Virus record (IMG/VR): IMGVR_UViG_3300032007_000009 | Length of the DNA stretch: 64,000 nucleotides | From: a virus | Taxonomy: Duplodnaviria > Caudoviricetes | Reading direction: 5' to 3' (one strand) | Shown here: positions 1-64,000 of the stretch, piece by piece | How the letters are laid out: every line of letters starts with the position of its first letter | Position numbering within the stretch: position 1 is the stretch's first letter | Translations under genes and position numbers: made by a program | Notes under the pieces: model-generated | Told to the model about the DNA's origin: nothing | The model's database searches: none | Seen by the model: the letters and a program-made list of their open reading frames with translations, nothing else

Positions 1-2
1 GA

Positions 3-2555
3 GATGTTTTAGAAGGTGTGGGAAAAATATTTGCAGTTATAATATTAGCAGGTTTAGCAATAGGTGTAATTGGTGGAATATTGTTAGGTACAGGTGGATT
101 GGCTGCTGGTGTATTAATCGTTGGTGCAATAGCAGTATTGGGTATATCATTTGTTACACGTTTAGCTGCAAAAACCGTTAAAGAAATTATTGAAGTTACA
201 AAAGATTTAAATACTGAAGGCGCTAAGACTTCTATTGATAAATTATTTGATACATTAGGATATATTGCATCAAAAATGGTTCATATTTTTGATACAGAAA
301 AAACAACAGGATTTGGTATATTTAATGGTTTAGTTAATACTAGTAAAAAAATTAAAAAGGGTATTGAATTAATGGGAGCAATTGCCGTGTATAAACAAAT
401 GGGTGAAATGCTTGCAGTACTTGCAGAAGGTGTAAAATGCTGGGCCGTTATGAAAATACCAACAAAATTTGACGACAAAGGTAAACCAACTGGATTTACC
501 ACACTTGCAGATAAAGATTTAACACAAATGTCAAATAATATATTAAGAGTTTTATTATCATTAGGACTTGCAATTACAAGTGTATATGATTCTGCACAAG
601 GTAAAGAGATATTTGAAAAATCTTGGGGAGGTTTAGGAAATTCACCATTTGAAATTATAGTTAAGTCAATGTCAAAAACTGGTGTGATGCTAAGTTCAAT
701 TGCTTTAGGTGTACAGCAATGGGCAAACTTAAAAGTACCTACAGAATTTGATAAAAATGGTAAACCAAAAGGATACATTTCATTATCTGATAAAGTTTTA
801 ACACAATGTGCAACAAATATTCAAAATGTTTTAGAAGCAATTGGTAATGCATTAGTTAATACTGTTAAACAAAATCCTGAAATATTTAAAGATGGTGGTT
901 TATTTAAAGATTCTCCTATAATGAATGCTGCTAAAGCAATGAAATTAATGGGTGAAACATTAAATCTTACAGCACATGTAATTGGTTGTTATGCATCAGG
1001 TAAATTTCCACAATTGGATAAAGAAGGTAAACTTACATCATATGTAGATGTAACTGAACAAAGTATATGGTTAGCAGGATATAAAATTCAAACTGTATTA
1101 GAATGCATTGGAAATGCTATTAAGAATACTGTTAATAACCCAGAAAACCAGGATATATTTAAAGATTCATTAGCTACTAATGCACCTGCAATGGTTGCGG
1201 CTAAAGCAATCAATCAAATGGCTTCAGCATTAAATACTATAATTGATGTATTATCAAAGTTAAAAGATCTTAAATTAGAAGATTTAAACTTAGAAAATAC
1301 AAAAAAGAAAATTGGGGATATTGTTAAATGGGCTATAGAAGTATTAAATATATTTACAAAAAAAGAATTTTTAGTAGATGGTAAAAATATAGCAAATACT
1401 GGTAGAGGAAATGGTGCATGGGATAAAATAGTTAATTGGTGGTCTGGTGATCAAACTGTTGGGGATTATATTAATGAAAATTTACCTGGTATGGAAAAAT
1501 CCATAAATGGTATAAATAATATTGCAAAAAATATTACAAATGTTGTTCAAACATTAAATGAATTAGGTAAACAAATAGCATCTAATAACTTATCTGCTAT
1601 TAATGATAGTAATAAAAAATTATTAATTGAGAAAATTGGAAAAATTATTGATATACAAAATAGTATTAGATCTATTGGTGATAATAAATTAGTAAACCTT
1701 AATAGATATATAATATATAATGATAAAGTTATTAATGTAATTAAAAAAATAACTGATGTTGTTAAACAATATGATAATTTAATTAAAATAATAAATGAAT
1801 CTAAAGCAATAAATAAATCTAAATTAAATAATTTCTTTACATTATCTAAAACTGTTAATAATATTGCACAGTCATTAAATATTAATTATGGAAAAACTAA
1901 TTCTAAACATTTTGATTTACTTTGTGAAGGATTGAAGAAGATATATTCAACATTTAATGAGTTTGAAGAAACTAAAGGATTTAAGTCATATGCTAATGAT
2001 GTGTCTAACTTTATAGAAAAAATTAATTCATTAGATTTAAATAAACTATCACAAATGAATTCTCTTATTAAATCAATGAATGAGTTAGCATCTAAGATGA
2101 ATGGTTTAGATAAATTAAGTGAAGCATTAAGTGATAATTTAACATTAGTATTGAGAGAATTATTATACCAGTTACAAAAGGCAGAAGCATCAATAAATAA
2201 TGCCCATAAACTTCAAGAAAAACGTAGAGAATTAATCCAAGATTCAATTTATAAGATTAAGAACATAATGGATAAACATATGATTGTTGAAGTATATAAT
2301 AAATCTGAAGATAATAATACAGATTATAAATATGCATCATTAAATGGTTCTACAATATCACCAAGTACTAGTACAAGTAGTACATCGACTAATTCTGTAG
2401 CTGAATCAGTTTCATCAACACCAGAATTAACTTCACCAGAAAATGCGGGATCTACAGAATTATCAAAAAATACAGAATCAAATAAAGATGAAACATTAAC
2501 AAAAGATGCATTTATTAATTTAATGAGACAACATATGAAATTATGGGATGCGTAA
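3..2555 (+). CDS. Large tape-measure-like/virion protein, 5'-truncated (frame open to window edge)
   Basis: Hydrophobic Gly/Ala-rich segment, three internal repeats (W/Y-A..K.P...D..GK), long helical region, Ser/Thr-rich tail; frame has no stop upstream of nt 18. Confidence 0.5.
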   Translation, partial: DVLEGVGKIFAVIILAGLAIGVIGGILLGTGGLAAGVLIVGAIAVLGISFVTRLAAKTVKEIIEVTKDLNTEGAKTSIDKLFDTLGYIASKMVHIFDTEKTTGFGIFNGLVNTSKKIKKGIELMGAIAVYKQMGEMLAVLAEGVKCWAVMKIPTKFDDKGKPTGFTTLADKDLTQMSNNILRVLLSLGLAITSVYDSAQGKEIFEKSWGGLGNSPFEIIVKSMSKTGVMLSSIALGVQQWANLKVPTEFDKNGKPKGYISLSDKVLTQCATNIQNVLEAIGNALVNTVKQNPEIFKDGGLFKDSPIMNAAKAMKLMGETLNLTAHVIGCYASGKFPQLDKEGKLTSYVDVTEQSIWLAGYKIQTVLECIGNAIKNTVNNPENQDIFKDSLATNAPAMVAAKAINQMASALNTIIDVLSKLKDLKLEDLNLENTKKKIGDIVKWAIEVLNIFTKKEFLVDGKNIANTGRGNGAWDKIVNWWSGDQTVGDYINENLPGMEKSINGINNIAKNITNVVQTLNELGKQIASNNLSAINDSNKKLLIEKIGKIIDIQNSIRSIGDNKLVNLNRYIIYNDKVINVIKKITDVVKQYDNLIKIINESKAINKSKLNNFFTLSKTVNNIAQSLNINYGKTNSKHFDLLCEGLKKIYSTFNEFEETKGFKSYANDVSNFIEKINSLDLNKLSQMNSLIKSMNELASKMNGLDKLSEALSDNLTLVLRELLYQLQKAEASINNAHKLQEKRRELIQDSIYKIKNIMDKHMIVEVYNKSEDNNTDYKYASLNGSTISPSTSTSSTSTNSVAESVSSTPELTSPENAGSTELSKNTESNKDETLTKDAFINLMRQHMKLWDA

Positions 2556-2578
2556 TAAAAAATATATAAAAGCGAGTT

Positions 2579-2758
2579 ATGAAATATTATAATATGTATT
2601 ATAAAAATATGAAAATAAATAATCGTCCACTTAAAGATGAAGATTTAGAACCTATATTTAATTCAAAAAAATATATTATTAAACATAATTCATTAACAAA
2701 TAAAAATGAACAGATACCATTATCTGAAATACAATTAATAAAAACTATAGTAATATAA
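2579..2758 (+). CDS. Small hypothetical protein (59 aa, MKYYNMYY...), absent from the ORF track
   Basis: ATG at 2579 to TAA at 2758 fills the gap between two co-oriented genes. Confidence 0.55.
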   Translation: MKYYNMYYKNMKINNRPLKDEDLEPIFNSKKYIIKHNSLTNKNEQIPLSEIQLIKTIVI

Positions 2759-2759
2759 T

Positions 2760-3395
2760 ATGTTTACATTAAGAGGAAGACAAGATGGATTTAGATTATT
2801 ATTACCTAAAGATTTTCTATGTCCAGAAATAGAAGAAAAATATACTAAAATACTTAAAGAAAAACATAGTTTCTTTATAACTCCAATAGATTTTGTAAAT
2901 GAAACTATACAGAAAGTTGAAGTATTAGGTTTTGTAAATGGCACAATTCAACAGCAACAATCATATAGAGGAGAAAAACCATTAATTAAACCTAATAGAA
3001 TTAAACAGAATGATTTTATGTATCCTTCAGGAGATTATAGTTATCGTTCTGAAGTTTCTCCTATATCATTAATGGATAAAACATTAAATATTACATTTAG
3101 ACACACAATAGGTTTTTTAAATTATTTTATATTATTTGAAAATTTTTGGTATTTATTTTCTCGTGATAGAAATTATGATGAAATAACAGATCAATTTAAT
3201 GTTGATATAATTAATGAAAAAGGCTCTATATATTCTAGAATTATATTATATCATCCATTAATGAATGGAATGGACATGCTTAGTTTAGATTATACTCAAC
3301 CAATAGCACAAGTACAATCATTTAATATTGAATTTAAATATTCTAATTTTGACTTTGAATTTATTGAGATAGAAGAGGATATTACAAGGTCTTAG
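2760..3395 (+). CDS. Tail tube/baseplate-tube-like structural protein (T4 gp19/gp54-like fold)
   Basis: Size, C-terminal 'LSLDY...FNIEFKYSNFDF' pattern, position next to tape-measure-like gene; ends in TAG. Confidence 0.45.
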   Translation: MFTLRGRQDGFRLLLPKDFLCPEIEEKYTKILKEKHSFFITPIDFVNETIQKVEVLGFVNGTIQQQQSYRGEKPLIKPNRIKQNDFMYPSGDYSYRSEVSPISLMDKTLNITFRHTIGFLNYFILFENFWYLFSRDRNYDEITDQFNVDIINEKGSIYSRIILYHPLMNGMDMLSLDYTQPIAQVQSFNIEFKYSNFDFEFIEIEEDITRS

Positions 3396-3608
3396 ACTAT
3401 ATCTAGATCATCTTCTAATGGGTTTAAACTAAATATGTAAATATATTTTATTGGACCAATAATTACTTTAATAGAAGAGGATTAAATAGTAAATATTTTT
3501 ATAATTTTAATTTTATAAAAATGTTTACTATTTTATTTTGTATTTTAATATAACTATATTTTATTATAAAGTACAAAAATAATATTTAACAAATATATTA
3601 AATTAAGT

Positions 3609-4910
3609 ATGTCATACGAAAAATTAAAATGGTGCGCTATACAACCATTAACTGGTGGTATGTATTTAGGTGCAGAAAAGGTTATGGGACATCCCGCAGA
3701 ATTTATTCTTTCATATCCAGGATTAGGTGATTATAAAGTAGATAAGAAGACTAATGAAATTTCTACAGTTAGTAATGAATATCATTTAATGAAATATTTA
3801 GATAAAGTTGGAAGACGTCCTGAATATAAAGTATTTGATAGAAAGATGTTTCAAAATGATAATGATTTGGAACCTACTATTATAAATAGTGATCTTTGGA
3901 CTATAAATAAAGATAAGGATTTGGATTTTTCAAATATGCATTTAGTAGTTGCTGTACCTGTATGTTCAGGTTTATCTACTGTTACAGCATGTTCACAAGA
4001 TACTAAAGATACACGAAATTGTAATATGGTTTGGATATCTAGATATGTTCTTAATGTAATTAAACCAAATATATATGTATTCGAAAATGCACCAACTTTT
4101 ATGAGTAAGAGTGGTGATAGAGTACGTATTCAGTTAGAAGATATAGCAAAAAATACTAATTATTCTATATGTTATTATAGAACAGATACTAAATATCATG
4201 ATAATTGTCAACGACGTAAAAGAACTTTTATAGTTTTTTATAAAAAGGATTATTCTCCACAAATGGGATATGAACATATTGAAACTAATTGGAAAGAGTA
4301 TCTTAGTAGAATTCCTGCAGATGCTACGCAAAATGAACCATTCTCATTTGAATATATAAATTGGCTTAATAAGTATTTTGTAGATTATCTTAAAGAAAAA
4401 CTTGGTGATAACTGGAGATCTGAAATTGATTATGATTCATATAAATATATTATAGAAGGTAATAGATTTGCTGAAGTAAAAGATTATGTTAAGTCTCGTG
4501 AAGATATATCTAATGATATAAAAGAAAAATGTTTTAAGGCATTAGATTTTATGAAATCTAAAGTAGATAATCATAAAGGTTTTTGGCATAAGATGCCAGG
4601 TCTTATGAAAGAAACAGATAATGTACCTGCTATAATGTTTAGTACAATTCAAGGTTGTTTACATCCTACTGAAGATAGATTATTTACTCCTCGTGAATGT
4701 TTACATTTTATGGGTCATCCACATGATTTTGAATTGCAAGGAAATCCAAATAGAATGTATCCTCAAATAGGTCAGAATGTACCAGTAAGAACTGCATATT
4801 GGATTGTTTCAGAAGCAATGAAATCATTTAATAAAGAAAATGATTTAGAAGAAAAGAAAACAATTAGATTTTTCGATAATATTAAACAAGAAGAAGTAAA
4901 ATATGAGTAA
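3609..4910 (+). CDS. Divergent DNA cytosine-C5 methyltransferase-like protein
   Basis: Motif IV 'PVCSGLS', VI 'FENAP', VIII 'QRRKRTF', IX/X 'RLFTPRE..FMGHP.DF...QIGQNVP'; motif I atypical (QPLTGG). Confidence 0.8.
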   Translation: MSYEKLKWCAIQPLTGGMYLGAEKVMGHPAEFILSYPGLGDYKVDKKTNEISTVSNEYHLMKYLDKVGRRPEYKVFDRKMFQNDNDLEPTIINSDLWTINKDKDLDFSNMHLVVAVPVCSGLSTVTACSQDTKDTRNCNMVWISRYVLNVIKPNIYVFENAPTFMSKSGDRVRIQLEDIAKNTNYSICYYRTDTKYHDNCQRRKRTFIVFYKKDYSPQMGYEHIETNWKEYLSRIPADATQNEPFSFEYINWLNKYFVDYLKEKLGDNWRSEIDYDSYKYIIEGNRFAEVKDYVKSREDISNDIKEKCFKALDFMKSKVDNHKGFWHKMPGLMKETDNVPAIMFSTIQGCLHPTEDRLFTPRECLHFMGHPHDFELQGNPNRMYPQIGQNVPVRTAYWIVSEAMKSFNKENDLEEKKTIRFFDNIKQEEVKYE

Positions 4911-5043
4911 TTTTTTAATTATATTGGGTACTATATTTGGTATAATAAGTATAATAAGTATTGTCTTATTTATTTATGAAATAAGACGTGCTCCATTATT
5001 ACCACCTGATGTAGATTTTTAATTAATTTAAAATATAAATAAT

Positions 5044-6396
5044 ATGTTAACAAATAAAATAGGTTATTCTTATAACGATTTAACTATCGTTCCATCAATA
5101 ATTTCAGACGTTGCTTCACGTTCTGAGTGTAATCCATTTATTGAAAATACTAAAAATCGGTTACCAATATTTGCGTCACCAATGGCAAGTGTTGTTTCTG
5201 AAAATAATGTTGATGTATTTTTAGAAAATGGAATTACACCAATATTACCAAGAAACATTGATATTAAAATTCGTAAAAAAGAAATGTTAAATCAAACGTG
5301 GGTTGCATTATCATTAAAAGAATTTGAAGAATTATTCATAAGATATGCAATTGATAGAGAAGGTGATTTTAGAACCCATTATTTTATTGTTGTAGATATT
5401 GCAAATGGACATATGTTATCTTTATATGATAAATGTATTAAAGCTAAAGAGTTGGCTATAAAATATGGATATAAATTAACTATTATGACCGGTAATATTG
5501 CTAATCCTCAAACATATGAATGGATATGTAGAAATGCTCGTTATGAAAATAAAAGTGAAGGTGCATTAGCTATAGATTTTATTCGTGTGGGTATAGGAGG
5601 AGGCTCGGGTTGTATAACTGCTAGTAATGTGTCTATTCATTATCCTCAAGCATCATTAATAAATGATTGTATTAAAGTTAAAAAAAGACTTTTAAATGAA
5701 TATGAAGATATAAGTGCATATTCAAAAGCCCCAAGATTTAAGGAAGAAGATTTTCCTAAAATTGTAGCTGACGGTGGTATTCGTAATTATGACCATGTTA
5801 TTAAAGCATTAGCTTTAGGTGCAGATTATGTTATGATAGGAAGCGTGTTTGCACAATGTATTGAATCGGCTGGTGCAAAATTTATAAGAAATAGTAAAGT
5901 ATCTTTCGGAGTACCTATTAATAGATATAAGAATTTTAGAATTGATACAGAAGAAAATGTCTATGGATATGATACTGATGAATATATTGAAGAAAACATT
6001 AAATCTTATAAAACTGAATTAGATAATATTAAAGCCAAAGTTAATCTAGGTACATTATTACCAAATGATGCAGAATATAAATTGGCAATATTACAATACA
6101 ATGAAAAAATAAATAAGCTTAAGGAAGAAAAATTTATTGGACAACTTGATGTTAAGTTTTTTGGGATGGCGTCTGCAGATGGTCAAAAATCTATATCTGG
6201 TAAGAAAACTAAAACATCAGAAGGAATTACTAAATATTTACCAGTTAAATATACATTAGCAGGTTGGGTTGAAAATATGATTAGTTATTTACGTTCTGCA
6301 ATGTCATATACAGATTGTAAAACATTAAAAGAATTTATTGGAACACCCGAATTAATTGTTAATAGTATATCGGAAATACAAGCAGTAAATAAATAA
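5044..6396 (+). CDS. guaC: GMP reductase (IMPDH/GMPR family) with ~90-aa insertion
   Basis: DIANGH, GIGGGSGCIT, ADGGIR, ALGADYVMIG, FFGMAS, TSEG, LRSAMSY motifs. Confidence 0.8.
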   Translation: MLTNKIGYSYNDLTIVPSIISDVASRSECNPFIENTKNRLPIFASPMASVVSENNVDVFLENGITPILPRNIDIKIRKKEMLNQTWVALSLKEFEELFIRYAIDREGDFRTHYFIVVDIANGHMLSLYDKCIKAKELAIKYGYKLTIMTGNIANPQTYEWICRNARYENKSEGALAIDFIRVGIGGGSGCITASNVSIHYPQASLINDCIKVKKRLLNEYEDISAYSKAPRFKEEDFPKIVADGGIRNYDHVIKALALGADYVMIGSVFAQCIESAGAKFIRNSKVSFGVPINRYKNFRIDTEENVYGYDTDEYIEENIKSYKTELDNIKAKVNLGTLLPNDAEYKLAILQYNEKINKLKEEKFIGQLDVKFFGMASADGQKSISGKKTKTSEGITKYLPVKYTLAGWVENMISYLRSAMSYTDCKTLKEFIGTPELIVNSISEIQAVNK

Positions 6397-6434
6397 TTTT
6401 AATACAAATAATTTATAAAAAATATGTTTGATTA

Positions 6435-6462
6435 TTTAATAATATATAAAAAATACTATATT
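6435..6462 (+). promoter_or_regulatory. Putative early promoter (TTTAAT-N13-TACTATATT)
   Basis: Same spacing and TACTATATT core as the copies at 32393, 33281 and 60387. Confidence 0.45.
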
Positions 6463-6531
6463 ATAAATATCAAACATATTTTTTTATGAAAGCAATTATA
6501 AAAGAATCATTAATTATAAAACAATAAAGGA

Positions 6532-6759
6532 ATGAGTTTTTTGAAATTTGATATTGATGATGCAAAAGAATATTTATTTGATGAATTAAATTTTAGAAAT
6601 AGTCGTCAATCAAAATATTACCCAAGAGAAAATGTAAATAGTGCATATGATGTATTTAATATTCTTAGTGATTATTATATGATTAGTAAGGATGAAGATT
6701 TTTATTTAGATTTAATACAATATTTAAGAGATAATAAAAAATTGAATGCATGGAAATAA
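6532..6759 (+). CDS. Hypothetical protein
   Basis: ORF in co-oriented run. Confidence 0.6.
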   Translation: MSFLKFDIDDAKEYLFDELNFRNSRQSKYYPRENVNSAYDVFNILSDYYMISKDEDFYLDLIQYLRDNKKLNAWK

Positions 6760-7028
6760 CTCACGAAAGAATATTTGATTTCAAGGATCATGAATATATT
6801 CCTGCCCATCATGATCCGAAGGATCCTGGTTATTATATGACTATTCGTTGTGGTCTTTCAGGTATTTATACTCAACTTGATGAATGGAAGGATAATAAAT
6901 GGCAAGTAGGAATTACTGATGATTCGAAAGTTATTGCATGGGCACGGGAGCAAATCACTGAACAACAAGTTCGTGATTGGTGTAATGCTCTTAGAGAAAA
7001 AGTAAACGAAAAATATAAAAAGTCATGA
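6750..7028 (+). CDS. Hypothetical protein
   Basis: ORF overlapping both neighbours. Confidence 0.65.
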   Translation: MEITHERIFDFKDHEYIPAHHDPKDPGYYMTIRCGLSGIYTQLDEWKDNKWQVGITDDSKVIAWAREQITEQQVRDWCNALREKVNEKYKKS

Positions 7029-8341
7029 TAGAATTAATTGGAAAATATACAAAAGCAATCATATATGCAGAAACAATTGAAGAAGGCGTTTATGGACAGG
7101 TATATGATATAATAAATTGTCCAGCATTTGAAGGACAGAAGGTTATATGTATGCCTGATGTTCATGTTGGAAAATCAGGTCCTTGTGGACTTGTTGCAAC
7201 AATCGGAGACTATGTTTGTCCTGAGCATATTGGAGTTGATATTGGTTGTACAGTATCAATGATGATATTGGATAAGAAGGTTCCTGTTGAGAAATATGCA
7301 GAGTTTGAAAGACGTATTAAGAATAAGATTCCATTTGGTTTTAATTTACAAGGTCACGTGGTTATTGATGAAAAGGAATTTAGAAAGTTCTTGACACAAG
7401 GATTTAATAAGTACCGTAACTATTGGCCAGAAATGCTAATGGATCTTCCAGACCAAGTAACTGAAAAATGGATATCAGATCAACTTAAGAGATTGAACAT
7501 GGATGAAGGTGTTTTTTATAAGTCACTTGCAACAGTTGGTGGCGGTAATCATTTTATTGAATATGATGAACAGGAAGATGGAGATTTAGCTGGTATTACA
7601 CTTCACTTCGGTTCACGTAACTTTGGTGTTAAGGTTTGTAAGTATTGGATGCAAAAGACAACTCAACCAATGTCAAAGGATGAGATGAAGGAAGCAATGG
7701 AAAACTTCAAGAAGAATTATAAGGCTACTCATACAAATATGAAGGAATTCCAAAATGCAAAGGATGAGTTCATTAAGAAGATTAAGGAGAACCATATTAA
7801 TGGTTATCTTTCTGGTGAGTATATGAAGGGTTATTTGATGGATATGTGTTTTGCTCAGCTTTACGCACAGTTTAATCATATGTCTGTTCAAAAGATAATT
7901 AAAGAACTTTTGATTAAATATGGTATTAAAGAAGTACGTACTATTACATCAACTCATAATTTTGTAGATTTGCATGATCATACTTTACGTAAATCAGCTA
8001 TTCGTTCTTATGTAGGCGAAGAGATGCTTGTTCCATTCAATATGAGAGATGGAGTTGCAATCTGTGAGGGACTTTCAAATTCAGATTGGTTAAATTCTTG
8101 TGCACATGGTGCTGGTCGAAAGATGTCAAGATCTAAGGCAAAAGCAAATATATCAATGAAGGAGTTTGAGGATTCAATGAAAAATGTTTACTCAACTACA
8201 GTTTGTAAAGGAACACTTGATGAGTCACCTATGGCCTATAAGGACACTACTGAAATTAAAGACTTAATTACTGAAACATGTAAGATTAAGTTTATGATGA
8301 TTCCTAAGATTAATATTAAGGCTGCAGATGGTGGGGATTGA
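7025..8341 (+). CDS. rtcB: RtcB-family RNA ligase
   Basis: MPDVHVG, GVDIGC, GGGNHFIE, HFGSR, HNF, PFNMRDG, HGAGR.MSR, DESP.AYK. Confidence 0.95.
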   Translation: MIELIGKYTKAIIYAETIEEGVYGQVYDIINCPAFEGQKVICMPDVHVGKSGPCGLVATIGDYVCPEHIGVDIGCTVSMMILDKKVPVEKYAEFERRIKNKIPFGFNLQGHVVIDEKEFRKFLTQGFNKYRNYWPEMLMDLPDQVTEKWISDQLKRLNMDEGVFYKSLATVGGGNHFIEYDEQEDGDLAGITLHFGSRNFGVKVCKYWMQKTTQPMSKDEMKEAMENFKKNYKATHTNMKEFQNAKDEFIKKIKENHINGYLSGEYMKGYLMDMCFAQLYAQFNHMSVQKIIKELLIKYGIKEVRTITSTHNFVDLHDHTLRKSAIRSYVGEEMLVPFNMRDGVAICEGLSNSDWLNSCAHGAGRKMSRSKAKANISMKEFEDSMKNVYSTTVCKGTLDESPMAYKDTTEIKDLITETCKIKFMMIPKINIKAADGGD

Positions 8342-8523
8342 TTTTCTCACCATTTGTACTATTTTCATCATATAAGAAAACAATACAATATTATGATAGA
8401 TACTATATTTACCTTTAAGATTTTTGGAATAGAATTTGGAATGTATAGACATTTTAAAACTTGGTGGTTTAATAATGGTTATATAAGAGAATTTATGTGG
8501 TGGTATATTTATAAAGAATAATA

Positions 8524-8832
8524 ATGAAAACAATTTATAGAGTTATAGAAATAGTAACCAAGTATAAACACAATATGTGTTATCCTGATGAAGTATATAA
8601 TAGTCAATATGATTTGAAAGATTGTAAGTCTCAAAAATCAGCATTGAAATTTCTTAAAGATAAATATGAAGAATTTGAAAAGAAGAATAATGCAACAACA
8701 TATCAATATGAGGAGGCCCGTTATACAAAATTAAAAGAACATACTTGGAAATATCAAACTATATATGATATGTATCATTCTGATGATTATCAGATATTAA
8801 ATTTTTCTATTATTAAAATTTATTTAGATTAA
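8524..8832 (+). CDS. Hypothetical protein
   Basis: ORF in co-oriented run. Confidence 0.6.
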   Translation: MKTIYRVIEIVTKYKHNMCYPDEVYNSQYDLKDCKSQKSALKFLKDKYEEFEKKNNATTYQYEEARYTKLKEHTWKYQTIYDMYHSDDYQILNFSIIKIYLD

Positions 8833-8834
8833 TT

Positions 8835-9530
8835 ATGTGGGTAGATGTAAATGATATTAAAATGGAAATGATTCACGTTAATAAAGACGGGGAATCAAAA
8901 ATTGGATATATTAGAAATATAGGTGGTATGAATTTTACACAGAGTACTGTCTATGTTGATGTATATGAAGAGCCAAATCCAAGAGGCAAATATAAAGTAT
9001 ATGAATATAAACATATTGAAGAATTAAAAGACAAATATAATGTACCCGTTGAAGTTGATGTTAGCCAATCTGTAGCAAATATTATTGCAAATACAAAAAT
9101 TATTCAGGGAAGATATAATGCCTGTATTAATAATTCTGTAAACACATTTGAACAGGCTGAGAAAAACTTCATTGAAAAACTAATTGTTGAAATTGATGTT
9201 AAGTTACAAGAATATATGGACATTCATAAAAACATTGATTTCAAAAAGGATGTAAAGGGACATTATTATGATGTTGAAAGTCTTGTAAGATATGATGAAT
9301 GGCCTGAATTTAAAAAGTATTTGGAATTTATTGATTGTGCATATTATAATATTGAAGAGAAGTTAACTTCATTTATGAGTAAATCATTAAAGAAATATGG
9401 TTTTCCAATAGAGAACATTTTTGAATATTATGATCATGGATGGCTTAGATATAAGTTAATGGATTTCAGAGCAAAAGGTGGTGGATTAACAATTGGAGAA
9501 AATTACGAAGATTATAAAAATGATAATTAG
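8835..9530 (+). CDS. Hypothetical protein
   Basis: 231-aa ORF in co-oriented run. Confidence 0.7.
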   Translation: MWVDVNDIKMEMIHVNKDGESKIGYIRNIGGMNFTQSTVYVDVYEEPNPRGKYKVYEYKHIEELKDKYNVPVEVDVSQSVANIIANTKIIQGRYNACINNSVNTFEQAEKNFIEKLIVEIDVKLQEYMDIHKNIDFKKDVKGHYYDVESLVRYDEWPEFKKYLEFIDCAYYNIEEKLTSFMSKSLKKYGFPIENIFEYYDHGWLRYKLMDFRAKGGGLTIGENYEDYKNDN

Positions 9531-9629
9531 AGTTGGAGAAGGACAAACACCATCAGGAAAAATACTTGATAGAGGAACTCAAGCATATGTTTATTTAAAA
9601 CGAAAAGGAATCATTAATGAAATTATAAT

Positions 9630-9827
9630 ATGAGTACACAAGAAATTATTGAAAAATATAATGAAATTCTTCATGATGGCAAACATACATTTGAACAAGC
9701 TTATGGATGGATGATGTTGGAAAAGAATAAACAAGATTATGAATTTTATTTGAAAACAGGAATGCATTTATGTAATGATTATGCATTTTTATATCCTGAA
9801 AGCATTTGTAGTTATGGAAAGATGTGA
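9630..9827 (+). CDS. Small hypothetical protein
   Basis: ORF in co-oriented run. Confidence 0.55.
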   Translation: MSTQEIIEKYNEILHDGKHTFEQAYGWMMLEKNKQDYEFYLKTGMHLCNDYAFLYPESICSYGKM

Positions 9828-9916
9828 ATATAGCTGGGATTGCCCATTTTGGGTATATTGTAATGGTGATAAAGAATATGCATGTAAAATGAATTTCTGT
9901 CCAAACGAGTTAGAAG

Positions 9917-10261
9917 ATGAATGAATTATTAACTAGAGAAGAATTTAAGAAACAAGTATTTGCAAAAACAAATGGTAAATGTTGTGTTCCTGGTTGTAAT
10001 CATGATGCTATAGATGCCCATCATATAATGGATCGTAAACTTTGGAAAAATGGTGGTTATTATCTTTCAAATGGGGCAGCATTATGTAGTAAGCATCATC
10101 TTGATGCTGAACAAGGTAGAATAACACCACGACAATGTTTTATGTATATGAAACAAGACCCATATCATACAAATGAACCAGATAAAATTAAAGAATATTT
10201 AACATATTCAGAATATATGAATTTACTATTAAATGATAAATTAAATAAGTGGGGAGATTAG
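9917..10261 (+). CDS. HNH endonuclease-like protein
   Basis: CxxxxC..DAHHI...NG..LC..HH motif. Confidence 0.8.
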   Translation: MNELLTREEFKKQVFAKTNGKCCVPGCNHDAIDAHHIMDRKLWKNGGYYLSNGAALCSKHHLDAEQGRITPRQCFMYMKQDPYHTNEPDKIKEYLTYSEYMNLLLNDKLNKWGD

Positions 10262-10317
10262 TCTTAAAGGACATGAAGAAGTAAAGAAAGAATTTGAAAC
10301 AAAACAATTATCATAGT

Positions 10318-10560
10318 ATGAAGAAACTTATATTACTTGCACTTGCAGCTGTGATAATAGCTGGGTGTGATGTGAAACAATCAGATGGAACATATAAACC
10401 ATATTCTTATAGAACTTATATAATAGATTCTTGTGAATATGTCGGGTATGCAACAGGCTCTCAATGTGACTATCTTGCTCACAAAGGTAACTGCCATTTC
10501 TGCAAAGAGCGCAGGCAAAAGGAGTTAGAAGAGTTGGTAATTAAGTTAAAGGAGAAATAA
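10318..10560 (+). CDS. Putative lipoprotein
   Basis: MKKLILLALAAVIIAG-C lipobox; ATG 10318 preferred over TTG 10294. Confidence 0.65.
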   Translation: MKKLILLALAAVIIAGCDVKQSDGTYKPYSYRTYIIDSCEYVGYATGSQCDYLAHKGNCHFCKERRQKELEELVIKLKEK

Positions 10561-10857
10561 CTATGGCAACAATTAAGAAACTTATATTATTATCACTTAC
10601 AGCCTTGATGATGGTTGGGTGTGGTGATAATATGGCATTAGAAGGTTTGGATGTCATTAATGGAACAAAATATGTAGTAACATTAAAAAGTAAAAAACCT
10701 AAAGAGTTCACTTATAATCTTATTAAAGTAGGTGGTATGGACTGGTATGATTATTCTTATAGTGATACCACGGATTTTAATATTGGAGATACCTTAGTGA
10801 TAACTGTTAGAAGGGTTAGTAATCAAATAAAGGAGAAATAACTATGGTAACAATTAA
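10549..10857 (+). repeat. Direct repeat at two gene junctions (AAGGAGAAATAACTATGGYAACAATTAA at ~10549 and ~10830)
   Basis: Both upstream genes end KEK* and both downstream genes start M(A/V)TIK. Confidence 0.8.
10563..10841 (+). CDS. Putative lipoprotein
   Basis: KKLILLSLTALMMVG-C signal related to that of the upstream gene. Confidence 0.65.
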   Translation: MATIKKLILLSLTALMMVGCGDNMALEGLDVINGTKYVVTLKSKKPKEFTYNLIKVGGMDWYDYSYSDTTDFNIGDTLVITVRRVSNQIKEK

Positions 10858-11263
10858 ATCACACAGTGACTTGCAACAGTCAAAGAAGTTGGCAGAGATA
10901 CTGCCACTTGAAAGTGCGGATATGGTATATTTTGGCATTCATCAAGGTATGGATGGTAAATATTATCTGAGTGGAACTAACACTGAAGAAGATGTTGTTC
11001 CCATTTATAAAAATCTCTGTACTAAAGTATTTACAAAAACAACTACGAACGATATTATTTGTATGTTACCTTGTTGGTCGCTTGTAGCACTGCTTGGTGT
11101 CATAAGAGAAAAAATAGGTTATACCCTTTATGGTGTTAACAATGTATATATGTCTTGTAACCTTGGTGACAAACCTTGGAAACTTGAAACAGAAGTATAT
11201 GACAACGAAGTTGATGCTTGTGTAGCTATGATTGAGAAATTAAATGAAGAAAACTTGTTGTGA
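10844..11263 (+). CDS. Hypothetical phage protein
   Basis: ORF with 'QSKKL...SADM...PCWSL.ALL' pattern. Confidence 0.65.
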   Translation: MVTIKSHSDLQQSKKLAEILPLESADMVYFGIHQGMDGKYYLSGTNTEEDVVPIYKNLCTKVFTKTTTNDIICMLPCWSLVALLGVIREKIGYTLYGVNNVYMSCNLGDKPWKLETEVYDNEVDACVAMIEKLNEENLL

Positions 11264-11490
11264 TTATGAAATATAGAATTGTAGGTAAATATAAAAATAA
11301 CAAACTTATTTATAAAGTTCAAGAAAACCCTTTATTTGGATTTCCTTTATTTTGGACAACTGTTACTTATTGGGGACCTGAAGCACCTCATCCCGATTTA
11401 GTTATACCTGGATGCTGTACTGTTAATTGTGTTTTTAGTAATAGTGAAGATGCAGAAAAATGTCTTAATGGATTAATGAATAAATTATGA
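11260..11490 (+). CDS. Hypothetical protein
   Basis: Overlapping co-oriented ORF. Confidence 0.55.
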   Translation: MIMKYRIVGKYKNNKLIYKVQENPLFGFPLFWTTVTYWGPEAPHPDLVIPGCCTVNCVFSNSEDAEKCLNGLMNKL

Positions 11491-12503
11491 AAGAACTATC
11501 AATTAAAGAAAAGGCAAAAGCCTATGACAATGTGCGTGATAAAATTGCAATAAGATTTGGTTCTAATGTTGCGAAAGAAATCTTTTCTGAGTATGAAGAT
11601 AGTGAAGATGAGAGGATAAGGAAAAGTATAATACATCTTGTGAAAAAATCTCACGAACAAGGTGGGTATGCTTTACATAAAGATGAATCAGAAAAGATGC
11701 TTGATTGGCTTGAAAAGCAATGTGAGCAGAAACCTGTTGAACTATATAATGGTGATGACTATGGTATTGATGGTCTATGGCACGCGCAGCGAATACTTGA
11801 AAAGACACTTGGTAAGGTTGATGGCTACCAAAGTGATGATGGTATATTGGAGCATAAGTGTGCTATTAGTGCCGTTAATGAATTATCTAAGCAGAAACCC
11901 GTAGTACCAAAGTTTATAGTTGGCGATACTGTTAGAGCAAAAACAATGAATGATTTTGTATTTACCATTAAGGATATTACAGATAAGCAGTATATAGATA
12001 CTAATGGTGGTAAATTTGACATAGAAGGGCAAGACTATTTAGAACTTATTGAGCAGAAGTCTTCTTGGAGTGAAGAGGATAAAGAAATTATAAACAATAT
12101 TGGAGAATACCTCAATTGCTATGGGAACTATATTGCGGATAAGAATGAAGAAAAAGCAGCTAAAATTTATAAGTCTGCTGACTGGCTTAAATCATTTAAA
12201 GGTAGAGTTCAATCAAAGCAAGAGTTGAGTAAAGAGGATGAAGATGCTATTGCACAAGCTATACTAGCTCTTGAATCTATGTATGACCCAGATTACCCTG
12301 AAAGACATTATGCTGGATATACTCTTACATTCGACAAGGCTGCCGAAAGACTCAAATCCCTCAGGCATCAAAATAGGTGGAAGCCGAGTGAAGAACAGAT
12401 TAAAGCAGTTGAAGATGCAATAGAATTTTTAGGTTGCACGAAGAAAGTTAGAGAAGATTTAAAGTCGTTACATGGACAATTAAAGAAACTAATGGAGGAA
12501 TAG
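11487..12503 (+). CDS. Modular protein with WSEEDE/WKPSEEQ-type repeats
   Basis: SEDERIRK, WSEEDK, SKEDED and WKPSEEQ modules. Confidence 0.7.
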   Translation: MKELSIKEKAKAYDNVRDKIAIRFGSNVAKEIFSEYEDSEDERIRKSIIHLVKKSHEQGGYALHKDESEKMLDWLEKQCEQKPVELYNGDDYGIDGLWHAQRILEKTLGKVDGYQSDDGILEHKCAISAVNELSKQKPVVPKFIVGDTVRAKTMNDFVFTIKDITDKQYIDTNGGKFDIEGQDYLELIEQKSSWSEEDKEIINNIGEYLNCYGNYIADKNEEKAAKIYKSADWLKSFKGRVQSKQELSKEDEDAIAQAILALESMYDPDYPERHYAGYTLTFDKAAERLKSLRHQNRWKPSEEQIKAVEDAIEFLGCTKKVREDLKSLHGQLKKLMEE

Positions 12504-12624
12504 TTATGATGTGCAGAATGTTTGACGATACAAAGAAAAAATGTCAAGAAGCTTAATGTGAAAATTGCAAAGATAAATCTTGGACGAATTAAACAAGTAA
12601 TAGATAAATTTAAAGAATAATATT

Positions 12625-13458
12625 ATGTTAACATTAGATGAAAAAATAGAATTAGCATATTGGATTATTGATCATAACAATAATGTTGCATTGACTGGAT
12701 CATTATATGTATATCTTAAATGTAAAGAATTAAATATTCCTTATCCTTTAGATAGGGAACCACAAGACATAGATATATTAGTTAATTATGATAAAGTTAA
12801 AGATGATGAAGAATTTCCTGTATGTTTTTGTTTACCTCCTTTTATAGAAGAAGTTGAAATGAATAAACTAGATTTTGATTATCCAATTATAGGAAGGTTT
12901 ACATATAGGGGAACTAAAATAGAATTTCTTTATTCAGATAATTTTAGAAGTAAGTTTACTGAAACTAAGGAATTTGTTTTAAATAGAAATCGTGGTTATA
13001 GAGATATAAAATATTGGGATTTTGGACTTATGTTTGATCTTATTGGTGCAAAACAATATTTTATGAAAATTGATTCAAATCCTGAATATTTAAATAAGAC
13101 CCGTAATGATATTGATAAACTATTCAATATGATTAATGAATCTAATTATGACTGGGAATCTGAATATATAGAAATACTTAAATATTATATTATAAATAAT
13201 AAATCACTAAAAACATATAAAGATTATGGGCGTATTTGTATAGAAGGATGGATTTGGGATAATATAGTTAAGGGAGATTCTGAATTAATAAAATGGTTTT
13301 CTTTAGTATCATCGATAGATGTTGATTTTATTAAAAACAATAAGGATAAGTTTACACAATTTAATGTAAACTATTTACATTGTCTTAATTTTTTAGATGA
13401 TCATAATACCTCAATTATTAAAGATATTGTAAAAAACAGAAAAACCGAGTTATTATGA
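12625..13458 (+). CDS. Pol-beta superfamily nucleotidyltransferase-like protein
   Basis: LTGS...DIDILV signature. Confidence 0.65.
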   Translation: MLTLDEKIELAYWIIDHNNNVALTGSLYVYLKCKELNIPYPLDREPQDIDILVNYDKVKDDEEFPVCFCLPPFIEEVEMNKLDFDYPIIGRFTYRGTKIEFLYSDNFRSKFTETKEFVLNRNRGYRDIKYWDFGLMFDLIGAKQYFMKIDSNPEYLNKTRNDIDKLFNMINESNYDWESEYIEILKYYIINNKSLKTYKDYGRICIEGWIWDNIVKGDSELIKWFSLVSSIDVDFIKNNKDKFTQFNVNYLHCLNFLDDHNTSIIKDIVKNRKTELL

Positions 13459-13730
13459 AACATCCTATTCAAGTAACATTTTTTGATATAACAACATCTT
13501 CAATGAGGTCATTAGATACATTTGATAACATTGTAGGTACAGGAAAAAATTGTAAATATAATTTTATTCCAATTCCTCATAAAGGCGATATTGTTAATTT
13601 CGCAAAAGATGGTGAATTTGATAAACCATCACAAAACTATAAAGTTATTGAAATAAATTATTCATATAAACATTTATTTGATCCTAATTATATTTTTACA
13701 TATGTTAAAGTATTTGTAAAGAGATTATGA
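13455..13730 (+). CDS. Hypothetical protein
   Basis: Overlapping co-oriented ORF. Confidence 0.6.
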   Translation: MKHPIQVTFFDITTSSMRSLDTFDNIVGTGKNCKYNFIPIPHKGDIVNFAKDGEFDKPSQNYKVIEINYSYKHLFDPNYIFTYVKVFVKRL

Positions 13731-14389
13731 AATATCCAAGAACATATCATTTACCATATTCACCAGGAGCAACTAAGGATGATAAGAAACTTCAGGATGA
13801 TTGGTTTAAAAACTATATAGGGGAAGAGATTGTTATAACAGCTAAACTTGATGGTGAAAATATTCATATGAATCAAAAAGGATGTTATGCAAGATCTAAT
13901 GGTAATGTAACTACTTCTCCATGGTCACGAAATATATGGGACCCTCAAGAAGGTCTTTATTGGAAAATTAAACAGTTTATTGGAGAAGATGAAACTATTT
14001 ATGGGGAAAATCTTTATGGTGAACATTCAATTCATTATAATAAGTTAACTGATTATTTTCATTTATTTGCAGTAAATGATGGAGTTAATTGGTATTCTTG
14101 GGATGATGTCAAAATGATGGCAGATATTATGAATATTCCTACAGTACCAGAATTATGGAGAGGAAGAATTTATAATGAAAATGAATTACATAAATTAGTT
14201 GAAAAATATGTGCATGAATCTGAATGGTATGGAGATACACGTGAAGGTGTAGTCATAAGAAGAACAGATTCATTTAAAATAGAAGATTTCTCTAAATATG
14301 TTTGTAAATGGGTTCGAAAGGATCATGTACAAACAGATGAACATTGGACAAAGAATTGGAAAAAGGCAGAATTAATAAATAATATATAA
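13727..14389 (+). CDS. ATP-dependent RNA ligase (Rnl2-like adenylyltransferase domain)
   Basis: KYPRTYHLP.SPG, KLDGEN (motif I), YGEN, EGVVIR, KWVR. Confidence 0.85.
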   Translation: MKYPRTYHLPYSPGATKDDKKLQDDWFKNYIGEEIVITAKLDGENIHMNQKGCYARSNGNVTTSPWSRNIWDPQEGLYWKIKQFIGEDETIYGENLYGEHSIHYNKLTDYFHLFAVNDGVNWYSWDDVKMMADIMNIPTVPELWRGRIYNENELHKLVEKYVHESEWYGDTREGVVIRRTDSFKIEDFSKYVCKWVRKDHVQTDEHWTKNWKKAELINNI

Positions 14390-14399
14390 AATTAAATAT

Positions 14400-14720
14400 A
14401 TGAGAGTTACATTTGAAAATTATAAAGATATTATACCTAAAAATAATCATGGTTTGATTGAAAGTTTATTAGTAGATCTCTTTGAATTGAATACTGAGCT
14501 TGAGACTATTCAAGAACCATATAGAAAGTTATATATTGATTATATAACAGAACATACAGAATATTCTCCTGAACGAACAGATCCATGTCCAGATTATTAT
14601 GGAATGTATAAATTAGTATTTGAAAAAAATCCTTATGAAAGTATAGGTACTGAAATGACTATTGAAGAATTAGATAATGCATTATGTGTATTGATTAATT
14701 TTGTTGAATTTAAGTTGTAA
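14400..14720 (+). CDS. Hypothetical protein
   Basis: ORF in co-oriented run. Confidence 0.6.
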   Translation: MRVTFENYKDIIPKNNHGLIESLLVDLFELNTELETIQEPYRKLYIDYITEHTEYSPERTDPCPDYYGMYKLVFEKNPYESIGTEMTIEELDNALCVLINFVEFKL

Positions 14721-14758
14721 TAAATCTATTTTTATATAAACAAATTTAGTGTATAAAA

Positions 14759-14971
14759 ATGAGAAATATAACATATACTGAAGCATTAAATATTGCAAGA
14801 AAAAAAGGTTTAGAATATGAAATTGCAAGAGCAATTAATGAACAAGGATTAAGTCCATGGGAAGCATTATATGAATGGGATTTAGTATCATATGAAGCTT
14901 ATGATGTAAATGATTATTCATCAGGTGCTGCTCAATATAATGAAGCTGATTTTGTTAATGTTTATAATTAA
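14759..14971 (+). CDS. Small hypothetical protein
   Basis: ORF with 'GLSPWEALYEWDL'. Confidence 0.6.
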   Translation: MRNITYTEALNIARKKGLEYEIARAINEQGLSPWEALYEWDLVSYEAYDVNDYSSGAAQYNEADFVNVYN

Positions 14972-14980
14972 TTATGAATT

Positions 14981-15571
14981 ATGAAAATAAATACTACTTG
15001 GTCACAACAAGATTGGAATAATGCACTTAAAAAGGTTTGGAAATTATCCAGAGATTTTGAAGAGATATTAAATTTTGGTTTAGAAAATAATTTTATAACT
15101 TCTTCAGATATTATTCATGCATCAGATATGTATAAAGATCCAAATAAAGAATATGATGATGAAGAATTAAAAGAAATTCTTGATAATAGTAATATTTATG
15201 ATATTATGAAGATTCTTCAAGAAAAATATTCTTTAAATGAAATTCTTGATGAATTATCTTCTGATGAAATATTAGATAATATAGATGCACGTGATAGATT
15301 AGATTCATTGGAGAATACTTGGGAATTGGAACAACATGATGAAGAAACTAAAGAAATTATATATAAAGAATATATTGATGAATGGATAGATCAATGTGAA
15401 ATTACTGAAAGAACTTCAATAAATAATTTATCAAATATCAATGGAGATGAATTACATAAATTTATATGTGATGTTATTGGTTGTGGATATTATGACCAAA
15501 ATGAATTCGATAAATGTTTAAAGAAATTTAAAGATAAATTAAATAAAAACTCTTATGGTGTTAAATATTAA
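14981..15571 (+). CDS. Acidic hypothetical protein
   Basis: D/E-rich 196-aa ORF. Confidence 0.65.
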   Translation: MKINTTWSQQDWNNALKKVWKLSRDFEEILNFGLENNFITSSDIIHASDMYKDPNKEYDDEELKEILDNSNIYDIMKILQEKYSLNEILDELSSDEILDNIDARDRLDSLENTWELEQHDEETKEIIYKEYIDEWIDQCEITERTSINNLSNINGDELHKFICDVIGCGYYDQNEFDKCLKKFKDKLNKNSYGVKY

Positions 15572-15869
15572 AAAATATATCATAATTTTATTTTTTGTAT
15601 TTATATTAACATTGTATTCATGTAATATTGATAATAAAAATAATACAATAAATATTTCAAAAGATTCTATATTAACTGGAAAATATAAAACAGAATATAT
15701 CATACATTATAATTCAAATTGGAATGTAAAGTGTGAAATTTATTCAGATAAAGAAGTTTATACATGTTCATTTCAAGGAACAAATTTTTTATTAGAAAAA
15801 GATAATTCTGAAGAAATATTATCTACAACAGCACCAATTCAAATCATTAAATCCGAAATAATAAAATGA
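15555..15869 (+). CDS. Putative lipoprotein
   Basis: Hydrophobic N-terminus ending LYS-C. Confidence 0.55.
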   Translation: MVLNIKKYIIILFFVFILTLYSCNIDNKNNTINISKDSILTGKYKTEYIIHYNSNWNVKCEIYSDKEVYTCSFQGTNFLLEKDNSEEILSTTAPIQIIKSEIIK

Positions 15870-16294
15870 AAGAAGAAAAAATTACAAAAAGAATTAAAGA
15901 ACTTCAAAGTGATACAAAGTATACTTTTAAGTTAACTAATGAGATTATTAATTTGGTTTATAGAACTGCAGTAGAAGATTTATCAAAAGATATTAAAGAA
16001 TCTAATAAAGTAAAAGATGAAGATGTTATAATTACATCATCAAAAGATCTTAATAAAAAATTTGGTTCAAAGGAAGTAACATATACAAAAGAACAATTAA
16101 AAGCTGAAATTCAAAATAATATACAAAAAACAAAACGTGATATATATTTAGAATTATTGAAAAAAATTGAATCTGAAACTGATTTAATGAATATTTATAT
16201 CTTTATAAAAGAAAAATGTAAAGAGTATGGAGAACCAGGAATTAGGAATGAATACAATAATCAACGACGTTTAAGAGAAAATCCATGGATGTGA
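15866..16294 (+). CDS. Hypothetical protein
   Basis: Overlapping co-oriented ORF. Confidence 0.6.
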   Translation: MKEEKITKRIKELQSDTKYTFKLTNEIINLVYRTAVEDLSKDIKESNKVKDEDVIITSSKDLNKKFGSKEVTYTKEQLKAEIQNNIQKTKRDIYLELLKKIESETDLMNIYIFIKEKCKEYGEPGIRNEYNNQRRLRENPWM

Positions 16295-16360
16295 TTTGAT
16301 TCCGTTTGAATATACATACATATTGCGATAAATACGCATCAACCGAATAAAAAAGATTTA

Positions 16361-16621
16361 ATGAATTTTATGGGAAATATATTTCCGGAGAAAAAGAAAA
16401 TAAGGAAGGAACGAACTAAAGAACAAAATTTATTATTTATACGACCTTATTGTTGGTATGATGATGGGACAAAATGGAAAGAATGCAATATGCCATGGGC
16501 AGATAAATGTAATGGTAATATTCATTGGTGTTCTCATTTGAAATATAAATGGCTTGCATCATTACCAGAAAATAAACGTAATGAATATGTTAAACGTACT
16601 ACATTAAAATATTTAAAGTAA
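16361..16621 (+). CDS. Small Cys/Trp-rich protein
   Basis: ORF with four Cys. Confidence 0.55.
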   Translation: MNFMGNIFPEKKKIRKERTKEQNLLFIRPYCWYDDGTKWKECNMPWADKCNGNIHWCSHLKYKWLASLPENKRNEYVKRTTLKYLK

Positions 16622-16872
16622 TGAAAACAAGACTATTAAAACAACTTCGTAAAGAATCTTGGAACAAATATGAAGTAAGAAAAAGTGATGCAATAAATTG
16701 TCAAGATAAACCTTGGCATATATATACAAGTCATAATACATGTTTAGCATATCATGAATATAAAACACGAGAAGAAGCAATAGAAGCAGTAAAATTACTT
16801 TGGCATGATGTAGCAGAAAAATATTTATGGGATCATCGAGACCAAAGAAAACGAAATAAATATCCTTGGTAA
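16621..16872 (+). CDS. Hypothetical protein
   Basis: ORF 'MKTRLLKQLRK', translationally coupled to upstream gene. Confidence 0.6.
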   Translation: MKTRLLKQLRKESWNKYEVRKSDAINCQDKPWHIYTSHNTCLAYHEYKTREEAIEAVKLLWHDVAEKYLWDHRDQRKRNKYPW

Positions 16873-16874
16873 TT

Positions 16875-17246
16875 ATGAAAGTTTGGTTGAATGATTTAAA
16901 AGAAGGTGATATATTTTATTTTATTATAAGACATAATATATATAAATGTGAGCATCTCGGAGATGCTCATAATATAAATTATAAAATGCCACGTATAAAA
17001 TATAAAATACTTGAAAATAATAATTTAGATTATTTAGGAGAACGTGAAACATTTGTAAATCAGTATGTATATGATGATTATACATCTGCTGTTGAAGGAA
17101 TTATAGAAATTATAAAAGAAGATATTTCATATGCTAATAATTCTATAGATAAATTTAGAAATGAAATTAATTATTATGAATTACAATTAAAAAATCTAAA
17201 AGAATTATTAGATAAATATAATAAAATATATAAAAATACAAATTAA
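16875..17246 (+). CDS. Hypothetical protein
   Basis: ORF; ATG at 16875 preferred. Confidence 0.6.
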   Translation: MKVWLNDLKEGDIFYFIIRHNIYKCEHLGDAHNINYKMPRIKYKILENNNLDYLGERETFVNQYVYDDYTSAVEGIIEIIKEDISYANNSIDKFRNEINYYELQLKNLKELLDKYNKIYKNTN

Positions 17247-17643
17247 ATTCAATGGTTAATAAAGAAACTATGACTGCAGATATTTCAAAAATGTTTGAAG
17301 ATTATGATAAAAATACAATAACTACAGATCAGGATGCAATATATAAGCAATAATGATGAATGGGTAGATTATCCTTATATTGGAATTGGTGAAAAACCTT
17401 ATTCTAAAAATAAAAAGAAATTAACTGAAGAACAATTAGAACGTATTCTAGGAGGTTAATATATGAATTTAAAAGATTATGATATATTTGTAGATTTTGG
17501 TAACGGTGATAAATTCTATTTAAAAGATTTTATCATTAATGAAGAAAATAAAAAAATAATATTTAAAGGATGTAAAGGTCAAATGACATGGGTTAAGATT
17601 GATGCTTTATATCCAGTAAAATAATTATATTAATTTAGACAAA

Positions 17644-17671
17644 ATGAAGGACATACTAGTATGTCCTTCAT
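17644..17671. terminator. Perfect 28-bp palindrome ATGAAGGACATACTAGTATGTCCTTCAT (bidirectional terminator and/or DGR hairpin)
   Basis: Exact inverted repeat ~35 nt beyond the stop of the CLec gene, at a convergent junction. Confidence 0.65.
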
Positions 17672-17706
17672 GAATATGAAATGTAATGTAATAACTAAAT
17701 AAATAA

Positions 17707-18669
17707 TTAATAAGTAAGCATAGCAATAACATAGTAGTTATTGCCCTTAGTGTAGTTGTGGATATCGCCATTATCAGTATCAACAACATATGCGTGCCAT
17801 GTACTACTTTCTGTCGAGCTCCAATGTCGGTTATTAGCTAACGAATTAACACAATCAGTTGAATATATTGCAGAAATTTGTGTTAACTTAGTATTAATAT
17901 CGTCACGTAAAGCAACTATCATACTCATTTCACCACCCGCACCAAGATACCAATCACCTGCATTTGTTCCTACAGTATGATAGCGAGCACAACAACAAGC
18001 AGCAGGAGTATAACCTACATTTGAATTATTTGTTATTGATGTATCTGTCATCCATGTTGACTGTGATGTTGCAGTAGCAAGAATCTTATCTGTTTTGTTT
18101 TTACCATCTATATCTGTTACTATATATTGATTTACTGTACCTAATGCAGATATATTCCATTCATTATTTGCATCGAATACAGAAGGAATTAAACTAGATG
18201 TTTGTGTTTGCTATGGTGTAGTTAAATAACCAGAACCATATATATCCCATTGATATACTTTTCCTATGTTATCAATTGTAGACATATCAGTTCCATTATT
18301 ACCCCAACCCATACCTTGTGCTGTTAATGATCCCGTTTCTGGTGTTGTATAATTCATATATTTAAGTGACATAAAACGAGCAGGTTCATTCTCGCCAAAG
18401 AATCCAGTTCCTGCGACACAAAGTCCAATTGGAGTATAACCCAAGCTTGGATCTAATATAGTTGAGTCAACCTTCTTGTTTCCTGCAGCATTAGCATAAA
18501 GTATATCTAATATATTATATGATGGTGGTGCAATATATGTATTATAGTGTACTTCATTTTGCTGCTTACAAAATGATACAACATCTTTACCCTCTGTTTC
18601 CATAAAAATAGAACTAACTAAATATGCTTCATATAAAGAATGTTTAGAAAAGCGTTTAAGATATTTCAT
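17707..18669 (-). CDS. Putative DGR target protein (C-type-lectin-fold C-terminus) interrupted by one in-frame TAG at 18211-18213
   Basis: ORFs 18211..18669 and 17707..18051 are in the same frame, joined by 53 open codons (..DIDGKNKTDKIL..); C-terminus 'WYL..GE...HWSSTE...AYVV...NG.....K....YV.A'. Confidence 0.75.
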
Positions 18670-18756
18670 AATATTAATATTTCATAATATATATTTATTT
18701 AAAAATAAAACTTAAAAGTTCTATATTAAGAATAATATTTGACTTATTATGTATAT

Positions 18757-20613
18757 ATGAATATTAGCAAAAAAATAATTGAAATTAATGTTAAAGAATG
18801 GGTATCAAATAAAATAGATACTGAATTTGAATTCAGAGAATATCAATTAGAAGCAATTGTAGATATAATTTATAATATTGTTAATAACGAAAATAAGAAT
18901 ATTGTTATTGAAGCACCTACAGGTTCAGGTAAATCTTTAATAAATATTATTTCTGCTGGTGTGTTATATGAATATTTTGGGTTAACATCATATATATTAG
19001 TTTCTGATTTATTTTTATGGGAGCAATATGATAAATTTATTCAGAATCATAAAAAGATGAATTTTGCTTCGATAAAAGGTCAAACAGGTAATTATACATG
19101 TTTATTAAATAAAGAAGATATTAGAAATGCTGATTGTAGAATGTCAGGTATTTCTTGGGCATCTATGTTTAAACCTGAAAATGTAAAAAAATTTGGATAT
19201 GATTGTGCATATCGTTGCGAATATCTTAAAGCACGTAAAAAAGCAGTTAATTCAAACGTATGTTTAATGACATATCAGTTGTTTTTGTTTACTATGAATA
19301 ATGCTTCGTTTAATGAAGACATAAATGGCAATCAAATATTTAAAAATCACGATATAATATTTTGTGATGAATGCCATAATATACCTGGAATTGTTCAAAA
19401 CCAATATTCTCCATGTATAAAAGAAACTGATTTTGAAAAAATATATGATTTATATGATTATGCTTTCAATAGTCAATTAGATTTATTTGATGATACTTCA
19501 AAATATCAGATAGTAACTAAATTCAATAAAGAAACATTAAAGAATACTTTTGAACAAATTTGGAATGTATTTAAAGATCCTAATGTTTCTAAAAATGATG
19601 ATTTATTAAATATGAAAAAATATGAAAGTATCATCATTAACTTTTTAGATGTATGTACAAGTATTGAACAGAACATATCATATAGAAAAAAAACACATCA
19701 AGCGATATCTAATGATGATATAAAGTTATTTAAGACATGTACATGGTTTCATAATTATATGTGTTTTTGGAGTGATTTCAATACTGCTATAAATGATGCT
19801 GGACCAGAGTATTTAATTAAAGATGTATCTATTATAAATGCAGATCAATCAACAAGTGTTTCTTTTAGATGTACAAAAGAAGACTTTATGGTTTATAGAT
19901 ATTTATTGACACGAGCAAAATATAAAGTGATGGTATCTGCTACAGTTGGTGGTAAAGAAGCATACAGTGAAAATATGGGATTTAGATACACAGAAGATAA
20001 AGATTCATTATTTCATGTAATACCATCAACATTTGATTTTACAAAATCTCCTATTCATTTTTTCAATAAATTCAAGATGTCTTTCAGAGAAAAGGAAACA
20101 TCATTTAATTATTTAAAGACGGTTATATATTCTATTTGTAAAACAAAGTTTAATGATAAAAAAGGAATAATACAAACAGGCTCTTATGTATTTGCAAAAC
20201 GATTATATGATGAAGCACCATTAGAAGTACAACAACGAATGCTACTTTATAATGGTTCTAAAGAAAAAACTACTTGTATTAAAATACATGAATTTTCTGA
20301 AAATACAATATTAGTTGGTCCAACGCTTAATGAAGGTATTGATTTACCTGGTGATGAATGTAGATTTATCATAATACTTAAAGTTCCATATCCTAATTTA
20401 ACAGATACACTTGTTAAAGAAAAACTGAAGTTATTTCCGCATTGGTATAATTCTACGGCATCAAATGAAATCATACAAGGAATTGGACGTGGTGTTAGAT
20501 TTAATGGAGATTGGTGTGTTTCATATATACTTGATGCATGTTTTTGGAAATTATATTTAGATACACAAGACCAGTATTCAGACGAATTTAAAAATAGATT
20601 GAATATAATATGA
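18757..20613 (+). CDS. DinG/XPD-like SF2 helicase
   Basis: REYQ Q-motif, APTGSGKS, DECH, SAT, EGIDLPGD, KVPYP, QGIGRGVR; Cys cluster compatible with Fe-S. Confidence 0.9.
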   Translation: MNISKKIIEINVKEWVSNKIDTEFEFREYQLEAIVDIIYNIVNNENKNIVIEAPTGSGKSLINIISAGVLYEYFGLTSYILVSDLFLWEQYDKFIQNHKKMNFASIKGQTGNYTCLLNKEDIRNADCRMSGISWASMFKPENVKKFGYDCAYRCEYLKARKKAVNSNVCLMTYQLFLFTMNNASFNEDINGNQIFKNHDIIFCDECHNIPGIVQNQYSPCIKETDFEKIYDLYDYAFNSQLDLFDDTSKYQIVTKFNKETLKNTFEQIWNVFKDPNVSKNDDLLNMKKYESIIINFLDVCTSIEQNISYRKKTHQAISNDDIKLFKTCTWFHNYMCFWSDFNTAINDAGPEYLIKDVSIINADQSTSVSFRCTKEDFMVYRYLLTRAKYKVMVSATVGGKEAYSENMGFRYTEDKDSLFHVIPSTFDFTKSPIHFFNKFKMSFREKETSFNYLKTVIYSICKTKFNDKKGIIQTGSYVFAKRLYDEAPLEVQQRMLLYNGSKEKTTCIKIHEFSENTILVGPTLNEGIDLPGDECRFIIILKVPYPNLTDTLVKEKLKLFPHWYNSTASNEIIQGIGRGVRFNGDWCVSYILDACFWKLYLDTQDQYSDEFKNRLNII

Positions 20614-20858
20614 CATTGATAATAATTAAAATTGTATTATTTATATTATTAATAAGAATAATTTTCTTGACGATTGGACATTTAGTTATTGTATTTTATA
20701 AAGATGCGACAAAAATGGCTGTTAAAGAAATAATAAAAGATCCTGAAGATTTTGTAAGATCTGAACATATATGTAAGTTTATGTATAATATGATTTGGTT
20801 CTATTTGTTTATCAAAATTCTTATAGGAGTATTTTCTAATCAAATAACAATTAATTAA
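20610..20858 (+). CDS. Small membrane protein
   Basis: Two hydrophobic segments. Confidence 0.55.
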   Translation: MTLIIIKIVLFILLIRIIFLTIGHLVIVFYKDATKMAVKEIIKDPEDFVRSEHICKFMYNMIWFYLFIKILIGVFSNQITIN

Positions 20859-20860
20859 CT

Positions 20861-21517
20861 ATGAATGAAAGTAAGACAATATTTTTTATATTAGATTCTT
20901 TTGAATTATATGATTTTAAAAAATTATATAATAATTTAGATTATGTATGTTGTTATTCTTATATTGATACTGAATATGCAATTGATAATAAAATACTAAA
21001 TATCGTAACATATGATATTGGACATCTATCATTTGATTTAGAAACATTAGGATATAAAATATTTATTGGGTATAATGGTAAATATAAACATTTTACAGTT
21101 GGAATGTCTACTACAAATGGTAAAGAACTTAGATTTGGGCATAATCTCAGAAAACTTTTGATTGCAGGAGCTTTAGATAATGATTTAGGAATTGAACGAA
21201 AAAAATTTTATTATGATATGAATAAATCAACATCAGAATTATTAGCAGAACAATTAACAAAAGAAAAATTAGAAGATATATCATCTCTTCCCGAATATTA
21301 CAAAGGCAAACATCAATATGATCCAACACCAGAAGATTTTGAAATTATCAAAAAACTATTAAAAGGATTTAAAGAAAATGATGGATGTTCATATTATACT
21401 AATGATTTTGGACAAATATTTGTAAAAACAAACTCTGCGTCATGGAAAGCATTAGCTGGTAGAGAATGGTTAATAGATAAAGATAAAATGACTTGTAAAT
21501 TAATAGCAATGAATTAA
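20861..21517 (+). CDS. Hypothetical protein
   Basis: 218-aa ORF. Confidence 0.65.
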   Translation: MNESKTIFFILDSFELYDFKKLYNNLDYVCCYSYIDTEYAIDNKILNIVTYDIGHLSFDLETLGYKIFIGYNGKYKHFTVGMSTTNGKELRFGHNLRKLLIAGALDNDLGIERKKFYYDMNKSTSELLAEQLTKEKLEDISSLPEYYKGKHQYDPTPEDFEIIKKLLKGFKENDGCSYYTNDFGQIFVKTNSASWKALAGREWLIDKDKMTCKLIAMN

Positions 21518-21519
21518 TT

Positions 21520-21975
21520 ATGTGGATTAAAGAATTAATTAAACAATTATTTTGTAAACATGAATATTATTTTGTTCGTAATATTTATGGAGACGAAATA
21601 AATTTGCATGGAGGATATCGTTCCGAATGGAAATGTAAGAAATGTGGTAAAATTGAATATCGAAAGTATTTACAAACAACTACAATACTTGATAAACTCG
21701 AAAAATTGTATGATGAATATTATAAAAACAAATATGCTGAATGGTGTTCATTAAGATCTGAAACATTAAATCATATGCTTGAAGTAATGATAGATAATGC
21801 AAAGAATGGATTATGTTATGCAGACTTTGTTTTATTCTGTGAAGAAAAACATAATGATAAAAATTATTATGAAAAATGGTTTGATGAAAACAAACTTAAA
21901 TATGAAAGCAAACTTTTAGGTAATGAAAAATGTGATGAATGTAATAAGTATGAATTTCACATTCGTTGGAGATAA
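21520..21975 (+). CDS. Hypothetical protein with N-terminal Zn-ribbon (LFCKHEY...CKKCGK)
   Basis: CxH..CxxC motif. Confidence 0.65.
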   Translation: MWIKELIKQLFCKHEYYFVRNIYGDEINLHGGYRSEWKCKKCGKIEYRKYLQTTTILDKLEKLYDEYYKNKYAEWCSLRSETLNHMLEVMIDNAKNGLCYADFVLFCEEKHNDKNYYEKWFDENKLKYESKLLGNEKCDECNKYEFHIRWR

Positions 21976-21987
21976 AATTAAAATATT

Positions 21988-22371
21988 ATGAATAAAACAA
22001 ATTATCATTTAACACAAGGTATTAGAATATATTCTATTGATTATTTAATTAATAATGAATTAACTGAAACAGATTTAGCACATCTTTTTGATACACCAAG
22101 TCTGAAATATTCAATTATTATTGGTATGTTTAGATTTATTAATAGTAAAAAACGTAATAGTGATATTGTTAAACTAATTACAAAAAATAATAAATGGATA
22201 TTCAATAATGAATGGACTGAAGACCAATTCTTAACATTTGAAAATCAATTAGTACAATTATATAAAAATATTTATTACTATGGAGATAGAAAAGCTTTAT
22301 CTATGGCTCAAAACTTCATGATTATGTATGGGTTTAAAGTAAAAAATAATAACATTAATTTAGATAAATAA
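21988..22371 (+). CDS. Hypothetical protein
   Basis: ORF in co-oriented run. Confidence 0.6.
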   Translation: MNKTNYHLTQGIRIYSIDYLINNELTETDLAHLFDTPSLKYSIIIGMFRFINSKKRNSDIVKLITKNNKWIFNNEWTEDQFLTFENQLVQLYKNIYYYGDRKALSMAQNFMIMYGFKVKNNNINLDK

Positions 22372-22427
22372 TATGTAAAATATTTTTTATGATAAAACAT
22401 ATTAAAATTCATTCATAGATAGCATTT

Positions 22428-22515
22428 ATTCATCTTCTAAGCTTATAAAAATAGTTTTTAATATAATTTATAATATCACAAAAATAAACGTTTTTCATAA
22501 GCTTAGAAGATGAAT
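22428..22515. repeat. 19-bp inverted repeat (ATTCATCTTCTAAGCTTAT) with 50-nt AT-rich spacer
   Basis: Arms at 22428-22446 and 22497-22515, intergenic. Confidence 0.8.
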
Positions 22516-22598
22516 TTTTTAATTAAATATTTTGTAATAAAAAAATAAATTTTACTATATTTAAATATTATATCCACAAAAATATAAATATATATAAC

Positions 22599-23234
22599 GT
22601 GGAAATTTTTATAGGAATTGATCCTTCATTAAATAGTACTGGATTATGTTTACAATTTTATGAAGACAATAAGTTTGTTAAAGATATGTATTATATTGTG
22701 AAACCTAATAAATTAACTAAAAAAGAATTGGCAGCACAAGATAATATAATTAATTTTGATTATGCTTTATATGAAAAGATAGATCTTGATATGTATAAAG
22801 ATAATAATTTATTTTCTGAATATTGGAAAACTATTAATATGATACGAATAGTTAAGACTATTAAAGAATGTATTAAAGATAATATTCAAGGAAGAAAAAA
22901 TTATAAATTATATATAGTACAAGAAGGAATTAGTTATGGATCATCAATAAGAACAAAATCAGTATTTGATTTAGCAGGATTAAATTATATGATTCGTAAT
23001 GAATTCATTGAAAAAGAAAATGTAGTATTATTTATTGCGCCTCCTACACATATAAAGAAATTTGCTACAGGTATAGGTAATTGTAAAAAAGAACAAGTTA
23101 TAGAATTATTTAAGACAACACATAATGAGTTAACAGAAAAACTACCTAAAGTTGATGATATTGCTGATGCATATTATATGAGTCAATATGCGAGACATTT
23201 ATATTTAGAAAACAACAAAGAGGATAACGATTAA
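22599..23234 (+). CDS. RuvC-like Holliday junction resolvase
   Basis: IGIDPSLNSTG, VQEG, PT.IKKFATG.GN..K, DDIADA. Confidence 0.85.
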   Translation: MEIFIGIDPSLNSTGLCLQFYEDNKFVKDMYYIVKPNKLTKKELAAQDNIINFDYALYEKIDLDMYKDNNLFSEYWKTINMIRIVKTIKECIKDNIQGRKNYKLYIVQEGISYGSSIRTKSVFDLAGLNYMIRNEFIEKENVVLFIAPPTHIKKFATGIGNCKKEQVIELFKTTHNELTEKLPKVDDIADAYYMSQYARHLYLENNKEDND

Positions 23235-23245
23235 GTTATCCTCTT
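23218..23245. terminator. Bidirectional hairpin terminator
   Basis: AAGAGGATAAC-gattaa-GTTATCCTCTT between convergent genes. Confidence 0.7.
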
Positions 23246-23265
23246 ATTTATTTATTTCAAATATA

Positions 23266-24540
23266 TTATTTCTTATTTTCTTCTAACATTCTTAAATCTT
23301 TTGCAACTTTATTGAGTAACATAAGTTTTACTGGATCATTTTTACATTGTTCTGCAAGCATAGCTATCTTTTTCTTACGAATTGAATATTGTGCTTCTTT
23401 ATTTGCTTCAAGTTGTTCTTTAATTTGTTGTGCTTCTGGATCTAATTTCTTACAATCTTCATTAATTCTATCTTCAAACATTGATTTAAGATCTATACCT
23501 GAAACTTTAATAACATCATTCAATGCTTCTGCCATATAATCATAGTTCTTTGTGAATGAACCAGAATGAACAGAATTAAATACTGTCAAATTAACATTAT
23601 CTTTTCCTTCAATAATTGCACATGTTGTACCATTCATTGAAGAAAGAATCTTACAATTATCTATTAAAACTATATTTTCAATATTTTCAAATACTGTTGC
23701 AATTGCAGAAGAAACCTTCATTAATTGCATCTTTTCATTCATTGGTAATACTTTTGATAAATTGTTGCAATATTCAACAAATGCAATGTGATCTTCAAAT
23801 TTTTCAGAAATGTTAGGAGCAGTGAATTCTAAAACATTTTCATTGATTTCAAAACGATATGTTCCACGTGCACCCTTATATTCATAATAAATATTTTCAC
23901 CGTTACGTCCGAAATTTTCTAACAATGTATTTACTTTATTAAATGTTTCATCTTCACATTCTTTAACCAATTCTACTTTACTTTCACCAATCTTAAATAC
24001 TGAACCATAAGCTTTAAAGAATGATTCCTTAGCTTCATTAGTAAATACATAACTAATTGGATTAACTACAGTATAATTAGGAGTTTGAGCTTCTGTAATT
24101 TGAGTCTTGTAAACTTCTTTGCAGATAGCACGGAATTCAGGAATGTACTGAATATTCTTTAAAGAACCTGCCTTAATGTAACTAATTACTTCAGCTTCAT
24201 TCATTTCAAGAAGTTTTTCAACTTGTTGAACACCAAGTTTATTGATGTAATTGTAAGTTGAATTATTTGCAGAGATACTTTCACATGCAGACGCAAGTTT
24301 CCAAGATATGTTATTTTCTTTAATAAACTTATTTACAGATTCTAAAATATTGGTTAAACCTGTATCAAAACCGTACTTAGATGCTTCTGCAACAAAGCCA
24401 TTAACTAGTGAACAAGATATAGGATTATTATAACAAAATCCTTTATATCTACTAAGCATTTCCTTACCTGCCTCTGTTATAGCCTCTGTCTTTGTAATAA
24501 GTTCGGCAAAGTTAAGGTTTGTCAATAATTTTTCGCTCAT
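23266..24540 (-). CDS. Putative prohead core/head structural protein (start MSEKLL at 24540)
   Basis: Many (I/L)xE motifs (ITE, ILE, LLE, INE); upstream TTG extension is low-complexity and unlikely. Confidence 0.5.
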   Translation of the reverse strand: MSEKLLTNLNFAELITKTEAITEAGKEMLSRYKGFCYNNPISCSLVNGFVAEASKYGFDTGLTNILESVNKFIKENNISWKLASACESISANNSTYNYINKLGVQQVEKLLEMNEAEVISYIKAGSLKNIQYIPEFRAICKEVYKTQITEAQTPNYTVVNPISYVFTNEAKESFFKAYGSVFKIGESKVELVKECEDETFNKVNTLLENFGRNGENIYYEYKGARGTYRFEINENVLEFTAPNISEKFEDHIAFVEYCNNLSKVLPMNEKMQLMKVSSAIATVFENIENIVLIDNCKILSSMNGTTCAIIEGKDNVNLTVFNSVHSGSFTKNYDYMAEALNDVIKVSGIDLKSMFEDRINEDCKKLDPEAQQIKEQLEANKEAQYSIRKKKIAMLAEQCKNDPVKLMLLNKVAKDLRMLEENKK

Positions 24541-24662
24541 ACTTATATATTTGTTATATTTATAGATTTCTTTAATATAATTAAAAATAATTATTTCTAA
24601 TATATATAAAAATAAAATAAAATAAAAAATTATATACAATTTCTTATATTTTTTAAATTATC

Positions 24663-25355
24663 TTATTTAAATTCGTTTGGATCATCATAACCTAATTGAG
24701 ATTCTGCTCTCTTCTTAAGTTCATCTTCATGTCCAAAATAGTTTTTTGCTAAAATTGGATAACAGTCATAATATTTAACATCATAATCATAATGGAAATC
24801 CATTCTAAACATATTTACTTGTTGGTCAGTATTCTTTCCACGTTTTCCTTTAAAGTCAAATACTTCAAATGTATCAGGATTCCATCTATCATATATAATC
24901 AAATCACGTTCTTCTACATCATCAGGATCAATATCTTCTCCTTTACGTCCTTGAATATAATTATCTGATTCTTTATATGCTTTATATTGTTTTTCAATTT
25001 CAGTTAAATCAAATTGCTTAATCCAATCTAAATTGATTTTTTGTTTTTCTAACTTATCATGATTACTTAAAAAGAAACCTCTAAATCCTTTTTCTGTTGA
25101 TAAACCATATTTCTTATAAATTTGATATATCATTGATTTAGGCCAAGTTGATTTAGTTATAAATTTCTTAAATGTTGTACGTAATTCTGTTTGATTATCT
25201 AATGAAATTTTTTGGCCTTTCATATCTTCACAGAATCTTTTAATATTCATTAATACTTCAGATGCTTCAGAATCTTTAATATTAAAAACATTATTTAATG
25301 TAAGTCCTTCATTAAGTTGAAATGATTCTTTTATAAATTCTAAAATTGATTTCAT
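24663..25355 (-). CDS. Putative internal head protein (leader MKSILEFIKE)
   Basis: T4 CTS-like 10-aa leader. Confidence 0.6.
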   Translation of the reverse strand: MKSILEFIKESFQLNEGLTLNNVFNIKDSEASEVLMNIKRFCEDMKGQKISLDNQTELRTTFKKFITKSTWPKSMIYQIYKKYGLSTEKGFRGFFLSNHDKLEKQKINLDWIKQFDLTEIEKQYKAYKESDNYIQGRKGEDIDPDDVEERDLIIYDRWNPDTFEVFDFKGKRGKNTDQQVNMFRMDFHYDYDVKYYDCYPILAKNYFGHEDELKKRAESQLGYDDPNEFK

Positions 25356-25385
25356 ATAATTTAGTATAATTTTATAAATAAAATA

Positions 25386-25781
25386 TTAATCTTTTTCTAT
25401 CAAATTCCATATTATATCAAAATCTTCTTTATTAAATATAGGGTAAAAAAATCTATTGATAAATATTCCTAATACATAAGATGAATTAGAATTATTTTTC
25501 TTAATATAATCATTAAGGTATCCATCATATGTATTTACTTCATTTCCTTCAGAATTAATAGACTTCATAAATTTTGTTCTATACCAAGATAAATTTCCAT
25601 TATCACTGATTAAGAACATTGGTTTTCTTGACCAATCATGTTTTTTATTATCCCACCCTTTAACACGTTTAATTATTGATCCCCAAATAGAATTATCATC
25701 TGTACTTAATGCATTTAATATTTGAGTATCTATTTTATTATCTGATTTGTCTTCTTTAATTAATTCAGTTAAATTCTTCAT
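25386..25781 (-). CDS. Putative internal head protein (leader MKNLTELIKE)
   Basis: T4 CTS-like 10-aa leader. Confidence 0.6.
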   Translation of the reverse strand: MKNLTELIKEDKSDNKIDTQILNALSTDDNSIWGSIIKRVKGWDNKKHDWSRKPMFLISDNGNLSWYRTKFMKSINSEGNEVNTYDGYLNDYIKKNNSNSSYVLGIFINRFFYPIFNKEDFDIIWNLIEKD

Positions 25782-25793
25782 ATTTATTATTTA

Positions 25794-26081
25794 TTATAAT
25801 TTCCATCCCATATACCCACAGATGACTCCCATGACTAATTTAGATGATAATAAACTACCGAATGAACCTTTAGGATCACAACCTAAAGCTTTACATATAG
25901 CAGCACCTAATTTAGGACCCAAAGTAGAACCAAATGCTAATCCACCTAAAGCTCCTAATATTCCTTCATCTATAGGTAAATTGTTTTCTTTTGCTTCTTG
26001 TAATTTTTGAATTATACTATCATATGATAATACTTCATTAATTTGAGATTTATCTTTAACAATTTCTTCTATTGATTTCAT
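25794..26081 (-). CDS. Small virion protein with glycine-zipper membrane segment
   Basis: Charged N-terminal half with INE/IDE sites followed by GILGALGGLAFG... Confidence 0.6.
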   Translation of the reverse strand: MKSIEEIVKDKSQINEVLSYDSIIQKLQEAKENNLPIDEGILGALGGLAFGSTLGPKLGAAICKALGCDPKGSFGSLLSSKLVMGVICGYMGWKL

Positions 26082-26144
26082 AAACAAATGTTTAAATTTA
26101 TATTTAAAAATAAAACAAATAATTAATTTAGAAAAATAAATAAA

Positions 26145-28133
26145 TTAAGGTATTGGTTGAATTCTACTTGAAACATTTGACCATTGTGACTTATATGTAT
26201 TAACAGCAGATGAAGGTACATATATAATATATGAAGCTTGATTAAATTGAGAAGTTCCTGAACGTGTTGGTGGTATTAATGAATTGAATGTTATTGATGT
26301 TAATGATGTACAGCCAGCAAAACACCCATCACCAAGAGATGTAACTGATTCAGGAATATCTAAGTTTCCTGTTAAACTACTACAATTATAAAAACACCAT
26401 GATCCTATAGATGTTAATTCTGAGTTTAAAGTTCCAATAGATGTTAATGATGTACATCCATAAAATGCAACATTACCTATTGATTCACATGAAGATACAT
26501 CAATAGAAGTTATACTAGAACATCCATAAAATGCGCCTGAACCTATTGATGTACATGAAGATAAATTTATTGTACCTTGATATGTTAATAAATTACATCC
26601 AAAAAATGCTCTTTGATTTATTTGAACTATATTTTCCCATGTAATATTTATTGTTGTTAATTTACTACATCCTTCGAAAATGTTGTCAGGTATAGTTGTT
26701 ATTGGAGGTAATGAAATAGATTGTAAATTTTTACAATTAAAAAATACATTTCTACCTATTGATGTCAAATTAGAACTAAGTGTACCTATTGATGTTAATG
26801 ATGTACATCCATAAAATGCAGAATTTCCAATTGATGTACATGAAGATATATTGATAGAAGTTATACTAGAACATCCACTAAATGCACCTTCTCCTATTGA
26901 TGTACATGTAGATAAATTTATTGTATCTTGATATGTTAATAAACTACATCCAAAAAATGATCTTTTATTTATTTGAACTATATTTTCCCATGTAATATTT
27001 GCTGTTGTTAATTTACTACATCCTTCGAAAATGCTTTCAGGTATAGTTGTTATTGCAGGCAATGAAGCCGATTGTAAATTTGTACAATTAAAAAATACAT
27101 TTTTACCGGGATATGCACTTGTAAATGAAGATAAATTAGGTAAGTTAATTGATTGCAAACTAGTACATTTGTTAAATGCATAATTTCCAATATTAACTAC
27201 ATTAGGAATAATTGCACTACTTAAATTAGTACATCCATAAAATGCACCACCACCTATTGAGGTTAATTTTGGAAAATTAATTGATGTTAATGATGTACAA
27301 CCACTACATGCGTTACTATTACTTATAGTTTCTAAATTTGGAAAATCTAATTCTTCTAATGATGAGCATTTAAATAAATATTCATGAGATATTGTTTTAA
27401 TATTAATTCCATTTGTTATATGTTTTAAATTTGTACAATTATAAAAAGAACATAATGTTTCTTGTATTTCAGGTAATTTAACAGATGTAAGATTTGTATT
27501 ATTATTAAAACCTAATGCTTCTTTTCTATCATTATTAATTACTGTTATATTTGAAAAATCAAAATCTCCAATTAAATTACAACCAGTAAACACACCACCA
27601 CCACAACGTGTAATGTTTTGATAATTTTTTAATATTGTTAAATTTGTACATCCTGAGAAATTTCCCCTATCATCAAGATCAGTAATATTTATTAAATCAA
27701 TATCAGTTAAATTAGTACATTGTTTAAAACATTCAGATGGTAATGTATGTATATTAATAAAATATTTAAATTCATCAAAGCTACCAATAGATTTTCCATA
27801 AAATCTTTTATGTACTGTTACTGTAGCTGATCTAGCATTAGTAATTGTAAGTCCATTATCTCCATTACCAAACATTTCAACACAAACGGCTTCTGTATTA
27901 GGATCTGCAAATCTTATATATGGATCATTAGTTGAAATAATGTATAAATCTTCAAACTTTTGTGTTAAAAAGTTTATTGCATCAATATAACCATGTGTTA
28001 TTTCTACACGACCACATAAATATTGTTCAACATTATCATCTAAACCTTTACATAACTGATATAAGAATTCAATTATGTTTTCATTAATTGGTTTTGTAAT
28101 TTCATTATTTTGTGATATACTTAATTTAATCAT
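26145..28133 (-). CDS. BspA-type leucine-rich repeat (LRR_5) protein
   Basis: Repeated 'TSIG..AFYGCTSLTSI', FADP motif, C-terminal 'IYVPSSAVNTYK..W'. Confidence 0.9.
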   Translation of the reverse strand: MIKLSISQNNEITKPINENIIEFLYQLCKGLDDNVEQYLCGRVEITHGYIDAINFLTQKFEDLYIISTNDPYIRFADPNTEAVCVEMFGNGDNGLTITNARSATVTVHKRFYGKSIGSFDEFKYFINIHTLPSECFKQCTNLTDIDLINITDLDDRGNFSGCTNLTILKNYQNITRCGGGVFTGCNLIGDFDFSNITVINNDRKEALGFNNNTNLTSVKLPEIQETLCSFYNCTNLKHITNGINIKTISHEYLFKCSSLEELDFPNLETISNSNACSGCTSLTSINFPKLTSIGGGAFYGCTNLSSAIIPNVVNIGNYAFNKCTSLQSINLPNLSSFTSAYPGKNVFFNCTNLQSASLPAITTIPESIFEGCSKLTTANITWENIVQINKRSFFGCSLLTYQDTINLSTCTSIGEGAFSGCSSITSINISSCTSIGNSAFYGCTSLTSIGTLSSNLTSIGRNVFFNCKNLQSISLPPITTIPDNIFEGCSKLTTINITWENIVQINQRAFFGCNLLTYQGTINLSSCTSIGSGAFYGCSSITSIDVSSCESIGNVAFYGCTSLTSIGTLNSELTSIGSWCFYNCSSLTGNLDIPESVTSLGDGCFAGCTSLTSITFNSLIPPTRSGTSQFNQASYIIYVPSSAVNTYKSQWSNVSSRIQPIP
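26400..27101 (-). repeat. 351-bp tandem duplication inside the LRR gene
   Basis: 26521-26703 aligns to 26872-27054 (offset 351 nt = 117 aa). Confidence 0.8.
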
Positions 28134-28150
28134 TATGATATAAAAAATAT

Positions 28151-29836
28151 TTATATAAAATATATGTCAATATCTTTAGCTATTATAGAATTTTTCTTAC
28201 CATTAATAATATCTGATTTATCAGGATAAATTTTAAATCCTCCATGTAATATTGGTACTTCCATTTTTGAATCTACTTGAATATTTCCAACTGAATCTAA
28301 TCCAGGTAATATTGAATTTTCATAAATATGTTTTACAGGAATATAATGATATGTACCATTATGTGATTGTATTTCATATTTAATATAATAATTATCATAA
28401 AAAGCTTTTTCTGCAGTTTCTGATATTATATCCATGTCTAATGATAATATGTTTTCACAGTTATCAATACATAAACTTATAAGTTCAGATTTTGCAATAA
28501 ATTGTGTTGAATCTTTAAGATTAATAAAATATTCACATAATGTTTTTCTTATGGAAGATTTAATTGTATCTTTATTATATACATTATCTGCTTTAACATA
28601 ACACATTATTGCATATTTTCTAATTATAGGGTCTTTAAATGATATTGATATACCCGCAAAAGATTTCTTTGAATTTTCTAATGTATTACAAATCATTTCT
28701 TTTTGTTCAGATGACAATATGAATTCTGAATCTTTTATATTAAAATAGTCTTCAATATCTTTTATTTGATTCTTTGTATTTGTTAAACAAACAACATTCA
28801 TTACCATACTATTAGATTCTGTCCAACAACTAACATAACCAATAAATGAAAAGCGTTTAAAGAATAATCTAAAATTATCTTCAGATGCTAATACTAATGA
28901 ACGTGAATTTGTACCTATCATATTTCTAATAAATTCAATACTATCTGATTCTTTTCCTCCAGATATACAAGTTAATACTGATAATGTCATATAATCATTT
29001 ATATTGACAGAATTACCTAATGCATCAGACCCATATTCTCTAAATGTAAAATCATAAATATCTGTAGATGATATATTTCCATTTTCTCCAGAATGTTTTA
29101 GATATTCTATATTAACAGTATCGCCTTCTTGTAATATTGTTCCATATGTTTCATTTCCAAATATTACATCAAATGCATTATCATATCCAATACTGATAAA
29201 ATATTCATGACCATTTTCTGTCATATCATATAAATTTCCAACTTCTGTCCATTCTTCTCCATTAACTTTAACTGTTATATATTGTCTATCAAATAATTGC
29301 AAAGTTGAACAGTGTACAGCTTCTAATGCAGTTCCTTGTGCTGCATATGTAAATTGTTCAAACACACCTTGAACAATTTTGAATTCATGAGTCATTAATG
29401 GTTTTGAAACATCAAATGAATATACATTTGTAGGTAATACTATTGAATATACAAAACCAGAATTTCTATTCATAACAGTAGTATGATTATTAATATATAC
29501 TTTTGTGGTTTTTGAATCTAAACCATTATTTATTTGAAGTTTACCTAATAATATTCCTGATGCTGCAGATCCATAATAAGCTTCAAATCCAGATATTTTC
29601 GCTAATGAATATACAGATTGTTTACGAGATGCTTTAAATATATTTTGTTCAGTTAATGCATCTTCTATATAAAACATTATGTTTTCCATAATGCCTTTCA
29701 TACCATTAAATATTATTCCAAATATTTGAGTATTTGAATATTGTAAACCTAAACTATTAAAAGCTTTAGATAAATAACTATTAATAGTACTATCAAAATT
29801 TTCAAAATTAGTTTCTATTGTCTTAAATAATTTCAT
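28151..29836 (-). CDS. Baseplate wedge protein (T4 gp6-like)
   Basis: 'SVYSLAK..G', 'VIFGN..YG', 'GG.ESDSIE.IR', adjacent gp25-like gene. Confidence 0.8.
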   Translation of the reverse strand: MKLFKTIETNFENFDSTINSYLSKAFNSLGLQYSNTQIFGIIFNGMKGIMENIMFYIEDALTEQNIFKASRKQSVYSLAKISGFEAYYGSAASGILLGKLQINNGLDSKTTKVYINNHTTVMNRNSGFVYSIVLPTNVYSFDVSKPLMTHEFKIVQGVFEQFTYAAQGTALEAVHCSTLQLFDRQYITVKVNGEEWTEVGNLYDMTENGHEYFISIGYDNAFDVIFGNETYGTILQEGDTVNIEYLKHSGENGNISSTDIYDFTFREYGSDALGNSVNINDYMTLSVLTCISGGKESDSIEFIRNMIGTNSRSLVLASEDNFRLFFKRFSFIGYVSCWTESNSMVMNVVCLTNTKNQIKDIEDYFNIKDSEFILSSEQKEMICNTLENSKKSFAGISISFKDPIIRKYAIMCYVKADNVYNKDTIKSSIRKTLCEYFINLKDSTQFIAKSELISLCIDNCENILSLDMDIISETAEKAFYDNYYIKYEIQSHNGTYHYIPVKHIYENSILPGLDSVGNIQVDSKMEVPILHGGFKIYPDKSDIINGKKNSIIAKDIDIYFI

Positions 29837-29847
29837 ATTATAAATAA

Positions 29848-30192
29848 TTAACGGAATTCATAATTTCTTTCTATAGAATTATTCTCGTTATCATCATATA
29901 TTTTTATCTTAACCTGATATATAAATCTATATTCACCTTTTACTACATCTACATCTATATCTACATTAAGTTCATTTAAATAAACTGTATCTACAATTTT
30001 ACTTTGTATATATTTCTTTAATGCGTCTGTTGATGGAGATATTTGCCATGAAAACTGTTCAAAATCACATCCAAATTGTGGATATCCAATTAGTTCAGTT
30101 AATTCTGTATTAAATAATATATCTAATTCTTGTACTGCTTCATCTAATTTATTTCTTATGAATACTCTGCCATCTAATGCTAAATCTATCAT
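29848..30192 (-). CDS. Baseplate wedge/sheath initiator (T4 gp25-like)
   Basis: 'ILFNT...E.IGYPQFGCD.' motif. Confidence 0.75.
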   Translation of the reverse strand: MIDLALDGRVFIRNKLDEAVQELDILFNTELTELIGYPQFGCDFEQFSWQISPSTDALKKYIQSKIVDTVYLNELNVDIDVDVVKGEYRFIYQVKIKIYDDNENNSIERNYEFR

Positions 30193-30220
30193 AATATAAA
30201 TACATTATTTTATAAAAAAA

Positions 30221-32338
30221 TTAATAAATAACCCAGTTACCAGATGATATATATTCATCATCTTGATTAGTTATATTATAATATCCCGATTCTTCATTTA
30301 ATAAAGAAGCATTGATATTAAATATAACATAAATATCGTTTCTTCCAACTTCAATATATTCTGTATTATCTATTATTAATTTGAATATTTCTACTTTTGT
30401 CATATAGTTAGAAAGATTAACTCCAATATTTTGAGATAATCCTCTTCTTAATTTAATATTCTGTAAATCTTTAACATTATAGAATATTGGTTTATATATA
30501 ACTTTTTGAGATGTATTAGATAATGAAATATTTGAATTATCTGTTTTCTTATTGATAATACATTTTACATTATTTATAAAATTAATATTATCTTCATTAA
30601 GTTTAATTGATTTCATATTATCATTATTTCCTATATTATAATTTATATTTGATAATGTTTTCAATCTATGAATATTATTATCATTAATTAAATATTTTTT
30701 CCATTCATTACTTATTATTACAACATTACTTACAAATTGAATGCCTAAGAATTTATCAAAAAATGTAACACGTCCTATTAGTTTTTCTGGAAACTGATTC
30801 CAATTATTGAATATTCCATTTAATGCAAATGAACAATCATCTAATTCTCCAATGTTAATATTTACATTCTTATCATATATTACATTTGTAAAGTTTTCAT
30901 TTGTAGATATTTCAACTTTAAATCCTAAAAAATTAATAGGAGTCCCATATTCTTCTTCATATTCACTTTGTAATGATTCCTTCATTAAAGTTTTCCAAAC
31001 TTTTAATATTTCTTCATCTGAAGAATATGCTGTATTTGTAATTGCAATAACTGATTTTTTTATATCATCATTTATTGAAGTCACATTATCGATATTCTTA
31101 ATCTGTTCTTCAAAATTATAATTAGTAAATTTATTATAATTATCTTCATCAATATTATTAAAGTATATATATGCTTCTTTAAATGGTGAAGTAAATATAT
31201 CATCTTTATACTTATTATAATAATATGATTTATTAGGATAATCAAAAAATGATATTATTGAAAGTATACCATTAGAAAACCCTAATACTGAACTTAAGCT
31301 AAATTTTGATTCATTTGTAAACGATGTTGTTACAGCAGGATAATTATCATCTATTATATAAAGTTTTAATTGTTCATCAATATAACTATATGGAAATATT
31401 GTTATATCTAAAGGATATGATAAATAATTATTATCAATAGATAAATTATTCTTTAAATAAAGTTTAACATATGTTTTATCATCATTACTTAAGTTATTAT
31501 CGAAGTTCAATTTATTTTCAGAATTAACTTCTTCAATAATTCGATAAGGTTGTATTAATAAATTTATTGGGACTATCTGTTCACCATCATCTGTTTCTTC
31601 AGAATGTTCAATATCATTTGAAGAACTCAATATACTATTAATAAAATTTTCATTCTGAGTAGATACAATAATATCTAAATCTTCTTTATAAAATGTATTA
31701 TACGTACCGTCTTCATTTATTTTAAAAAGATCTTCTATATTAGGAACATATAATTCAATAAATTCAGAATATGTTTCATTATCTATTTTAATTTCAGTTT
31801 CTGAATTTGTATTAAAATCATTTATATTCTTACATAAGTAATGAATATGAATTCCATTAATATAATTAGAAATATCTATAATAGCATCAATATTAGTTTT
31901 CGTAAATGGATGATATATTCTAATTTTATCACATTTTATTTTTTTTCTTATTAAATTTGAATTAATCTTTTCATATATTTCATAAATACTATCTCCATAT
32001 TCATCTTCATAATATATTGATGAATTATTATCAAAATTAAAATCAGAATTAAAATTCAAATATGAAGTAGAATATGAATTAATTGCTGAATCAGTAACAG
32101 GAAAAACTAACTTATATCCTATTTCAGTTTTTGATTCCTTTAATTCTTGTATATATTCATCTAAATATTTTCTTTCAATAAAACATATATCTGAATCATT
32201 TACTACATTATTTACAATACTAAAATTTCTTATCATGACAAATTCAGATAAATATTCAGAATTTGTCATATCAATATTAGCATCATAATATTCTACTAAA
32301 TATCTATGGCTACCTATATTTACTATATTTCTTTTCAT
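30221..32338 (-). CDS. Large putative structural protein
   Basis: 705-aa ORF directly upstream of the baseplate genes. Confidence 0.6.
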   Translation of the reverse strand: MKRNIVNIGSHRYLVEYYDANIDMTNSEYLSEFVMIRNFSIVNNVVNDSDICFIERKYLDEYIQELKESKTEIGYKLVFPVTDSAINSYSTSYLNFNSDFNFDNNSSIYYEDEYGDSIYEIYEKINSNLIRKKIKCDKIRIYHPFTKTNIDAIIDISNYINGIHIHYLCKNINDFNTNSETEIKIDNETYSEFIELYVPNIEDLFKINEDGTYNTFYKEDLDIIVSTQNENFINSILSSSNDIEHSEETDDGEQIVPINLLIQPYRIIEEVNSENKLNFDNNLSNDDKTYVKLYLKNNLSIDNNYLSYPLDITIFPYSYIDEQLKLYIIDDNYPAVTTSFTNESKFSLSSVLGFSNGILSIISFFDYPNKSYYYNKYKDDIFTSPFKEAYIYFNNIDEDNYNKFTNYNFEEQIKNIDNVTSINDDIKKSVIAITNTAYSSDEEILKVWKTLMKESLQSEYEEEYGTPINFLGFKVEISTNENFTNVIYDKNVNINIGELDDCSFALNGIFNNWNQFPEKLIGRVTFFDKFLGIQFVSNVVIISNEWKKYLINDNNIHRLKTLSNINYNIGNNDNMKSIKLNEDNINFINNVKCIINKKTDNSNISLSNTSQKVIYKPIFYNVKDLQNIKLRRGLSQNIGVNLSNYMTKVEIFKLIIDNTEYIEVGRNDIYVIFNINASLLNEESGYYNITNQDDEYISSGNWVIY

Positions 32339-32392
32339 ACTTAACTTATATATATAAAAATAAATTATAGTTTTAAATATTCTTAATACTTA

Positions 32393-32420
32393 TTGAATAT
32401 AATAATTTAAATACTATATT
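32393..32420 (+). promoter_or_regulatory. Putative early promoter TTGAAT-N13-TACTATATT
   Basis: Heads a plus-strand block; conserved spacing. Confidence 0.6.
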
Positions 32421-32452
32421 AATTTTATAAAAATCAAATAATATTTAAATAA

Positions 32453-32722
32453 ATGAGACCACGTATTAATTCATTCGGTAAGATAACAAGAAAAGAACTT
32501 GATAATTATCTTTTGGAGAATCAAGTATATGGATTTACTGTCAAGATAAAAGAAAATACTTTTGTTTATAGTTACAATATAATGTTTCGTAAAAATAAAG
32601 AAGCTCCTGAAATGTTATTTGTTGAAGTATCAAAAGCATCTAAACTTGTTCTTGGTGCTTGGACAAACAAAGGTAAGAAATTCAATAATGTAAATGATTT
32701 AAAAAATTATACTAAAAGATGA
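32453..32722 (+). CDS. Hypothetical protein
   Basis: First ORF after promoter. Confidence 0.6.
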   Translation: MRPRINSFGKITRKELDNYLLENQVYGFTVKIKENTFVYSYNIMFRKNKEAPEMLFVEVSKASKLVLGAWTNKGKKFNNVNDLKNYTKR

Positions 32723-33030
32723 TAGGTACTATTAAAAATGTTGAACATGTTCGACAAGAAGTCATAGATGGAATTTACAAAAAGATTAATAATGATCTCC
32801 CAATTAATCAAGAAGTTTATAAAAGATATTTTGACTTTATAGATAGTCAGATTGAACTTTGTATTAAAAATGGGTGGATTCAATTTTCATTACCTGGAGA
32901 TGGACCTTGTGGTAGACTCCCAGGAATGATTGAGGCTTTACTTCTCCTTAAAGGATATGGAATTGAAAAGGGAGAAAAAGAAAATGAATATCTTATTAAT
33001 ATATTTAATAGAGACAATTATAAATTATGA
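32719..33030 (+). CDS. Hypothetical protein
   Basis: Coupled ORF. Confidence 0.6.
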   Translation: MIGTIKNVEHVRQEVIDGIYKKINNDLPINQEVYKRYFDFIDSQIELCIKNGWIQFSLPGDGPCGRLPGMIEALLLLKGYGIEKGEKENEYLINIFNRDNYKL

Positions 33031-33284
33031 GCAAAACATATAAGAAAGAATTTACAGGAAATCTTTTACATAATGGACATCGTAATCATCACAATACATT
33101 ACTTCGAGAATTTCATGGACGAAGTTTAATGGGTGGTATATGGCTTGTTAAAGATACACATAATCTTACGAATGAAAGAGATTGTAAATCAGATAGAATG
33201 AAAGGAATAAGAAAAATTGCTGGAAAGAAACGTCGTTTGTATATGAAGAAATATGCAAATGAAATTATTTCAGAAGAAATTTGA
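33027..33284 (+). CDS. Small basic protein
   Basis: K/R/H-rich ORF. Confidence 0.6.
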   Translation: MSKTYKKEFTGNLLHNGHRNHHNTLLREFHGRSLMGGIWLVKDTHNLTNERDCKSDRMKGIRKIAGKKRRLYMKKYANEIISEEI

Positions 33285-33330
33285 ATATTATATTAAAAAT
33301 ACTATATTATATTTGTAATTCAAACAATAA
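33281..33330 (+). promoter_or_regulatory. Putative early promoter TTGAAT-N13-TACTATATTATATTTGTAAT
   Basis: Near-identical to 60387-60433. Confidence 0.65.
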
Positions 33331-33335
33331 ATAAT

Positions 33336-33593
33336 ATGAATAAGAATAGTAAAAATGTAAAGGTTTCTGTTGATAATCTTCGTGAGTATGCAACATCTCG
33401 TGGATTGAAGCTTGTGTTTCGTAACACTGCAACTAATGCTGGTGATTTTTGTTTCTTTATTTACAAGATGACTGGTGGTAGTTATCTGGTTGGTTATGAT
33501 GGTAGTTGGAATGCTGCTCCAACAGAGAATATTAGTTTTGAGAAATGTTGGGAAGCTGCCCACGAATTTATTTCTAATTATGATAGATTTTAA
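33336..33593 (+). CDS. Hypothetical protein
   Basis: First ORF after promoter. Confidence 0.65.
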   Translation: MNKNSKNVKVSVDNLREYATSRGLKLVFRNTATNAGDFCFFIYKMTGGSYLVGYDGSWNAAPTENISFEKCWEAAHEFISNYDRF

Positions 33594-33595
33594 AT

Positions 33596-34033
33596 ATGAG
33601 AAATAATAGAAAAATCATTCGTAATTGGAAGGTTATTAAGGATAATCTTACTTTTAATGTCGCATTTAATATATGGAAGACTCATAAAATTGATGATGCA
33701 GGTTATCCTATTATTGCAATGAGATTTGGTATCACACAGTTTATACAGACAGGTGTACATAGCATATCTGATATTAAACTATCACCACAGGAAGCTGTTT
33801 CAAATAAGTGGGAAATTGTTATTCCTGATGATGACGCTGAGGAAAAGACAAATAAACTTCGTCGACTGATGAAGGATAATAATTTTGGAGGTCTTCGGCA
33901 TGATAAAATTGATAATATGTCAATTGAAGAAATGTGGATGAATATTATTGATGTAATCAGCAGACTTGATAAGAATAATTTGTATCGTATTTCAAAGCAT
34001 ATTATTGAAACTGGTTTATATAAGAAAGTATGA
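33596..34033 (+). CDS. Hypothetical protein
   Basis: ORF in co-oriented run. Confidence 0.65.
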   Translation: MRNNRKIIRNWKVIKDNLTFNVAFNIWKTHKIDDAGYPIIAMRFGITQFIQTGVHSISDIKLSPQEAVSNKWEIVIPDDDAEEKTNKLRRLMKDNNFGGLRHDKIDNMSIEEMWMNIIDVISRLDKNNLYRISKHIIETGLYKKV

Positions 34034-34629
34034 AAAAGATTTTAATTTTGTTTATTTGTGTATTTGCATTTGTTAGTTGTGATAAGGAGTCTGCAGCTCT
34101 TAATGAAATTCTAAAGAATGAACGAATTATACTTCAGACATCTATTGATAGTCTTAAGAAAGTAAAGGCAAATATAATTACATTTAATGATTCTCTGAAT
34201 AAGATTAATCATTACATTATGACTAATCAGGAGTCACGTGAACGTAATGACAAGTTAATTTCAGAACGTAAGAAAATTGAATTTGATATTAATTATAATA
34301 CAAATATTCGTAATGAACTTGCTCGTCAAAATGATGTTCTTAAGAAACAGATTGAAAAAAATCAATTTGCAATAGATGTTTCAAAATATATCTATGTTAT
34401 TACTGTAAGAGTTCATCAGACAACATATACATTATCTATTTCAGAACATATCAAAAACAAGATGAACGATATTATATTCGATATCCCAGTAGATAAAGCG
34501 TATTACGATAAATGTTTAGTTGGACAAAAGATTACAGACCCAGGATTGAAATTGGGATCATTACTTCGAGATGGAGACTTTTCAAAACTTAAGATTACTA
34601 TTACAGGAAAGAAAACTTTAAAGAGATAA
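34030..34629 (+). CDS. Coiled-coil lipoprotein
   Basis: MKKILILFICVFAFVS-C lipobox, long heptad region. Confidence 0.7.
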   Translation: MKKILILFICVFAFVSCDKESAALNEILKNERIILQTSIDSLKKVKANIITFNDSLNKINHYIMTNQESRERNDKLISERKKIEFDINYNTNIRNELARQNDVLKKQIEKNQFAIDVSKYIYVITVRVHQTTYTLSISEHIKNKMNDIIFDIPVDKAYYDKCLVGQKITDPGLKLGSLLRDGDFSKLKITITGKKTLKR

Positions 34630-34634
34630 ATTTA

Positions 34635-34937
34635 TTAAATGAATGGATTATCTTCTAATGCTTTAAGAATCTCTTCACATTTTTTACATTCATCCTTAAA
34701 GTTATAGACTTCAGATACATTTAATTCAAACCATTCGTTTTTTATATTTGATGATGCATGTCTACTGTGCATCATCTTTTCTATTTTATACGGATATGCA
34801 GTTTCATAATAAGAATGAATCCATATTTCATTAGGATTACCAGTTTGTAACTCAGAAATACGTTTTTCTATTTTACCTTTTGTCATTCCTATTTTGAATT
34901 TTTCTCCATCACATAATAAATATACATATCCATTCAT
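34635..34937 (-). CDS. GIY-YIG (T5orf172/MUG113-like) nuclease domain protein
   Basis: GYVY...FKIG.T...KR..ELQTGNP...E..MH...NEWF. Confidence 0.85.
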   Translation of the reverse strand: MNGYVYLLCDGEKFKIGMTKGKIEKRISELQTGNPNEIWIHSYYETAYPYKIEKMMHSRHASSNIKNEWFELNVSEVYNFKDECKKCEEILKALEDNPFI

Positions 34938-35017
34938 ATTTACTTTAAAAAAATTATATATTATTTAAAATTTAAATTAAATATACTATATTAATATATC
35001 AAAAATATAAATAAAAA

Positions 35018-35185
35018 ATGACAAAAAGTAAATTTCTTGACATTATTTGTACAATGATTGAATGGGGAATGCTTGATGCTTCCCGTATTACTGATGAGGA
35101 TTATGTTGTTGAAAGAGTTAAGACATATCTTGATGCTCGCGCATTGACTATTGAAACTATGAACATGGCAGGTATGCCAATTTAA
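35018..35185 (+). CDS. Small hypothetical protein (MTKSKFLD...), absent from the ORF track
   Basis: 55-aa ORF right after TACTATATT motif at ~34984. Confidence 0.55.
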   Translation: MTKSKFLDIICTMIEWGMLDASRITDEDYVVERVKTYLDARALTIETMNMAGMPI

Positions 35186-35225
35186 ATTATATATAAAATA
35201 AATTATGGGACTTGGAATATAAACA

Positions 35226-35447
35226 ATGAGTAAATTTATTACATTCACTACACAAGATGAAAACGGTTGTTGGTATGCTAAACAAGCCGTTAAATTAAAT
35301 GATATTAAAAAAGTTGCATGTGTTCCTGATAAATATTATAGAGAAGGATATGATCATTCTATGTTAATATTTAATGATGGTTCTGAATTAGATGTATTTG
35401 AAAAATTTGATGAAGTTATTAATATATTAAATAAATATGACATATAA
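35226..35447 (+). CDS. Hypothetical protein
   Basis: ORF in co-oriented run. Confidence 0.6.
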   Translation: MSKFITFTTQDENGCWYAKQAVKLNDIKKVACVPDKYYREGYDHSMLIFNDGSELDVFEKFDEVINILNKYDI

Positions 35448-35554
35448 TAAATATTACGATCATCATTCAGATGAATACAATCCTCAAGGTTATTATAATG
35501 GAATGGATTATAATGATTATCTTTTTGAACAAGCATTAAATAATTTGGATTTAT

Positions 35555-36193
35555 ATGGAGAATAAGTTTACACATAAGGAAGTTGTTAATTTTATTAAAT
35601 CATATCTTAAGGGATGTGGTATTATTGAATATGATGAATGCACTCGAGAATATGAAGATCCGATAATTCAAGGCATTACTCATAAAGGAATGTTTACACG
35701 AATTTATGGGCTTCCTGCTCCATATAAATTTGGACATATTAAAATTGATATTGTTGATGATTATGTTAGTCTTCGTCTTACAATGGATCAAGAAGAAGAA
35801 CTTAATAAAAAAGATAAAGAACTTTATAAAACTGACATAATGAAGACATCTCAAGACATTTGGTTTATTGATGTTCCAAATAATCATAAACTTAATGAAC
35901 GATGGGTACATCATAGAACAGGATATAATTATGGATTGCAATTTAATCAAGATAATTTTAATCAGTTTATGAAATTATTTGATATTGTATTTGCAACTGA
36001 ATATAAGACAAATTATATTATTCAGTTAGCATCTAAACAATGGGAGCAAAATAGAAAATATAATGAATTTCTTGAATTAGTTGCTAATGCATGGCATATG
36101 AATGAAAATCTTTGGTCTTGTGTAAATAAATATTCAACCCAATGGTCAGAAATATCTCAAATTTGTCTAGTTAATAAATTTAATTTTAAATGA
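35555..36193 (+). CDS. Hypothetical protein
   Basis: 212-aa ORF. Confidence 0.65.
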   Translation: MENKFTHKEVVNFIKSYLKGCGIIEYDECTREYEDPIIQGITHKGMFTRIYGLPAPYKFGHIKIDIVDDYVSLRLTMDQEEELNKKDKELYKTDIMKTSQDIWFIDVPNNHKLNERWVHHRTGYNYGLQFNQDNFNQFMKLFDIVFATEYKTNYIIQLASKQWEQNRKYNEFLELVANAWHMNENLWSCVNKYSTQWSEISQICLVNKFNFK

Positions 36194-36450
36194 TTATGAA
36201 TTCAATAGATATATTTATTAATTTTTATATGATACCAATGGTTGTATCATTTATACTTATTGTTATTTATTCAATGTTATCATCATTTATTTTTGATTAT
36301 GATTTATATGGCATAATAAAATCTGTTTGGGTTTATATAATATTCCCAATAACAAATATAATATTGATAATTATATTACTACTAAAATTAGTACCTCTTA
36401 TAATTAGTTTTTTAGTTAATTCATTTTGTGATATTTGGAAAAGACTTTAA
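36190..36450 (+). CDS. Small membrane protein
   Basis: Hydrophobic ORF. Confidence 0.55.
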   Translation: MIMNSIDIFINFYMIPMVVSFILIVIYSMLSSFIFDYDLYGIIKSVWVYIIFPITNIILIIILLLKLVPLIISFLVNSFCDIWKRL

Positions 36451-36661
36451 TTTATGAATAGAGAAGAAATAAAAAAACAGTTAATTGATCTTCAAAAGGA
36501 GATGAAAGATTATGCAGAATATTTAGAAAAATATACATATAACCCATATGATAAAATTGAAAAATATTCTCATAAACTAAAAGATATTATTGAAAATTTT
36601 GATGAATAATTTATAAATATTATTTAGATTTTACTATATTATTTTATCAAATATATAAATT

Positions 36662-36979
36662 ATGAAGTTTACAATTTATCAGATTAAAGAAATTGAGAAT
36701 ATTAACTCTAAATTTTTATTTAGACCTTGGAGAATTGTCAATAAAATATTTAGTTTTGATAATTATAATAATATTTATGAAAATGATTTGAATAACTGGG
36801 ATGTTGATGAAACTGATGATATAAATATGTTGGAAATTATTTATAGTATATTTAATGGAAGACATCCTGAAGATTATACTGGACGTTCAATTTCAGTATC
36901 TGATATTGTTGAACTTAATAATAAGTTTTATTTCTGTGATTCATTTGGTTGGAAAGATATAACGAATTTTATTAAATAA
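36662..36979 (+). CDS. YodL-like domain protein
   Basis: 'IYQ...LE.IY..FN..HPEDY.GRS.SVSDIV.....YFCDSFG'. Confidence 0.8.
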   Translation: MKFTIYQIKEIENINSKFLFRPWRIVNKIFSFDNYNNIYENDLNNWDVDETDDINMLEIIYSIFNGRHPEDYTGRSISVSDIVELNNKFYFCDSFGWKDITNFIK

Positions 36980-36980
36980 T

Positions 36981-37334
36981 ATGAAAAAATATCCTAATGT
37001 TGGAAATAAACTATATTGGGAGGACCACAAAGGTAATATTCATGAAGATATTTGTTTAAAGATTGAGGGAGAAGATAATCCTGATTTAGAAACAATGTTT
37101 TTCACATATTTAACAGAAAATGGTGGAGGTTCTTTTATTGTTGAAAGTGATTTAATTAATTCAAATTCTAATAAAATAAAAACATTTTTAGAAAATAAAC
37201 GTAAAGAAAAGATTAATAATGTTTTTAATTCACTGAAAGATGAAGACATTAAAAATGAATTGATCTTTAGATTAAAAGAACATTTTTTAGAAGATACTGC
37301 AATAAAGATTATTAATATTATAATAAATGAATAA
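36981..37334 (+). CDS. Hypothetical protein
   Basis: ORF in co-oriented run. Confidence 0.6.
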   Translation: MKKYPNVGNKLYWEDHKGNIHEDICLKIEGEDNPDLETMFFTYLTENGGGSFIVESDLINSNSNKIKTFLENKRKEKINNVFNSLKDEDIKNELIFRLKEHFLEDTAIKIINIIINE

Positions 37335-37683
37335 GTCGCTTTATTTTATTGAATGTACTTGCATACGGGAATGTAAGTTTCCTAATATTGAATATCATAT
37401 AGGAGATATTATTTATTTCAATCCAAGAGCTGCATCAAACGAAACATATGTTTATTATGATTATATCAACAAGTGTCATACAGATTGGTATAAAGAAAAT
37501 CGTATAATATATGGGGGATTAATTTCAAATGGTCATCTTCCATTTACACGTCAAAAGAAATTTGCGAAGAAATGGCAAATTAAAAGCTACGCAGAATATT
37601 GGGCAAGATGGGTTGAAGAAATTGGTGATTTTAAGTGTAATATAAAAGAAATAAAAATTACTTATAAAGAGGAAGAAATATGA
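37327..37683 (+). CDS. Hypothetical protein
   Basis: Coupled ORF. Confidence 0.6.
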   Translation: MNKSLYFIECTCIRECKFPNIEYHIGDIIYFNPRAASNETYVYYDYINKCHTDWYKENRIIYGGLISNGHLPFTRQKKFAKKWQIKSYAEYWARWVEEIGDFKCNIKEIKITYKEEEI

Positions 37684-37955
37684 AAAAACAAAAGTCATCA
37701 TTATGGGAACGACTAAAAATTTGTTGGTATGTATTAACTAAGAAATATTATGTTTATTTTGGTTTAGATAAAGAACCAATTATTTGGAATGAAGATAATA
37801 CATATTTAACTCTTAAAAAGAAATCTGTTAAAGCATATTCGTACATAACATATGATTATAAATTTGATACAAAAAATGGTGAATCAAATTTGCATGATTT
37901 TATATGGGAATGCATTGGAAAAATTTCAAAAGAAGCTCAAGAAGGTAAATTTTAA
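37680..37955 (+). CDS. Hypothetical protein
   Basis: Coupled ORF. Confidence 0.6.
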   Translation: MKKQKSSLWERLKICWYVLTKKYYVYFGLDKEPIIWNEDNTYLTLKKKSVKAYSYITYDYKFDTKNGESNLHDFIWECIGKISKEAQEGKF

Positions 37956-38001
37956 TTATTATTCTTCGTAAATATAATGATGATAAAAAATTGTATTAAT
38001 T

Positions 38002-38481
38002 ATGAAAGATTTTAGCAAAGAACCTATTAAAATTGGGCACGTTATTTTATGGCGTAAAGGTTGGTATCAACATAGTGGGCAGACTTGGGAATATGAAACT
38101 ACTATGAAAGATATTCGTGAAATGCTTAAATATGATGGATATGAACCACAATTTCTTAATGATAAAGAAATTATTGATATTATATTCAGAGCTTATGATG
38201 AATATTTTAAATATGCATTTTTAAATGATGTTCCTGGTTGGTATGACCCATTGATGGGAGTTATACGTGGTACATATCATAATGTATATAGAGATAATTG
38301 CACTGATTTTAATATTATGCTTGAGATTCTAGCTAAGTTTGCTTGGACAGAAACAAAATATTTGAAATTACCAATTCCCCATTATGATAAAAATACATAT
38401 AAAATAGGTTGTTGGAAATCTGGAATGACATATACATGGATGAATAAACACGCAAAAGAATTTTTTGAGAAACATGGATAA
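38002..38481 (+). CDS. Hypothetical protein
   Basis: ORF in co-oriented run. Confidence 0.65.
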   Translation: MKDFSKEPIKIGHVILWRKGWYQHSGQTWEYETTMKDIREMLKYDGYEPQFLNDKEIIDIIFRAYDEYFKYAFLNDVPGWYDPLMGVIRGTYHNVYRDNCTDFNIMLEILAKFAWTETKYLKLPIPHYDKNTYKIGCWKSGMTYTWMNKHAKEFFEKHG

Positions 38482-38785
38482 ACTTAAATATGAAGATATA
38501 TTAAAAGATAAATCAAATTTAATATTTATAATTGATATAATGATTGATGTTTATAAATTATATAAGCATCATACACAGGTTTTAGAATGTGAACAATGGT
38601 TATTAATGTTAGAAAAACGTCCTATTCAAATTGAATATACACGTGATGCATTAATTGTATTAAAAAATATTATGAATGATGCTGTAAATTATCTTCTTGC
38701 TGTCGAAAATAGATGGGATGATGGAGAATTAGCAATGAATCTCATGAATAAAATTATTGGACTATTTAATAAAGATAAAAATTAA
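38465..38785 (+). CDS. Hypothetical protein
   Basis: Coupled ORF. Confidence 0.6.
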   Translation: MRNMDKLKYEDILKDKSNLIFIIDIMIDVYKLYKHHTQVLECEQWLLMLEKRPIQIEYTRDALIVLKNIMNDAVNYLLAVENRWDDGELAMNLMNKIIGLFNKDKN

Positions 38786-38819
38786 AATATTAATTGTATA
38801 TTAAAATAATCAAAAATTA

Positions 38820-39047
38820 ATGAAAATGAAAAATATAATTTACAAAGGCATTATTATTGCTTTATTTATAGTATTTGGTTTTATTTTAGGTATAACTACA
38901 CAAAGTATTAATGCTAGTCCAAATATAAATAATACCCAAAATTTACAAAGTGTAAACTATAAATATGAAATTGTTTATATTAATGGTACTAAATATATTG
39001 TATTTAGTAATGGGTCAGGTTCAGATATAGAAGTAATACATTACTAA
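38820..39047 (+). CDS. Small exported/membrane protein
   Basis: N-terminal hydrophobic signal-like segment. Confidence 0.55.
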   Translation: MKMKNIIYKGIIIALFIVFGFILGITTQSINASPNINNTQNLQSVNYKYEIVYINGTKYIVFSNGSGSDIEVIHY

Positions 39048-39073
39048 AGGAGGGTTTATATAAACCCTCCTTT
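39046..39073. terminator. Bidirectional terminator (perfect 28-bp palindrome)
   Basis: AAAGGAGGGTTTAT/ATAAACCCTCCTTT between convergent genes. Confidence 0.75.
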
Positions 39074-39265
39074 TTATATTTTATATCTTTTGAATTTTTT
39101 TCTTCGTTTATAAAGTTTTCCTGTTTTAATATCAATACATAATGGCTGTGGAATATCTCCTGAACCTGGTTGTGTATCAGTAGGTGCAGAAGGATTTCCC
39201 ATTCCAATTGTATTAGCTGGAGCTGTAAATATTTCTTCCTTTATATATTGTGATAAATTTTTCAT
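39074..39265 (-). CDS. Small putative internal head protein (MKNLSQYIKE)
   Basis: CTS-like leader; basic tail. Confidence 0.6.
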   Translation of the reverse strand: MKNLSQYIKEEIFTAPANTIGMGNPSAPTDTQPGSGDIPQPLCIDIKTGKLYKRRKKFKRYKI

Positions 39266-39266
39266 G

Positions 39267-40205
39267 TTATCTAAATTTAATTATACCAACAATTGCTTTT
39301 TCTAATTTATTATCCCATGGATATAATACAATAGCATTTGCATATTTTGTATTTAACACTCCAGCAGGTGTCATTAATTTACATTTTTTATATTTATAAA
39401 GTAAATCTAATAAATCACCTAATGTTTCAAGTTTAATTGCTTCTGATTCATTTTCTGTATAATCTAAAATTAATGTTTGACCTTCTTTTGAACCTTCACC
39501 AATTTTTATATAACCAACTTCATGTCTTGTTTGTCTACCTGCACCTGCAGTAACACTACCAAATTGTATTTTCTTTTCAAGCTTAATGTTACGAAGATCA
39601 TTTTCAGATTTATCTACTGTATTCTTTAAATAACCCTTTGCGTATTGTGTTAAATATTCAATTGTTTGTTCTTTATTTTTTTGAATATCTTCCCATTCTT
39701 CTTCAAGATATTCTTTCCATGTTCTTGTATTTTTTCTAAAAGAGAATGGTTTACCATCCATATCTAAATCATAATCACAAGGTTCTTTAAGCCAATCTTC
39801 TAATTTTAAAATTTCTCCTTTATCATTTTTAATAAATGGGTGTCCTTTTGTTTTGTTTTCATTACCATTACTATAATTATAATTTACAAAGCCATCATAA
39901 ATTTCTTTTACCATAGCAGTAAAATCTTCATAATTAAATTTACGATAATTTGCATTTGTCTTAAAATGTGATTTAATCATTTTTTCAATATCTGCTTCAG
40001 ATTTCAAATCAGATTCAACACTTACAAATTGTTGTAAATTTGTATTCCATTTATAATTTGTAGTTAATGATTTCATATGTTCTTTAACCTTTTCAATATC
40101 AAATGGAATATATCTATTATCTTGTAATGGTATTGCACGATTACTATTCCACATACACCCAACCCATTCTACAGATTCATTTAAAAATTGTTTTAAATCT
40201 TTCAT
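39267..40205 (-). CDS. Putative internal head protein (MKDLKQFLNE)
   Basis: CTS-like leader. Confidence 0.6.
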   Translation of the reverse strand: MKDLKQFLNESVEWVGCMWNSNRAIPLQDNRYIPFDIEKVKEHMKSLTTNYKWNTNLQQFVSVESDLKSEADIEKMIKSHFKTNANYRKFNYEDFTAMVKEIYDGFVNYNYSNGNENKTKGHPFIKNDKGEILKLEDWLKEPCDYDLDMDGKPFSFRKNTRTWKEYLEEEWEDIQKNKEQTIEYLTQYAKGYLKNTVDKSENDLRNIKLEKKIQFGSVTAGAGRQTRHEVGYIKIGEGSKEGQTLILDYTENESEAIKLETLGDLLDLLYKYKKCKLMTPAGVLNTKYANAIVLYPWDNKLEKAIVGIIKFR

Positions 40206-40230
40206 ATTATTATCTAATTATATATTTTAT

Positions 40231-40971
40231 TTATTTTCCTGTAAAGTACCAACTGGCTTCTGCTTGACGTCTTTTAATAAGACCTGGATATTTCTTACCT
40301 TGTACATCTGACATATGTGACCAAGAATTTTTAATTGCAGCATCATTAGGATTCTTTTTAATCATAGTAACAGTTTTTGTATATACTTTACCCGTCAATG
40401 TTAAGAATCCATTACCGAAATTATAACAAGCACTTGCTATGGCATCCTTTTGATTTTGATTTAAAACAATTTTATTTGATGTAGCCCAGTTATCTATTTT
40501 TTTAGATACTAAAATAGCATGTTCTAAGAATAATTGTTCTAATTCTTTTTGAGTCCAAACTTTCTTTATAGTATCCATGTATTTACCATTTGGGTGCATT
40601 AATAATCCATATCCAAATGTTCTATGTCCACCTGCATCTTTTAAGTCATAACCATTTAAATCTTTAGACCCCATTGTATAACCAAATTTATGTCCCGTTT
40701 CATATTGACAAATAAAATTAATCATACCTGTACTAATGCCAACATTATTTCCTGTAGAAGGTGTTGTAGTTTGAGTTTGTGTTTGACTTGGTAAAATAAG
40801 AGCCCAAGATTTAGGCCCAACAATACCATCAGGAGTAAGTCCTTTTGATTTTTGCCATTCTTTTACTTTTTTATCGGTTACAGGACCGAAACTGCCATCA
40901 GGAGTCAAACCTAAGAATTTTTGCAATACTTTTACCTCTTCTCCTTTAGAACCTAATTTAATTATATTCAT
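40231..40971 (-). CDS. Endolysin: peptidoglycan-binding domain plus GH24-like lysozyme
   Basis: 'GSKGEEVKVLQ..DG.FG..T..V..WQ...DGIVGP.SW'; 'TFGYG', 'NQNQ.DA..S..YNFG', 'GLIKRRQAE'. Confidence 0.9.
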   Translation of the reverse strand: MNIIKLGSKGEEVKVLQKFLGLTPDGSFGPVTDKKVKEWQKSKGLTPDGIVGPKSWALILPSQTQTQTTTPSTGNNVGISTGMINFICQYETGHKFGYTMGSKDLNGYDLKDAGGHRTFGYGLLMHPNGKYMDTIKKVWTQKELEQLFLEHAILVSKKIDNWATSNKIVLNQNQKDAIASACYNFGNGFLTLTGKVYTKTVTMIKKNPNDAAIKNSWSHMSDVQGKKYPGLIKRRQAEASWYFTGK

Positions 40972-40972
40972 A

Positions 40973-41992
40973 TCACATACCTTTTAATAAATTTTCAAAA
41001 CCTATTTTAAATGCTTTAAGATTAACAACTTCTTGTCTATAATCTAATACATATCCGTAAAGACCACCACCTTCATTTGTTACAACATCAAAAGTTACAT
41101 TTTTTTCTTTATCACCTTTAATAATTTTAACTATGAAACCTTCTGTCCATGCTCTACCATTACGTCTCATTGTATCTTTACCCGCTTGAGTTTTTGCATT
41201 CTTAAATGATTCAACCCATTCTATTTTAACGTCTTTTAGAGAATTAAAATATTTATAAACAGATTTTGTAATCCATGATTCTGCTAATTTCTTTTCATCT
41301 TTGCTTAAACGATTCATATCAGAATCATCAACCTTTTCATCTTCAGCTTTATATTTTTCACTATATGCAACAATTTCAGTTTTAGTTAAAAGTTTTTTAT
41401 GTTCAATTTCATAACCAAATACTGATACTGCTTCAGGCCAACCTATTTTAATAGCAGCTATCCAACGAGCAACTAATTTCTTATCATCTTTAATTGATTT
41501 AACCAATCTTTCAGGATCTGAATGCTTATTAAAATATCCTTTCATTTTAGTAATATGCTTATCATCAGTAGTATATTTAGATGTATCAGCATTCTTTACA
41601 TCAGCATCAAACTGCTCTGCTGCTTTACGTTCCTTTTCAGCTTCACCGGCAACGGCATTATTATATTGTTCATCTTTTGATTGGTCATATTTAAAACAAA
41701 GAATTGCATAATATTTTGAATTTGCATTTACTTTTCTAAATCTGCTTATTCCTTTGTTCTTGCTTAGTCTTTCTTTCCAATCATTAACTGAATCTCGTGA
41801 AATTCCATAAAGGGCATGTGTTTGTACAGTATCATATAAAGATTGAATATATGCTCCATACATACCCCTTCCTTCTCCATACAAAGAATTAAGCCATTCT
41901 GTTTCTGACATATTTTTAATTCTGCCTTCCATTATAAGTTCAGCGGGATCTAATGTACGTTGTTCATTTATATATCTGTTAAAACTTTTCAT
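40973..41992 (-). CDS. Putative internal head protein (MKSFNRYINE)
   Basis: CTS-like leader. Confidence 0.6.
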   Translation of the reverse strand: MKSFNRYINEQRTLDPAELIMEGRIKNMSETEWLNSLYGEGRGMYGAYIQSLYDTVQTHALYGISRDSVNDWKERLSKNKGISRFRKVNANSKYYAILCFKYDQSKDEQYNNAVAGEAEKERKAAEQFDADVKNADTSKYTTDDKHITKMKGYFNKHSDPERLVKSIKDDKKLVARWIAAIKIGWPEAVSVFGYEIEHKKLLTKTEIVAYSEKYKAEDEKVDDSDMNRLSKDEKKLAESWITKSVYKYFNSLKDVKIEWVESFKNAKTQAGKDTMRRNGRAWTEGFIVKIIKGDKEKNVTFDVVTNEGGGLYGYVLDYRQEVVNLKAFKIGFENLLKGM

Positions 41993-42042
41993 ATTATCTT
42001 ATATTTTTTTAATTTCTTTTTTCTTTTATAAATTATATAAAT

Positions 42043-42564
42043 TTAATCCATTAATCCTATTGCAGCACCAATAGTTGAATACATAGTTACATCATCAGAA
42101 TTATCATCAGAATTTGAAGAATATGATTGCTTAGATGTTTTTTTCTGTTTTTCTTTTTTTATTTCATCAGCAATCACTAATGCTATCTGCATAATTGCAT
42201 ATGCTTTATTGTCATCACAATTAAAATATTCTTTAATATTTTTGATAAAACCTATATAATTATATTTGTTTTTATCATAATATGACAATTTTTCATAGTC
42301 TTTTTTTGTATAAAGATAAATATCTTTTAGATCTTTATCATTATTAAGATTATCTAATTCTTTAGAAACTTCTTCAGGATCTTTCTTTTTAAAATAATTG
42401 TAATCTTCTTTATCTTTTAAAACTTGTAATTTATCATTTACTATTTTAAAATATTTTTTAGGATTATCTACAACGTTTTCAATTGCATTTTTTAATTTAT
42501 CTAAAAATCCTTCAAATATAGAATTATCTAAAGATTCCCCTATATATTCATTAATATGTTTCAT
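42043..42564 (-). CDS. Putative internal head protein (MKHINEYIGE)
   Basis: CTS-like leader; second IFE site. Confidence 0.6.
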   Translation of the reverse strand: MKHINEYIGESLDNSIFEGFLDKLKNAIENVVDNPKKYFKIVNDKLQVLKDKEDYNYFKKKDPEEVSKELDNLNNDKDLKDIYLYTKKDYEKLSYYDKNKYNYIGFIKNIKEYFNCDDNKAYAIMQIALVIADEIKKEKQKKTSKQSYSSNSDDNSDDVTMYSTIGAAIGLMD

Positions 42565-42619
42565 AATAATTATCTAAATTTAATTATATTGTTTTATATT
42601 ATTTTTTTTCTTTTTTAGT

Positions 42620-44188
42620 TTATTTTTTTGCTTTCTGTTGTTCAAAATCCCAAGCAAGATCATCTTCTAAAACATGTTTCTTAGCAGGATTAATAAGATA
42701 ACCCATTTTAGACATTACATCTCTATTGAGTAATACCTTTTGTTTTTTATTACGATTATCTACTAATGCAAATTCAACGTCAAGTAATTTACGTGAACCA
42801 ATTTGTATACAAGGTATTAAAACAGTATTACGTGGTTCAGTTACTTGACCAACAATAGCTTTAGATTCACCATGTTTAGTAAAATTATATTTTTTACCAT
42901 TTATGGTTGCAATAATAGTATCACCTCTATATTCTAATGATTCACATCCTATTGTAGAAGCTTTAGCACCATTACCAGTATCAAATTTAGCTTCCATTGT
43001 AAATTCATCATCATTATCCATTGTAAATGTAATGTTTTCAAGATAACCAATATCTTTAGGAGCTAATACTAACTGATTAATATCATTAATATTATCAAGT
43101 AATATTTTCATAAAGTTTTCTCCTATTACTTCAGATATACCATCAGTACCTGGAGAAGCATTATATTCAAGAACAACGTTATCTCCAACTTCAGGATTAG
43201 AACCTTTTACAAGTGGCATAATATCTACAGCACACCAAGGCATTCCAGATATCTTAGCAACTTTAAGTGCAATTTCTTCTTGTTCTTTAGTTATATCTAC
43301 TTTTTCTGCTTGTGCACCTAATGAAACATTTGAACGGAAGTCTCCACTTATTTTAACACGTTTCATTGAAGCAAGAACTTTTTGTTCAGTTCTCATTGTA
43401 AGTACATGAACACGAATATCACCACCATCAGCTTCTTCTTTTTTCTGTAAAAGTAATTCTCTCTCAGGATCAATAGCAAAAGCTGTTTGAAGTATAGCTA
43501 AAATCTGTTTTCCATTAGTCATAAATACACCAGTACCTCCATGACCATCAAGAATTTTAACTACATATTCTTTTTTCTTATCTTCTTCTTCATTATTACC
43601 AAGATCTTTATAAATTAATTTTAATTTTTTCTTTAAAGATTCTTCTCCATCTTTAATATCATTTTTTGTTAATAATGCAAACTTAGGTTGAGGAACTTCA
43701 TATCTTTCTAATAATACAGATGATGTATATTTATTAGAAGCCTTCTTAGCAGATTGAATAGGATTAATAACAAAAAATCCCCAGTCTTGTAATTCTTTAA
43801 TTAATTCCATGCATTCTTCAGAATCTTGAACACCAAGACGAGTTATAACAATTGTATCAATATTAGATTGTTCTGTTATTTTATATTTGTTTTTGTTATC
43901 TGAGAATTCAATTTTATCATCAGTGGCTTTATAACTGATTTCTTCTGCAATAAATGGAAATATTTCGACATTTTTACCTTTTACTGCTGCAGTAAGATTT
44001 TTTAATGTCTTATTAGATTTATCATCTCTATCATTTGTAAAGAATAATATATTCTTAAAGAAATAATCCTTATTTTCATTTTCTTTTGCTTCATTTAATT
44101 TATGTTCCATACGAACTTTATCTAAATTATTGAAAACTTCAGAAATTGTAAAAGGATTTCTGTAATCATATGTTTTTGTAATATTCAT
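42620..44188 (-). CDS. rimK: RimK-family ATP-grasp ligase fused to RimB-like retropepsin domain
   Basis: 'VVK.L.G.GGTGV', 'DIRVHV', 'DFRSNVSLG', 'AVDI', 'LEYNASPG'; C-terminal 'AKFDTGN...VLLNR'. Confidence 0.85.
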   Translation of the reverse strand: MNITKTYDYRNPFTISEVFNNLDKVRMEHKLNEAKENENKDYFFKNILFFTNDRDDKSNKTLKNLTAAVKGKNVEIFPFIAEEISYKATDDKIEFSDNKNKYKITEQSNIDTIVITRLGVQDSEECMELIKELQDWGFFVINPIQSAKKASNKYTSSVLLERYEVPQPKFALLTKNDIKDGEESLKKKLKLIYKDLGNNEEEDKKKEYVVKILDGHGGTGVFMTNGKQILAILQTAFAIDPERELLLQKKEEADGGDIRVHVLTMRTEQKVLASMKRVKISGDFRSNVSLGAQAEKVDITKEQEEIALKVAKISGMPWCAVDIMPLVKGSNPEVGDNVVLEYNASPGTDGISEVIGENFMKILLDNINDINQLVLAPKDIGYLENITFTMDNDDEFTMEAKFDTGNGAKASTIGCESLEYRGDTIIATINGKKYNFTKHGESKAIVGQVTEPRNTVLIPCIQIGSRKLLDVEFALVDNRNKKQKVLLNRDVMSKMGYLINPAKKHVLEDDLAWDFEQQKAKK

Positions 44189-44287
44189 AAAAATGTTTAC
44201 TATTTTTTAAATCTTTGCTATTATACAATATAACTAAATAATCTATATTACTATATATAAGTTATATAAATAAAAATAAAAAAATAT

Positions 44288-44845
44288 ATGAAATTAATAA
44301 TAGTTGAAGGAACAGATAATACGGGTAAAGATACTATTATTTCTAAAATCCTAGAATATTACCCAACATCAACAATTATTCATTGTGGGAAACCATTTTC
44401 AAATAAATATTCATGTAAAGAACAAGATGAATTATTTAATTTTTATGCAAATAATATCATAAATGGATTATATGATAATACACATGTTATAATAATGAAT
44501 AGAAGTCATATTGGAGAATTTGTTTATGGGAGGCTCTATAGAAATAGAGATCCAATGATGACATTACATATGATTAATAGTATAGATGAAAAGTTATTGT
44601 CTTGTAAAAAATTAGATATAAGATATATACAATTATTATCATCTTCATTAGATTTATTACATAGAAATGAAGATAATAAATCATTATCAAAAGGAGATGT
44701 TAATAAAATAAAATTAGAAAAACAATATTTTGAAGAAATTTTTGATTTTTCTAAATTAAATAAAAAATTAATTTATGTTAATGATGGAGATGAATTTAGA
44801 AATATTAAAGATATTGTTAATGAAGTAATTAAGTTTATTAAATAA
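44288..44845 (+). CDS. dNMP kinase (thymidylate-kinase-like)
   Basis: 'IIVEGTDNTGKDT' P-loop; 'NRSHIGE.VYG.LYR'. Confidence 0.85.
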   Translation: MKLIIVEGTDNTGKDTIISKILEYYPTSTIIHCGKPFSNKYSCKEQDELFNFYANNIINGLYDNTHVIIMNRSHIGEFVYGRLYRNRDPMMTLHMINSIDEKLLSCKKLDIRYIQLLSSSLDLLHRNEDNKSLSKGDVNKIKLEKQYFEEIFDFSKLNKKLIYVNDGDEFRNIKDIVNEVIKFIK

Positions 44846-44864
44846 TAAATATATAAGTTTATAT

Positions 44865-45563
44865 ATGCAAAATACACAAGATATATTAAATCAGTTTAAA
44901 GAAAAATATAATAATAAAGAATTTCGTATAATTGGTAATGCAGTTCAGCAGTCTAAAACAATTGAATTACAAAATGTTCAGTTTGAAGTAGATAAACCTT
45001 GGATTATAAGAGAACCTAATTATGATTATTTTAATAGAGAATTTGAATGGTATAAGTCAGAATCATTAAATGTAAATGACATTCCAGGTGGTGCTCCAAC
45101 TATGTGGAAAAATTGTGCAACTCCATTAGGTTATATTAATTCAAATTATGGATGGATGATATGGTCTAAAGAAAATGGATATCAATTTGATAATTGTTTT
45201 ATGAAATTATTAAATGATACACATACACGTGAAGCTTGTATGATTTATAATAGACCTAGTATGCAAGAAGATTATTGTAAAGATGGAATGCATGATTTTT
45301 GTTGTACTTATGCAGTTCAATGTTTCTTAAATGAAGATAAAGATAATAATATACATCTTAAATATATTGTTTATATGAGAAGCAATGATGCGGTATTTGG
45401 ATTTGATAATGATGCACTATGGCATCAGAATGTTCAAAATATGTTAGCTAATAAATTAAGTTCTAAAGCTGCATTAAATAAAAAAATAATATGTGATAAT
45501 ATTATTTGGAATACTGGATCATTACATATATATGAGAGACATTTTAAATTTTTAGAAAATTAA
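44865..45563 (+). CDS. dCMP hydroxymethylase/hydroxylase (T4 gp42-like thymidylate synthase family)
   Basis: 'REFEWY', 'INSNYGW', 'DFCCT..VQ', 'YMRSNDAVFGFDND' (Asp at the dCMP specificity position), 'SLHIYERHF'. Confidence 0.9.
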   Translation: MQNTQDILNQFKEKYNNKEFRIIGNAVQQSKTIELQNVQFEVDKPWIIREPNYDYFNREFEWYKSESLNVNDIPGGAPTMWKNCATPLGYINSNYGWMIWSKENGYQFDNCFMKLLNDTHTREACMIYNRPSMQEDYCKDGMHDFCCTYAVQCFLNEDKDNNIHLKYIVYMRSNDAVFGFDNDALWHQNVQNMLANKLSSKAALNKKIICDNIIWNTGSLHIYERHFKFLEN

Positions 45564-45575
45564 AAACTTAAAGTT

Positions 45576-46325
45576 ATGAATATACATATAATAATGCCAA
45601 TGGCTGGTGAAGGTAATCGTTTTAAAGAAAAAGGATATAATATACCTAAACCATTAATTAAGTTAAATGATAAAGAATTTTATAGACATGCTTTAGATAG
45701 TTTTAATAATCTTAAATTATATGGGGGTGATTTAATTAATATTAAACATACATTTATTGTTCGTCAAGAATTTATAGATGATTATAATATTGATAAAGAA
45801 ATACATACAGTTTATCCCGAAGCAAATATAATTGGAGTAAAGAAGACTACTAGAGGTGCATTAGAAACAATAATGTTAGCAAAAGATTTTATTGAAGATA
45901 CTGATTATGTTGTTTCTATGGATTGTGATATTGAGTTTAATTGTCAATCATTTTTGCGTTCTATGTTAATGGGTAGACCACAAATATTGTCATTTTATTC
46001 AAAAGATCCTAAATATAGTTATGCTAAAGTTGAAGGTGGATTAGTTACTGAAACAGCAGAAAAGAAATGTATATCTACACATGCAATAGCTGGATGTTAT
46101 TGTTTTGGGTATGGGAAACAATTTAAAGAATGTGCAACAGAATTAATTAACGAATTTACTGAAGGAAAAATATCTTATAAAGAAATTTATGTATCATTAA
46201 TATTTAATAAATTACCTAAAGCTTTATTAATTGATTGTGATATGCATAAAGATAAGATATGGTCTTATGGTACTCCAGAAGATTTTGAGAATTATGATAT
46301 TAATAGATGTATATGGGACAAATAA
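45576..46325 (+). CDS. Sugar-1-phosphate nucleotidyltransferase (NTP_transferase)
   Basis: 'MPMAGEGNRF...PKPLI', 'DCD', 'EKK.IS..A..G.Y.F', 'GTPED'. Confidence 0.85.
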   Translation: MNIHIIMPMAGEGNRFKEKGYNIPKPLIKLNDKEFYRHALDSFNNLKLYGGDLINIKHTFIVRQEFIDDYNIDKEIHTVYPEANIIGVKKTTRGALETIMLAKDFIEDTDYVVSMDCDIEFNCQSFLRSMLMGRPQILSFYSKDPKYSYAKVEGGLVTETAEKKCISTHAIAGCYCFGYGKQFKECATELINEFTEGKISYKEIYVSLIFNKLPKALLIDCDMHKDKIWSYGTPEDFENYDINRCIWDK

Positions 46326-46876
46326 AAGCAATCATAACGGATTTTGATGGAACGTTAGTAGATACATTTATAGCAAATTTTAATGCATATTTAGAAACAT
46401 TTAAACATTTCGGATATGAATTAACTAAAGAACAATATAGAAAATGTTATGGGTTACGATTTGATGGATTCTGTGATAAAATGAATATTAAAGAAAAAGA
46501 TCGTAAACCAATGAAAGAATATAAAAAAGAAGTATATCCAAAATATTTTAAATATATTGAACTAAATCATGCTTTATTATTTTTTATAAAATATATGAAA
46601 ACATGTGGTATTAAAACATGTATTGCTTCAACAGCTTCTAAAGAAAATCTATATAATGTAATTGAATATTTTAAAATTAAAGATAATTTTGATTTAATAT
46701 TAACAGGTGAAGACGTTAAGTTTGGTAAACCAAATCCTTATGTTTATAATGAAGCATTAGTAAAATTAAATATTAATTCAGATGAAGCATTAGTATTTGA
46801 AGATTCTAATGTAGGTTGTGAATCGGCTTATAAAGCAGGAATTAATTATATTAAAATAACAAATGGGAATTCATAG
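46307..46876 (+). CDS. HAD-family phosphatase/phosphomutase (beta-PGM-like)
   Basis: DFDGTLVD, KPNP, FEDS..G. Confidence 0.9.
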   Translation: MYMGQIKAIITDFDGTLVDTFIANFNAYLETFKHFGYELTKEQYRKCYGLRFDGFCDKMNIKEKDRKPMKEYKKEVYPKYFKYIELNHALLFFIKYMKTCGIKTCIASTASKENLYNVIEYFKIKDNFDLILTGEDVKFGKPNPYVYNEALVKLNINSDEALVFEDSNVGCESAYKAGINYIKITNGNS

Positions 46877-46889
46877 AATTCCCATTTGT
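46859..46889. terminator. Bidirectional hairpin terminator
   Basis: ACAAATGGGAATTC-ata-GAATTCCCATTTGT. Confidence 0.7.
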
Positions 46890-46912
46890 AATAATATATT
46901 CAATTTAATTAA

Positions 46913-48823
46913 TTATATAATTGGATCTCCTTCATAAGGAACAACTTTATAAGCTTCAACAACTTGTTCTACAGGGTTTAATGCAGAACCTAATATTTGA
47001 TTTACATATAAGTTATGAGCATTACCAGTATCTAATCTGATTGCTGCACCAAGTGAACCTATAATTGCAACACCTTTAAGTTCTGTATCAGTTGTACCGA
47101 ACATACCTTTTGTATGTTTACCATTTCTTCCATAAACATCAGCAAAACCAGTTTGTTTTGCTTCAGGATCTTCTACAGTTGCAACACCTTGTCCTACAGT
47201 ATGATTAACAACATTTCCTTTAGCAACAAATATACCATCAAATGTTGAATATTCAGGATCTGTAGTATCTGTTATATAACTATCAATAACTGATGCATTA
47301 ATAACTGCATCTGGACCAATAACAATTGCATTACCTTTAACACCACGTTGACCACAATTTGTTACAACGAATGCACCTTTAGAATCAATGAATCTTGTTT
47401 CGCCACCATCAACACCATCACCAATATTTGATGTTACATAAAGAACAGAACCACCTTTTACTTCTATAGTTACATTGTTTTCTGATTTAATTGCATCATG
47501 ATCATATAAGCCTTCTGAATCATTTTCAGTTGTATCTTTATTGATAATTGCATTAATTGTATCTTTAACAGCAGTAATCTTAACTCTACCTGCATCAGGA
47601 AGATTAGCAATAGAAGGAGCATGACCATCAGTAACAATTACAGCACCATTAAGATATATATCTAATTTATTATCATATCCTCCATTAAGTTTACCTTTTT
47701 TAGAGAATGTAGGTTCAACTATTGTAATCGCATCAATAGGGCGAACGATTGGACGATCAATTTTACCTGTAACTTCTATAACATTATAATTTTCATTGAT
47801 TACATATGCTTGAGGAGAATCAAATAATACTTCTACAGGATCATCCCACACCCATGTTATATTACCAGCAGGAGTAGAAGAAGCAACTACGTTTTCATTT
47901 TCATCAGCATTATAATACCAACCTGATTTAAGGCCATCTTCCAATAATGAAATATTAATAATTTCTCCATTAGTGCCTGCTTCATAATCATCTTTTGTTG
48001 GATATGCAGTAACTGTACCTTCTTCATACATATCTTCAATTGGGTGCATTTTTGCTCCTGAAACACCAGTAACTGCATAATATCCATCATTCTTAGAATC
48101 GAAGTTGTCTTCAGTTACATTAACAAAAGTAAATTCTCCACCAAGAACAATGATCTTACCGTTATCAGTTGTTCCAAATGCATCTTTTGCAGCTTGTACA
48201 TAGAATACACCATCAAGAATGTTAACATTCTTACCATGAACACCGTCATGAACAGTATCAATATAAATGTGAGGACCTGCAACATTCATTGTTTCACCTC
48301 TTAAACCATGACCAATGTTATTGTAAACTGCAAGATAACCAACACCTTGAACTGTCAAATCTTTCCAAGAATCAATAGATGCGTAAGTTTCATCACCTTC
48401 TACAGTTGTTTCTTTATTACATACTACAAAGTTATGGGTATCTTTTGTAAGAGTTACATATAAACCTTGATAGCCTTTATTATTTGATTCTGGACAATTG
48501 TATAAAATACCATAAGCATCATCAGAAATAATTGTTGCATTATTCAATATAATAGTTGTCCATGCTTCTGGCTTAACTGATGTTGCATCAATAACAATTT
48601 GGCCTTCATGAACACCAGCTAATTCATATGTACCACCAGCAGCTAATGTAATAACTTTTTCAGTATGAACTTCACCATTAACTAATAAACCAGTGATTTC
48701 TTTAGTATATATAACATTTCCTAAAGACTTAATAACTGAAATGTTTGGAGTTACATAATTTTCAGAATTCAAATATTCTGTATATAACAATTCAGTTGTA
48801 AATTCAGTTAAGTATTTTTTCAT
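46913..48823 (-). CDS. Cthe_2159 (DUF4353)-like carbohydrate-binding beta-helix protein
   Basis: Two beta-helix blocks ('DLTVQG.G.L....HG...HDGVHG', 'DAIKSENNVTI...GDGVDG'). Confidence 0.7.
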   Translation of the reverse strand: MKKYLTEFTTELLYTEYLNSENYVTPNISVIKSLGNVIYTKEITGLLVNGEVHTEKVITLAAGGTYELAGVHEGQIVIDATSVKPEAWTTIILNNATIISDDAYGILYNCPESNNKGYQGLYVTLTKDTHNFVVCNKETTVEGDETYASIDSWKDLTVQGVGYLAVYNNIGHGLRGETMNVAGPHIYIDTVHDGVHGKNVNILDGVFYVQAAKDAFGTTDNGKIIVLGGEFTFVNVTEDNFDSKNDGYYAVTGVSGAKMHPIEDMYEEGTVTAYPTKDDYEAGTNGEIINISLLEDGLKSGWYYNADENENVVASSTPAGNITWVWDDPVEVLFDSPQAYVINENYNVIEVTGKIDRPIVRPIDAITIVEPTFSKKGKLNGGYDNKLDIYLNGAVIVTDGHAPSIANLPDAGRVKITAVKDTINAIINKDTTENDSEGLYDHDAIKSENNVTIEVKGGSVLYVTSNIGDGVDGGETRFIDSKGAFVVTNCGQRGVKGNAIVIGPDAVINASVIDSYITDTTDPEYSTFDGIFVAKGNVVNHTVGQGVATVEDPEAKQTGFADVYGRNGKHTKGMFGTTDTELKGVAIIGSLGAAIRLDTGNAHNLYVNQILGSALNPVEQVVEAYKVVPYEGDPII

Positions 48824-48923
48824 ATTTTATTAAATATTTTTATATGTTTCTTAATATCTTATTTATTAAAAATAAATATAAAATCATTCTATATTATTAA
48901 TAGAAATATATATTTGTAATTAA

Positions 48924-49811
48924 ATGAGAAGTACTAAAGCAGCTATATTTATTCCTACATATAAAAATAGATATGATGAACTTTTAAATTGTATTAATGA
49001 TATTGAAAAATATGAAGTATTTGTAGTATTTTCATCTTATGACAATATTGAATCATATACAAATAAATATACATGGAAAGATCATATTCATACTTTAGTA
49101 TCTGATGCAAAAACTATTGGTTTAAAAAGACAATTTGGATTAGATGCAATATATGATAAAGGATTTACATATGCAATACAATTTGATGATGATAATAGAG
49201 CATTTGGGGCAAAGATAACTCCAGAAACTAAACGTAAGACATCAAATTCATATGCAAAACAAAAGATATCAATTGAAGAATTAGTTGATAAATTAGTTGA
49301 AACTGCTGAAAAATATGATGCGGCATTTGTATCTCCATCACTTGAATTTTCAATAGGATTTAGTAAACCAGGAAAAGTTTTTGTTAATAGATCTATAACA
49401 TCAGGTCAGTGTACATTACAAAATGTAAAACAATTAAGAGAACATAATTTACATTATGAAGCTGAAGAAATGATTAATGAAGATATTGTTCTTCTTTTTG
49501 AAATATTACGTAATGGATTAACTGCAGTAACTGTTGGAGATTATTGCTATTGTGTATTGGGAGCATCTAATAAAGCAGAAAATTCTTTAGTTAATTATGA
49601 TGATAGATATGATATCTTACATAAGAATATGTATGTTAAATATCCAAATGTAATTAGTCTTTATCTAGATAAACAAAATAGAATAAGAATCAAAACAAAA
49701 TGGAAGAATTTTCCAGATAATACACAAGAAATTACAGATCCTGTTTTTTATGAAATATGTAAAGGATCCGATATAGAAGCAATTAAAAAATACATTAAGG
49801 AAAATTACTAA
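48924..49811 (+). CDS. GT-A glycosyltransferase (TAGT / glucosyl-hmC transferase-like)
   Basis: 'IFIPTYK.R', 'IG.KRQ', 'QFDDD', 'EDI'. Confidence 0.75.
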   Translation: MRSTKAAIFIPTYKNRYDELLNCINDIEKYEVFVVFSSYDNIESYTNKYTWKDHIHTLVSDAKTIGLKRQFGLDAIYDKGFTYAIQFDDDNRAFGAKITPETKRKTSNSYAKQKISIEELVDKLVETAEKYDAAFVSPSLEFSIGFSKPGKVFVNRSITSGQCTLQNVKQLREHNLHYEAEEMINEDIVLLFEILRNGLTAVTVGDYCYCVLGASNKAENSLVNYDDRYDILHKNMYVKYPNVISLYLDKQNRIRIKTKWKNFPDNTQEITDPVFYEICKGSDIEAIKKYIKENY

Positions 49812-50665
49812 TGAAAATAAGTATTCAAGGTCATTCTGGTTGTGATATTGAAATAATTGATAAAGATAGTAATTTATTTGTTAGAAAATCTACTAAGGAT
49901 ACTTCTTATTTTAAACGATTATTATTACAAGCAGAAAAACAAAAATCAGATGATTGTATAGGTAAGAATATATTAAATCCTAATATATATGAAATAGAAC
50001 AAACAGATAATGAAGCATATATGATTATGGATTATATATATGCTAATAATTTTATTGATTTTTTTGAACATGCATCATCTTCACAAATTGATAATTTTAT
50101 TGATATATTCATAAAATATATTAAAGACGAATATGATAAATGTGAAATAACAAAAATAGATAAATCTATGTTTGTAAATAAATTTTTATCTGTTGAAAAA
50201 AATTGTTATAAAAATGAATTATTGAAAAATAATAATCTTGTAAATACTATATTAGAAAAAAGTAAACAAAAGTTTAATCAATTACCTGAATATATTGAAT
50301 TACCTATTGGTAAATGTCATGGTGATTTAACATTTTCAAATATATTATTTTCAACAGACAATATATATTTTATTGATTATTTGGATTCTTTTATAGAAAC
50401 TCCAATTCAAGATATTGTTAAATTACGACAAGATACAAAATATTTTTGGTCTGTTATGATGTATCATAATAAATACGATATTGTTAGACTTAATATGATT
50501 TTCAATTATATTGATAATAAGATTGATAAATATTTCATTAATGATCAATATTATAAAAACATATATGATACATTACAATTAATGAATATTCTTCGTATAT
50601 TACCGTATGTGAAAAATATAAAAATACGAGATTTTGTTTTAAATATTTTAACATCATTAACATGA
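49811..50665 (+). CDS. APH/choline-kinase-like phosphotransferase
   Basis: 'GHSG', 'CHGDLTFSNILF', 'FID.LD', 'D..KLRQD'. Confidence 0.8.
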   Translation: MKISIQGHSGCDIEIIDKDSNLFVRKSTKDTSYFKRLLLQAEKQKSDDCIGKNILNPNIYEIEQTDNEAYMIMDYIYANNFIDFFEHASSSQIDNFIDIFIKYIKDEYDKCEITKIDKSMFVNKFLSVEKNCYKNELLKNNNLVNTILEKSKQKFNQLPEYIELPIGKCHGDLTFSNILFSTDNIYFIDYLDSFIETPIQDIVKLRQDTKYFWSVMMYHNKYDIVRLNMIFNYIDNKIDKYFINDQYYKNIYDTLQLMNILRILPYVKNIKIRDFVLNILTSLT

Positions 50666-52311
50666 AAGTATTAATTACAACATCTGGAGTTGGTTCTAAA
50701 TTAGGTTATCTTACTAAGTTTATGAATAAAGCAATGATTAAACTTGGTAAGAAACCAGTTATATCATATATAATAGAACAATATCCAGAAGATTTTGAAT
50801 TTGTAATTTCTTTAGGATATCATGGAGATCATATTAGACAGTTTTTAAAGTTATGTTATCCTGGAAGAAATTTTATATTTATAGAAGTAGATAATTATAA
50901 TGGAGAAGGTTCTTCACAAGCATATTCAATGTTATGTTGTAAAGAATATCTTAATGAACCTTTTATATATAATGATTGTGATACAATTGTAAATAATTTA
51001 GGTTTATACATAAATGATTATAAATTTAAAGATGATTTTATTTGTGGTTATAAAATAGAATCATTAAAGTTTCATACTAATTATGATACATATAATGTAA
51101 GTAATTGGAATCATAATTTAGTATCTGATATGTTTAAAAAAGGAGAAAATACATTACCAACATACGCTTATATTGGTATATGTGGAATTTATGATTATGA
51201 ATATTTTTGGAAATGTGTTAAAGAAGGAATTAATGATAAAAAAATTAAATCTGATTTTGATGTATTTTTAAATTATTATAATCATCAAAGAAATATTATT
51301 AATTATGAAGTTGATAATTGGAAGGATACAGGTAATGTAGATAATATTATTCATTATAGAAATGAAATTGAAGATAATTTAAACATATTAGATAAAAACG
51401 ATCAATCAATTTTTATATTTAAAAATTTTGTTATTAAATTTTTTACTAATAACAATACAGTAAAAAATATTATTAATAGACATAAAGATCTTGGTAATCT
51501 TACACATAAAATAACTGAATACACTACAAATTTTTTTAAATATGATTTTATAAAAGGTGATACTTCCATACATTGGATGAATCCGTATAGATTTAAAAAT
51601 ATGATGTCATATTTTAAAAAGAATAATTTATGGTTAAGTATTAATTTAGAAGACCCAGTATTTTTTGAAGTATATAAGAAAAAATTCTATATTGATAAAA
51701 CAATACAACGTATTGAAATATTTAAAAAAGAATATAACATAAAAGAAGATAAAGATATATTCATAAATGATGTATTAATACCTAAAAAATATACTGTTGA
51801 ATATATGTTATCTATTTTAAGTGAACAAAATGAATATCTTAATTCTAATGCTACATCATGGCATGGTGATTTTACATTAGAAAATATTATTTATAATGAA
51901 GATGAAAATAAATATACATTAATAGATTGTAGAGATAAGTTTGGTGATACAACATTATTTGGTGATAAGTTATATGATTTTGGAAAAATGAATCATAATT
52001 TAACTTTTAATTTTGATAATGCAATAAGTGGAAAATATAATTTAAGTATTAATAATTCTATAATTAGATATTCAATATTAGTTGATTCTGAAGTTTATAA
52101 ATGTAAAGAAACACTAAAAGAATTCTTAAATGAAAATTATCCAGATATTAGATATGATTATATTGAAGCATTATCGGGTTTATGTTGGTTAAATATGTCA
52201 CCATTACACAAGATTGGTAATATGCCTTTGTTATTATTTTATATGGGTAAACTTAAATTATATGAATCAATAAAAAAATTAGAAAAAAAATATGAAGATA
52301 ATTGTAATTAG
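50662..52311 (+). CDS. NTP-transferase fused to APH-like kinase
   Basis: N-terminal 'TSGVGSKL..LT...NKA', 'DCD', 'W.DTGN'; C-terminal 'HGDFTLENII...IDCR..FG...GD.LYD'. Confidence 0.85.
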   Translation: MKVLITTSGVGSKLGYLTKFMNKAMIKLGKKPVISYIIEQYPEDFEFVISLGYHGDHIRQFLKLCYPGRNFIFIEVDNYNGEGSSQAYSMLCCKEYLNEPFIYNDCDTIVNNLGLYINDYKFKDDFICGYKIESLKFHTNYDTYNVSNWNHNLVSDMFKKGENTLPTYAYIGICGIYDYEYFWKCVKEGINDKKIKSDFDVFLNYYNHQRNIINYEVDNWKDTGNVDNIIHYRNEIEDNLNILDKNDQSIFIFKNFVIKFFTNNNTVKNIINRHKDLGNLTHKITEYTTNFFKYDFIKGDTSIHWMNPYRFKNMMSYFKKNNLWLSINLEDPVFFEVYKKKFYIDKTIQRIEIFKKEYNIKEDKDIFINDVLIPKKYTVEYMLSILSEQNEYLNSNATSWHGDFTLENIIYNEDENKYTLIDCRDKFGDTTLFGDKLYDFGKMNHNLTFNFDNAISGKYNLSINNSIIRYSILVDSEVYKCKETLKEFLNENYPDIRYDYIEALSGLCWLNMSPLHKIGNMPLLLFYMGKLKLYESIKKLEKKYEDNCN

Positions 52312-52777
52312 TGATTGTGATGGTTGCTTAACAGACGGTAATTTTATTTATACTGAAGATGGTAAAGTTGCAAAAATTTATGGAGCACATGATAATGATG
52401 GTGTTAAAATTTTAAAACATTTAGGTGTTGATATACAATTTATTTCAGGAGATACTCGAGGATTTAATATAACAAAGAAACGTATTGAAGATATGAAATG
52501 TAATTTGGATAAAGTTACAGAATCAGAACGTTTGGATTATATTAAACAATATGTATATTCAGAAGAATATGATGTTGTTGTATTCTTTGGTGATGGTTAT
52601 CATGATGCAAAAATTAAAGAAGCACTTGGTGAAAGCATTGTATTCATAACACCAAATAATGGTAGATCTGAATGTGCTATATTAGCCGATTATGTTACAG
52701 AATCAGACGGGGGTCATGGAGCCTTTTTAGATTTAGCTTTATATATAAATGATGAATATTTTGTTAAGTATGAGTAA
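52292..52777 (+). CDS. KdsC-like HAD phosphatase
   Basis: 'DCDGCLTDG', 'D..G', 'FGDG..D', 'GG.GA'. Confidence 0.85.
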   Translation: MKIIVISDCDGCLTDGNFIYTEDGKVAKIYGAHDNDGVKILKHLGVDIQFISGDTRGFNITKKRIEDMKCNLDKVTESERLDYIKQYVYSEEYDVVVFFGDGYHDAKIKEALGESIVFITPNNGRSECAILADYVTESDGGHGAFLDLALYINDEYFVKYE

Positions 52778-53477
52778 GCATTCATTAATTATACCGATGT
52801 TAAATACTTCGGAAAAATATATTGATAAAGTACCAATTGAATTTCAGTATGATAATATAATTGGTGAAATGAATTGTATTAAAAGCTTATTAAGTATCGA
52901 TTTATCTCAATTTACAGATATATATTTTGTTATACTTAATAGACACGATATACAATTTAATATTATTGAAAAATTACAAGTTTCCATTAGAAATAATAAA
53001 GAATTTAATGGAAAGAATATTAATATATATAATGTAGATAATCCTACACATTCACAATGTGAAACAGTTTATAATGTTATAAAAAAATTTAACATATCTG
53101 GTCATATAGTTATTAAAGATGCAGATACTTTATATAAATGTAATGAATTTATAACAGGAAATACTGTAATGATTTATTCAATGGAAAATTTAAGTATTGT
53201 AGATCCACAACATAAATCATATATAAAATTGGATGATCAAAAATACATCATAAACATAATTGAAAAACGTATTATAAGTAAATATTTTAGTTGTGGTGGT
53301 TATAGTTTTGAATCTGCAGAAGATTTTGTAAATGCATATGAACATTTATTAGGACTTGAAGACATTAAAAATCATATGTATATATCTCATATAATATATT
53401 ATTTAATGCTTTTTAATAAACTTAAGTTTAAACCTATTGAGGCATTATACTATGAAGATTTTGAAATAAATAAATAA
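52770..53477 (+). CDS. Degenerate NTP-transferase-like protein
   Basis: 'IIPM', 'T.SQCETV', 'IKDAD', 'IEKRIIS..FSCGGY.F'; lacks the G-x-G-x-R loop. Confidence 0.7.
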   Translation: MSKHSLIIPMLNTSEKYIDKVPIEFQYDNIIGEMNCIKSLLSIDLSQFTDIYFVILNRHDIQFNIIEKLQVSIRNNKEFNGKNINIYNVDNPTHSQCETVYNVIKKFNISGHIVIKDADTLYKCNEFITGNTVMIYSMENLSIVDPQHKSYIKLDDQKYIINIIEKRIISKYFSCGGYSFESAEDFVNAYEHLLGLEDIKNHMYISHIIYYLMLFNKLKFKPIEALYYEDFEINK

Positions 53478-53484
53478 TAAGTAA

Positions 53485-54795
53485 ATGAATAAAAATATTG
53501 TAATAGGAAGAATTGGTTTAGCAATTAATTTTCAAAGTTTAATAGAAGGTAAGAAAAATCCAAAATTTTCAGAAATTGTATATCTTTATACAATATTAGC
53601 ACAATATAATCCTGATTTTAATTTTTATTTAATTGGACCAAGTGATTTAAATAAACTTACAGAAGAAGAATATAATACAATATTTCCATATCATAATGTA
53701 CATTCAGCATGGCATAATAAAATAAATAAAACTTATAATTATTATGAAATTACCGATTATTTTAAGAATAATAATATAAATATTGATTTTGCTTTAATGG
53801 AAGTTTGTGGTTCTAACAAATTTTCAATACCTGGATTAGTTCCTAAGAAAAACAATACACCTCGTAGTTTATTATTAGTTCATAAGATGTATATGGGACC
53901 TTATGTATATACATTGAATCATTTAGGATGTCCTGTTTATGTAATGTCAGATGATATTAGAAATGTATTATTAAATTTCTCTGATCTTTATAATAGAGAA
54001 CGATTAGTATTTACACAAACAAATATAGTATTACCTACAGTAGAACATATTCAGTCTGAAACAGATTTTACTATGTCAGTTGATAATATTAATTGTATAT
54101 ATGCAAGAATTGAACGTGCAACTTTAATAGGTTTACCAAGTACATGGAAAAATTCAATTAATATTGATAAAAAACTTAATTCTCCAAATAAATATCATGT
54201 TATGGTTATAAGTAACGGATATGGGACTAAACGAATTAATTCAAATCAAACAGTTAAAGATTTAAGATTCAATGGTTATAATGAATATATAATTGAAAAC
54301 TTTAAAGGTACTCCTTATGAGGAGAGTAAGATATATGGGAAATGGTCAGATGAAATGTTTGAGAAATACCCAGATATATTTGATGATACATTCCCATTTG
54401 TATTATTAAAGAATGAAATAGATCAAGCAAAATATTCACTTGTATATTCTCAACTTGATAATTTTGTAACAATTAAACCTTGGGAATTAATTATACTTGG
54501 TATTATTCCATTTATACATCCTAAGTATGATGAACAAAGATTATTAGGTTTGCCTGAATATGTATATTTAAAAAATCCAGAAGATTTTAAAAATAAAGTT
54601 ATGGAATTAGATGCTAATAAAGATCTATATTTAGATATATTAAATCAATGTTTTGATAGTATTAAAGAAGAAGATTTAAATGGATCATATATAAATAATT
54701 TTATATTTTCAAAAATTGGAGAAAATATGAATTTTAAATATGAACCTAAAAATAATGTTGAATTAAAATTTAAAAGAAAACAGAATTATGAATGA
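53485..54795 (+). CDS. Putative GT-B glycosyltransferase, paralog 1
   Basis: 'IYGKW', 'FVT.KPWE....GIIPF.HP.YD'; context of base-modification locus. Confidence 0.6.
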   Translation: MNKNIVIGRIGLAINFQSLIEGKKNPKFSEIVYLYTILAQYNPDFNFYLIGPSDLNKLTEEEYNTIFPYHNVHSAWHNKINKTYNYYEITDYFKNNNINIDFALMEVCGSNKFSIPGLVPKKNNTPRSLLLVHKMYMGPYVYTLNHLGCPVYVMSDDIRNVLLNFSDLYNRERLVFTQTNIVLPTVEHIQSETDFTMSVDNINCIYARIERATLIGLPSTWKNSINIDKKLNSPNKYHVMVISNGYGTKRINSNQTVKDLRFNGYNEYIIENFKGTPYEESKIYGKWSDEMFEKYPDIFDDTFPFVLLKNEIDQAKYSLVYSQLDNFVTIKPWELIILGIIPFIHPKYDEQRLLGLPEYVYLKNPEDFKNKVMELDANKDLYLDILNQCFDSIKEEDLNGSYINNFIFSKIGENMNFKYEPKNNVELKFKRKQNYE

Positions 54796-56098
54796 ACCTA
54801 AGAATGTATTAATTGGAAAAATTGGAAAAACAATTAAAATTAAGAATATTCATATTGAAACTGGAGGAGGACCAGATCTTTTGATATATAGTAATATGTC
54901 TAGAATGTGTCCTGAATATAATTTTTATTTTATTGGTTCTAATGAATTACATAAATGTACTTCAGAGGAATATGATAAGTTATTTCCTAACCATAATGTA
55001 TTTAGCGCATGGTCACCAGAAGTTAGAAAGAATGATAACTATGAGTTGATTTTAGATTATTTTAAGGAGAGAAACATTAAACCTGATTTTGCAATTATTT
55101 TTGTAGGTTTAGTTGGAAATAACAATATACCTAATTTTATGATGAAGAAAAACGGAAGTGGATTTACAACTCCATTGATGTGTTTTAGAGGTTATTGTGG
55201 TCCAATTATTTATACATTGAATCATACAGGATGTCCATTATATACTCTTGCAGAAGATGCTCGTTATATTACAATAAATGCAAAGGATCTTTATAACAGA
55301 GAAAGAATAATTTTCTCACAGATTAATCAAGATTTTGAAGTTACTTGTGGTCATATAACAAATGAAACAGATCATACATTAGTTAGGTCAGTACATCATG
55401 CAAAATATGCCCATTTGGAAAAGTTATTCTTAATGGGTCTTGATGAACATTGGAAAGATAATATAGATATTGATTATAAGTTCAGTCTAGAAAATAAAGA
55501 AGAACCTGTAATAGTTTTATCTAATGGTTGTGGTACAGGAAAGATTAATTGTTCAGGAAATAATAGTTCTAGATTACCAGAATATAAAAAATATATTATT
55601 GATAATTTCAAAGGTACACCTTACGAAAATACAAAAATATATGGTAGTTGGGATAAAGAAATTTATGATCAATATCCACAGATACAAAACAGAATGATTG
55701 TTGATTTGGGTAAAGAAATCAAGGGAGCAAAGTATATGTTAGTTTATTCTCAGGCACCTGGATTTGTAACATCTAAACCTTGGGAAATGATTATTCTTGG
55801 TATTATGCCATTCTTACATCCAGATTATGATTGTTATAATCTTTTAGGATTTCCAGAATATCTTTATCTTAAAGATGAAAAAGACTTTTTAAATAAGATT
55901 GAAGAATTGGATAAAAATCCACAAATGTATAAAGATCTTATGAAACAACTTCAAAGTTTACTTAAACCTGAATACTTTGATGGATCATTTCTTATTAATG
56001 GAATATTTGGTAATATTGCAAAAGATCTTGGATTTAAGTATGAATTTAAACCAGGAGTTAAATCTATAATGAATAGATACGAAAGCTATAAATTATAA
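54788..56098 (+). CDS. Putative GT-B glycosyltransferase, paralog 2
   Basis: Same length (436 aa) and motifs as paralog 1 ('IYGSW', 'FVTSKPWE...PFLHPDYD'). Confidence 0.6.
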   Translation: MNEPKNVLIGKIGKTIKIKNIHIETGGGPDLLIYSNMSRMCPEYNFYFIGSNELHKCTSEEYDKLFPNHNVFSAWSPEVRKNDNYELILDYFKERNIKPDFAIIFVGLVGNNNIPNFMMKKNGSGFTTPLMCFRGYCGPIIYTLNHTGCPLYTLAEDARYITINAKDLYNRERIIFSQINQDFEVTCGHITNETDHTLVRSVHHAKYAHLEKLFLMGLDEHWKDNIDIDYKFSLENKEEPVIVLSNGCGTGKINCSGNNSSRLPEYKKYIIDNFKGTPYENTKIYGSWDKEIYDQYPQIQNRMIVDLGKEIKGAKYMLVYSQAPGFVTSKPWEMIILGIMPFLHPDYDCYNLLGFPEYLYLKDEKDFLNKIEELDKNPQMYKDLMKQLQSLLKPEYFDGSFLINGIFGNIAKDLGFKYEFKPGVKSIMNRYESYKL

Positions 56099-56122
56099 AA
56101 GAGAGTACTTAGTACTCTCTTT
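56098..56122. terminator. Bidirectional hairpin terminator
   Basis: AAAGAGAGTACT-t-AGTACTCTCTTT. Confidence 0.7.
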
Positions 56123-56579
56123 ATTTCTTTTTTCCATCAAAAAGTAATTCCCATTTTTTATCATCAATATAACCAGATGCCATAGTATCTAATTTAAAAT
56201 ACTTTTTACACTTATCTGCATAATGTTGTAAATGATTTTGATCTGACCAAGAAGCACCATGATTAATAGTTATTAATAAATTAGCATTTTTGTCAAAATA
56301 TACAGTATATCCTGATGTCATAGCATAATCTAACATTGCTACGTTTTTCTTTGATGTTTCATATACATCTTTCCATTCTTTACGTATATTTTTTTCATCA
56401 ACTAATTTTTCTGCATAACGCTCTTGACTCCAAAATTTATCTACCATTTCTTGTGTAACATCTTCATAATCATTAAATGCACAAGTGTTCTTTTTTCTAG
56501 CTTCTCTTTGTTGTTTAATCCATTCTTCTTTTGGAATCCATTTCTTTGCTTCAATTAATAAATCTTTAATATCTTTCAT
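56121..56579 (-). CDS. Putative internal head protein (MKDIKDLLIE)
   Basis: CTS-like leader. Confidence 0.6.
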   Translation of the reverse strand: MKDIKDLLIEAKKWIPKEEWIKQQREARKKNTCAFNDYEDVTQEMVDKFWSQERYAEKLVDEKNIRKEWKDVYETSKKNVAMLDYAMTSGYTVYFDKNANLLITINHGASWSDQNHLQHYADKCKKYFKLDTMASGYIDDKKWELLFDGKKK

Positions 56580-56902
56580 ATGAAATATTTATTTTTTTCT
56601 TTTTTACCAATAACTACTTCGATTATTTGTTTTAGGATATATATATAATCTTTATTTTCAATAGGTTCTAAATCATTATCTACAAAATTTATAAATTCTT
56701 TTAAATTAGTTTCAAATTTAGTACCTTTGATTAATTCTTTAAGTTTATCTATAGAAACTTTATCTCCATTTTGTCTACATTGAACAACAATTTCTATAAA
56801 TTCAGATAATTGTTTTTCATTTCTTTCAAACCATTTATCAAGAAGCCAAAATAAATTATCTGTATCTAATTCTTCAAATATATAATTTCTTAATGATTTC
56901 AT
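56576..56902 (-). CDS. Putative internal head protein (MKSLRNYIFE)
   Basis: CTS-like leader. Confidence 0.6.
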   Translation of the reverse strand: MKSLRNYIFEELDTDNLFWLLDKWFERNEKQLSEFIEIVVQCRQNGDKVSIDKLKELIKGTKFETNLKEFINFVDNDLEPIENKDYIYILKQIIEVVIGKKEKNKYFI

Positions 56903-57288
56903 TCTCTTATTCTTATATATATATGTAATCCGCCATCAGAATCCCAAGCATCTCCTAATTCAATATCATACATATTATTTATAATTTCTTCATCTTCAAA
57001 ATCATCTTCCCATGATTTAATATCATCTTCAGTAACACTTTCTATAGTTTCACCTTCAGTATAAATACCAACCCATTTTACATCAGGACCTAATGTTTTT
57101 AATATTTTTTTATTAATTATATTTTCTTTTAAATTAATAAGTTCTCCAATAAAATCTAGAGAAAATTTACCTTTAAAACATCTATCTATTAATTTGTTTA
57201 AAGTATTAATACAACTCCATTCTTTACTTATTTTTGTATTCTTATTAATACGAAGTCCTTCTTTTATATAATTTGTAATTTGTTTCAT
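56899..57288 (-). CDS. Putative internal head protein (MKQITNYIKEGLRINK), acidic body
   Basis: Shares its leader with the DUF285 paralogs but not the repeats. Confidence 0.6.
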   Translation of the reverse strand: MKQITNYIKEGLRINKNTKISKEWSCINTLNKLIDRCFKGKFSLDFIGELINLKENIINKKILKTLGPDVKWVGIYTEGETIESVTEDDIKSWEDDFEDEEIINNMYDIELGDAWDSDGGLHIYIRIRE

Positions 57289-57291
57289 AAT

Positions 57292-57930
57292 TTATATAAT
57301 AACTTTGTCTGCCCATGAATTAACACCCCATGATTTAATTGTTGATGTTACTTTATTTAGACCCCATTTTTTAATATTTAAAATAAGTTTTTTACATCCA
57401 TAAAACATATTTTGACAATCATCTAAATTACTAATATTCCAATCAGATATATCTCCTACAGATTTAACACAATTACATGCGTTAAACATATAAGTCGTGG
57501 TTTTCAAATTTTTAGTATTCCATTTTGATAAATCTAATTTTTCTAAAGATGAACAAGATTGAAACATACCAAACATTGTTTCAACATTACTAACATTCCA
57601 ATCAGATATACCTTCTAATGTTTTAATTCCTGGCATTTCATGAAACATTTTTGACATATTAGTTACATTACTTACATCCCAAGAATCTAATCCTATTATT
57701 TCTTTTACTTTATATTTAGTAAATCTATCATTATTAAAATTAAATAAATTATTCATATTAGTCATTTTAGAAGTATCTATATTTGATAAATCTAAAATTT
57801 CATGATTATTTTTATATCTTTCTTCTATTATTTTTCTAAGGTCTTCAATAGATTCAGGACATAATTTATTTATTTTAATATTTTTATTAATACGTAGTCC
57901 TTCTTGTATATATGATGTTATTTGTTTCAT
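57292..57930 (-). CDS. DUF285 (BspA-like) repeat protein with CTS-like leader
   Basis: 'WDVSNVTNMSKMF' repeats. Confidence 0.85.
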   Translation of the reverse strand: MKQITSYIQEGLRINKNIKINKLCPESIEDLRKIIEERYKNNHEILDLSNIDTSKMTNMNNLFNFNNDRFTKYKVKEIIGLDSWDVSNVTNMSKMFHEMPGIKTLEGISDWNVSNVETMFGMFQSCSSLEKLDLSKWNTKNLKTTTYMFNACNCVKSVGDISDWNISNLDDCQNMFYGCKKLILNIKKWGLNKVTSTIKSWGVNSWADKVII

Positions 57931-57946
57931 ATTATATTAAAAGCAT

Positions 57947-58498
57947 TTATTCTTTATACCATGATGGTAGTGTCTTTAAAGATGTACATTCATCAAACAT
58001 GAAAAACATATCTTTTACATTACTAACATCCCATTTAGAAAAGTCACAGTCTAATGTCTGACACATCCTGAACATCCACGGCATTCTTTTTACATTTGAC
58101 ACATCCCAGTTTGATAAATCTGCGTTGAAGTTCTTACATCCGTTGAACATACTAGACATGTCTTCAACTTTACTAACATTCCAGTTTGATAAGTCAGAAT
58201 TGAACTTACTACAATTATAGAACATGTCTTTCATATTAGTGACATTTGACACATCCCACTTGTCAATCTTTATATTACGTGGTTTAAAACCGAGAAACAA
58301 TACAGACATATCTGTGATCTTTGATACATCAATATCATTAAGGTCTGCATCAGGATCTTTCTTGATACGCTCTTTCAGCATCTTACGTAGTTCATCTTTA
58401 GTATTCGGATGTTCAGTATACTTATTATATTTGAATTTTGAAGCAGTATTTTTATTAATACGGAGTCCTTCTTGTATATATGATGTTATTTGTTTCAT
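57947..58498 (-). CDS. DUF285 repeat protein with CTS-like leader
   Basis: 'FNSDLSNWNVSKVEDMSSMF' repeats. Confidence 0.9.
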   Translation of the reverse strand: MKQITSYIQEGLRINKNTASKFKYNKYTEHPNTKDELRKMLKERIKKDPDADLNDIDVSKITDMSVLFLGFKPRNIKIDKWDVSNVTNMKDMFYNCSKFNSDLSNWNVSKVEDMSSMFNGCKNFNADLSNWDVSNVKRMPWMFRMCQTLDCDFSKWDVSNVKDMFFMFDECTSLKTLPSWYKE

Positions 58499-58543
58499 AT
58501 TATATTAATCTTTATATATGTTGTCTATCATCAATTAAAACAT

Positions 58544-59164
58544 TTATGCTTTGTACCATGATGGGAGTGTTTTTAAAGATGTGCATTTATCAAACATTTC
58601 ACGCATGTCTTTTACATTACTGACATCCCAGTTTGATAAGTCAGAATTGAAATTATTGCAATCATAAAACATTGCGGCCATGTCTTCAACTTTGCTCACG
58701 TCCCATTTAGATATGTCACAGTTAAATTCATGGCATCTACGGAACATACTAGACATGTCTTCAACTTTGCTTACATCCCAGTTTGATAAGTCAGAATTGA
58801 ACTTAGTACATCCACGGAACATCTTGTTCATATCCTCAACTTTGCTAACATCCCATTTAGAAAGGTCTGCATTAAAGTCACCGCAATTATAGAACATGCC
58901 GTTCATGCTAGTGACATTTGACACATCCCACTGGTCAATCTTGATGTTGCCTGGTGTTGAGCACATGAACAATACAGACATATCTGTGATTCTTGATACA
59001 TCAATGTCATTAAGGTCTGCATCAGGGGTTTCCTTTAGACGTTTTTTCAGTATCTCTTGTAGTTCATCTCTTGTAGATGGATATTCAGTATTATATTTGA
59101 ATTTTGAAGCAGTATCTTTATTAATACGCAGTCCTTCTTGTATATATGATGTTATTTGTTTCAT
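58544..59164 (-). CDS. DUF285 repeat protein with CTS-like leader
   Basis: 'FNSDLSNWDVSKVEDM' repeats; one more repeat than its neighbour. Confidence 0.9.
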   Translation of the reverse strand: MKQITSYIQEGLRINKDTASKFKYNTEYPSTRDELQEILKKRLKETPDADLNDIDVSRITDMSVLFMCSTPGNIKIDQWDVSNVTSMNGMFYNCGDFNADLSKWDVSKVEDMNKMFRGCTKFNSDLSNWDVSKVEDMSSMFRRCHEFNCDISKWDVSKVEDMAAMFYDCNNFNSDLSNWDVSNVKDMREMFDKCTSLKTLPSWYKA

Positions 59165-59175
59165 AACTATATAAC

Positions 59176-59778
59176 TTATACTTTATATACTAATATTTCT
59201 TTATTATCAGATGATGTTTTAAAACCAAGTTTAATAAAAATAGATTTCATTTTAGGGTGTATTGGTTTTATTGTTATTCCTTTATAATTTCCAAGTTTAG
59301 GTATAATTTTAATAAAATCATTTAATATTGCTTTATTTAAATCTCCAGAATTATTAACAATTAATGATGATTCAATTCCTATTAAATTAATATAGTTTTC
59401 AATATATGTTATATTTTTATCATATAAACATAAACCAACAAAATAAACATTTTGGTCAGATTGATACCAATACGGATAACAATCAGGTTTGTATTCTTTA
59501 TCATTATCAATTAAATATTGTTTAGGAATTCTAAACATTTGATTAGTAACTGTAAAACCTAAATGTTTATCTGCAAGTATTTTTTTAAATACTGGATCAT
59601 TTGAATAATTATCATATAAAAATTCTTTTTCTGGTTTATTTAATTTTTCAATATCAACTTCAATTGGTTGAACTTTATTATCTTTTACCAATTGTTGTTG
59701 ATTATTATATACATCCTTTAACCATTTTTGAATTTTTTGATCTAACTGTTCATAAATATATGTTATTAAACTTTTCAT
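59176..59778 (-). CDS. Putative internal head protein (MKSLITYIYE), possible GNAT fold
   Basis: CTS-like leader; C-terminal 'GITIKP..PKMKSIFIKLGF'. Confidence 0.5.
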   Translation of the reverse strand: MKSLITYIYEQLDQKIQKWLKDVYNNQQQLVKDNKVQPIEVDIEKLNKPEKEFLYDNYSNDPVFKKILADKHLGFTVTNQMFRIPKQYLIDNDKEYKPDCYPYWYQSDQNVYFVGLCLYDKNITYIENYINLIGIESSLIVNNSGDLNKAILNDFIKIIPKLGNYKGITIKPIHPKMKSIFIKLGFKTSSDNKEILVYKV

Positions 59779-60278
59779 TACTTTATATCATTTAAGAAAT
59801 CTTTCAATTCTTGAAGATGTTCTTGTTCATCAGCAAGTATTTCTTTTAATTTTGAATTTGATGTTGGATCTACATCTTCAGTCAATTTAACTAATTCCTC
59901 ATATGTTTCAATTGCACCTTCTTCATTTTTTATATTATCTTCTAACGATTTCTTAATATCAATATTATCTTTTGACCATGTAGGAGCAATATATTTATGA
60001 TTAGCTGTTTCCCAAGAATTTGGAGACATTGATATATCTTCAATTGTACCACCAAGTTGATTAATACGTTTCATTAACCAATAACCATGATCCTCTAATT
60101 CATCTTTAGCTGTATCTTCATAGAATTTTTCAATGTCTTTACGGTCTGTTCCTTTTAACCATTCTTTAACAATTACATAACCGTACCATGCATTAAGTTC
60201 TTCTTTAAGTGCATTTTTCATTGCATCAATTATTTTTGAACCTTCTGCTTCATTAACGAATGTCAATAAATTTTTCAT
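59778..60278 (-). CDS. Ferritin-like DPS-like (DPSL) protein with CTS-like leader
   Basis: 'EELNAWY.Y', 'DELEDH...KRI.QLGG', 'E..AI.TY', 'ILADEQEH' di-iron motifs. Confidence 0.85.
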   Translation of the reverse strand: MKNLLTFVNEAEGSKIIDAMKNALKEELNAWYGYVIVKEWLKGTDRKDIEKFYEDTAKDELEDHGYWLMKRINQLGGTIEDISMSPNSWETANHKYIAPTWSKDNIDIKKSLEDNIKNEEGAIETYEELVKLTEDVDPTSNSKLKEILADEQEHLQELKDFLNDIK

Positions 60279-60386
60279 TATAATATAACTTAAATTATTC
60301 TATTTTATAAAAATAAAATTAGTAAATTAAAATAAAATAAGTTTATATTAACTTTTATAAATTATCAAGAAAATTTTAATAATATA

Positions 60387-60433
60387 TTGAAATTTTATAA
60401 TTAATTACTATATTATATTTGTAATCAAACAAA
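60387..60433 (+). promoter_or_regulatory. Putative early promoter TTGAAA-N13-TACTATATTATATTTGTAAT
   Basis: Near-identical to the 33281 copy; heads a plus-strand block. Confidence 0.65.
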
Positions 60434-60439
60434 TAGAAT

Positions 60440-60676
60440 ATGTATAAGTGGAAAATTATTAATGGTACTTATCTTGAACAAGACAGCAAAATTGATGAGA
60501 TGACGGATAATAATGCTAAGCTTGGTGATACCTTGTATTATTGTTATCGTAGAACTTGGGGATTATTTTGGAAATTACGTCGTATTCTTAATCAGCAGGA
60601 TTATGATAGACTTTGTGAAAATACCCAGTTTGACGGTAAAAATGTTCGTGAATTGTTTTATCATGTAAATTTCTAA
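60440..60676 (+). CDS. Hypothetical protein
   Basis: First ORF after promoter. Confidence 0.6.
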   Translation: MYKWKIINGTYLEQDSKIDEMTDNNAKLGDTLYYCYRRTWGLFWKLRRILNQQDYDRLCENTQFDGKNVRELFYHVNF

Positions 60677-60680
60677 AAAT

Positions 60681-61148
60681 ATGAAGCTTAGTGAGGTTAA
60701 TAATTTGAAGATTGGAGATATTATTTATAGTTTTCTTGGCAAAGAATTTAATATTTATAAAGTTACAAATATTTGTAATTTTACACACGAGTTGACTGTT
60801 TGTATTGAGTCAACTAATAATGTAAAAAACGTAGAAAACTATAAAATTATTAATATTCCAACAAAGCCTGAATATAATACTCCTAATTATGGGTACGAGT
60901 TTACCACGATGGACACGGATTTGAATACTGCTTATCAGAATTATTCTGAGTCTATTAACCATCAAATTCGTGAGCTAATAGGTACTCGAGCAAATCTTAA
61001 AGGATTAAAACGTCAGTATATGTTATCGTTTGATATGATTCCTGAAGAGGAGAAAATATGTAAGGAAAGTGGATTTAAATCAGAAAGGGATTACAAAGAA
61101 TATCTTAATGATATATATGACGATATAAAACATGGTTATATAGGATGA
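60681..61148 (+). CDS. Hypothetical protein
   Basis: ORF in co-oriented run. Confidence 0.6.
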   Translation: MKLSEVNNLKIGDIIYSFLGKEFNIYKVTNICNFTHELTVCIESTNNVKNVENYKIINIPTKPEYNTPNYGYEFTTMDTDLNTAYQNYSESINHQIRELIGTRANLKGLKRQYMLSFDMIPEEEKICKESGFKSERDYKEYLNDIYDDIKHGYIG

Positions 61149-61501
61149 TTAAACAAGAACGATTACAATTAGAAGATTCAAATCCAAGTGAATTCTTTTA
61201 TGAAGTAATTAAGAAATATGGATTTGAAGGAATTGGACCGTATGGAGAAAATAGATGTCGTTCAGTATGTAAAGAAATATGTACTGATGATAAATATCTT
61301 CATCCAGTAGATGATTTTATACATGAAATGTTAATACAAGATGTATTAGTTGCATTTTATTATGAACGTCGTACTTCATGGAATTTTATTGAAGCTACTT
61401 ATGGAGTTATTCCTGAAGGTTTGAAACTTGCAAAGAAAAGATTAAGAGCAGCACTTAAAGATTCAGATCATCCTGTATATGGGAGAAAAAATAAATTATA
61501 A
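61145..61501 (+). CDS. Hypothetical protein
   Basis: Coupled ORF. Confidence 0.6.
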   Translation: MIKQERLQLEDSNPSEFFYEVIKKYGFEGIGPYGENRCRSVCKEICTDDKYLHPVDDFIHEMLIQDVLVAFYYERRTSWNFIEATYGVIPEGLKLAKKRLRAALKDSDHPVYGRKNKL

Positions 61502-61510
61502 TAATACATT

Positions 61511-61702
61511 ATGAATAAATATAATAAAGTTATAAAAATTTTAATGGAACGTGATGGAATATCTGCAGAAGAAGCACGTTCATTGGTTAAAGAAACTCGT
61601 GATGAATTATTGTCATTAGATAATCCTCTTGAAGCAGATAACATCATTATGGAATATTTAGGTTTGGAACCAGATTATATTTTTGATATTATTAATTTTT
61701 AA
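61511..61702 (+). CDS. Small phage protein (LMERDG...GLEPDY)
   Basis: ORF with a motif I recognise from other small phage proteins. Confidence 0.65.
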   Translation: MNKYNKVIKILMERDGISAEEARSLVKETRDELLSLDNPLEADNIIMEYLGLEPDYIFDIINF

Positions 61703-61914
61703 ATTTAAATAAAATGAGAGACGATAAGAAAAAGAAGGATAATGAGGGATTTGGATTGTATCTGAATCATGAGGGTATTAATTTTGGCTATGGTATTGGT
61801 TGTGGAACATTTTTTGATGATGACGGAATTCATTTTGGCGGTTTGAAACTATAAACTGCATATGATGTATCATTTAAAAAATATAAGTTATTTACACCAG
61901 GTATTTGATTTAAT

Positions 61915-62223
61915 ATGAATAAACAATTTAAATATTTTAAAACAGAAGGTAACATTATTTATCCAGATAATCAAATGTTAACTTGGGGTCCATTTTATTT
62001 TCATTCAATAGATAAAGCAAAAGAAAAAATGAATGAAATAATGGATTGGATTATTAATTGGGTAAATACAAAAGATAATACATTAAATATTCAACCCAAA
62101 GATATAGTTAAAAGCTCATGTAATACAATGATTGCATTTAATATTAAAGCTTGGGAAGATGAACAAAATTTACAAGATTGTAAAGGAATAATTACTGTTG
62201 ATAATATATTTTTTGAAGACTAA
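61915..62223 (+). CDS. Hypothetical protein
   Basis: ORF in co-oriented run. Confidence 0.6.
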   Translation: MNKQFKYFKTEGNIIYPDNQMLTWGPFYFHSIDKAKEKMNEIMDWIINWVNTKDNTLNIQPKDIVKSSCNTMIAFNIKAWEDEQNLQDCKGIITVDNIFFED

Positions 62224-62233
62224 TAAATTTAAT

Positions 62234-62614
62234 ATGAAATATTCAATATTTGATTCATTTAGGTGTAATGAAGATTTGTTTTATACAATATATGATTATC
62301 TTCGTTTTGAGAAACCTGAGAAGTGGAATTTTATTCATTCAATAGATGATTTTAATTTTATGCTTCCTGAAGAAGTAAAAGATCTTGCTAAAGATGCAGT
62401 TAACTGGCTCGAGACTTTTGTTTCTTCAATTAACGGATATGATGTAGATTCAATTGCAAAGAATACTTTATATTATATGACTCTTTCATATATGAATAGT
62501 CATGTTGAATATTATGGAACTCCTGCTTATAGTTGTCGTGATGCTGAAGATCGTAAGAAAGTATCAATTAAGACAATTGAATGGCTTCGTGATTGTATTA
62601 ATAAAATAGGTTAA
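62234..62614 (+). CDS. Hypothetical protein
   Basis: ATG at 62234 preferred. Confidence 0.6.
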   Translation: MKYSIFDSFRCNEDLFYTIYDYLRFEKPEKWNFIHSIDDFNFMLPEEVKDLAKDAVNWLETFVSSINGYDVDSIAKNTLYYMTLSYMNSHVEYYGTPAYSCRDAEDRKKVSIKTIEWLRDCINKIG

Positions 62615-62896
62615 GATGCTGATATATTGTGGAAATAATCCAATTATACTTCCAGGGTGTCCAACACCAAATAATGGTAATAATGATAATGAAGATATAA
62701 CATGGAAAGATATTATTATTTCACTTATAATTATTGCAGTTGTTAGTTTTATAATTTATAAACTTTTAGAATATGGCTTATATCATTAGTGACTCAGAAC
62801 TTGAACGTATTTGTGAACGTTCAGAACAGACATGTAATTGTGATTGTTATCATTGTGAAGCTTATTGGGCAAATTATAGATATCATAACAATTAAT

Positions 62897-63226
62897 ATGA
62901 AACAATACGAATTAAGAGATCTTGAAACTGGTAAGGAATATATTGTTGCTTATCATAATAAATACAAATGGATTCCTTGTATTGTTAAAGTAGTCAAAGA
63001 ATATACTGTAAAGTTTATTCGTCCACAAAATCAGACACATTCTCCAATTGAGTTTGATATGGAATATACAATTACAAATTTTTGGTACGAGCATCGTGGA
63101 ATTGACTTATTTGGTAATAAATTTAGAATACTGAATACATTTGAAACATTTGGATTGTGCCAAGCATGGTGTGAATTTGAAAACAGTATAAACGATTATA
63201 TTGAAAACAATGGAACGGAATTTTAA
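62897..63226 (+). CDS. Hypothetical protein
   Basis: ATG at 62897 (MKQYELRD) preferred. Confidence 0.6.
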   Translation: MKQYELRDLETGKEYIVAYHNKYKWIPCIVKVVKEYTVKFIRPQNQTHSPIEFDMEYTITNFWYEHRGIDLFGNKFRILNTFETFGLCQAWCEFENSINDYIENNGTEF

Positions 63227-63836
63227 AAATTATATAAGAGTAAAAATTTTTAATAGTGATTGGCATTGTGAAGAAATTGAAGATTATGAAGTTATATTTG
63301 ATAAATATAAGAGAATTAATGTAATGGGTCATGCATCTTATGGACGTTGGTTTGAATATAAAGGACGTTCAATAAATCAACTTAAAAAGATGCTTGATGA
63401 TATTACAGTAAAACCAAGAGGTGAATACGTTACACCTACAGATTGGAAATATAGAGATTGCTTTATTGAAGTAATTGATATATGCATTCCTGATAATCCT
63501 AAAGAGAATGAAATTTTTGACCAGTTTGATGATTTATATCTTGGGTGTTGTGATGAGGCAATTATATTTTTGCTCCCAGAATTGAAAAAATTTATTAATG
63601 AAAACATAAAAAAAGAACCTAACGCGGTTGTAAATTTTCCTGAAAGAATTAATTTGGAATTTCCTCGTTGGAGTTTCTTTAATATTGAAGGGGAATATGG
63701 TTATAATAAAACTGGAAAACCTCGTTGTAAGTTGAAACATTTTAGTTACAACCCAGGAGGAAGATTTTGGTTTAATGAAAGACATAATTTTACAAAGATT
63801 CAGAATCTAATTAAATTTTATGTTGAAAATGAATAA
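63210..63836 (+). CDS. Hypothetical protein
   Basis: ATG at 63210 preferred. Confidence 0.65.
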   Translation: MERNFKNYIRVKIFNSDWHCEEIEDYEVIFDKYKRINVMGHASYGRWFEYKGRSINQLKKMLDDITVKPRGEYVTPTDWKYRDCFIEVIDICIPDNPKENEIFDQFDDLYLGCCDEAIIFLLPELKKFINENIKKEPNAVVNFPERINLEFPRWSFFNIEGEYGYNKTGKPRCKLKHFSYNPGGRFWFNERHNFTKIQNLIKFYVENE

Positions 63837-64000
63837 GTGAACTAACACAACGCTAAAGACGTTGTATCTTCCTGCTTAGCAAGGTTGCTTACAAATTTCT
63901 TATATGCAATCTTTACAGGTCCTTTTATACTTGTTTGATCCGTCCCTGACCTATCAAGTTTATTATTTTGAAGATAGAAATATATCATGTTATTTGCTGC
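63837..64000 (-). mobile_element. Right end of an IS200/IS605- or IS607-type tnpB element (partial)
   Basis: Minus strand ends GAAGATACAACGTCTTTAGCGTTGTGTTAGTTCAC (hairpin plus TTCAC), typical of tnpB right ends. Confidence 0.7.
63842..64000 (-). CDS. tnpB: TnpB C-terminus (partial): AANNMIYFYL...KQEDTTSLALC*
   Basis: Open frame from window edge beginning 'AANNM' (tail of the DRDxxAAxN RuvC-III motif) and overlapping the end hairpin. Confidence 0.65.
   Translation of the reverse strand, partial: AANNMIYFYLQNNKLDRSGTDQTSIKGPVKIAYKKFVSNLAKQEDTTSLALC

What the first reader, a model, noticed from the sequence alone, without database searches (positions are those of the whole stretch)
24663..60278. 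Fourteen unrelated proteins carry a T4-type 10-residue capsid-targeting leader: a large injected cargo set
Seen: 14 minus-strand ORFs start MK-x-(hydrophobic)-x-x-(Y/F/L)-(I/L/V)-x-E with Glu exactly at position 10 (MKSILEFIKE, MKNLTELIKE, MKNLSQYIKE, MKDLKQFLNE, MKSFNRYINE, MKHINEYIGE, MKDIKDLLIE, MKSLRNYIFE, MKQITNYIKE, MKQITSYIQE x3, MKSLITYIYE, MKNLLTFVNE). I did not find it on plus-strand or baseplate genes. Known: T4 internal proteins use MKTYQEFIAE-type leaders for packaging, are cut after Glu by gp21, and are injected (IPI* inhibits GmrSD, which targets sugar-modified hmC). Inference: a portable addressing tag loads a diverse effector set into the head, plausibly including anti-defence factors that protect the modified DNA.
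Basis: partly seen in the sequence, partly recalled or inferred. Interest (0 to 1): 0.86.

Follow-up and report, generated by a model that had tools for sequence, protein, structure and literature searches.

The report
T4-style capsid-address tag on many proteins
A large, uncultured T4-related phage puts the same 10-residue "pack me into the head" leader, very like phage T4's, on at least 32 mostly unrelated late proteins, so it probably loads an unusually large protein payload into its capsid.

Summary
All 14 minus-strand ORFs begin MK-x-[ILF]-x-x-[YFL]-[ILV]-x-E, and all 14 six-frame matches in the window sit at ORF starts. In the whole 236-kb record 24 of 332 ORFs match strictly, against about 0.08 expected. 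Counting 9-, 10- and 12-residue variants gives 32, on both strands. Other windows of this genome were flagged for the same tag.

The best reading is a T4-type capsid-targeting propeptide.
- T4's own tag, MKTYQEFIAE, fits the pattern.
- The phage has T4-like portal, terminase, gp2-, gp4-, gp6- and gp25-like genes.
- 31 of 32 tagged genes lie in units headed by the upstream motif that also precedes the portal and baseplate genes.
- The cultured relative PAU carries MKT[IL]xxLYE on its scaffold and on two annotated "internal capsid proteins", beside an S77 protease.
- Relatives keep the tag but change the cargo genes.

Cargo includes a ferritin-like protein, DUF285 repeat proteins and, outside the window, a Nudix hydrolase and an AAA+ ATPase.

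Three things are not shown. Cleavage, packaging and injection are untested. The anti-defence role is conjecture. The S77 protease and the major capsid gene are missing from this incomplete record.

Verdict: a new variant of a known kind, remarkable for its scale.

The parts
59778..60278 (-). Tagged gene (MKNLLTFVNE), ferritin/Dps-like, 166 aa. First gene of an eight-gene unit in which every gene is tagged.
   Evidence: One search gives the motif. PF00210 Ferritin, E=7e-19, domain from residue 17; 22 of the top 60 representative homologues carry a similar leader.
59176..59778 (-). Tagged gene (MKSLITYIYE), 200 aa, no known family.
58544..59164 (-). Tagged gene (MKQITSYIQE plus GLRINKD), DUF285 repeat protein, 206 aa.
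   Evidence: PF03382, E=4e-57; shared 17-residue prefix.
57947..58498 (-). Tagged gene (MKQITSYIQE plus GLRINKN), DUF285 repeat protein, 183 aa.
   Evidence: PF03382, E=4e-51; 63% identical to 58544-59164.
57292..57930 (-). Tagged gene (MKQITSYIQE plus GLRINKN), DUF285 repeat protein, 212 aa.
   Evidence: PF03382, E=4e-32.
56899..57288 (-). Tagged gene (MKQITNYIKE plus GLRINKN), 129 aa. The mature part is unrelated to the DUF285 genes.
56576..56902 (-). Tagged gene (MKSLRNYIFE), 108 aa.
   Evidence: A homologue in relative L107 is also tagged.
56121..56579 (-). Tagged gene (MKDIKDLLIE), 152 aa. Last gene of the unit.
60308..60316 (-). Promoter-like motif TTATTTTTA, 30 nt upstream of the ferritin-like gene. 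Candidate head of the eight-gene unit.
42620..44188 (-). Untagged RimK-type ATP-grasp protein, 522 aa. First gene of the second tagged unit.
   Evidence: PF08443, E=9e-24; the motif lies upstream.
44271..44279 (-). Promoter-like motif TTATTTTTA upstream of the RimK-like gene.
42043..42564 (-). Tagged gene (MKHINEYIGE), 173 aa.
40973..41992 (-). Tagged gene (MKSFNRYINE), 339 aa, with a second L-x-E-G site at residues 19-23. It belongs to a conserved family.
   Evidence: 70 homologues keep the leader. AF2 mean pLDDT 84.9, residues 1-19 below 50, helix 2-13; no PDB fold match.
40231..40971 (-). Untagged endolysin in the same unit. It serves as an internal negative control, because it acts outside the head.
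   Evidence: phrog_7 endolysin, E=1e-18.
39267..40205 (-). Tagged gene (MKDLKQFLNE), 312 aa.
   Evidence: 8 homologues; the 63%-identical orthologue in L107 starts MKTLKQYIKE.
39074..39265 (-). Tagged gene (MKNLSQYIKE), 63 aa, mature pI 9.9.
25386..25781 (-). Tagged gene (MKNLTELIKE), 131 aa.
24663..25355 (-). Tagged gene (MKSILEFIKE), 230 aa.
25794..26087 (-). A possible fifteenth, degenerate member, 97 aa. Read from its third codon it starts MKSIEEIVKD, with Asp at position 10, followed by an INE site. It is the first gene of this unit.
   Evidence: The motif at 26105-26113 lies 18 nt upstream.
26105..26113 (-). Promoter-like motif TTATTTTTA.
26145..32338 (-). Untagged baseplate unit (705 aa, gp25-like, gp6-like, 662-aa LRR protein) with the same upstream motif at 32355-32363. 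It shows that tagged genes share their regulation class with virion genes.
   Evidence: phrog_219 and phrog_43..

Best explanation
The 10-residue leader is this phage lineage's version of the T4 capsid-targeting sequence.

Proposed mechanism. The leader is a short amphipathic N-terminal helix, with hydrophobic residues at positions 4, 7 and 8. It binds the scaffolding core of the assembling prohead, so any protein that carries it is built into the head interior. A gp21-type (Peptidase S77) prohead protease then cuts after the invariant Glu of the [YFL]-[ILV]-x-E site. That releases the mature protein inside the capsid, where it stays with the DNA and is probably delivered to the next host.

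The tag is modular. It has been placed on at least 32 mostly unrelated late proteins, about 10% of called ORFs and 36% of genes in virion-class units. These include a ferritin-like protein, DUF285 repeat proteins, a Nudix hydrolase and a MoxR-type AAA+ ATPase.

Shown here: the motif, its statistics, its conservation and turnover in relatives, its co-regulation class, and the T4-like head genes.

Inferred: core binding, cleavage, retention in the virion, injection, and any anti-defence role.
For: 1. Motif identity. T4's tag is MKTYQEFIAE and is cut once next to the ~10-residue leader (PMC8442874). One loosened DNA pattern retrieves T4 ipII and ipIII, both annotated 'internal virion protein', among 5 hits in T4, and gives 26 hits in this record.
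2. Statistics. 24 observed against 0.08 expected. All six-frame hits are at or near ORF starts.
3. T4-like virion genes. Portal phrog_213 at E=2e-78 and the terminase, gp2-like DNA end protector, gp6- and gp25-like baseplate genes, and a gp4-like head-completion gene.
4. Cultured relative PAU (portal 35% identical).
   - At least 14 genes start MK[TS][IL]xxLYE, against 0 control hits.
   - They include the scaffold gp152 and gp142 and gp154, both annotated 'internal capsid protein'.
   - They cluster around the portal, the S77 protease gp151 and the major capsid gene.
   - This record's 152-161 kb tagged cluster is syntenic with that PAU module through the gp4-like and gp2-like genes.
5. Relatives at 87-90% and at 57-64% protein identity keep the tag next to the gp2-like gene but on different gene sets. 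This matches the hypervariable internal-protein loci of T-even phages (PMC3012670, PMC12373910).
6. The constraint acts on the protein, not the DNA.
   - Nudix orthologues carry MKRYSELFE, MKNLIDFIKE or MKHITDWINE before a conserved mature start.
   - The 339-aa family keeps a leader down to 48% identity, and remoter members have leaders of other lengths that still end in [ILV]-x-E.
   - 22 of the top 60 ferritin-like representatives carry such leaders, against 4% background.
7. Regulation class. 31 of 32 tagged genes lie in units headed by TTATTTTTA, together with the portal, terminase, baseplate, gp2-like, gp4-like and endolysin genes. Only 1 of 177 genes in the CTATATT class is tagged (Fisher p=3e-16).
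8. The leader is an add-on.
   - Pfam domains start after it: ferritin at residue 17, Nudix at 19.
   - AF2 gives an isolated low-confidence helix at residues 2-13 ahead of a confident fold.
   - The residue after Glu is mostly Gly or Ser.
   - The mean helical hydrophobic moment is 0.52, against 0.32 for other N-termini.
Against: - No S77 protease gene, gp23-type capsid gene or sheath gene was found in the held record. The cutting enzyme is therefore inferred from relatives. The record is incomplete (CheckV 83%; related contigs reach 255-435 kb). The capsid gene of LR756500 finds nothing here although its portal is 43% identical.
- Unlike T4's small basic internal proteins, the mature cargo is on average acidic (median pI 5.6). 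It includes proteins up to 46 kDa and a probable oligomeric ATPase.
- A third of virion-class genes being head cargo is a lot to fit into a capsid.
- The motif alone is not proof. In T4 the same pattern also hits gp61.1, a hypothetical gene in the primase region.
- Small DUF285 repeat proteins would also suit an external binding role.
- There are no proteomic, expression or cleavage data for this phage or, in the held literature, for PAU.
Confidence: 0.7

Rival explanations
1. The leader is a prohead-protease propeptide that marks core or scaffold components used only during assembly. The proteins would be degraded or expelled on maturation, like T4 gp22, gp67 and gp68. There would then be no delivered effector payload.
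For: - In PAU the scaffold itself carries the leader.
- Several tagged proteins have further internal [IL]-x-E sites, for example a second L-x-E-G at residues 19-23 of the 339-aa family.
- Many tagged proteins are small and match no known family.
Against: - Folded enzymes such as the ferritin-like protein, the Nudix hydrolase and the AAA+ ATPase make poor disposable scaffold.
- The cargo set turns over quickly between close relatives, which is unlike an assembly core.
- In T4, proteins cut only once at the leader stay in the head (PMC8442874).
Confidence: 0.14
2. The leader is an uncleaved docking peptide. It would attach interchangeable proteins to an external virion structure, such as head fibres or tail appendages like those seen in PTm1 and PAU.
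For: - Relatives PTm1 and PAU have unusual head or tail fibres (PMC7824862).
- DUF285 and LRR domains are typical binding modules, and larger untagged LRR proteins sit in the tail and baseplate units.
- The tagged genes belong to the late class.
Against: - The leader ends in the S77-type cleavage motif with an invariant Glu.
- In PAU it sits on the scaffold and on the annotated internal capsid proteins, next to the protease.
- Nudix, ferritin-like and AAA+ enzymes are not fibre parts.
- The baseplate and fibre genes themselves lack the tag.
Confidence: 0.08
3. The leader is an address for some other destination in the infected cell, such as a replication compartment, the membrane or an export route, or it is a degradation signal.
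For: It is a short amphipathic N-terminal helix, and nothing here shows directly where the proteins go.
Against: - There is no hydrophobic signal-peptide core.
- The motif matches the T4 capsid tag position by position.
- It co-occurs with head genes in PAU.
- It is restricted to virion-class units.
Confidence: 0.05
4. The shared N-terminus is a translation or mRNA feature of late genes, or a recombination scar spread by gene conversion, with no role as a peptide.
For: - Eight genes share about 51 nt of near-identical leader DNA with unrelated flanks.
- AAA as the second codon is a common expression feature. That point rests on my own knowledge.
Against: - Most leaders differ in DNA and in residues while keeping the hydrophobic spacing and Glu10.
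- Other late genes (portal, baseplate, endolysin) lack it.
- Orthologues swap leader sequence yet keep the pattern.
- PAU uses a 9-residue version ending in the same h-x-E.
Confidence: 0.03

Closest known systems
Phage T4 capsid-targeting sequence on internal proteins IPII and IPIII (Mullaney and Black 1996; reviewed in PMC3012670; PMC8442874; PMC12373910)
   Same: - A ~10-residue N-terminal leader with the same spacing: M-K-x-aromatic/aliphatic-x-x-F/Y-I/L-x-E.
- It ends at a gp21-type [L/I]-x-E site.
- It sits on otherwise unrelated proteins whose loci vary between relatives.
- The phage has T4-like portal, terminase, gp2-, gp4-, gp6- and gp25-like genes.
   Different: - Scale. T4 has 3 internal proteins, and about 10 are described across T-even phages (PMC12373910). 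This record has at least 32.
- Cargo. It is on average acidic and includes recognisable enzyme folds, not small basic DNA-associated proteins.
- The protease and capsid genes are not on the held record.
- The host is probably not enterobacterial: 26% GC, no Shine-Dalgarno sequences upstream, and nearest relatives that infect Bacteroidota.
Sphingomonas (Sphingobacterium) phage PAU head module, gp131-gp164
   Same: - Nearest cultured relative, with the portal 35% identical.
- At least 14 genes carry one shared short leader ending h-x-E, including the scaffold and two annotated internal capsid proteins.
- Synteny through the gp4-like and gp2-like genes.
- An S77 protease is present.
   Different: - The PAU leader is 9 residues long with a different consensus, MKT[IL]xxLYE.
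- PAU has about half as many tagged genes, and they are concentrated in one head module.
- The held literature has no paper describing the PAU tag.
Propeptide processing of head and ejection proteins in giant phages phiKZ, 201phi2-1 and SPN3US (PMC5694885, PMC7411985, PMC10052503)
   Same: - Many head proteins, including a large mass of ejection proteins, are processed by a gp21-related prohead protease cutting after Glu.
- These phages also carry a large protein payload with the DNA.
   Different: In those phages the propeptides are long and of varied length. From my own knowledge of those papers, the cut motif has a small residue at P3 (A/S/G-x-E), and there is no uniform 10-residue portable tag.

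Membership tests
T4-type capsid-targeting sequence / internal-protein system | A leader of about 10 residues at the extreme N-terminus, matching the T4 pattern (MKTYQEFIAE). | tested here: met
   One DNA pattern finds T4 ipII and ipIII and gives 26 sites here.
T4-type capsid-targeting sequence / internal-protein system | The leader ends in the gp21 cleavage consensus [L/I]-x-Glu. | tested here: met
   Position 8 is I, L or V and position 10 is Glu in all 24 strict members. Position 11 is mostly Gly or Ser.
T4-type capsid-targeting sequence / internal-protein system | The phage encodes a gp21-type prohead protease (Peptidase S77). | tested here: inconclusive
   Not found in the held record by Pfam six-frame search or tblastn. 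The record also lacks the capsid gene and is incomplete. The protease is present in PAU, PTm1 and LR756500.
T4-type capsid-targeting sequence / internal-protein system | A T4-like head (gp20 portal, gp23 capsid protein, scaffolding core). | tested here: inconclusive
   A gp20-like portal is present. The gp23 family was not found in the record. No scaffold was identified.
T4-type capsid-targeting sequence / internal-protein system | Tagged proteins share nothing but the leader, and their loci vary between related phages. | tested here: met
   32 tagged proteins fall into 30 sequence clusters. Relatives carry different tagged gene sets at the same locus.
T4-type capsid-targeting sequence / internal-protein system | Made late, together with the head proteins. 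| tested here: inconclusive
   31 of 32 share an upstream motif class and operons with the portal, baseplate and terminase genes. There are no expression data, and the motif is not proven to be a promoter.
T4-type capsid-targeting sequence / internal-protein system | Cargo proteins are small and basic. | tested here: not met
   The median mature pI is 5.6 and sizes run from 6 to 46 kDa.
T4-type capsid-targeting sequence / internal-protein system | The leader is cleaved, the mature protein is present in virions, and it is injected. | not testable with these tools
   This needs virion proteomics or N-terminomics and infection assays.
phiKZ/SPN3US-type giant-phage propeptide processing | Long, variable propeptides cut at sites with a small residue at P3. 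| tested here: not met
   The leader has a uniform length of about 10 residues, and P3 is a bulky aliphatic residue.

The most novel reading that the evidence does not exclude
A clade of huge gut or rumen phages has turned the T4 capsid-targeting tag into a general loading system. A tenth of its genes, about a third of its late genes, would encode a rapidly changing arsenal of enzymes and binding proteins: ferritin-like, Nudix, AAA+, repeat proteins and candidate nucleases. These would be packed into the head and delivered with the DNA. If so, the 10-residue tag is a sequence key that lists the injected proteins of uncultured huge phages directly from metagenomes.
Probability: 0.4. Interest if true: 0.8.

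Novelty: new variant of a known kind. Interest (0 to 1): 0.64.

Why it matters
Proteins injected with phage DNA act before any phage gene is expressed. They are hard to find because they share no sequence. In T4 the only handle is the leader, and all three T4 internal proteins have turned out to block type IV restriction enzymes (PMC12373910).

A lineage that keeps the same kind of leader on more than 30 proteins offers three things:
- a ready-made catalogue of candidate first-strike proteins in uncultured huge phages of gut and rumen bacteria;
- natural evidence that the tag accepts folded enzymes of very different kinds;
- a simple, testable rule for annotating such genomes: an N-terminal MK…h-h-x-E leader in a late unit.

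It also links the T4 system to the large ejection-protein loads of other giant phages.

Tried and rejected
**Searches that found nothing**
- Megablast of two window segments against the phage collection: no match.
- PHROG and Pfam scans of about 70 proteins to locate the head genes: only the portal, terminase, gp2-like gene and baseplate were found.
- S77, Gp23 and sheath families in the record: none.
- PTm1 and LR756500 capsid and protease proteins run by tblastn against the record: none.

**Attempts to reach the missing part of the genome, all failed**
- An exact-protein look-up gave only a 5-kb contig.
- The larger related IMG/VR contigs are not held for whole-record search.
- Walking from the record's ends led into unrelated early genes or found nothing.
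- A capsid-alignment scan, a degenerate capsid-motif scan and a capsid homologue search returned only other clades.

**Other negative results**
- TATAAATA, the T4 late promoter, and similar words are not enriched upstream of tagged genes.
- The protein atlas gave no usable hit for two cargo proteins.
- Foldseek against the PDB gave no match at E<=0.001 for the 339-aa cargo model.
- PTm1, Lak-A1 and LR756500 do not use the 10-residue form; the few pattern hits there look like noise.

**Jobs not run**

**Ideas rejected**
- Global stop-codon recoding as the reason for the missing genes. Stop usage looks normal.
- That the three genes next to the portal are the protease and scaffold. They look like a zincin-motif protein, a gp5-type OB-fold protein and an Ala/Ser-rich protein.

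Full report
**What is in the sequence**

A regular-expression scan of my own ORF calls confirms the 14 minus-strand ORFs and their N-termini exactly as listed. A six-frame scan finds the motif MK-x-[ILVMF]-x-x-[YFL]-[ILV]-x-E 14 times in the window, each time at an ORF start.

The window is the last 64 kb of a 235,986-bp IMG/VR virus record with 25.8% GC and a CheckV completeness of 83%. Across the record, 24 of 332 called ORFs match strictly. The motif's internal frequency predicts 0.08, and shuffled N-termini give 0.03. The DNA form of the pattern gives 25 hits against none for the reversed pattern.

Adding one alternative start, two near-misses and 9- or 12-residue variants gives 32 tagged ORFs, on both strands. 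First-stage notes on other windows of this genome list the same tag, including six more on about 21.7 kb of sequence that I do not hold. The scan had therefore already found the tag on other DNA of this genome.

**Are the proteins unrelated?**

Mostly. With the leader removed, the 32 proteins form 30 BLASTP clusters. Only three DUF285 repeat proteins in the window are paralogues.

Eight genes, four of them in the window, share a longer 17-residue prefix (MKQITxYIQEGLRINKN). It is encoded by about 51 nt of near-identical DNA, with unrelated sequence on both sides. The leader thus behaves as a discrete, movable block.

Cargo that can be identified:
- a ferritin-like protein (59778-60278; PF00210, E=7e-19, with the domain starting at residue 17);
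- DUF285 repeat proteins;
- outside the window, a Nudix hydrolase with a 9-residue leader and a MoxR-type AAA+ ATPase.

The rest match no Pfam or PHROG family. The mature forms are 6-46 kDa, with a median pI of 5.6.

**What kind of phage is this?**

The portal is gp20-like (phrog_213, E=2e-78). There is also a T4-type terminase, a gp2-like DNA end protector, a gp4-like head-completion protein, and gp6- and gp25-like baseplate proteins.

By portal similarity the nearest records are an uncultured 462-kb phage, LR756500 (43%), phage PAU (35%), Tenacibaculum phage PTm1 (33%) and the Prevotella Lak phages.

PTm1, PAU and LR756500 each encode a Peptidase S77 (gp21-type) prohead protease next to a gp23-type capsid gene. 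Neither gene can be found in this record by Pfam six-frame search or by tblastn, even with the LR756500 proteins. No sheath gene is found either. Capsid proteins are usually about as conserved as portals, and related contigs reach 255-435 kb. The simplest reading is that these genes lie on the missing part of the genome. All my attempts to reach that part failed.

**Comparison with T4**

T4's capsid-targeting sequence is MKTYQEFIAE. It is cut once, and whatever is fused to it stays in the head (PMC8442874). T-even internal proteins share only this leader (PMC3012670; PMC12373910).

The T4 leader fits the present consensus at positions 1, 2, 7, 8 and 10, and it has an aromatic residue at position 4. 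One loosened DNA pattern gives 5 hits in T4. Two of them are ipII and ipIII, both annotated as internal virion proteins. The same pattern gives 26 hits here. One of the other T4 hits is gp61.1, a hypothetical gene beside the primase, so the pattern alone does not prove the function.

**Evidence from relatives**

Phage PAU has at least 14 genes starting MK[TS][IL]xxLYE, against no control hits. They include the scaffold gp152 and two proteins whose depositors called them 'internal capsid protein' (gp142 and gp154). They crowd around the portal, the S77 protease and the capsid gene. PAU's gp4-like and gp2-like genes match this record's genes at 152.3 and 156.9 kb, which lie inside its plus-strand run of tagged genes. 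The two modules therefore correspond.

Six IMG/VR contigs with gp2-like proteins 87-90% identical, and an ENA contig with core proteins 57-64% identical, all carry the 10-residue tag on neighbouring genes. The number and identity of those genes differ.

Orthologues change the leader sequence while keeping the pattern. The Nudix protein carries MKRYSELFE, MKNLIDFIKE or MKHITDWINE before a conserved mature start.

The 339-aa cargo family (40973-41992) has 70 homologues. The leader is kept down to 48% identity, and remoter members have leaders of 8-16 residues that still end in [ILV]-x-E.

Of the 60 best representative homologues of the ferritin-like cargo, 22 begin with such a leader, against 4% of untagged ORFs here.

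An AlphaFold model of the 339-aa protein has a mean pLDDT of 84.9. It shows residues 1-19 as a low-confidence detached helix in front of a confident fold. That fold matches nothing in the PDB at E<=0.001.

**Regulation class**

TTATTTTTA lies 17-46 nt upstream of the first gene of units that contain the portal, terminase, baseplate, gp2-like, gp4-like, tail-fibre and endolysin genes. CTATATT precedes the units with replication and nucleotide-metabolism genes.

I assigned each ORF to the nearest upstream word along its same-strand run. This puts 31 of 32 tagged ORFs in the first class, where they make up 31 of 86 ORFs. Only 1 of 177 in the second class is tagged (Fisher p=3e-16).

In the window, all three tagged runs start at such a word: 60308, 44271 and 26105. 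The caveats are that the words are not proven promoters and that the assignment rule is a heuristic. The T4 late-promoter word TATAAATA is not enriched.

**Reading and rivals**

The best-supported explanation is a T4-type capsid-targeting propeptide. I put its probability at about 0.7.

Shown: the motif, the statistics, modularity, conservation with turnover, the virion-class context and the homologous head genes.

Inferred: binding to the core, cleavage by an S77 protease, retention and injection.

The anti-defence idea is untested. The window does hold a thymidylate-synthase-like gene and a TET-associated glycosyltransferase. DNA modification is therefore plausible, but nothing links any cargo protein to it.

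The rivals are an assembly-only propeptide (0.14), an external docking peptide (0.08), another cellular address (0.05) and an expression or recombination artefact (0.03).

**Novelty**

The mechanism is known from T4, and ip genes are routinely recognised by their leader in T-even phages. I found nothing in the held literature on such a tag in PAU, in Lak-type phages or in gut jumbo phages.

What is new is the lineage, the scale (at least 32 per partial genome, against 3 in T4) and the nature of the cargo. I class it as a new variant of a known kind, with moderately high interest.

Noticed in passing
genome 62-82 kb (loci L004 and L005), outside the window: An array of 52 tRNA genes on the plus strand, covering most amino acids and often in several copies.
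   Followed up: partly
window 26105, 32355, 44271, 48867, 60308 (minus strand) and genome-wide: Two upstream words split the genome into two gene classes. TTATTTTTA precedes virion and tagged units. CTATATT precedes replication and metabolism units.
   Followed up: yes
window 42620-44188 (-): An untagged RimK-type ATP-grasp protein (PF08443) heads the operon that holds four tagged genes and the endolysin. RimK enzymes add glutamates to C-terminal Glu, and the released leaders would end in Glu. Pfam did not confirm a protease domain in its C-terminal third.
   Followed up: partly
window 44288-56098 (+): A plus-strand cluster with a thymidylate-synthase-like protein, a HAD hydrolase, a TET-associated glycosyltransferase (PF20691) and a kinase-like protein. 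It is a likely DNA base hypermodification locus.
   Followed up: partly
window 56899-59164 and genome 801-2709: Eight tagged genes share a longer prefix, the leader plus GLRINKN, with near-identical DNA but unrelated bodies. It may be a linker or a second signal, and it is a likely recombination handle.
   Followed up: partly
window 40973-41992 (-): The conserved 339-aa cargo family has a second conserved L-x-E-G site at residues 19-23, so the mature protein may start at Gly23. Its confident predicted fold has no PDB match.
   Followed up: partly
window 23266-24639 (-): Two TTATTTTTA words lie inside the 5' end of this 457-aa ORF, whose first 33 codons look non-coding. The real start is probably the Met at 24540, and the protein is untagged.
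   Followed up: partly
whole record: No major capsid, prohead protease or tail sheath gene is detectable although the portal and terminase are present. First-stage notes refer to about 21.7 kb upstream of position 1 that is not in the copy I hold.
   Followed up: yes
T4 NC_000866 18966-19130 (locus L231): T4 gp61.1, a 54-aa hypothetical protein beside the primase gene, begins MKTFKEFIKE. That is a close match to the capsid-targeting sequence.
   Followed up: no
upstream of all tagged genes: No Shine-Dalgarno sequences precede the start codons. Together with the 26% GC content and relatives that infect Bacteroidota, this suggests a Bacteroidota-type host.
   Followed up: no
genome 93963-94394 (-), next to the portal: A 143-aa ORF with an HExxH zincin motif, followed by a 232-aa protein with a gp5-type OB-fold hint. 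These occupy the place where relatives have the protease and capsid genes.
   Followed up: partly

Follow-up and report, generated by a model that had tools for sequence, protein, structure and literature searches.

Our analysis suggests that the DNA of a jumbo phage from the bovine gut probably contains 5-hydroxymethylcytosine (5hmC) carrying one to three sugars other than glucose. The cluster that would build it sits within a 236-kb contig, and the window analysed here, a stretch of 64,000 nucleotides, holds it at 44288-56098 (Table 1). It comprises eleven + strand genes in two blocks, 44288-46876 and 48924-56098, parted by a minus-strand gene of 636 aa. A sequence-only reading of this DNA had described ten co-oriented genes. 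All the genes it listed are present on the + strand, and their identities (kinase, gp42, nucleotidyltransferases (NTases), HADs and glycosyltransferases (GTs)) were borne out by profile, PDB or fold matches, but the count is eleven, as its own list implies, and the minus-strand gene interrupts their series.

Table 1. Coordinates of the cluster features and of linked genes elsewhere in the genome.
Feature	Coordinates	Strand	Length (aa)	Matches and remarks
dNMP kinase	44288..44845	+	185	phrog_761 E 1e-10; RB69 gp45 homologue E 3e-9
T4 gp42-type dCMP hydroxymethylase	44865..45563	+	232	PDB 1b49 E 7e-56
NT1, module A, intact RmlA/GlmU-like sugar-1-phosphate nucleotidyltransferase	45576..46325	+	249	phrog_3980 E 2e-40; TIGR01208 E 7e-7
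HAD phosphatase, module A, beta-PGM/YqaB type	46307..46876	+	189	PF13419 E 1e-35; TIGR02009 E 6e-25
14-bp hairpin between HAD and inserted gene	46859..46889			Terminator-like on - strand; consensus match only
Inserted Cthe_2159-like gene	46913..48823	-	636	Orthologue annotated PF14262 Cthe_2159
GT-A, TAGT/beta-glucosyl-hmC-alpha-glucosyltransferase group	48924..49811	+	295	PF20691 33.6 bits, above the Pfam cut-off of 27.5 bits; phrog_842 E 1e-13
KIN, module A, APH/choline-kinase-fold sugar kinase	49811..50665	+	284	PF01636
NTK, module B, NTase-kinase fusion	50662..52311	+	549	Distant homologue of RB69 gp52:53/HY126 AfhE
KdsC-type HAD phosphatase, module B	52292..52777	+	161	TIGR01670 E 3e-17
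NT2, module A, degenerate NTase-fold protein	52749..53477	+	242	Without G-x-G-x-R loop
GT-B paralogue 1	53485..54795	+	436	Accessory; own clade
GT-B paralogue 2	54788..56098	+	436	Core transferase, BGT-like fold
Hairpin at cluster end	56098..56122			Terminator-like on both strands; consensus match only
C5-methyltransferase-fold protein	3609..4910	+	433	PF00145 E 1e-22; 40 kb from cluster
Second gp42 paralogue	G000:C1:4891-5553			D169N signature (RSNN)

The cluster genes are intact and tightly packed, with intergenic gaps of -29 to +19 nt inside each block. The region is tiled, with zero differences, by contigs from the run that is the probable source; an independent goat-gut strain has the same gene order in its contigs, and more than 20 other phage loci hold related clusters. 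The cluster is therefore neither a chance arrangement nor an assembly artefact. The inserted Cthe_2159-like gene has the same position in several close relatives, is absent from L009, L013 and L035, and probably lies outside the pathway. A promoter scan gave matches below chance (114 vs 137). RNA-library contigs from one bovine sample cover the cluster genes, a kind of coverage that cannot demonstrate transcription.

The cluster synthase is a T4 gp42 orthologue, and its residues strongly suggest 5hmdCMP as the product. Homology to T4 gp42 is full-length, with the catalytic Cys (C147) and Glu (E59) kept, and identity to annotated dCMP hydroxymethylases is 46%. In the alignment to 1b49, residues E59, D144, C147, D175 and D183 correspond to E60, D145, C148, D171 and D179 of T4, and the motif reads RSNDAVFGFDND. 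A published residue rule associates Asp at ThyA 177 with dCMP and an acidic residue at ThyA 143 with a hydroxymethyl product (PMC13326640), and the cluster enzyme has D183 and D144, respectively, at these positions. The D169N mark of RB69-type 5-hydroxycytosine synthases is absent from the cluster synthase, which has D169; its motif is RSND, as compared with RSQN in RB69 gp48 and RSNN in a distant paralogue. Since all gp42 residues are kept, these results agree with the earlier proposal that hmdCMP enters the pathway through a gp42-type enzyme with an Asp specificity residue.

The dNMP kinase adjoins the synthase across the clade and presumably phosphorylates hmdCMP, while dTMP supply is covered by a ThyX encoded elsewhere in the genome. 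No dimeric dCTPase (PF08761, PRA-PH, MazG) was found in the phage's incomplete contig, and PF08761 was likewise not found in two relatives that are 97-98% complete, in a search whose control was positive in only 1 of 14 genomes. Therefore, cytosine substitution may be partial. A trimeric dUTPase-like gene at G000:C1:162385-163146 is a candidate dCTPase. Word counts (CpG 0.54; CTAG, CATG and GATC 0.54-0.65) cannot separate modified from unmodified cytosine, and the fact that CTAG, CATG and GATC are still under-represented counts against glycosylated 5hmC.

As had been expected, the phage carries its own sugar-activation genes. They form two separable modules, each also found in bacterial polysaccharide loci: module A, the clade's core, consists of NT1, a HAD, KIN and the degenerate NT2, and module B, inserted into module A, of the AfhE-like fusion NTK and a KdsC-type phosphatase. 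The PMAGEG..F motif of NT1 is conserved, HGDLTFSN and D189 of KIN are invariant, and so are both active-site motifs of NTK, which matches the profiles of RB69 gp52 (E 6e-21) and gp53 (E 6e-14). NT2 is related to intact NT1 by profile (E 9e-12) and has the Atlas NTP-transferase fold (TM 0.8-0.9). It matches the same 538-aa Atlas cluster that KIN matches structurally, lies immediately 3' of KIN in every other phage locus seen and is listed here as the partner of KIN. In bacterial polysaccharide loci, NT1-HAD-KIN-NT2 occur in the same order at 37-48% identity; NTK-KdsC also occurs in such loci, accompanied by an Rpe-type epimerase (44 of 57 loci) and by an HxlB-type isomerase. A KdsC-type HAD was found in 53 of the 57 NTK loci of prokaryote genome assemblies. 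Relatives carry epimerases, an SDR with module A and Rpe with module B; both are lacking here, which counts against the glycosyl-5hmC reading. No usable link emerged when bacterial clusters of known product were sought (C. jejuni HS1 fructose, E. coli K4 KfoE), and in the collections tried no cultured phage had KIN or the cluster GT-A at detectable similarity.

The AF2 model of GT-B paralogue 2 (pLDDT 94) has T4 beta-glucosyltransferase (BGT) as its top Foldseek matches, and VIA aligned it to T4 BGT with Z 22.0 (rmsd 3.6, 309 aligned; next row 18.9). Against T4 AGT and the HY126 transferase the GT-B model gave Z 16.4 and 14.9, with T4 BGT leading by two aligners. The DNA-acting type of transferase proposed earlier is thus supported by the modelled fold, which makes paralogue 2 a candidate for attaching the first sugar to 5hmC. 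Its sequence identity to BGT is only 11-13%, a value that counts against the glycosyl-5hmC reading, and no sequence-level match to GT-B was found in the PDB. The GT-B family adjoins dCMP-type synthases in phages from the rumen and the sea and in cultured phages, including Enterococcus phage 9183 and Pseudoalteromonas phage XG4; it also neighbours HAD-kinase and cytidylyltransferase pairs, and returned no bacterial name in the homologue search. Paralogue 1 is 44% identical to paralogue 2, keeps the equivalents of R262, K330 and E333, and falls into a clade of 4 with support 100 in a quick tree. The GT-A, in which the acidic DxD-like motif (D89-D90) is invariant, is a candidate second-sugar transferase. 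In two relatives a non-DNA-type GT-A lies inside the cluster, which counts against this assignment of the locus to 5hmC glycosylation.

The following pathway can be proposed. The gp42 orthologue would turn dCMP into hmdCMP, as its sequence strongly suggests, the dNMP kinase would pass hmdCMP into the dNTP pool, and the family B polymerase of the phage, whose best matches among cultured phages are only 25-26%, would incorporate it. Judging from enzyme families and bacterial context, each sugar module would start from a host sugar phosphate: an APH-fold kinase would phosphorylate the anomeric carbon, a HAD would strip the terminal phosphate and an NTase would then add the nucleotide, an order modelled on the heptose and AfhE/AfhF arabinose routes. 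Two NDP-sugars would result. The sugar activated by module A would most likely be a heptose or a pentose, and that of module B an unusual sugar of the pentose, hexose or heptose class. Fold and co-occurrence suggest that the core BGT-like GT-B would attach the first sugar to 5hmC in DNA, that the TAGT-type GT-A would extend it and that the second GT-B would add a further or alternative sugar, so that the product is likely a mix of mono- to tri-glycosylated 5hmC.

A narrower form of this explanation, possible but clearly less probable, is that a single private sugar reaches the DNA, with module A, the core GT-B and the GT-A making a mono- or disaccharide. Module B would then be a recent insertion, either redundant, or incomplete for want of its epimerase or isomerase, or used for another glycan. 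Only this genome and its near strains have KIN and NT2 split by NTK-KdsC, the contig lacks the Rpe and HxlB that usually accompany NTK-KdsC, and both module B and the second GT-B are missing from L011. However, NTK and KdsC are intact with invariant catalytic motifs and are kept by the independent strain, L035 has NTK alongside module A and both GT-Bs, and L036 combines NTK, GT-B and KdsC without an epimerase. It is unlikely that the modules instead feed surface glycans, on virion proteins or on the host envelope for superinfection exclusion, leaving the DNA with 5hmC that is bare or bears a host-supplied sugar. Bacterial polysaccharide loci are a usual setting for both modules, NT1 homologues occur in cyanophage sugar islands, and three other, stand-alone GT-A genes in the genome could use NDP-sugars, which also counts against glycosylated 5hmC; but the module genes are interspersed among those for gp42, the dNMP kinase and the BGT-fold transferases, and in distant phages one sugar module takes the place of another beside the same GT-B family, a pattern that swapping of the DNA donor would produce.

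Glycosylated 5hmC invites comparison with T4, T2 and T6, which have glucosyl-5hmC. The phage shares with them a gp42 orthologue with all key residues, a dNMP kinase, a BGT-fold GT-B and a GT-A of the second-glucose family, but differs in its own sugar modules, its two distant BGT-like paralogues, an RB69 gp45-type kinase, dTMP from ThyX and, within the incomplete contig, no gp56-type dCTPase found. The private modules suggest that host UDP-glucose is probably not the donor. RB69 glycosylates 5-hydroxycytosine (5hoC), which its D169N synthase makes, and encodes an arabinose-5-phosphate isomerase (PMC13326640). With the arabinosyl-5hoC phages RB69, DLP3 and HY126 (AfhE/AfhF; PMC13326640) the cluster shares an NTase-kinase fusion and a HAD for a private NDP-sugar, which in RB69 and HY126 is UDP-arabinose, up to three transferases, and the same kinase family beside the synthase; tri-arabinose and tri-hexose cytosines have already been described (PMC13326640). 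Unlike those phages, it has a D169 synthase (5hmC, not 5hoC) and a second sugar module. No arabinose-5-phosphate isomerase (SIS) was found in the cluster or elsewhere in the incomplete contig, RB69 gp51, the AfhF-type phosphatase, matches no ORF of the contig (the cluster HADs are KdsC- and beta-PGM-type), and the transferases have no detectable sequence similarity to RB69 gp46/47. Of the earlier interpretation as cytosine hypermodification, the hmdCMP start, a GT-B of DNA-acting type and the phage's own activation genes are supported. The AfhE-type fusion is shared with RB69, the synthase residue differs, and the isomerase was not found in the incomplete contig.

The second gp42 paralogue raises the idea of two handles, 5hmC through the cluster gp42 and 5hoC through the paralogue, each with its own sugar and GT-B. 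It has the equivalents of D143, C146, N169 and D177, N169 is kept in four related genomes, all 9 of 9 D169N enzymes tested made 5hodC (PMC13326640), and module B is similar to AfhE, by which 5hoC phages activate their sugar. Even so, we consider this improbable: the paralogue is shortened, with a one-residue deletion in its RSNN motif, and is nearer gp42 than RB69 gp48; its distant orthologues directly 3' of gp42 keep D169, which fits an accessory or heterodimer subunit; and NTK is lacking in a 98% complete relative that does have the N169 paralogue. Less likely again is a genome that unites two synthases (5-hydroxymethyl- and 5-hydroxycytosine), two unusual sugars, paired BGT-like GTs and a C5-methyltransferase-fold editor; if true, such two-handle mixed-sugar DNA has no earlier description within the literature searched. 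The C5-methyltransferase-like protein aligns with DNA C5-methyltransferases at VIA Z 21-24, and its catalytic C119, E159, R203 and R205 are invariant in 101 sequences. The canonical SAM motifs I (FxGxG) and X (GN) are absent from it, with QPLTGG and GQNVP instead, as is the Arg of the carboxymethyltransferase CmoX. In 27 of 59 de-duplicated loci its gene has a DNA-GT close by; absent from one 98% complete relative, the gene was ruled out as an obligatory part.

For the preferred reading of 5hmC with one to three non-glucose sugars, the heptosyl-5hmC pathway is a closer precedent than RB69. In contig 53 of Pyle et al., a HAD-kinase, a cytidylyltransferase and a BGT-like GT lead to heptosyl-5hmC, and the HAD-kinase and cytidylyltransferase architecture yields mono- and di-heptosyl-5hmC (bioRxiv 10.1101/2023.12.21.572611). 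Here, too, an APH-like kinase, a HAD and an NTase would feed a BGT-like GT-B; GT53 of contig 53 (429 aa) has a similar length and the same top structural matches, and with the agreeing neighbourhood this suggests that the cluster GT-B may belong to the same family. Clusters of the contig 53 type were found by mining for C5-MT/5mYOX pathways, and their testing used 5hmC made by TET (bioRxiv 10.1101/2023.12.21.572611), whereas our phage would make 5hmC before replication and has RmlA-like NTases, two modules and three GTs. The window holds no fused HAD-APH with cytidylyltransferase, kinases and HADs being separate, and KIN matched the HAD-kinase fusion at only 12% probability; 5mYOX/TET (PF12851) gave zero matches, as did its control. 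Rhizobium phage RL38J1, with galactosyl-glucosyl 5hoC (PMC13326640), resembles our phage in its three GTs, phage sugar enzyme and mixed mono- to trisaccharide, but its base is 5hoC and its donor comes via UDP-galactopyranose mutase, not kinase/HAD/NTase modules.

Defence evasion by modified DNA is established for T4 and RB69, and by analogy glycosylated 5hmC would block host restriction and CRISPR nucleases; the cluster is most likely a richer version of this DNA-camouflage strategy. It would add jumbo phages of ruminant guts to the range of pre-replicative 5hmC glycosylation with sugars made by the phage, and would point to a route of diversification in which activation cassettes of the bacterial polysaccharide-locus kind are swapped, and here stacked, beside one conserved BGT-like family. 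Because the gene set is compact and fits published E. coli reconstitution assays, the new base, the NDP-sugar routes and the 5hmC-labelling enzymes are directly testable, and the candidate NDP-sugar routes bear on many bacterial loci too. Heavy DNA modification could also bias the sequencing of such phages.

The cluster is real and conserved, and we consider it fairly likely that it encodes a glycosyl-5-hydroxymethylcytosine (glycosyl-5hmC) pathway with private sugar donors; precedents exist for each of its elements, and trisaccharide cytosines are already known (PMC13326640). The sequence-only reading had described ten co-oriented genes, and the shared orientation holds, but there are eleven and the run is interrupted by a minus-strand gene of 636 aa; its functional labels for the cluster genes were all upheld by profile, structure and alignment matches. 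Contigs from the probable source run are identical to the cluster region, with zero differences, and in a goat-gut strain the gene order is preserved on contigs spanning the junctions. The window covers positions 171968-235967 of a linear viral contig of 236 kb, which has 25.8% GC, uses the standard code, is estimated to be 83% complete and encodes a family B polymerase and ThyX; its relatives are as large as 376-435 kb. Sequencing runs that contain the stretch are gut metagenomes of cattle and goats. Assembly probably stops at the contig start because of a perfect short tandem repeat there.

The cluster synthase aligns over its length with T4 gp42 (E 7e-56) and retains E59, D144, C147, D175 and D183. 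Under published rules (PMC13326640), specificity for dCMP comes from Asp at ThyA position 177 and a hydroxymethyl product from an acidic residue at 143, and Asn at 169 is the signature of 5-hydroxy-dCMP synthases. With Asp at 169 in the cluster synthase, 5hmC would be the base expected from its residues. No gp56-type dCTPase was found in the incomplete contig, nor with PF08761 in two near-complete relatives (control positive in 1 of 14 genomes). One candidate dCTPase is a trimeric dUTPase-like gene lacking a recognisable motif 2, with homologues near dNMP kinase and methyltransferase-like genes in four comparison loci (L045, L052, L055, L059); replacement of C in the phage DNA may be partial.

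The predicted model of GT-B2, one of two GT-B paralogues (pLDDT 94), has T4 beta-glucosyltransferase as its top solved match by both Foldseek and VIA (VIA Z 22.0, rmsd 3.6, 309 aligned; next match 18.9). Its family is widespread among phages, and dCMP-type synthases adjoin its members from rumen to sea, two cultured phages included. GT-B2 is present in all close relatives whose locus extends far enough, and GT-B1, a separate clade, in some. The cluster GT-A scores above cut-off against TAGT and also matches the family of T-even second-glucose transferases. GT-B2 would add the first sugar, which GT-A would then extend, and GT-B1 may provide a further or alternative sugar.

The six sugar genes form two modules, A (the intact nucleotidyltransferase NT1, a HAD, the kinase KIN and the degenerate NT2) and B (the NTase-kinase fusion NTK and a KdsC-type HAD), and activation of a sugar phosphate by a kinase, a phosphatase and a nucleotidyltransferase is an established route (PMC13326640). 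Module A is the core of the clade; its usual partner, an SDR epimerase, is missing from this genome (contig estimated 83% complete). Its four genes occur in identical order, at 37-48% identity, in bacterial polysaccharide loci, the nearest of them gut loci of Bacteroidota-like appearance, which as a lead only is a possible hint of the host. Both KIN and NT2 match a single 538-aa Atlas cluster, which suggests that fused forms also exist. Module B separates KIN from NT2, direct neighbours in every other phage locus seen, and with Rpe it is the main module in five phage loci. Profile comparison places NTK as a distant homologue of AfhE/RB69 gp52:53. Of its 57 prokaryote loci exceeding 9 kb, 53 also carry KdsC and 44 an Rpe-type epimerase, usually preceded by an HxlB-type isomerase. 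In prokaryote genome assemblies (L116-L191), four genes recur as a conserved cassette (HxlB-type isomerase, Rpe-type epimerase, NTase-kinase, KdsC-type phosphatase) within polysaccharide loci from Patescibacteria, Bacteroidota and other groups.

Heptose is the best-precedented candidate sugar by analogy, because a HAD-APH fusion, a cytidylyltransferase and a BGT-like GT-B yielded mono- and di-heptosyl-5hmC in E. coli (bioRxiv 10.1101/2023.12.21.572611), and the same HAD-APH and cytidylyltransferase neighbourhood surrounds members of the window's GT-B family. The transferase of that pathway, GT53, resembles the window GT-B in length and has identical top structural hits, these being the features compared. 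That the module B product fails to reach DNA, a more restricted version of the glycosyl-5hmC reading, appears doubtful. That the phage-activated sugars go to surface glycans is improbable: the genome has three further, stand-alone GT-A genes, which possibly serve virion or surface glycans, but sugar modules have been repeatedly swapped beside one BGT-like family, which favours DNA as the target.

Two further genes, outside the cluster, are linked to it. The C5-methyltransferase-fold gene retains its catalytic residues (Cys, Glu and two Arg) but has altered cofactor motifs. Among 59 de-duplicated loci of its homologues, which are related and not independent, a DNA-type glycosyltransferase lies within 10 kb in 27 and a synthase in 19, and synthases in records with the gene have Asp at 177 in 17 of 17 readable cases. 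Phage G and S-TIM5 carry homologues, and L009 and L017 have two copies adjoining two GT-Bs. The gene is missing from one 98% complete relative carrying the full cluster and is therefore optional. The second gp42 paralogue is shortened and nearer gp42 than RB69 gp48; its Asn at 169 is retained in four related genomes, near ThyX. Distant orthologues have Asp there and immediately follow gp42 in L015, L018, L035 and L239. The paralogue is unlikely to be a 5-hydroxy-dCMP synthase, and it may alternatively be an accessory subunit.

Coordinates of features in the window, in the whole viral contig (G000:C1) and in comparison loci of other genomes (L numbers)
Feature	Location	Strand	Remarks
C5-methyltransferase-fold gene	window 3609-4910		
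RimK-like ATP-grasp gene	window 42620-44188	-	protease-like C-terminal part; divergent from cluster; syntenic in nearly all close relatives
Cluster	window 44288-56098	+	
Paralogous gene run	window 56899-59164	-	shared first 15 residues; DUF285 repeats in at least one
Short tandem repeat	G000:C1:1-100		opens contig
Second gp42-like paralogue (L005)	G000:C1:4891-5553	-	220 aa; D169N signature of 5-hydroxy-dCMP synthases
GT-A, MUCI70-like	G000:C1:72808-73488		
GT-A, GT2	G000:C1:98222-99310		
GT-A, GT2/GT92-like	G000:C1:155092-155895		
Trimeric dUTPase-like gene	G000:C1:162385-163146		
Enterococcus phage 9183	L002 5197-10149		dCMP-type synthase, AfhF-type HAD, NTase-kinase fusion, GT-B family member
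Pseudoalteromonas phage XG4	L003 100-6580		same four genes
Cyanophage S-TIM5 annotated ThyA	L219 2577-3413		Asp at dCMP-specificity position; 2.4 kb from methyltransferase-like gene of same altered family
Bacillus phage G	L220 1-7032		gp301 C5-methyltransferase-like homologue, near gp306 (annotated alpha-glucosyltransferase) and gp309 (glucose-1-phosphate thymidylyltransferase)

The locus stands out by combining two stacked activation modules with three transferases on a predicted T4-type 5hmC base, and by the two linked enzymes outside the cluster.
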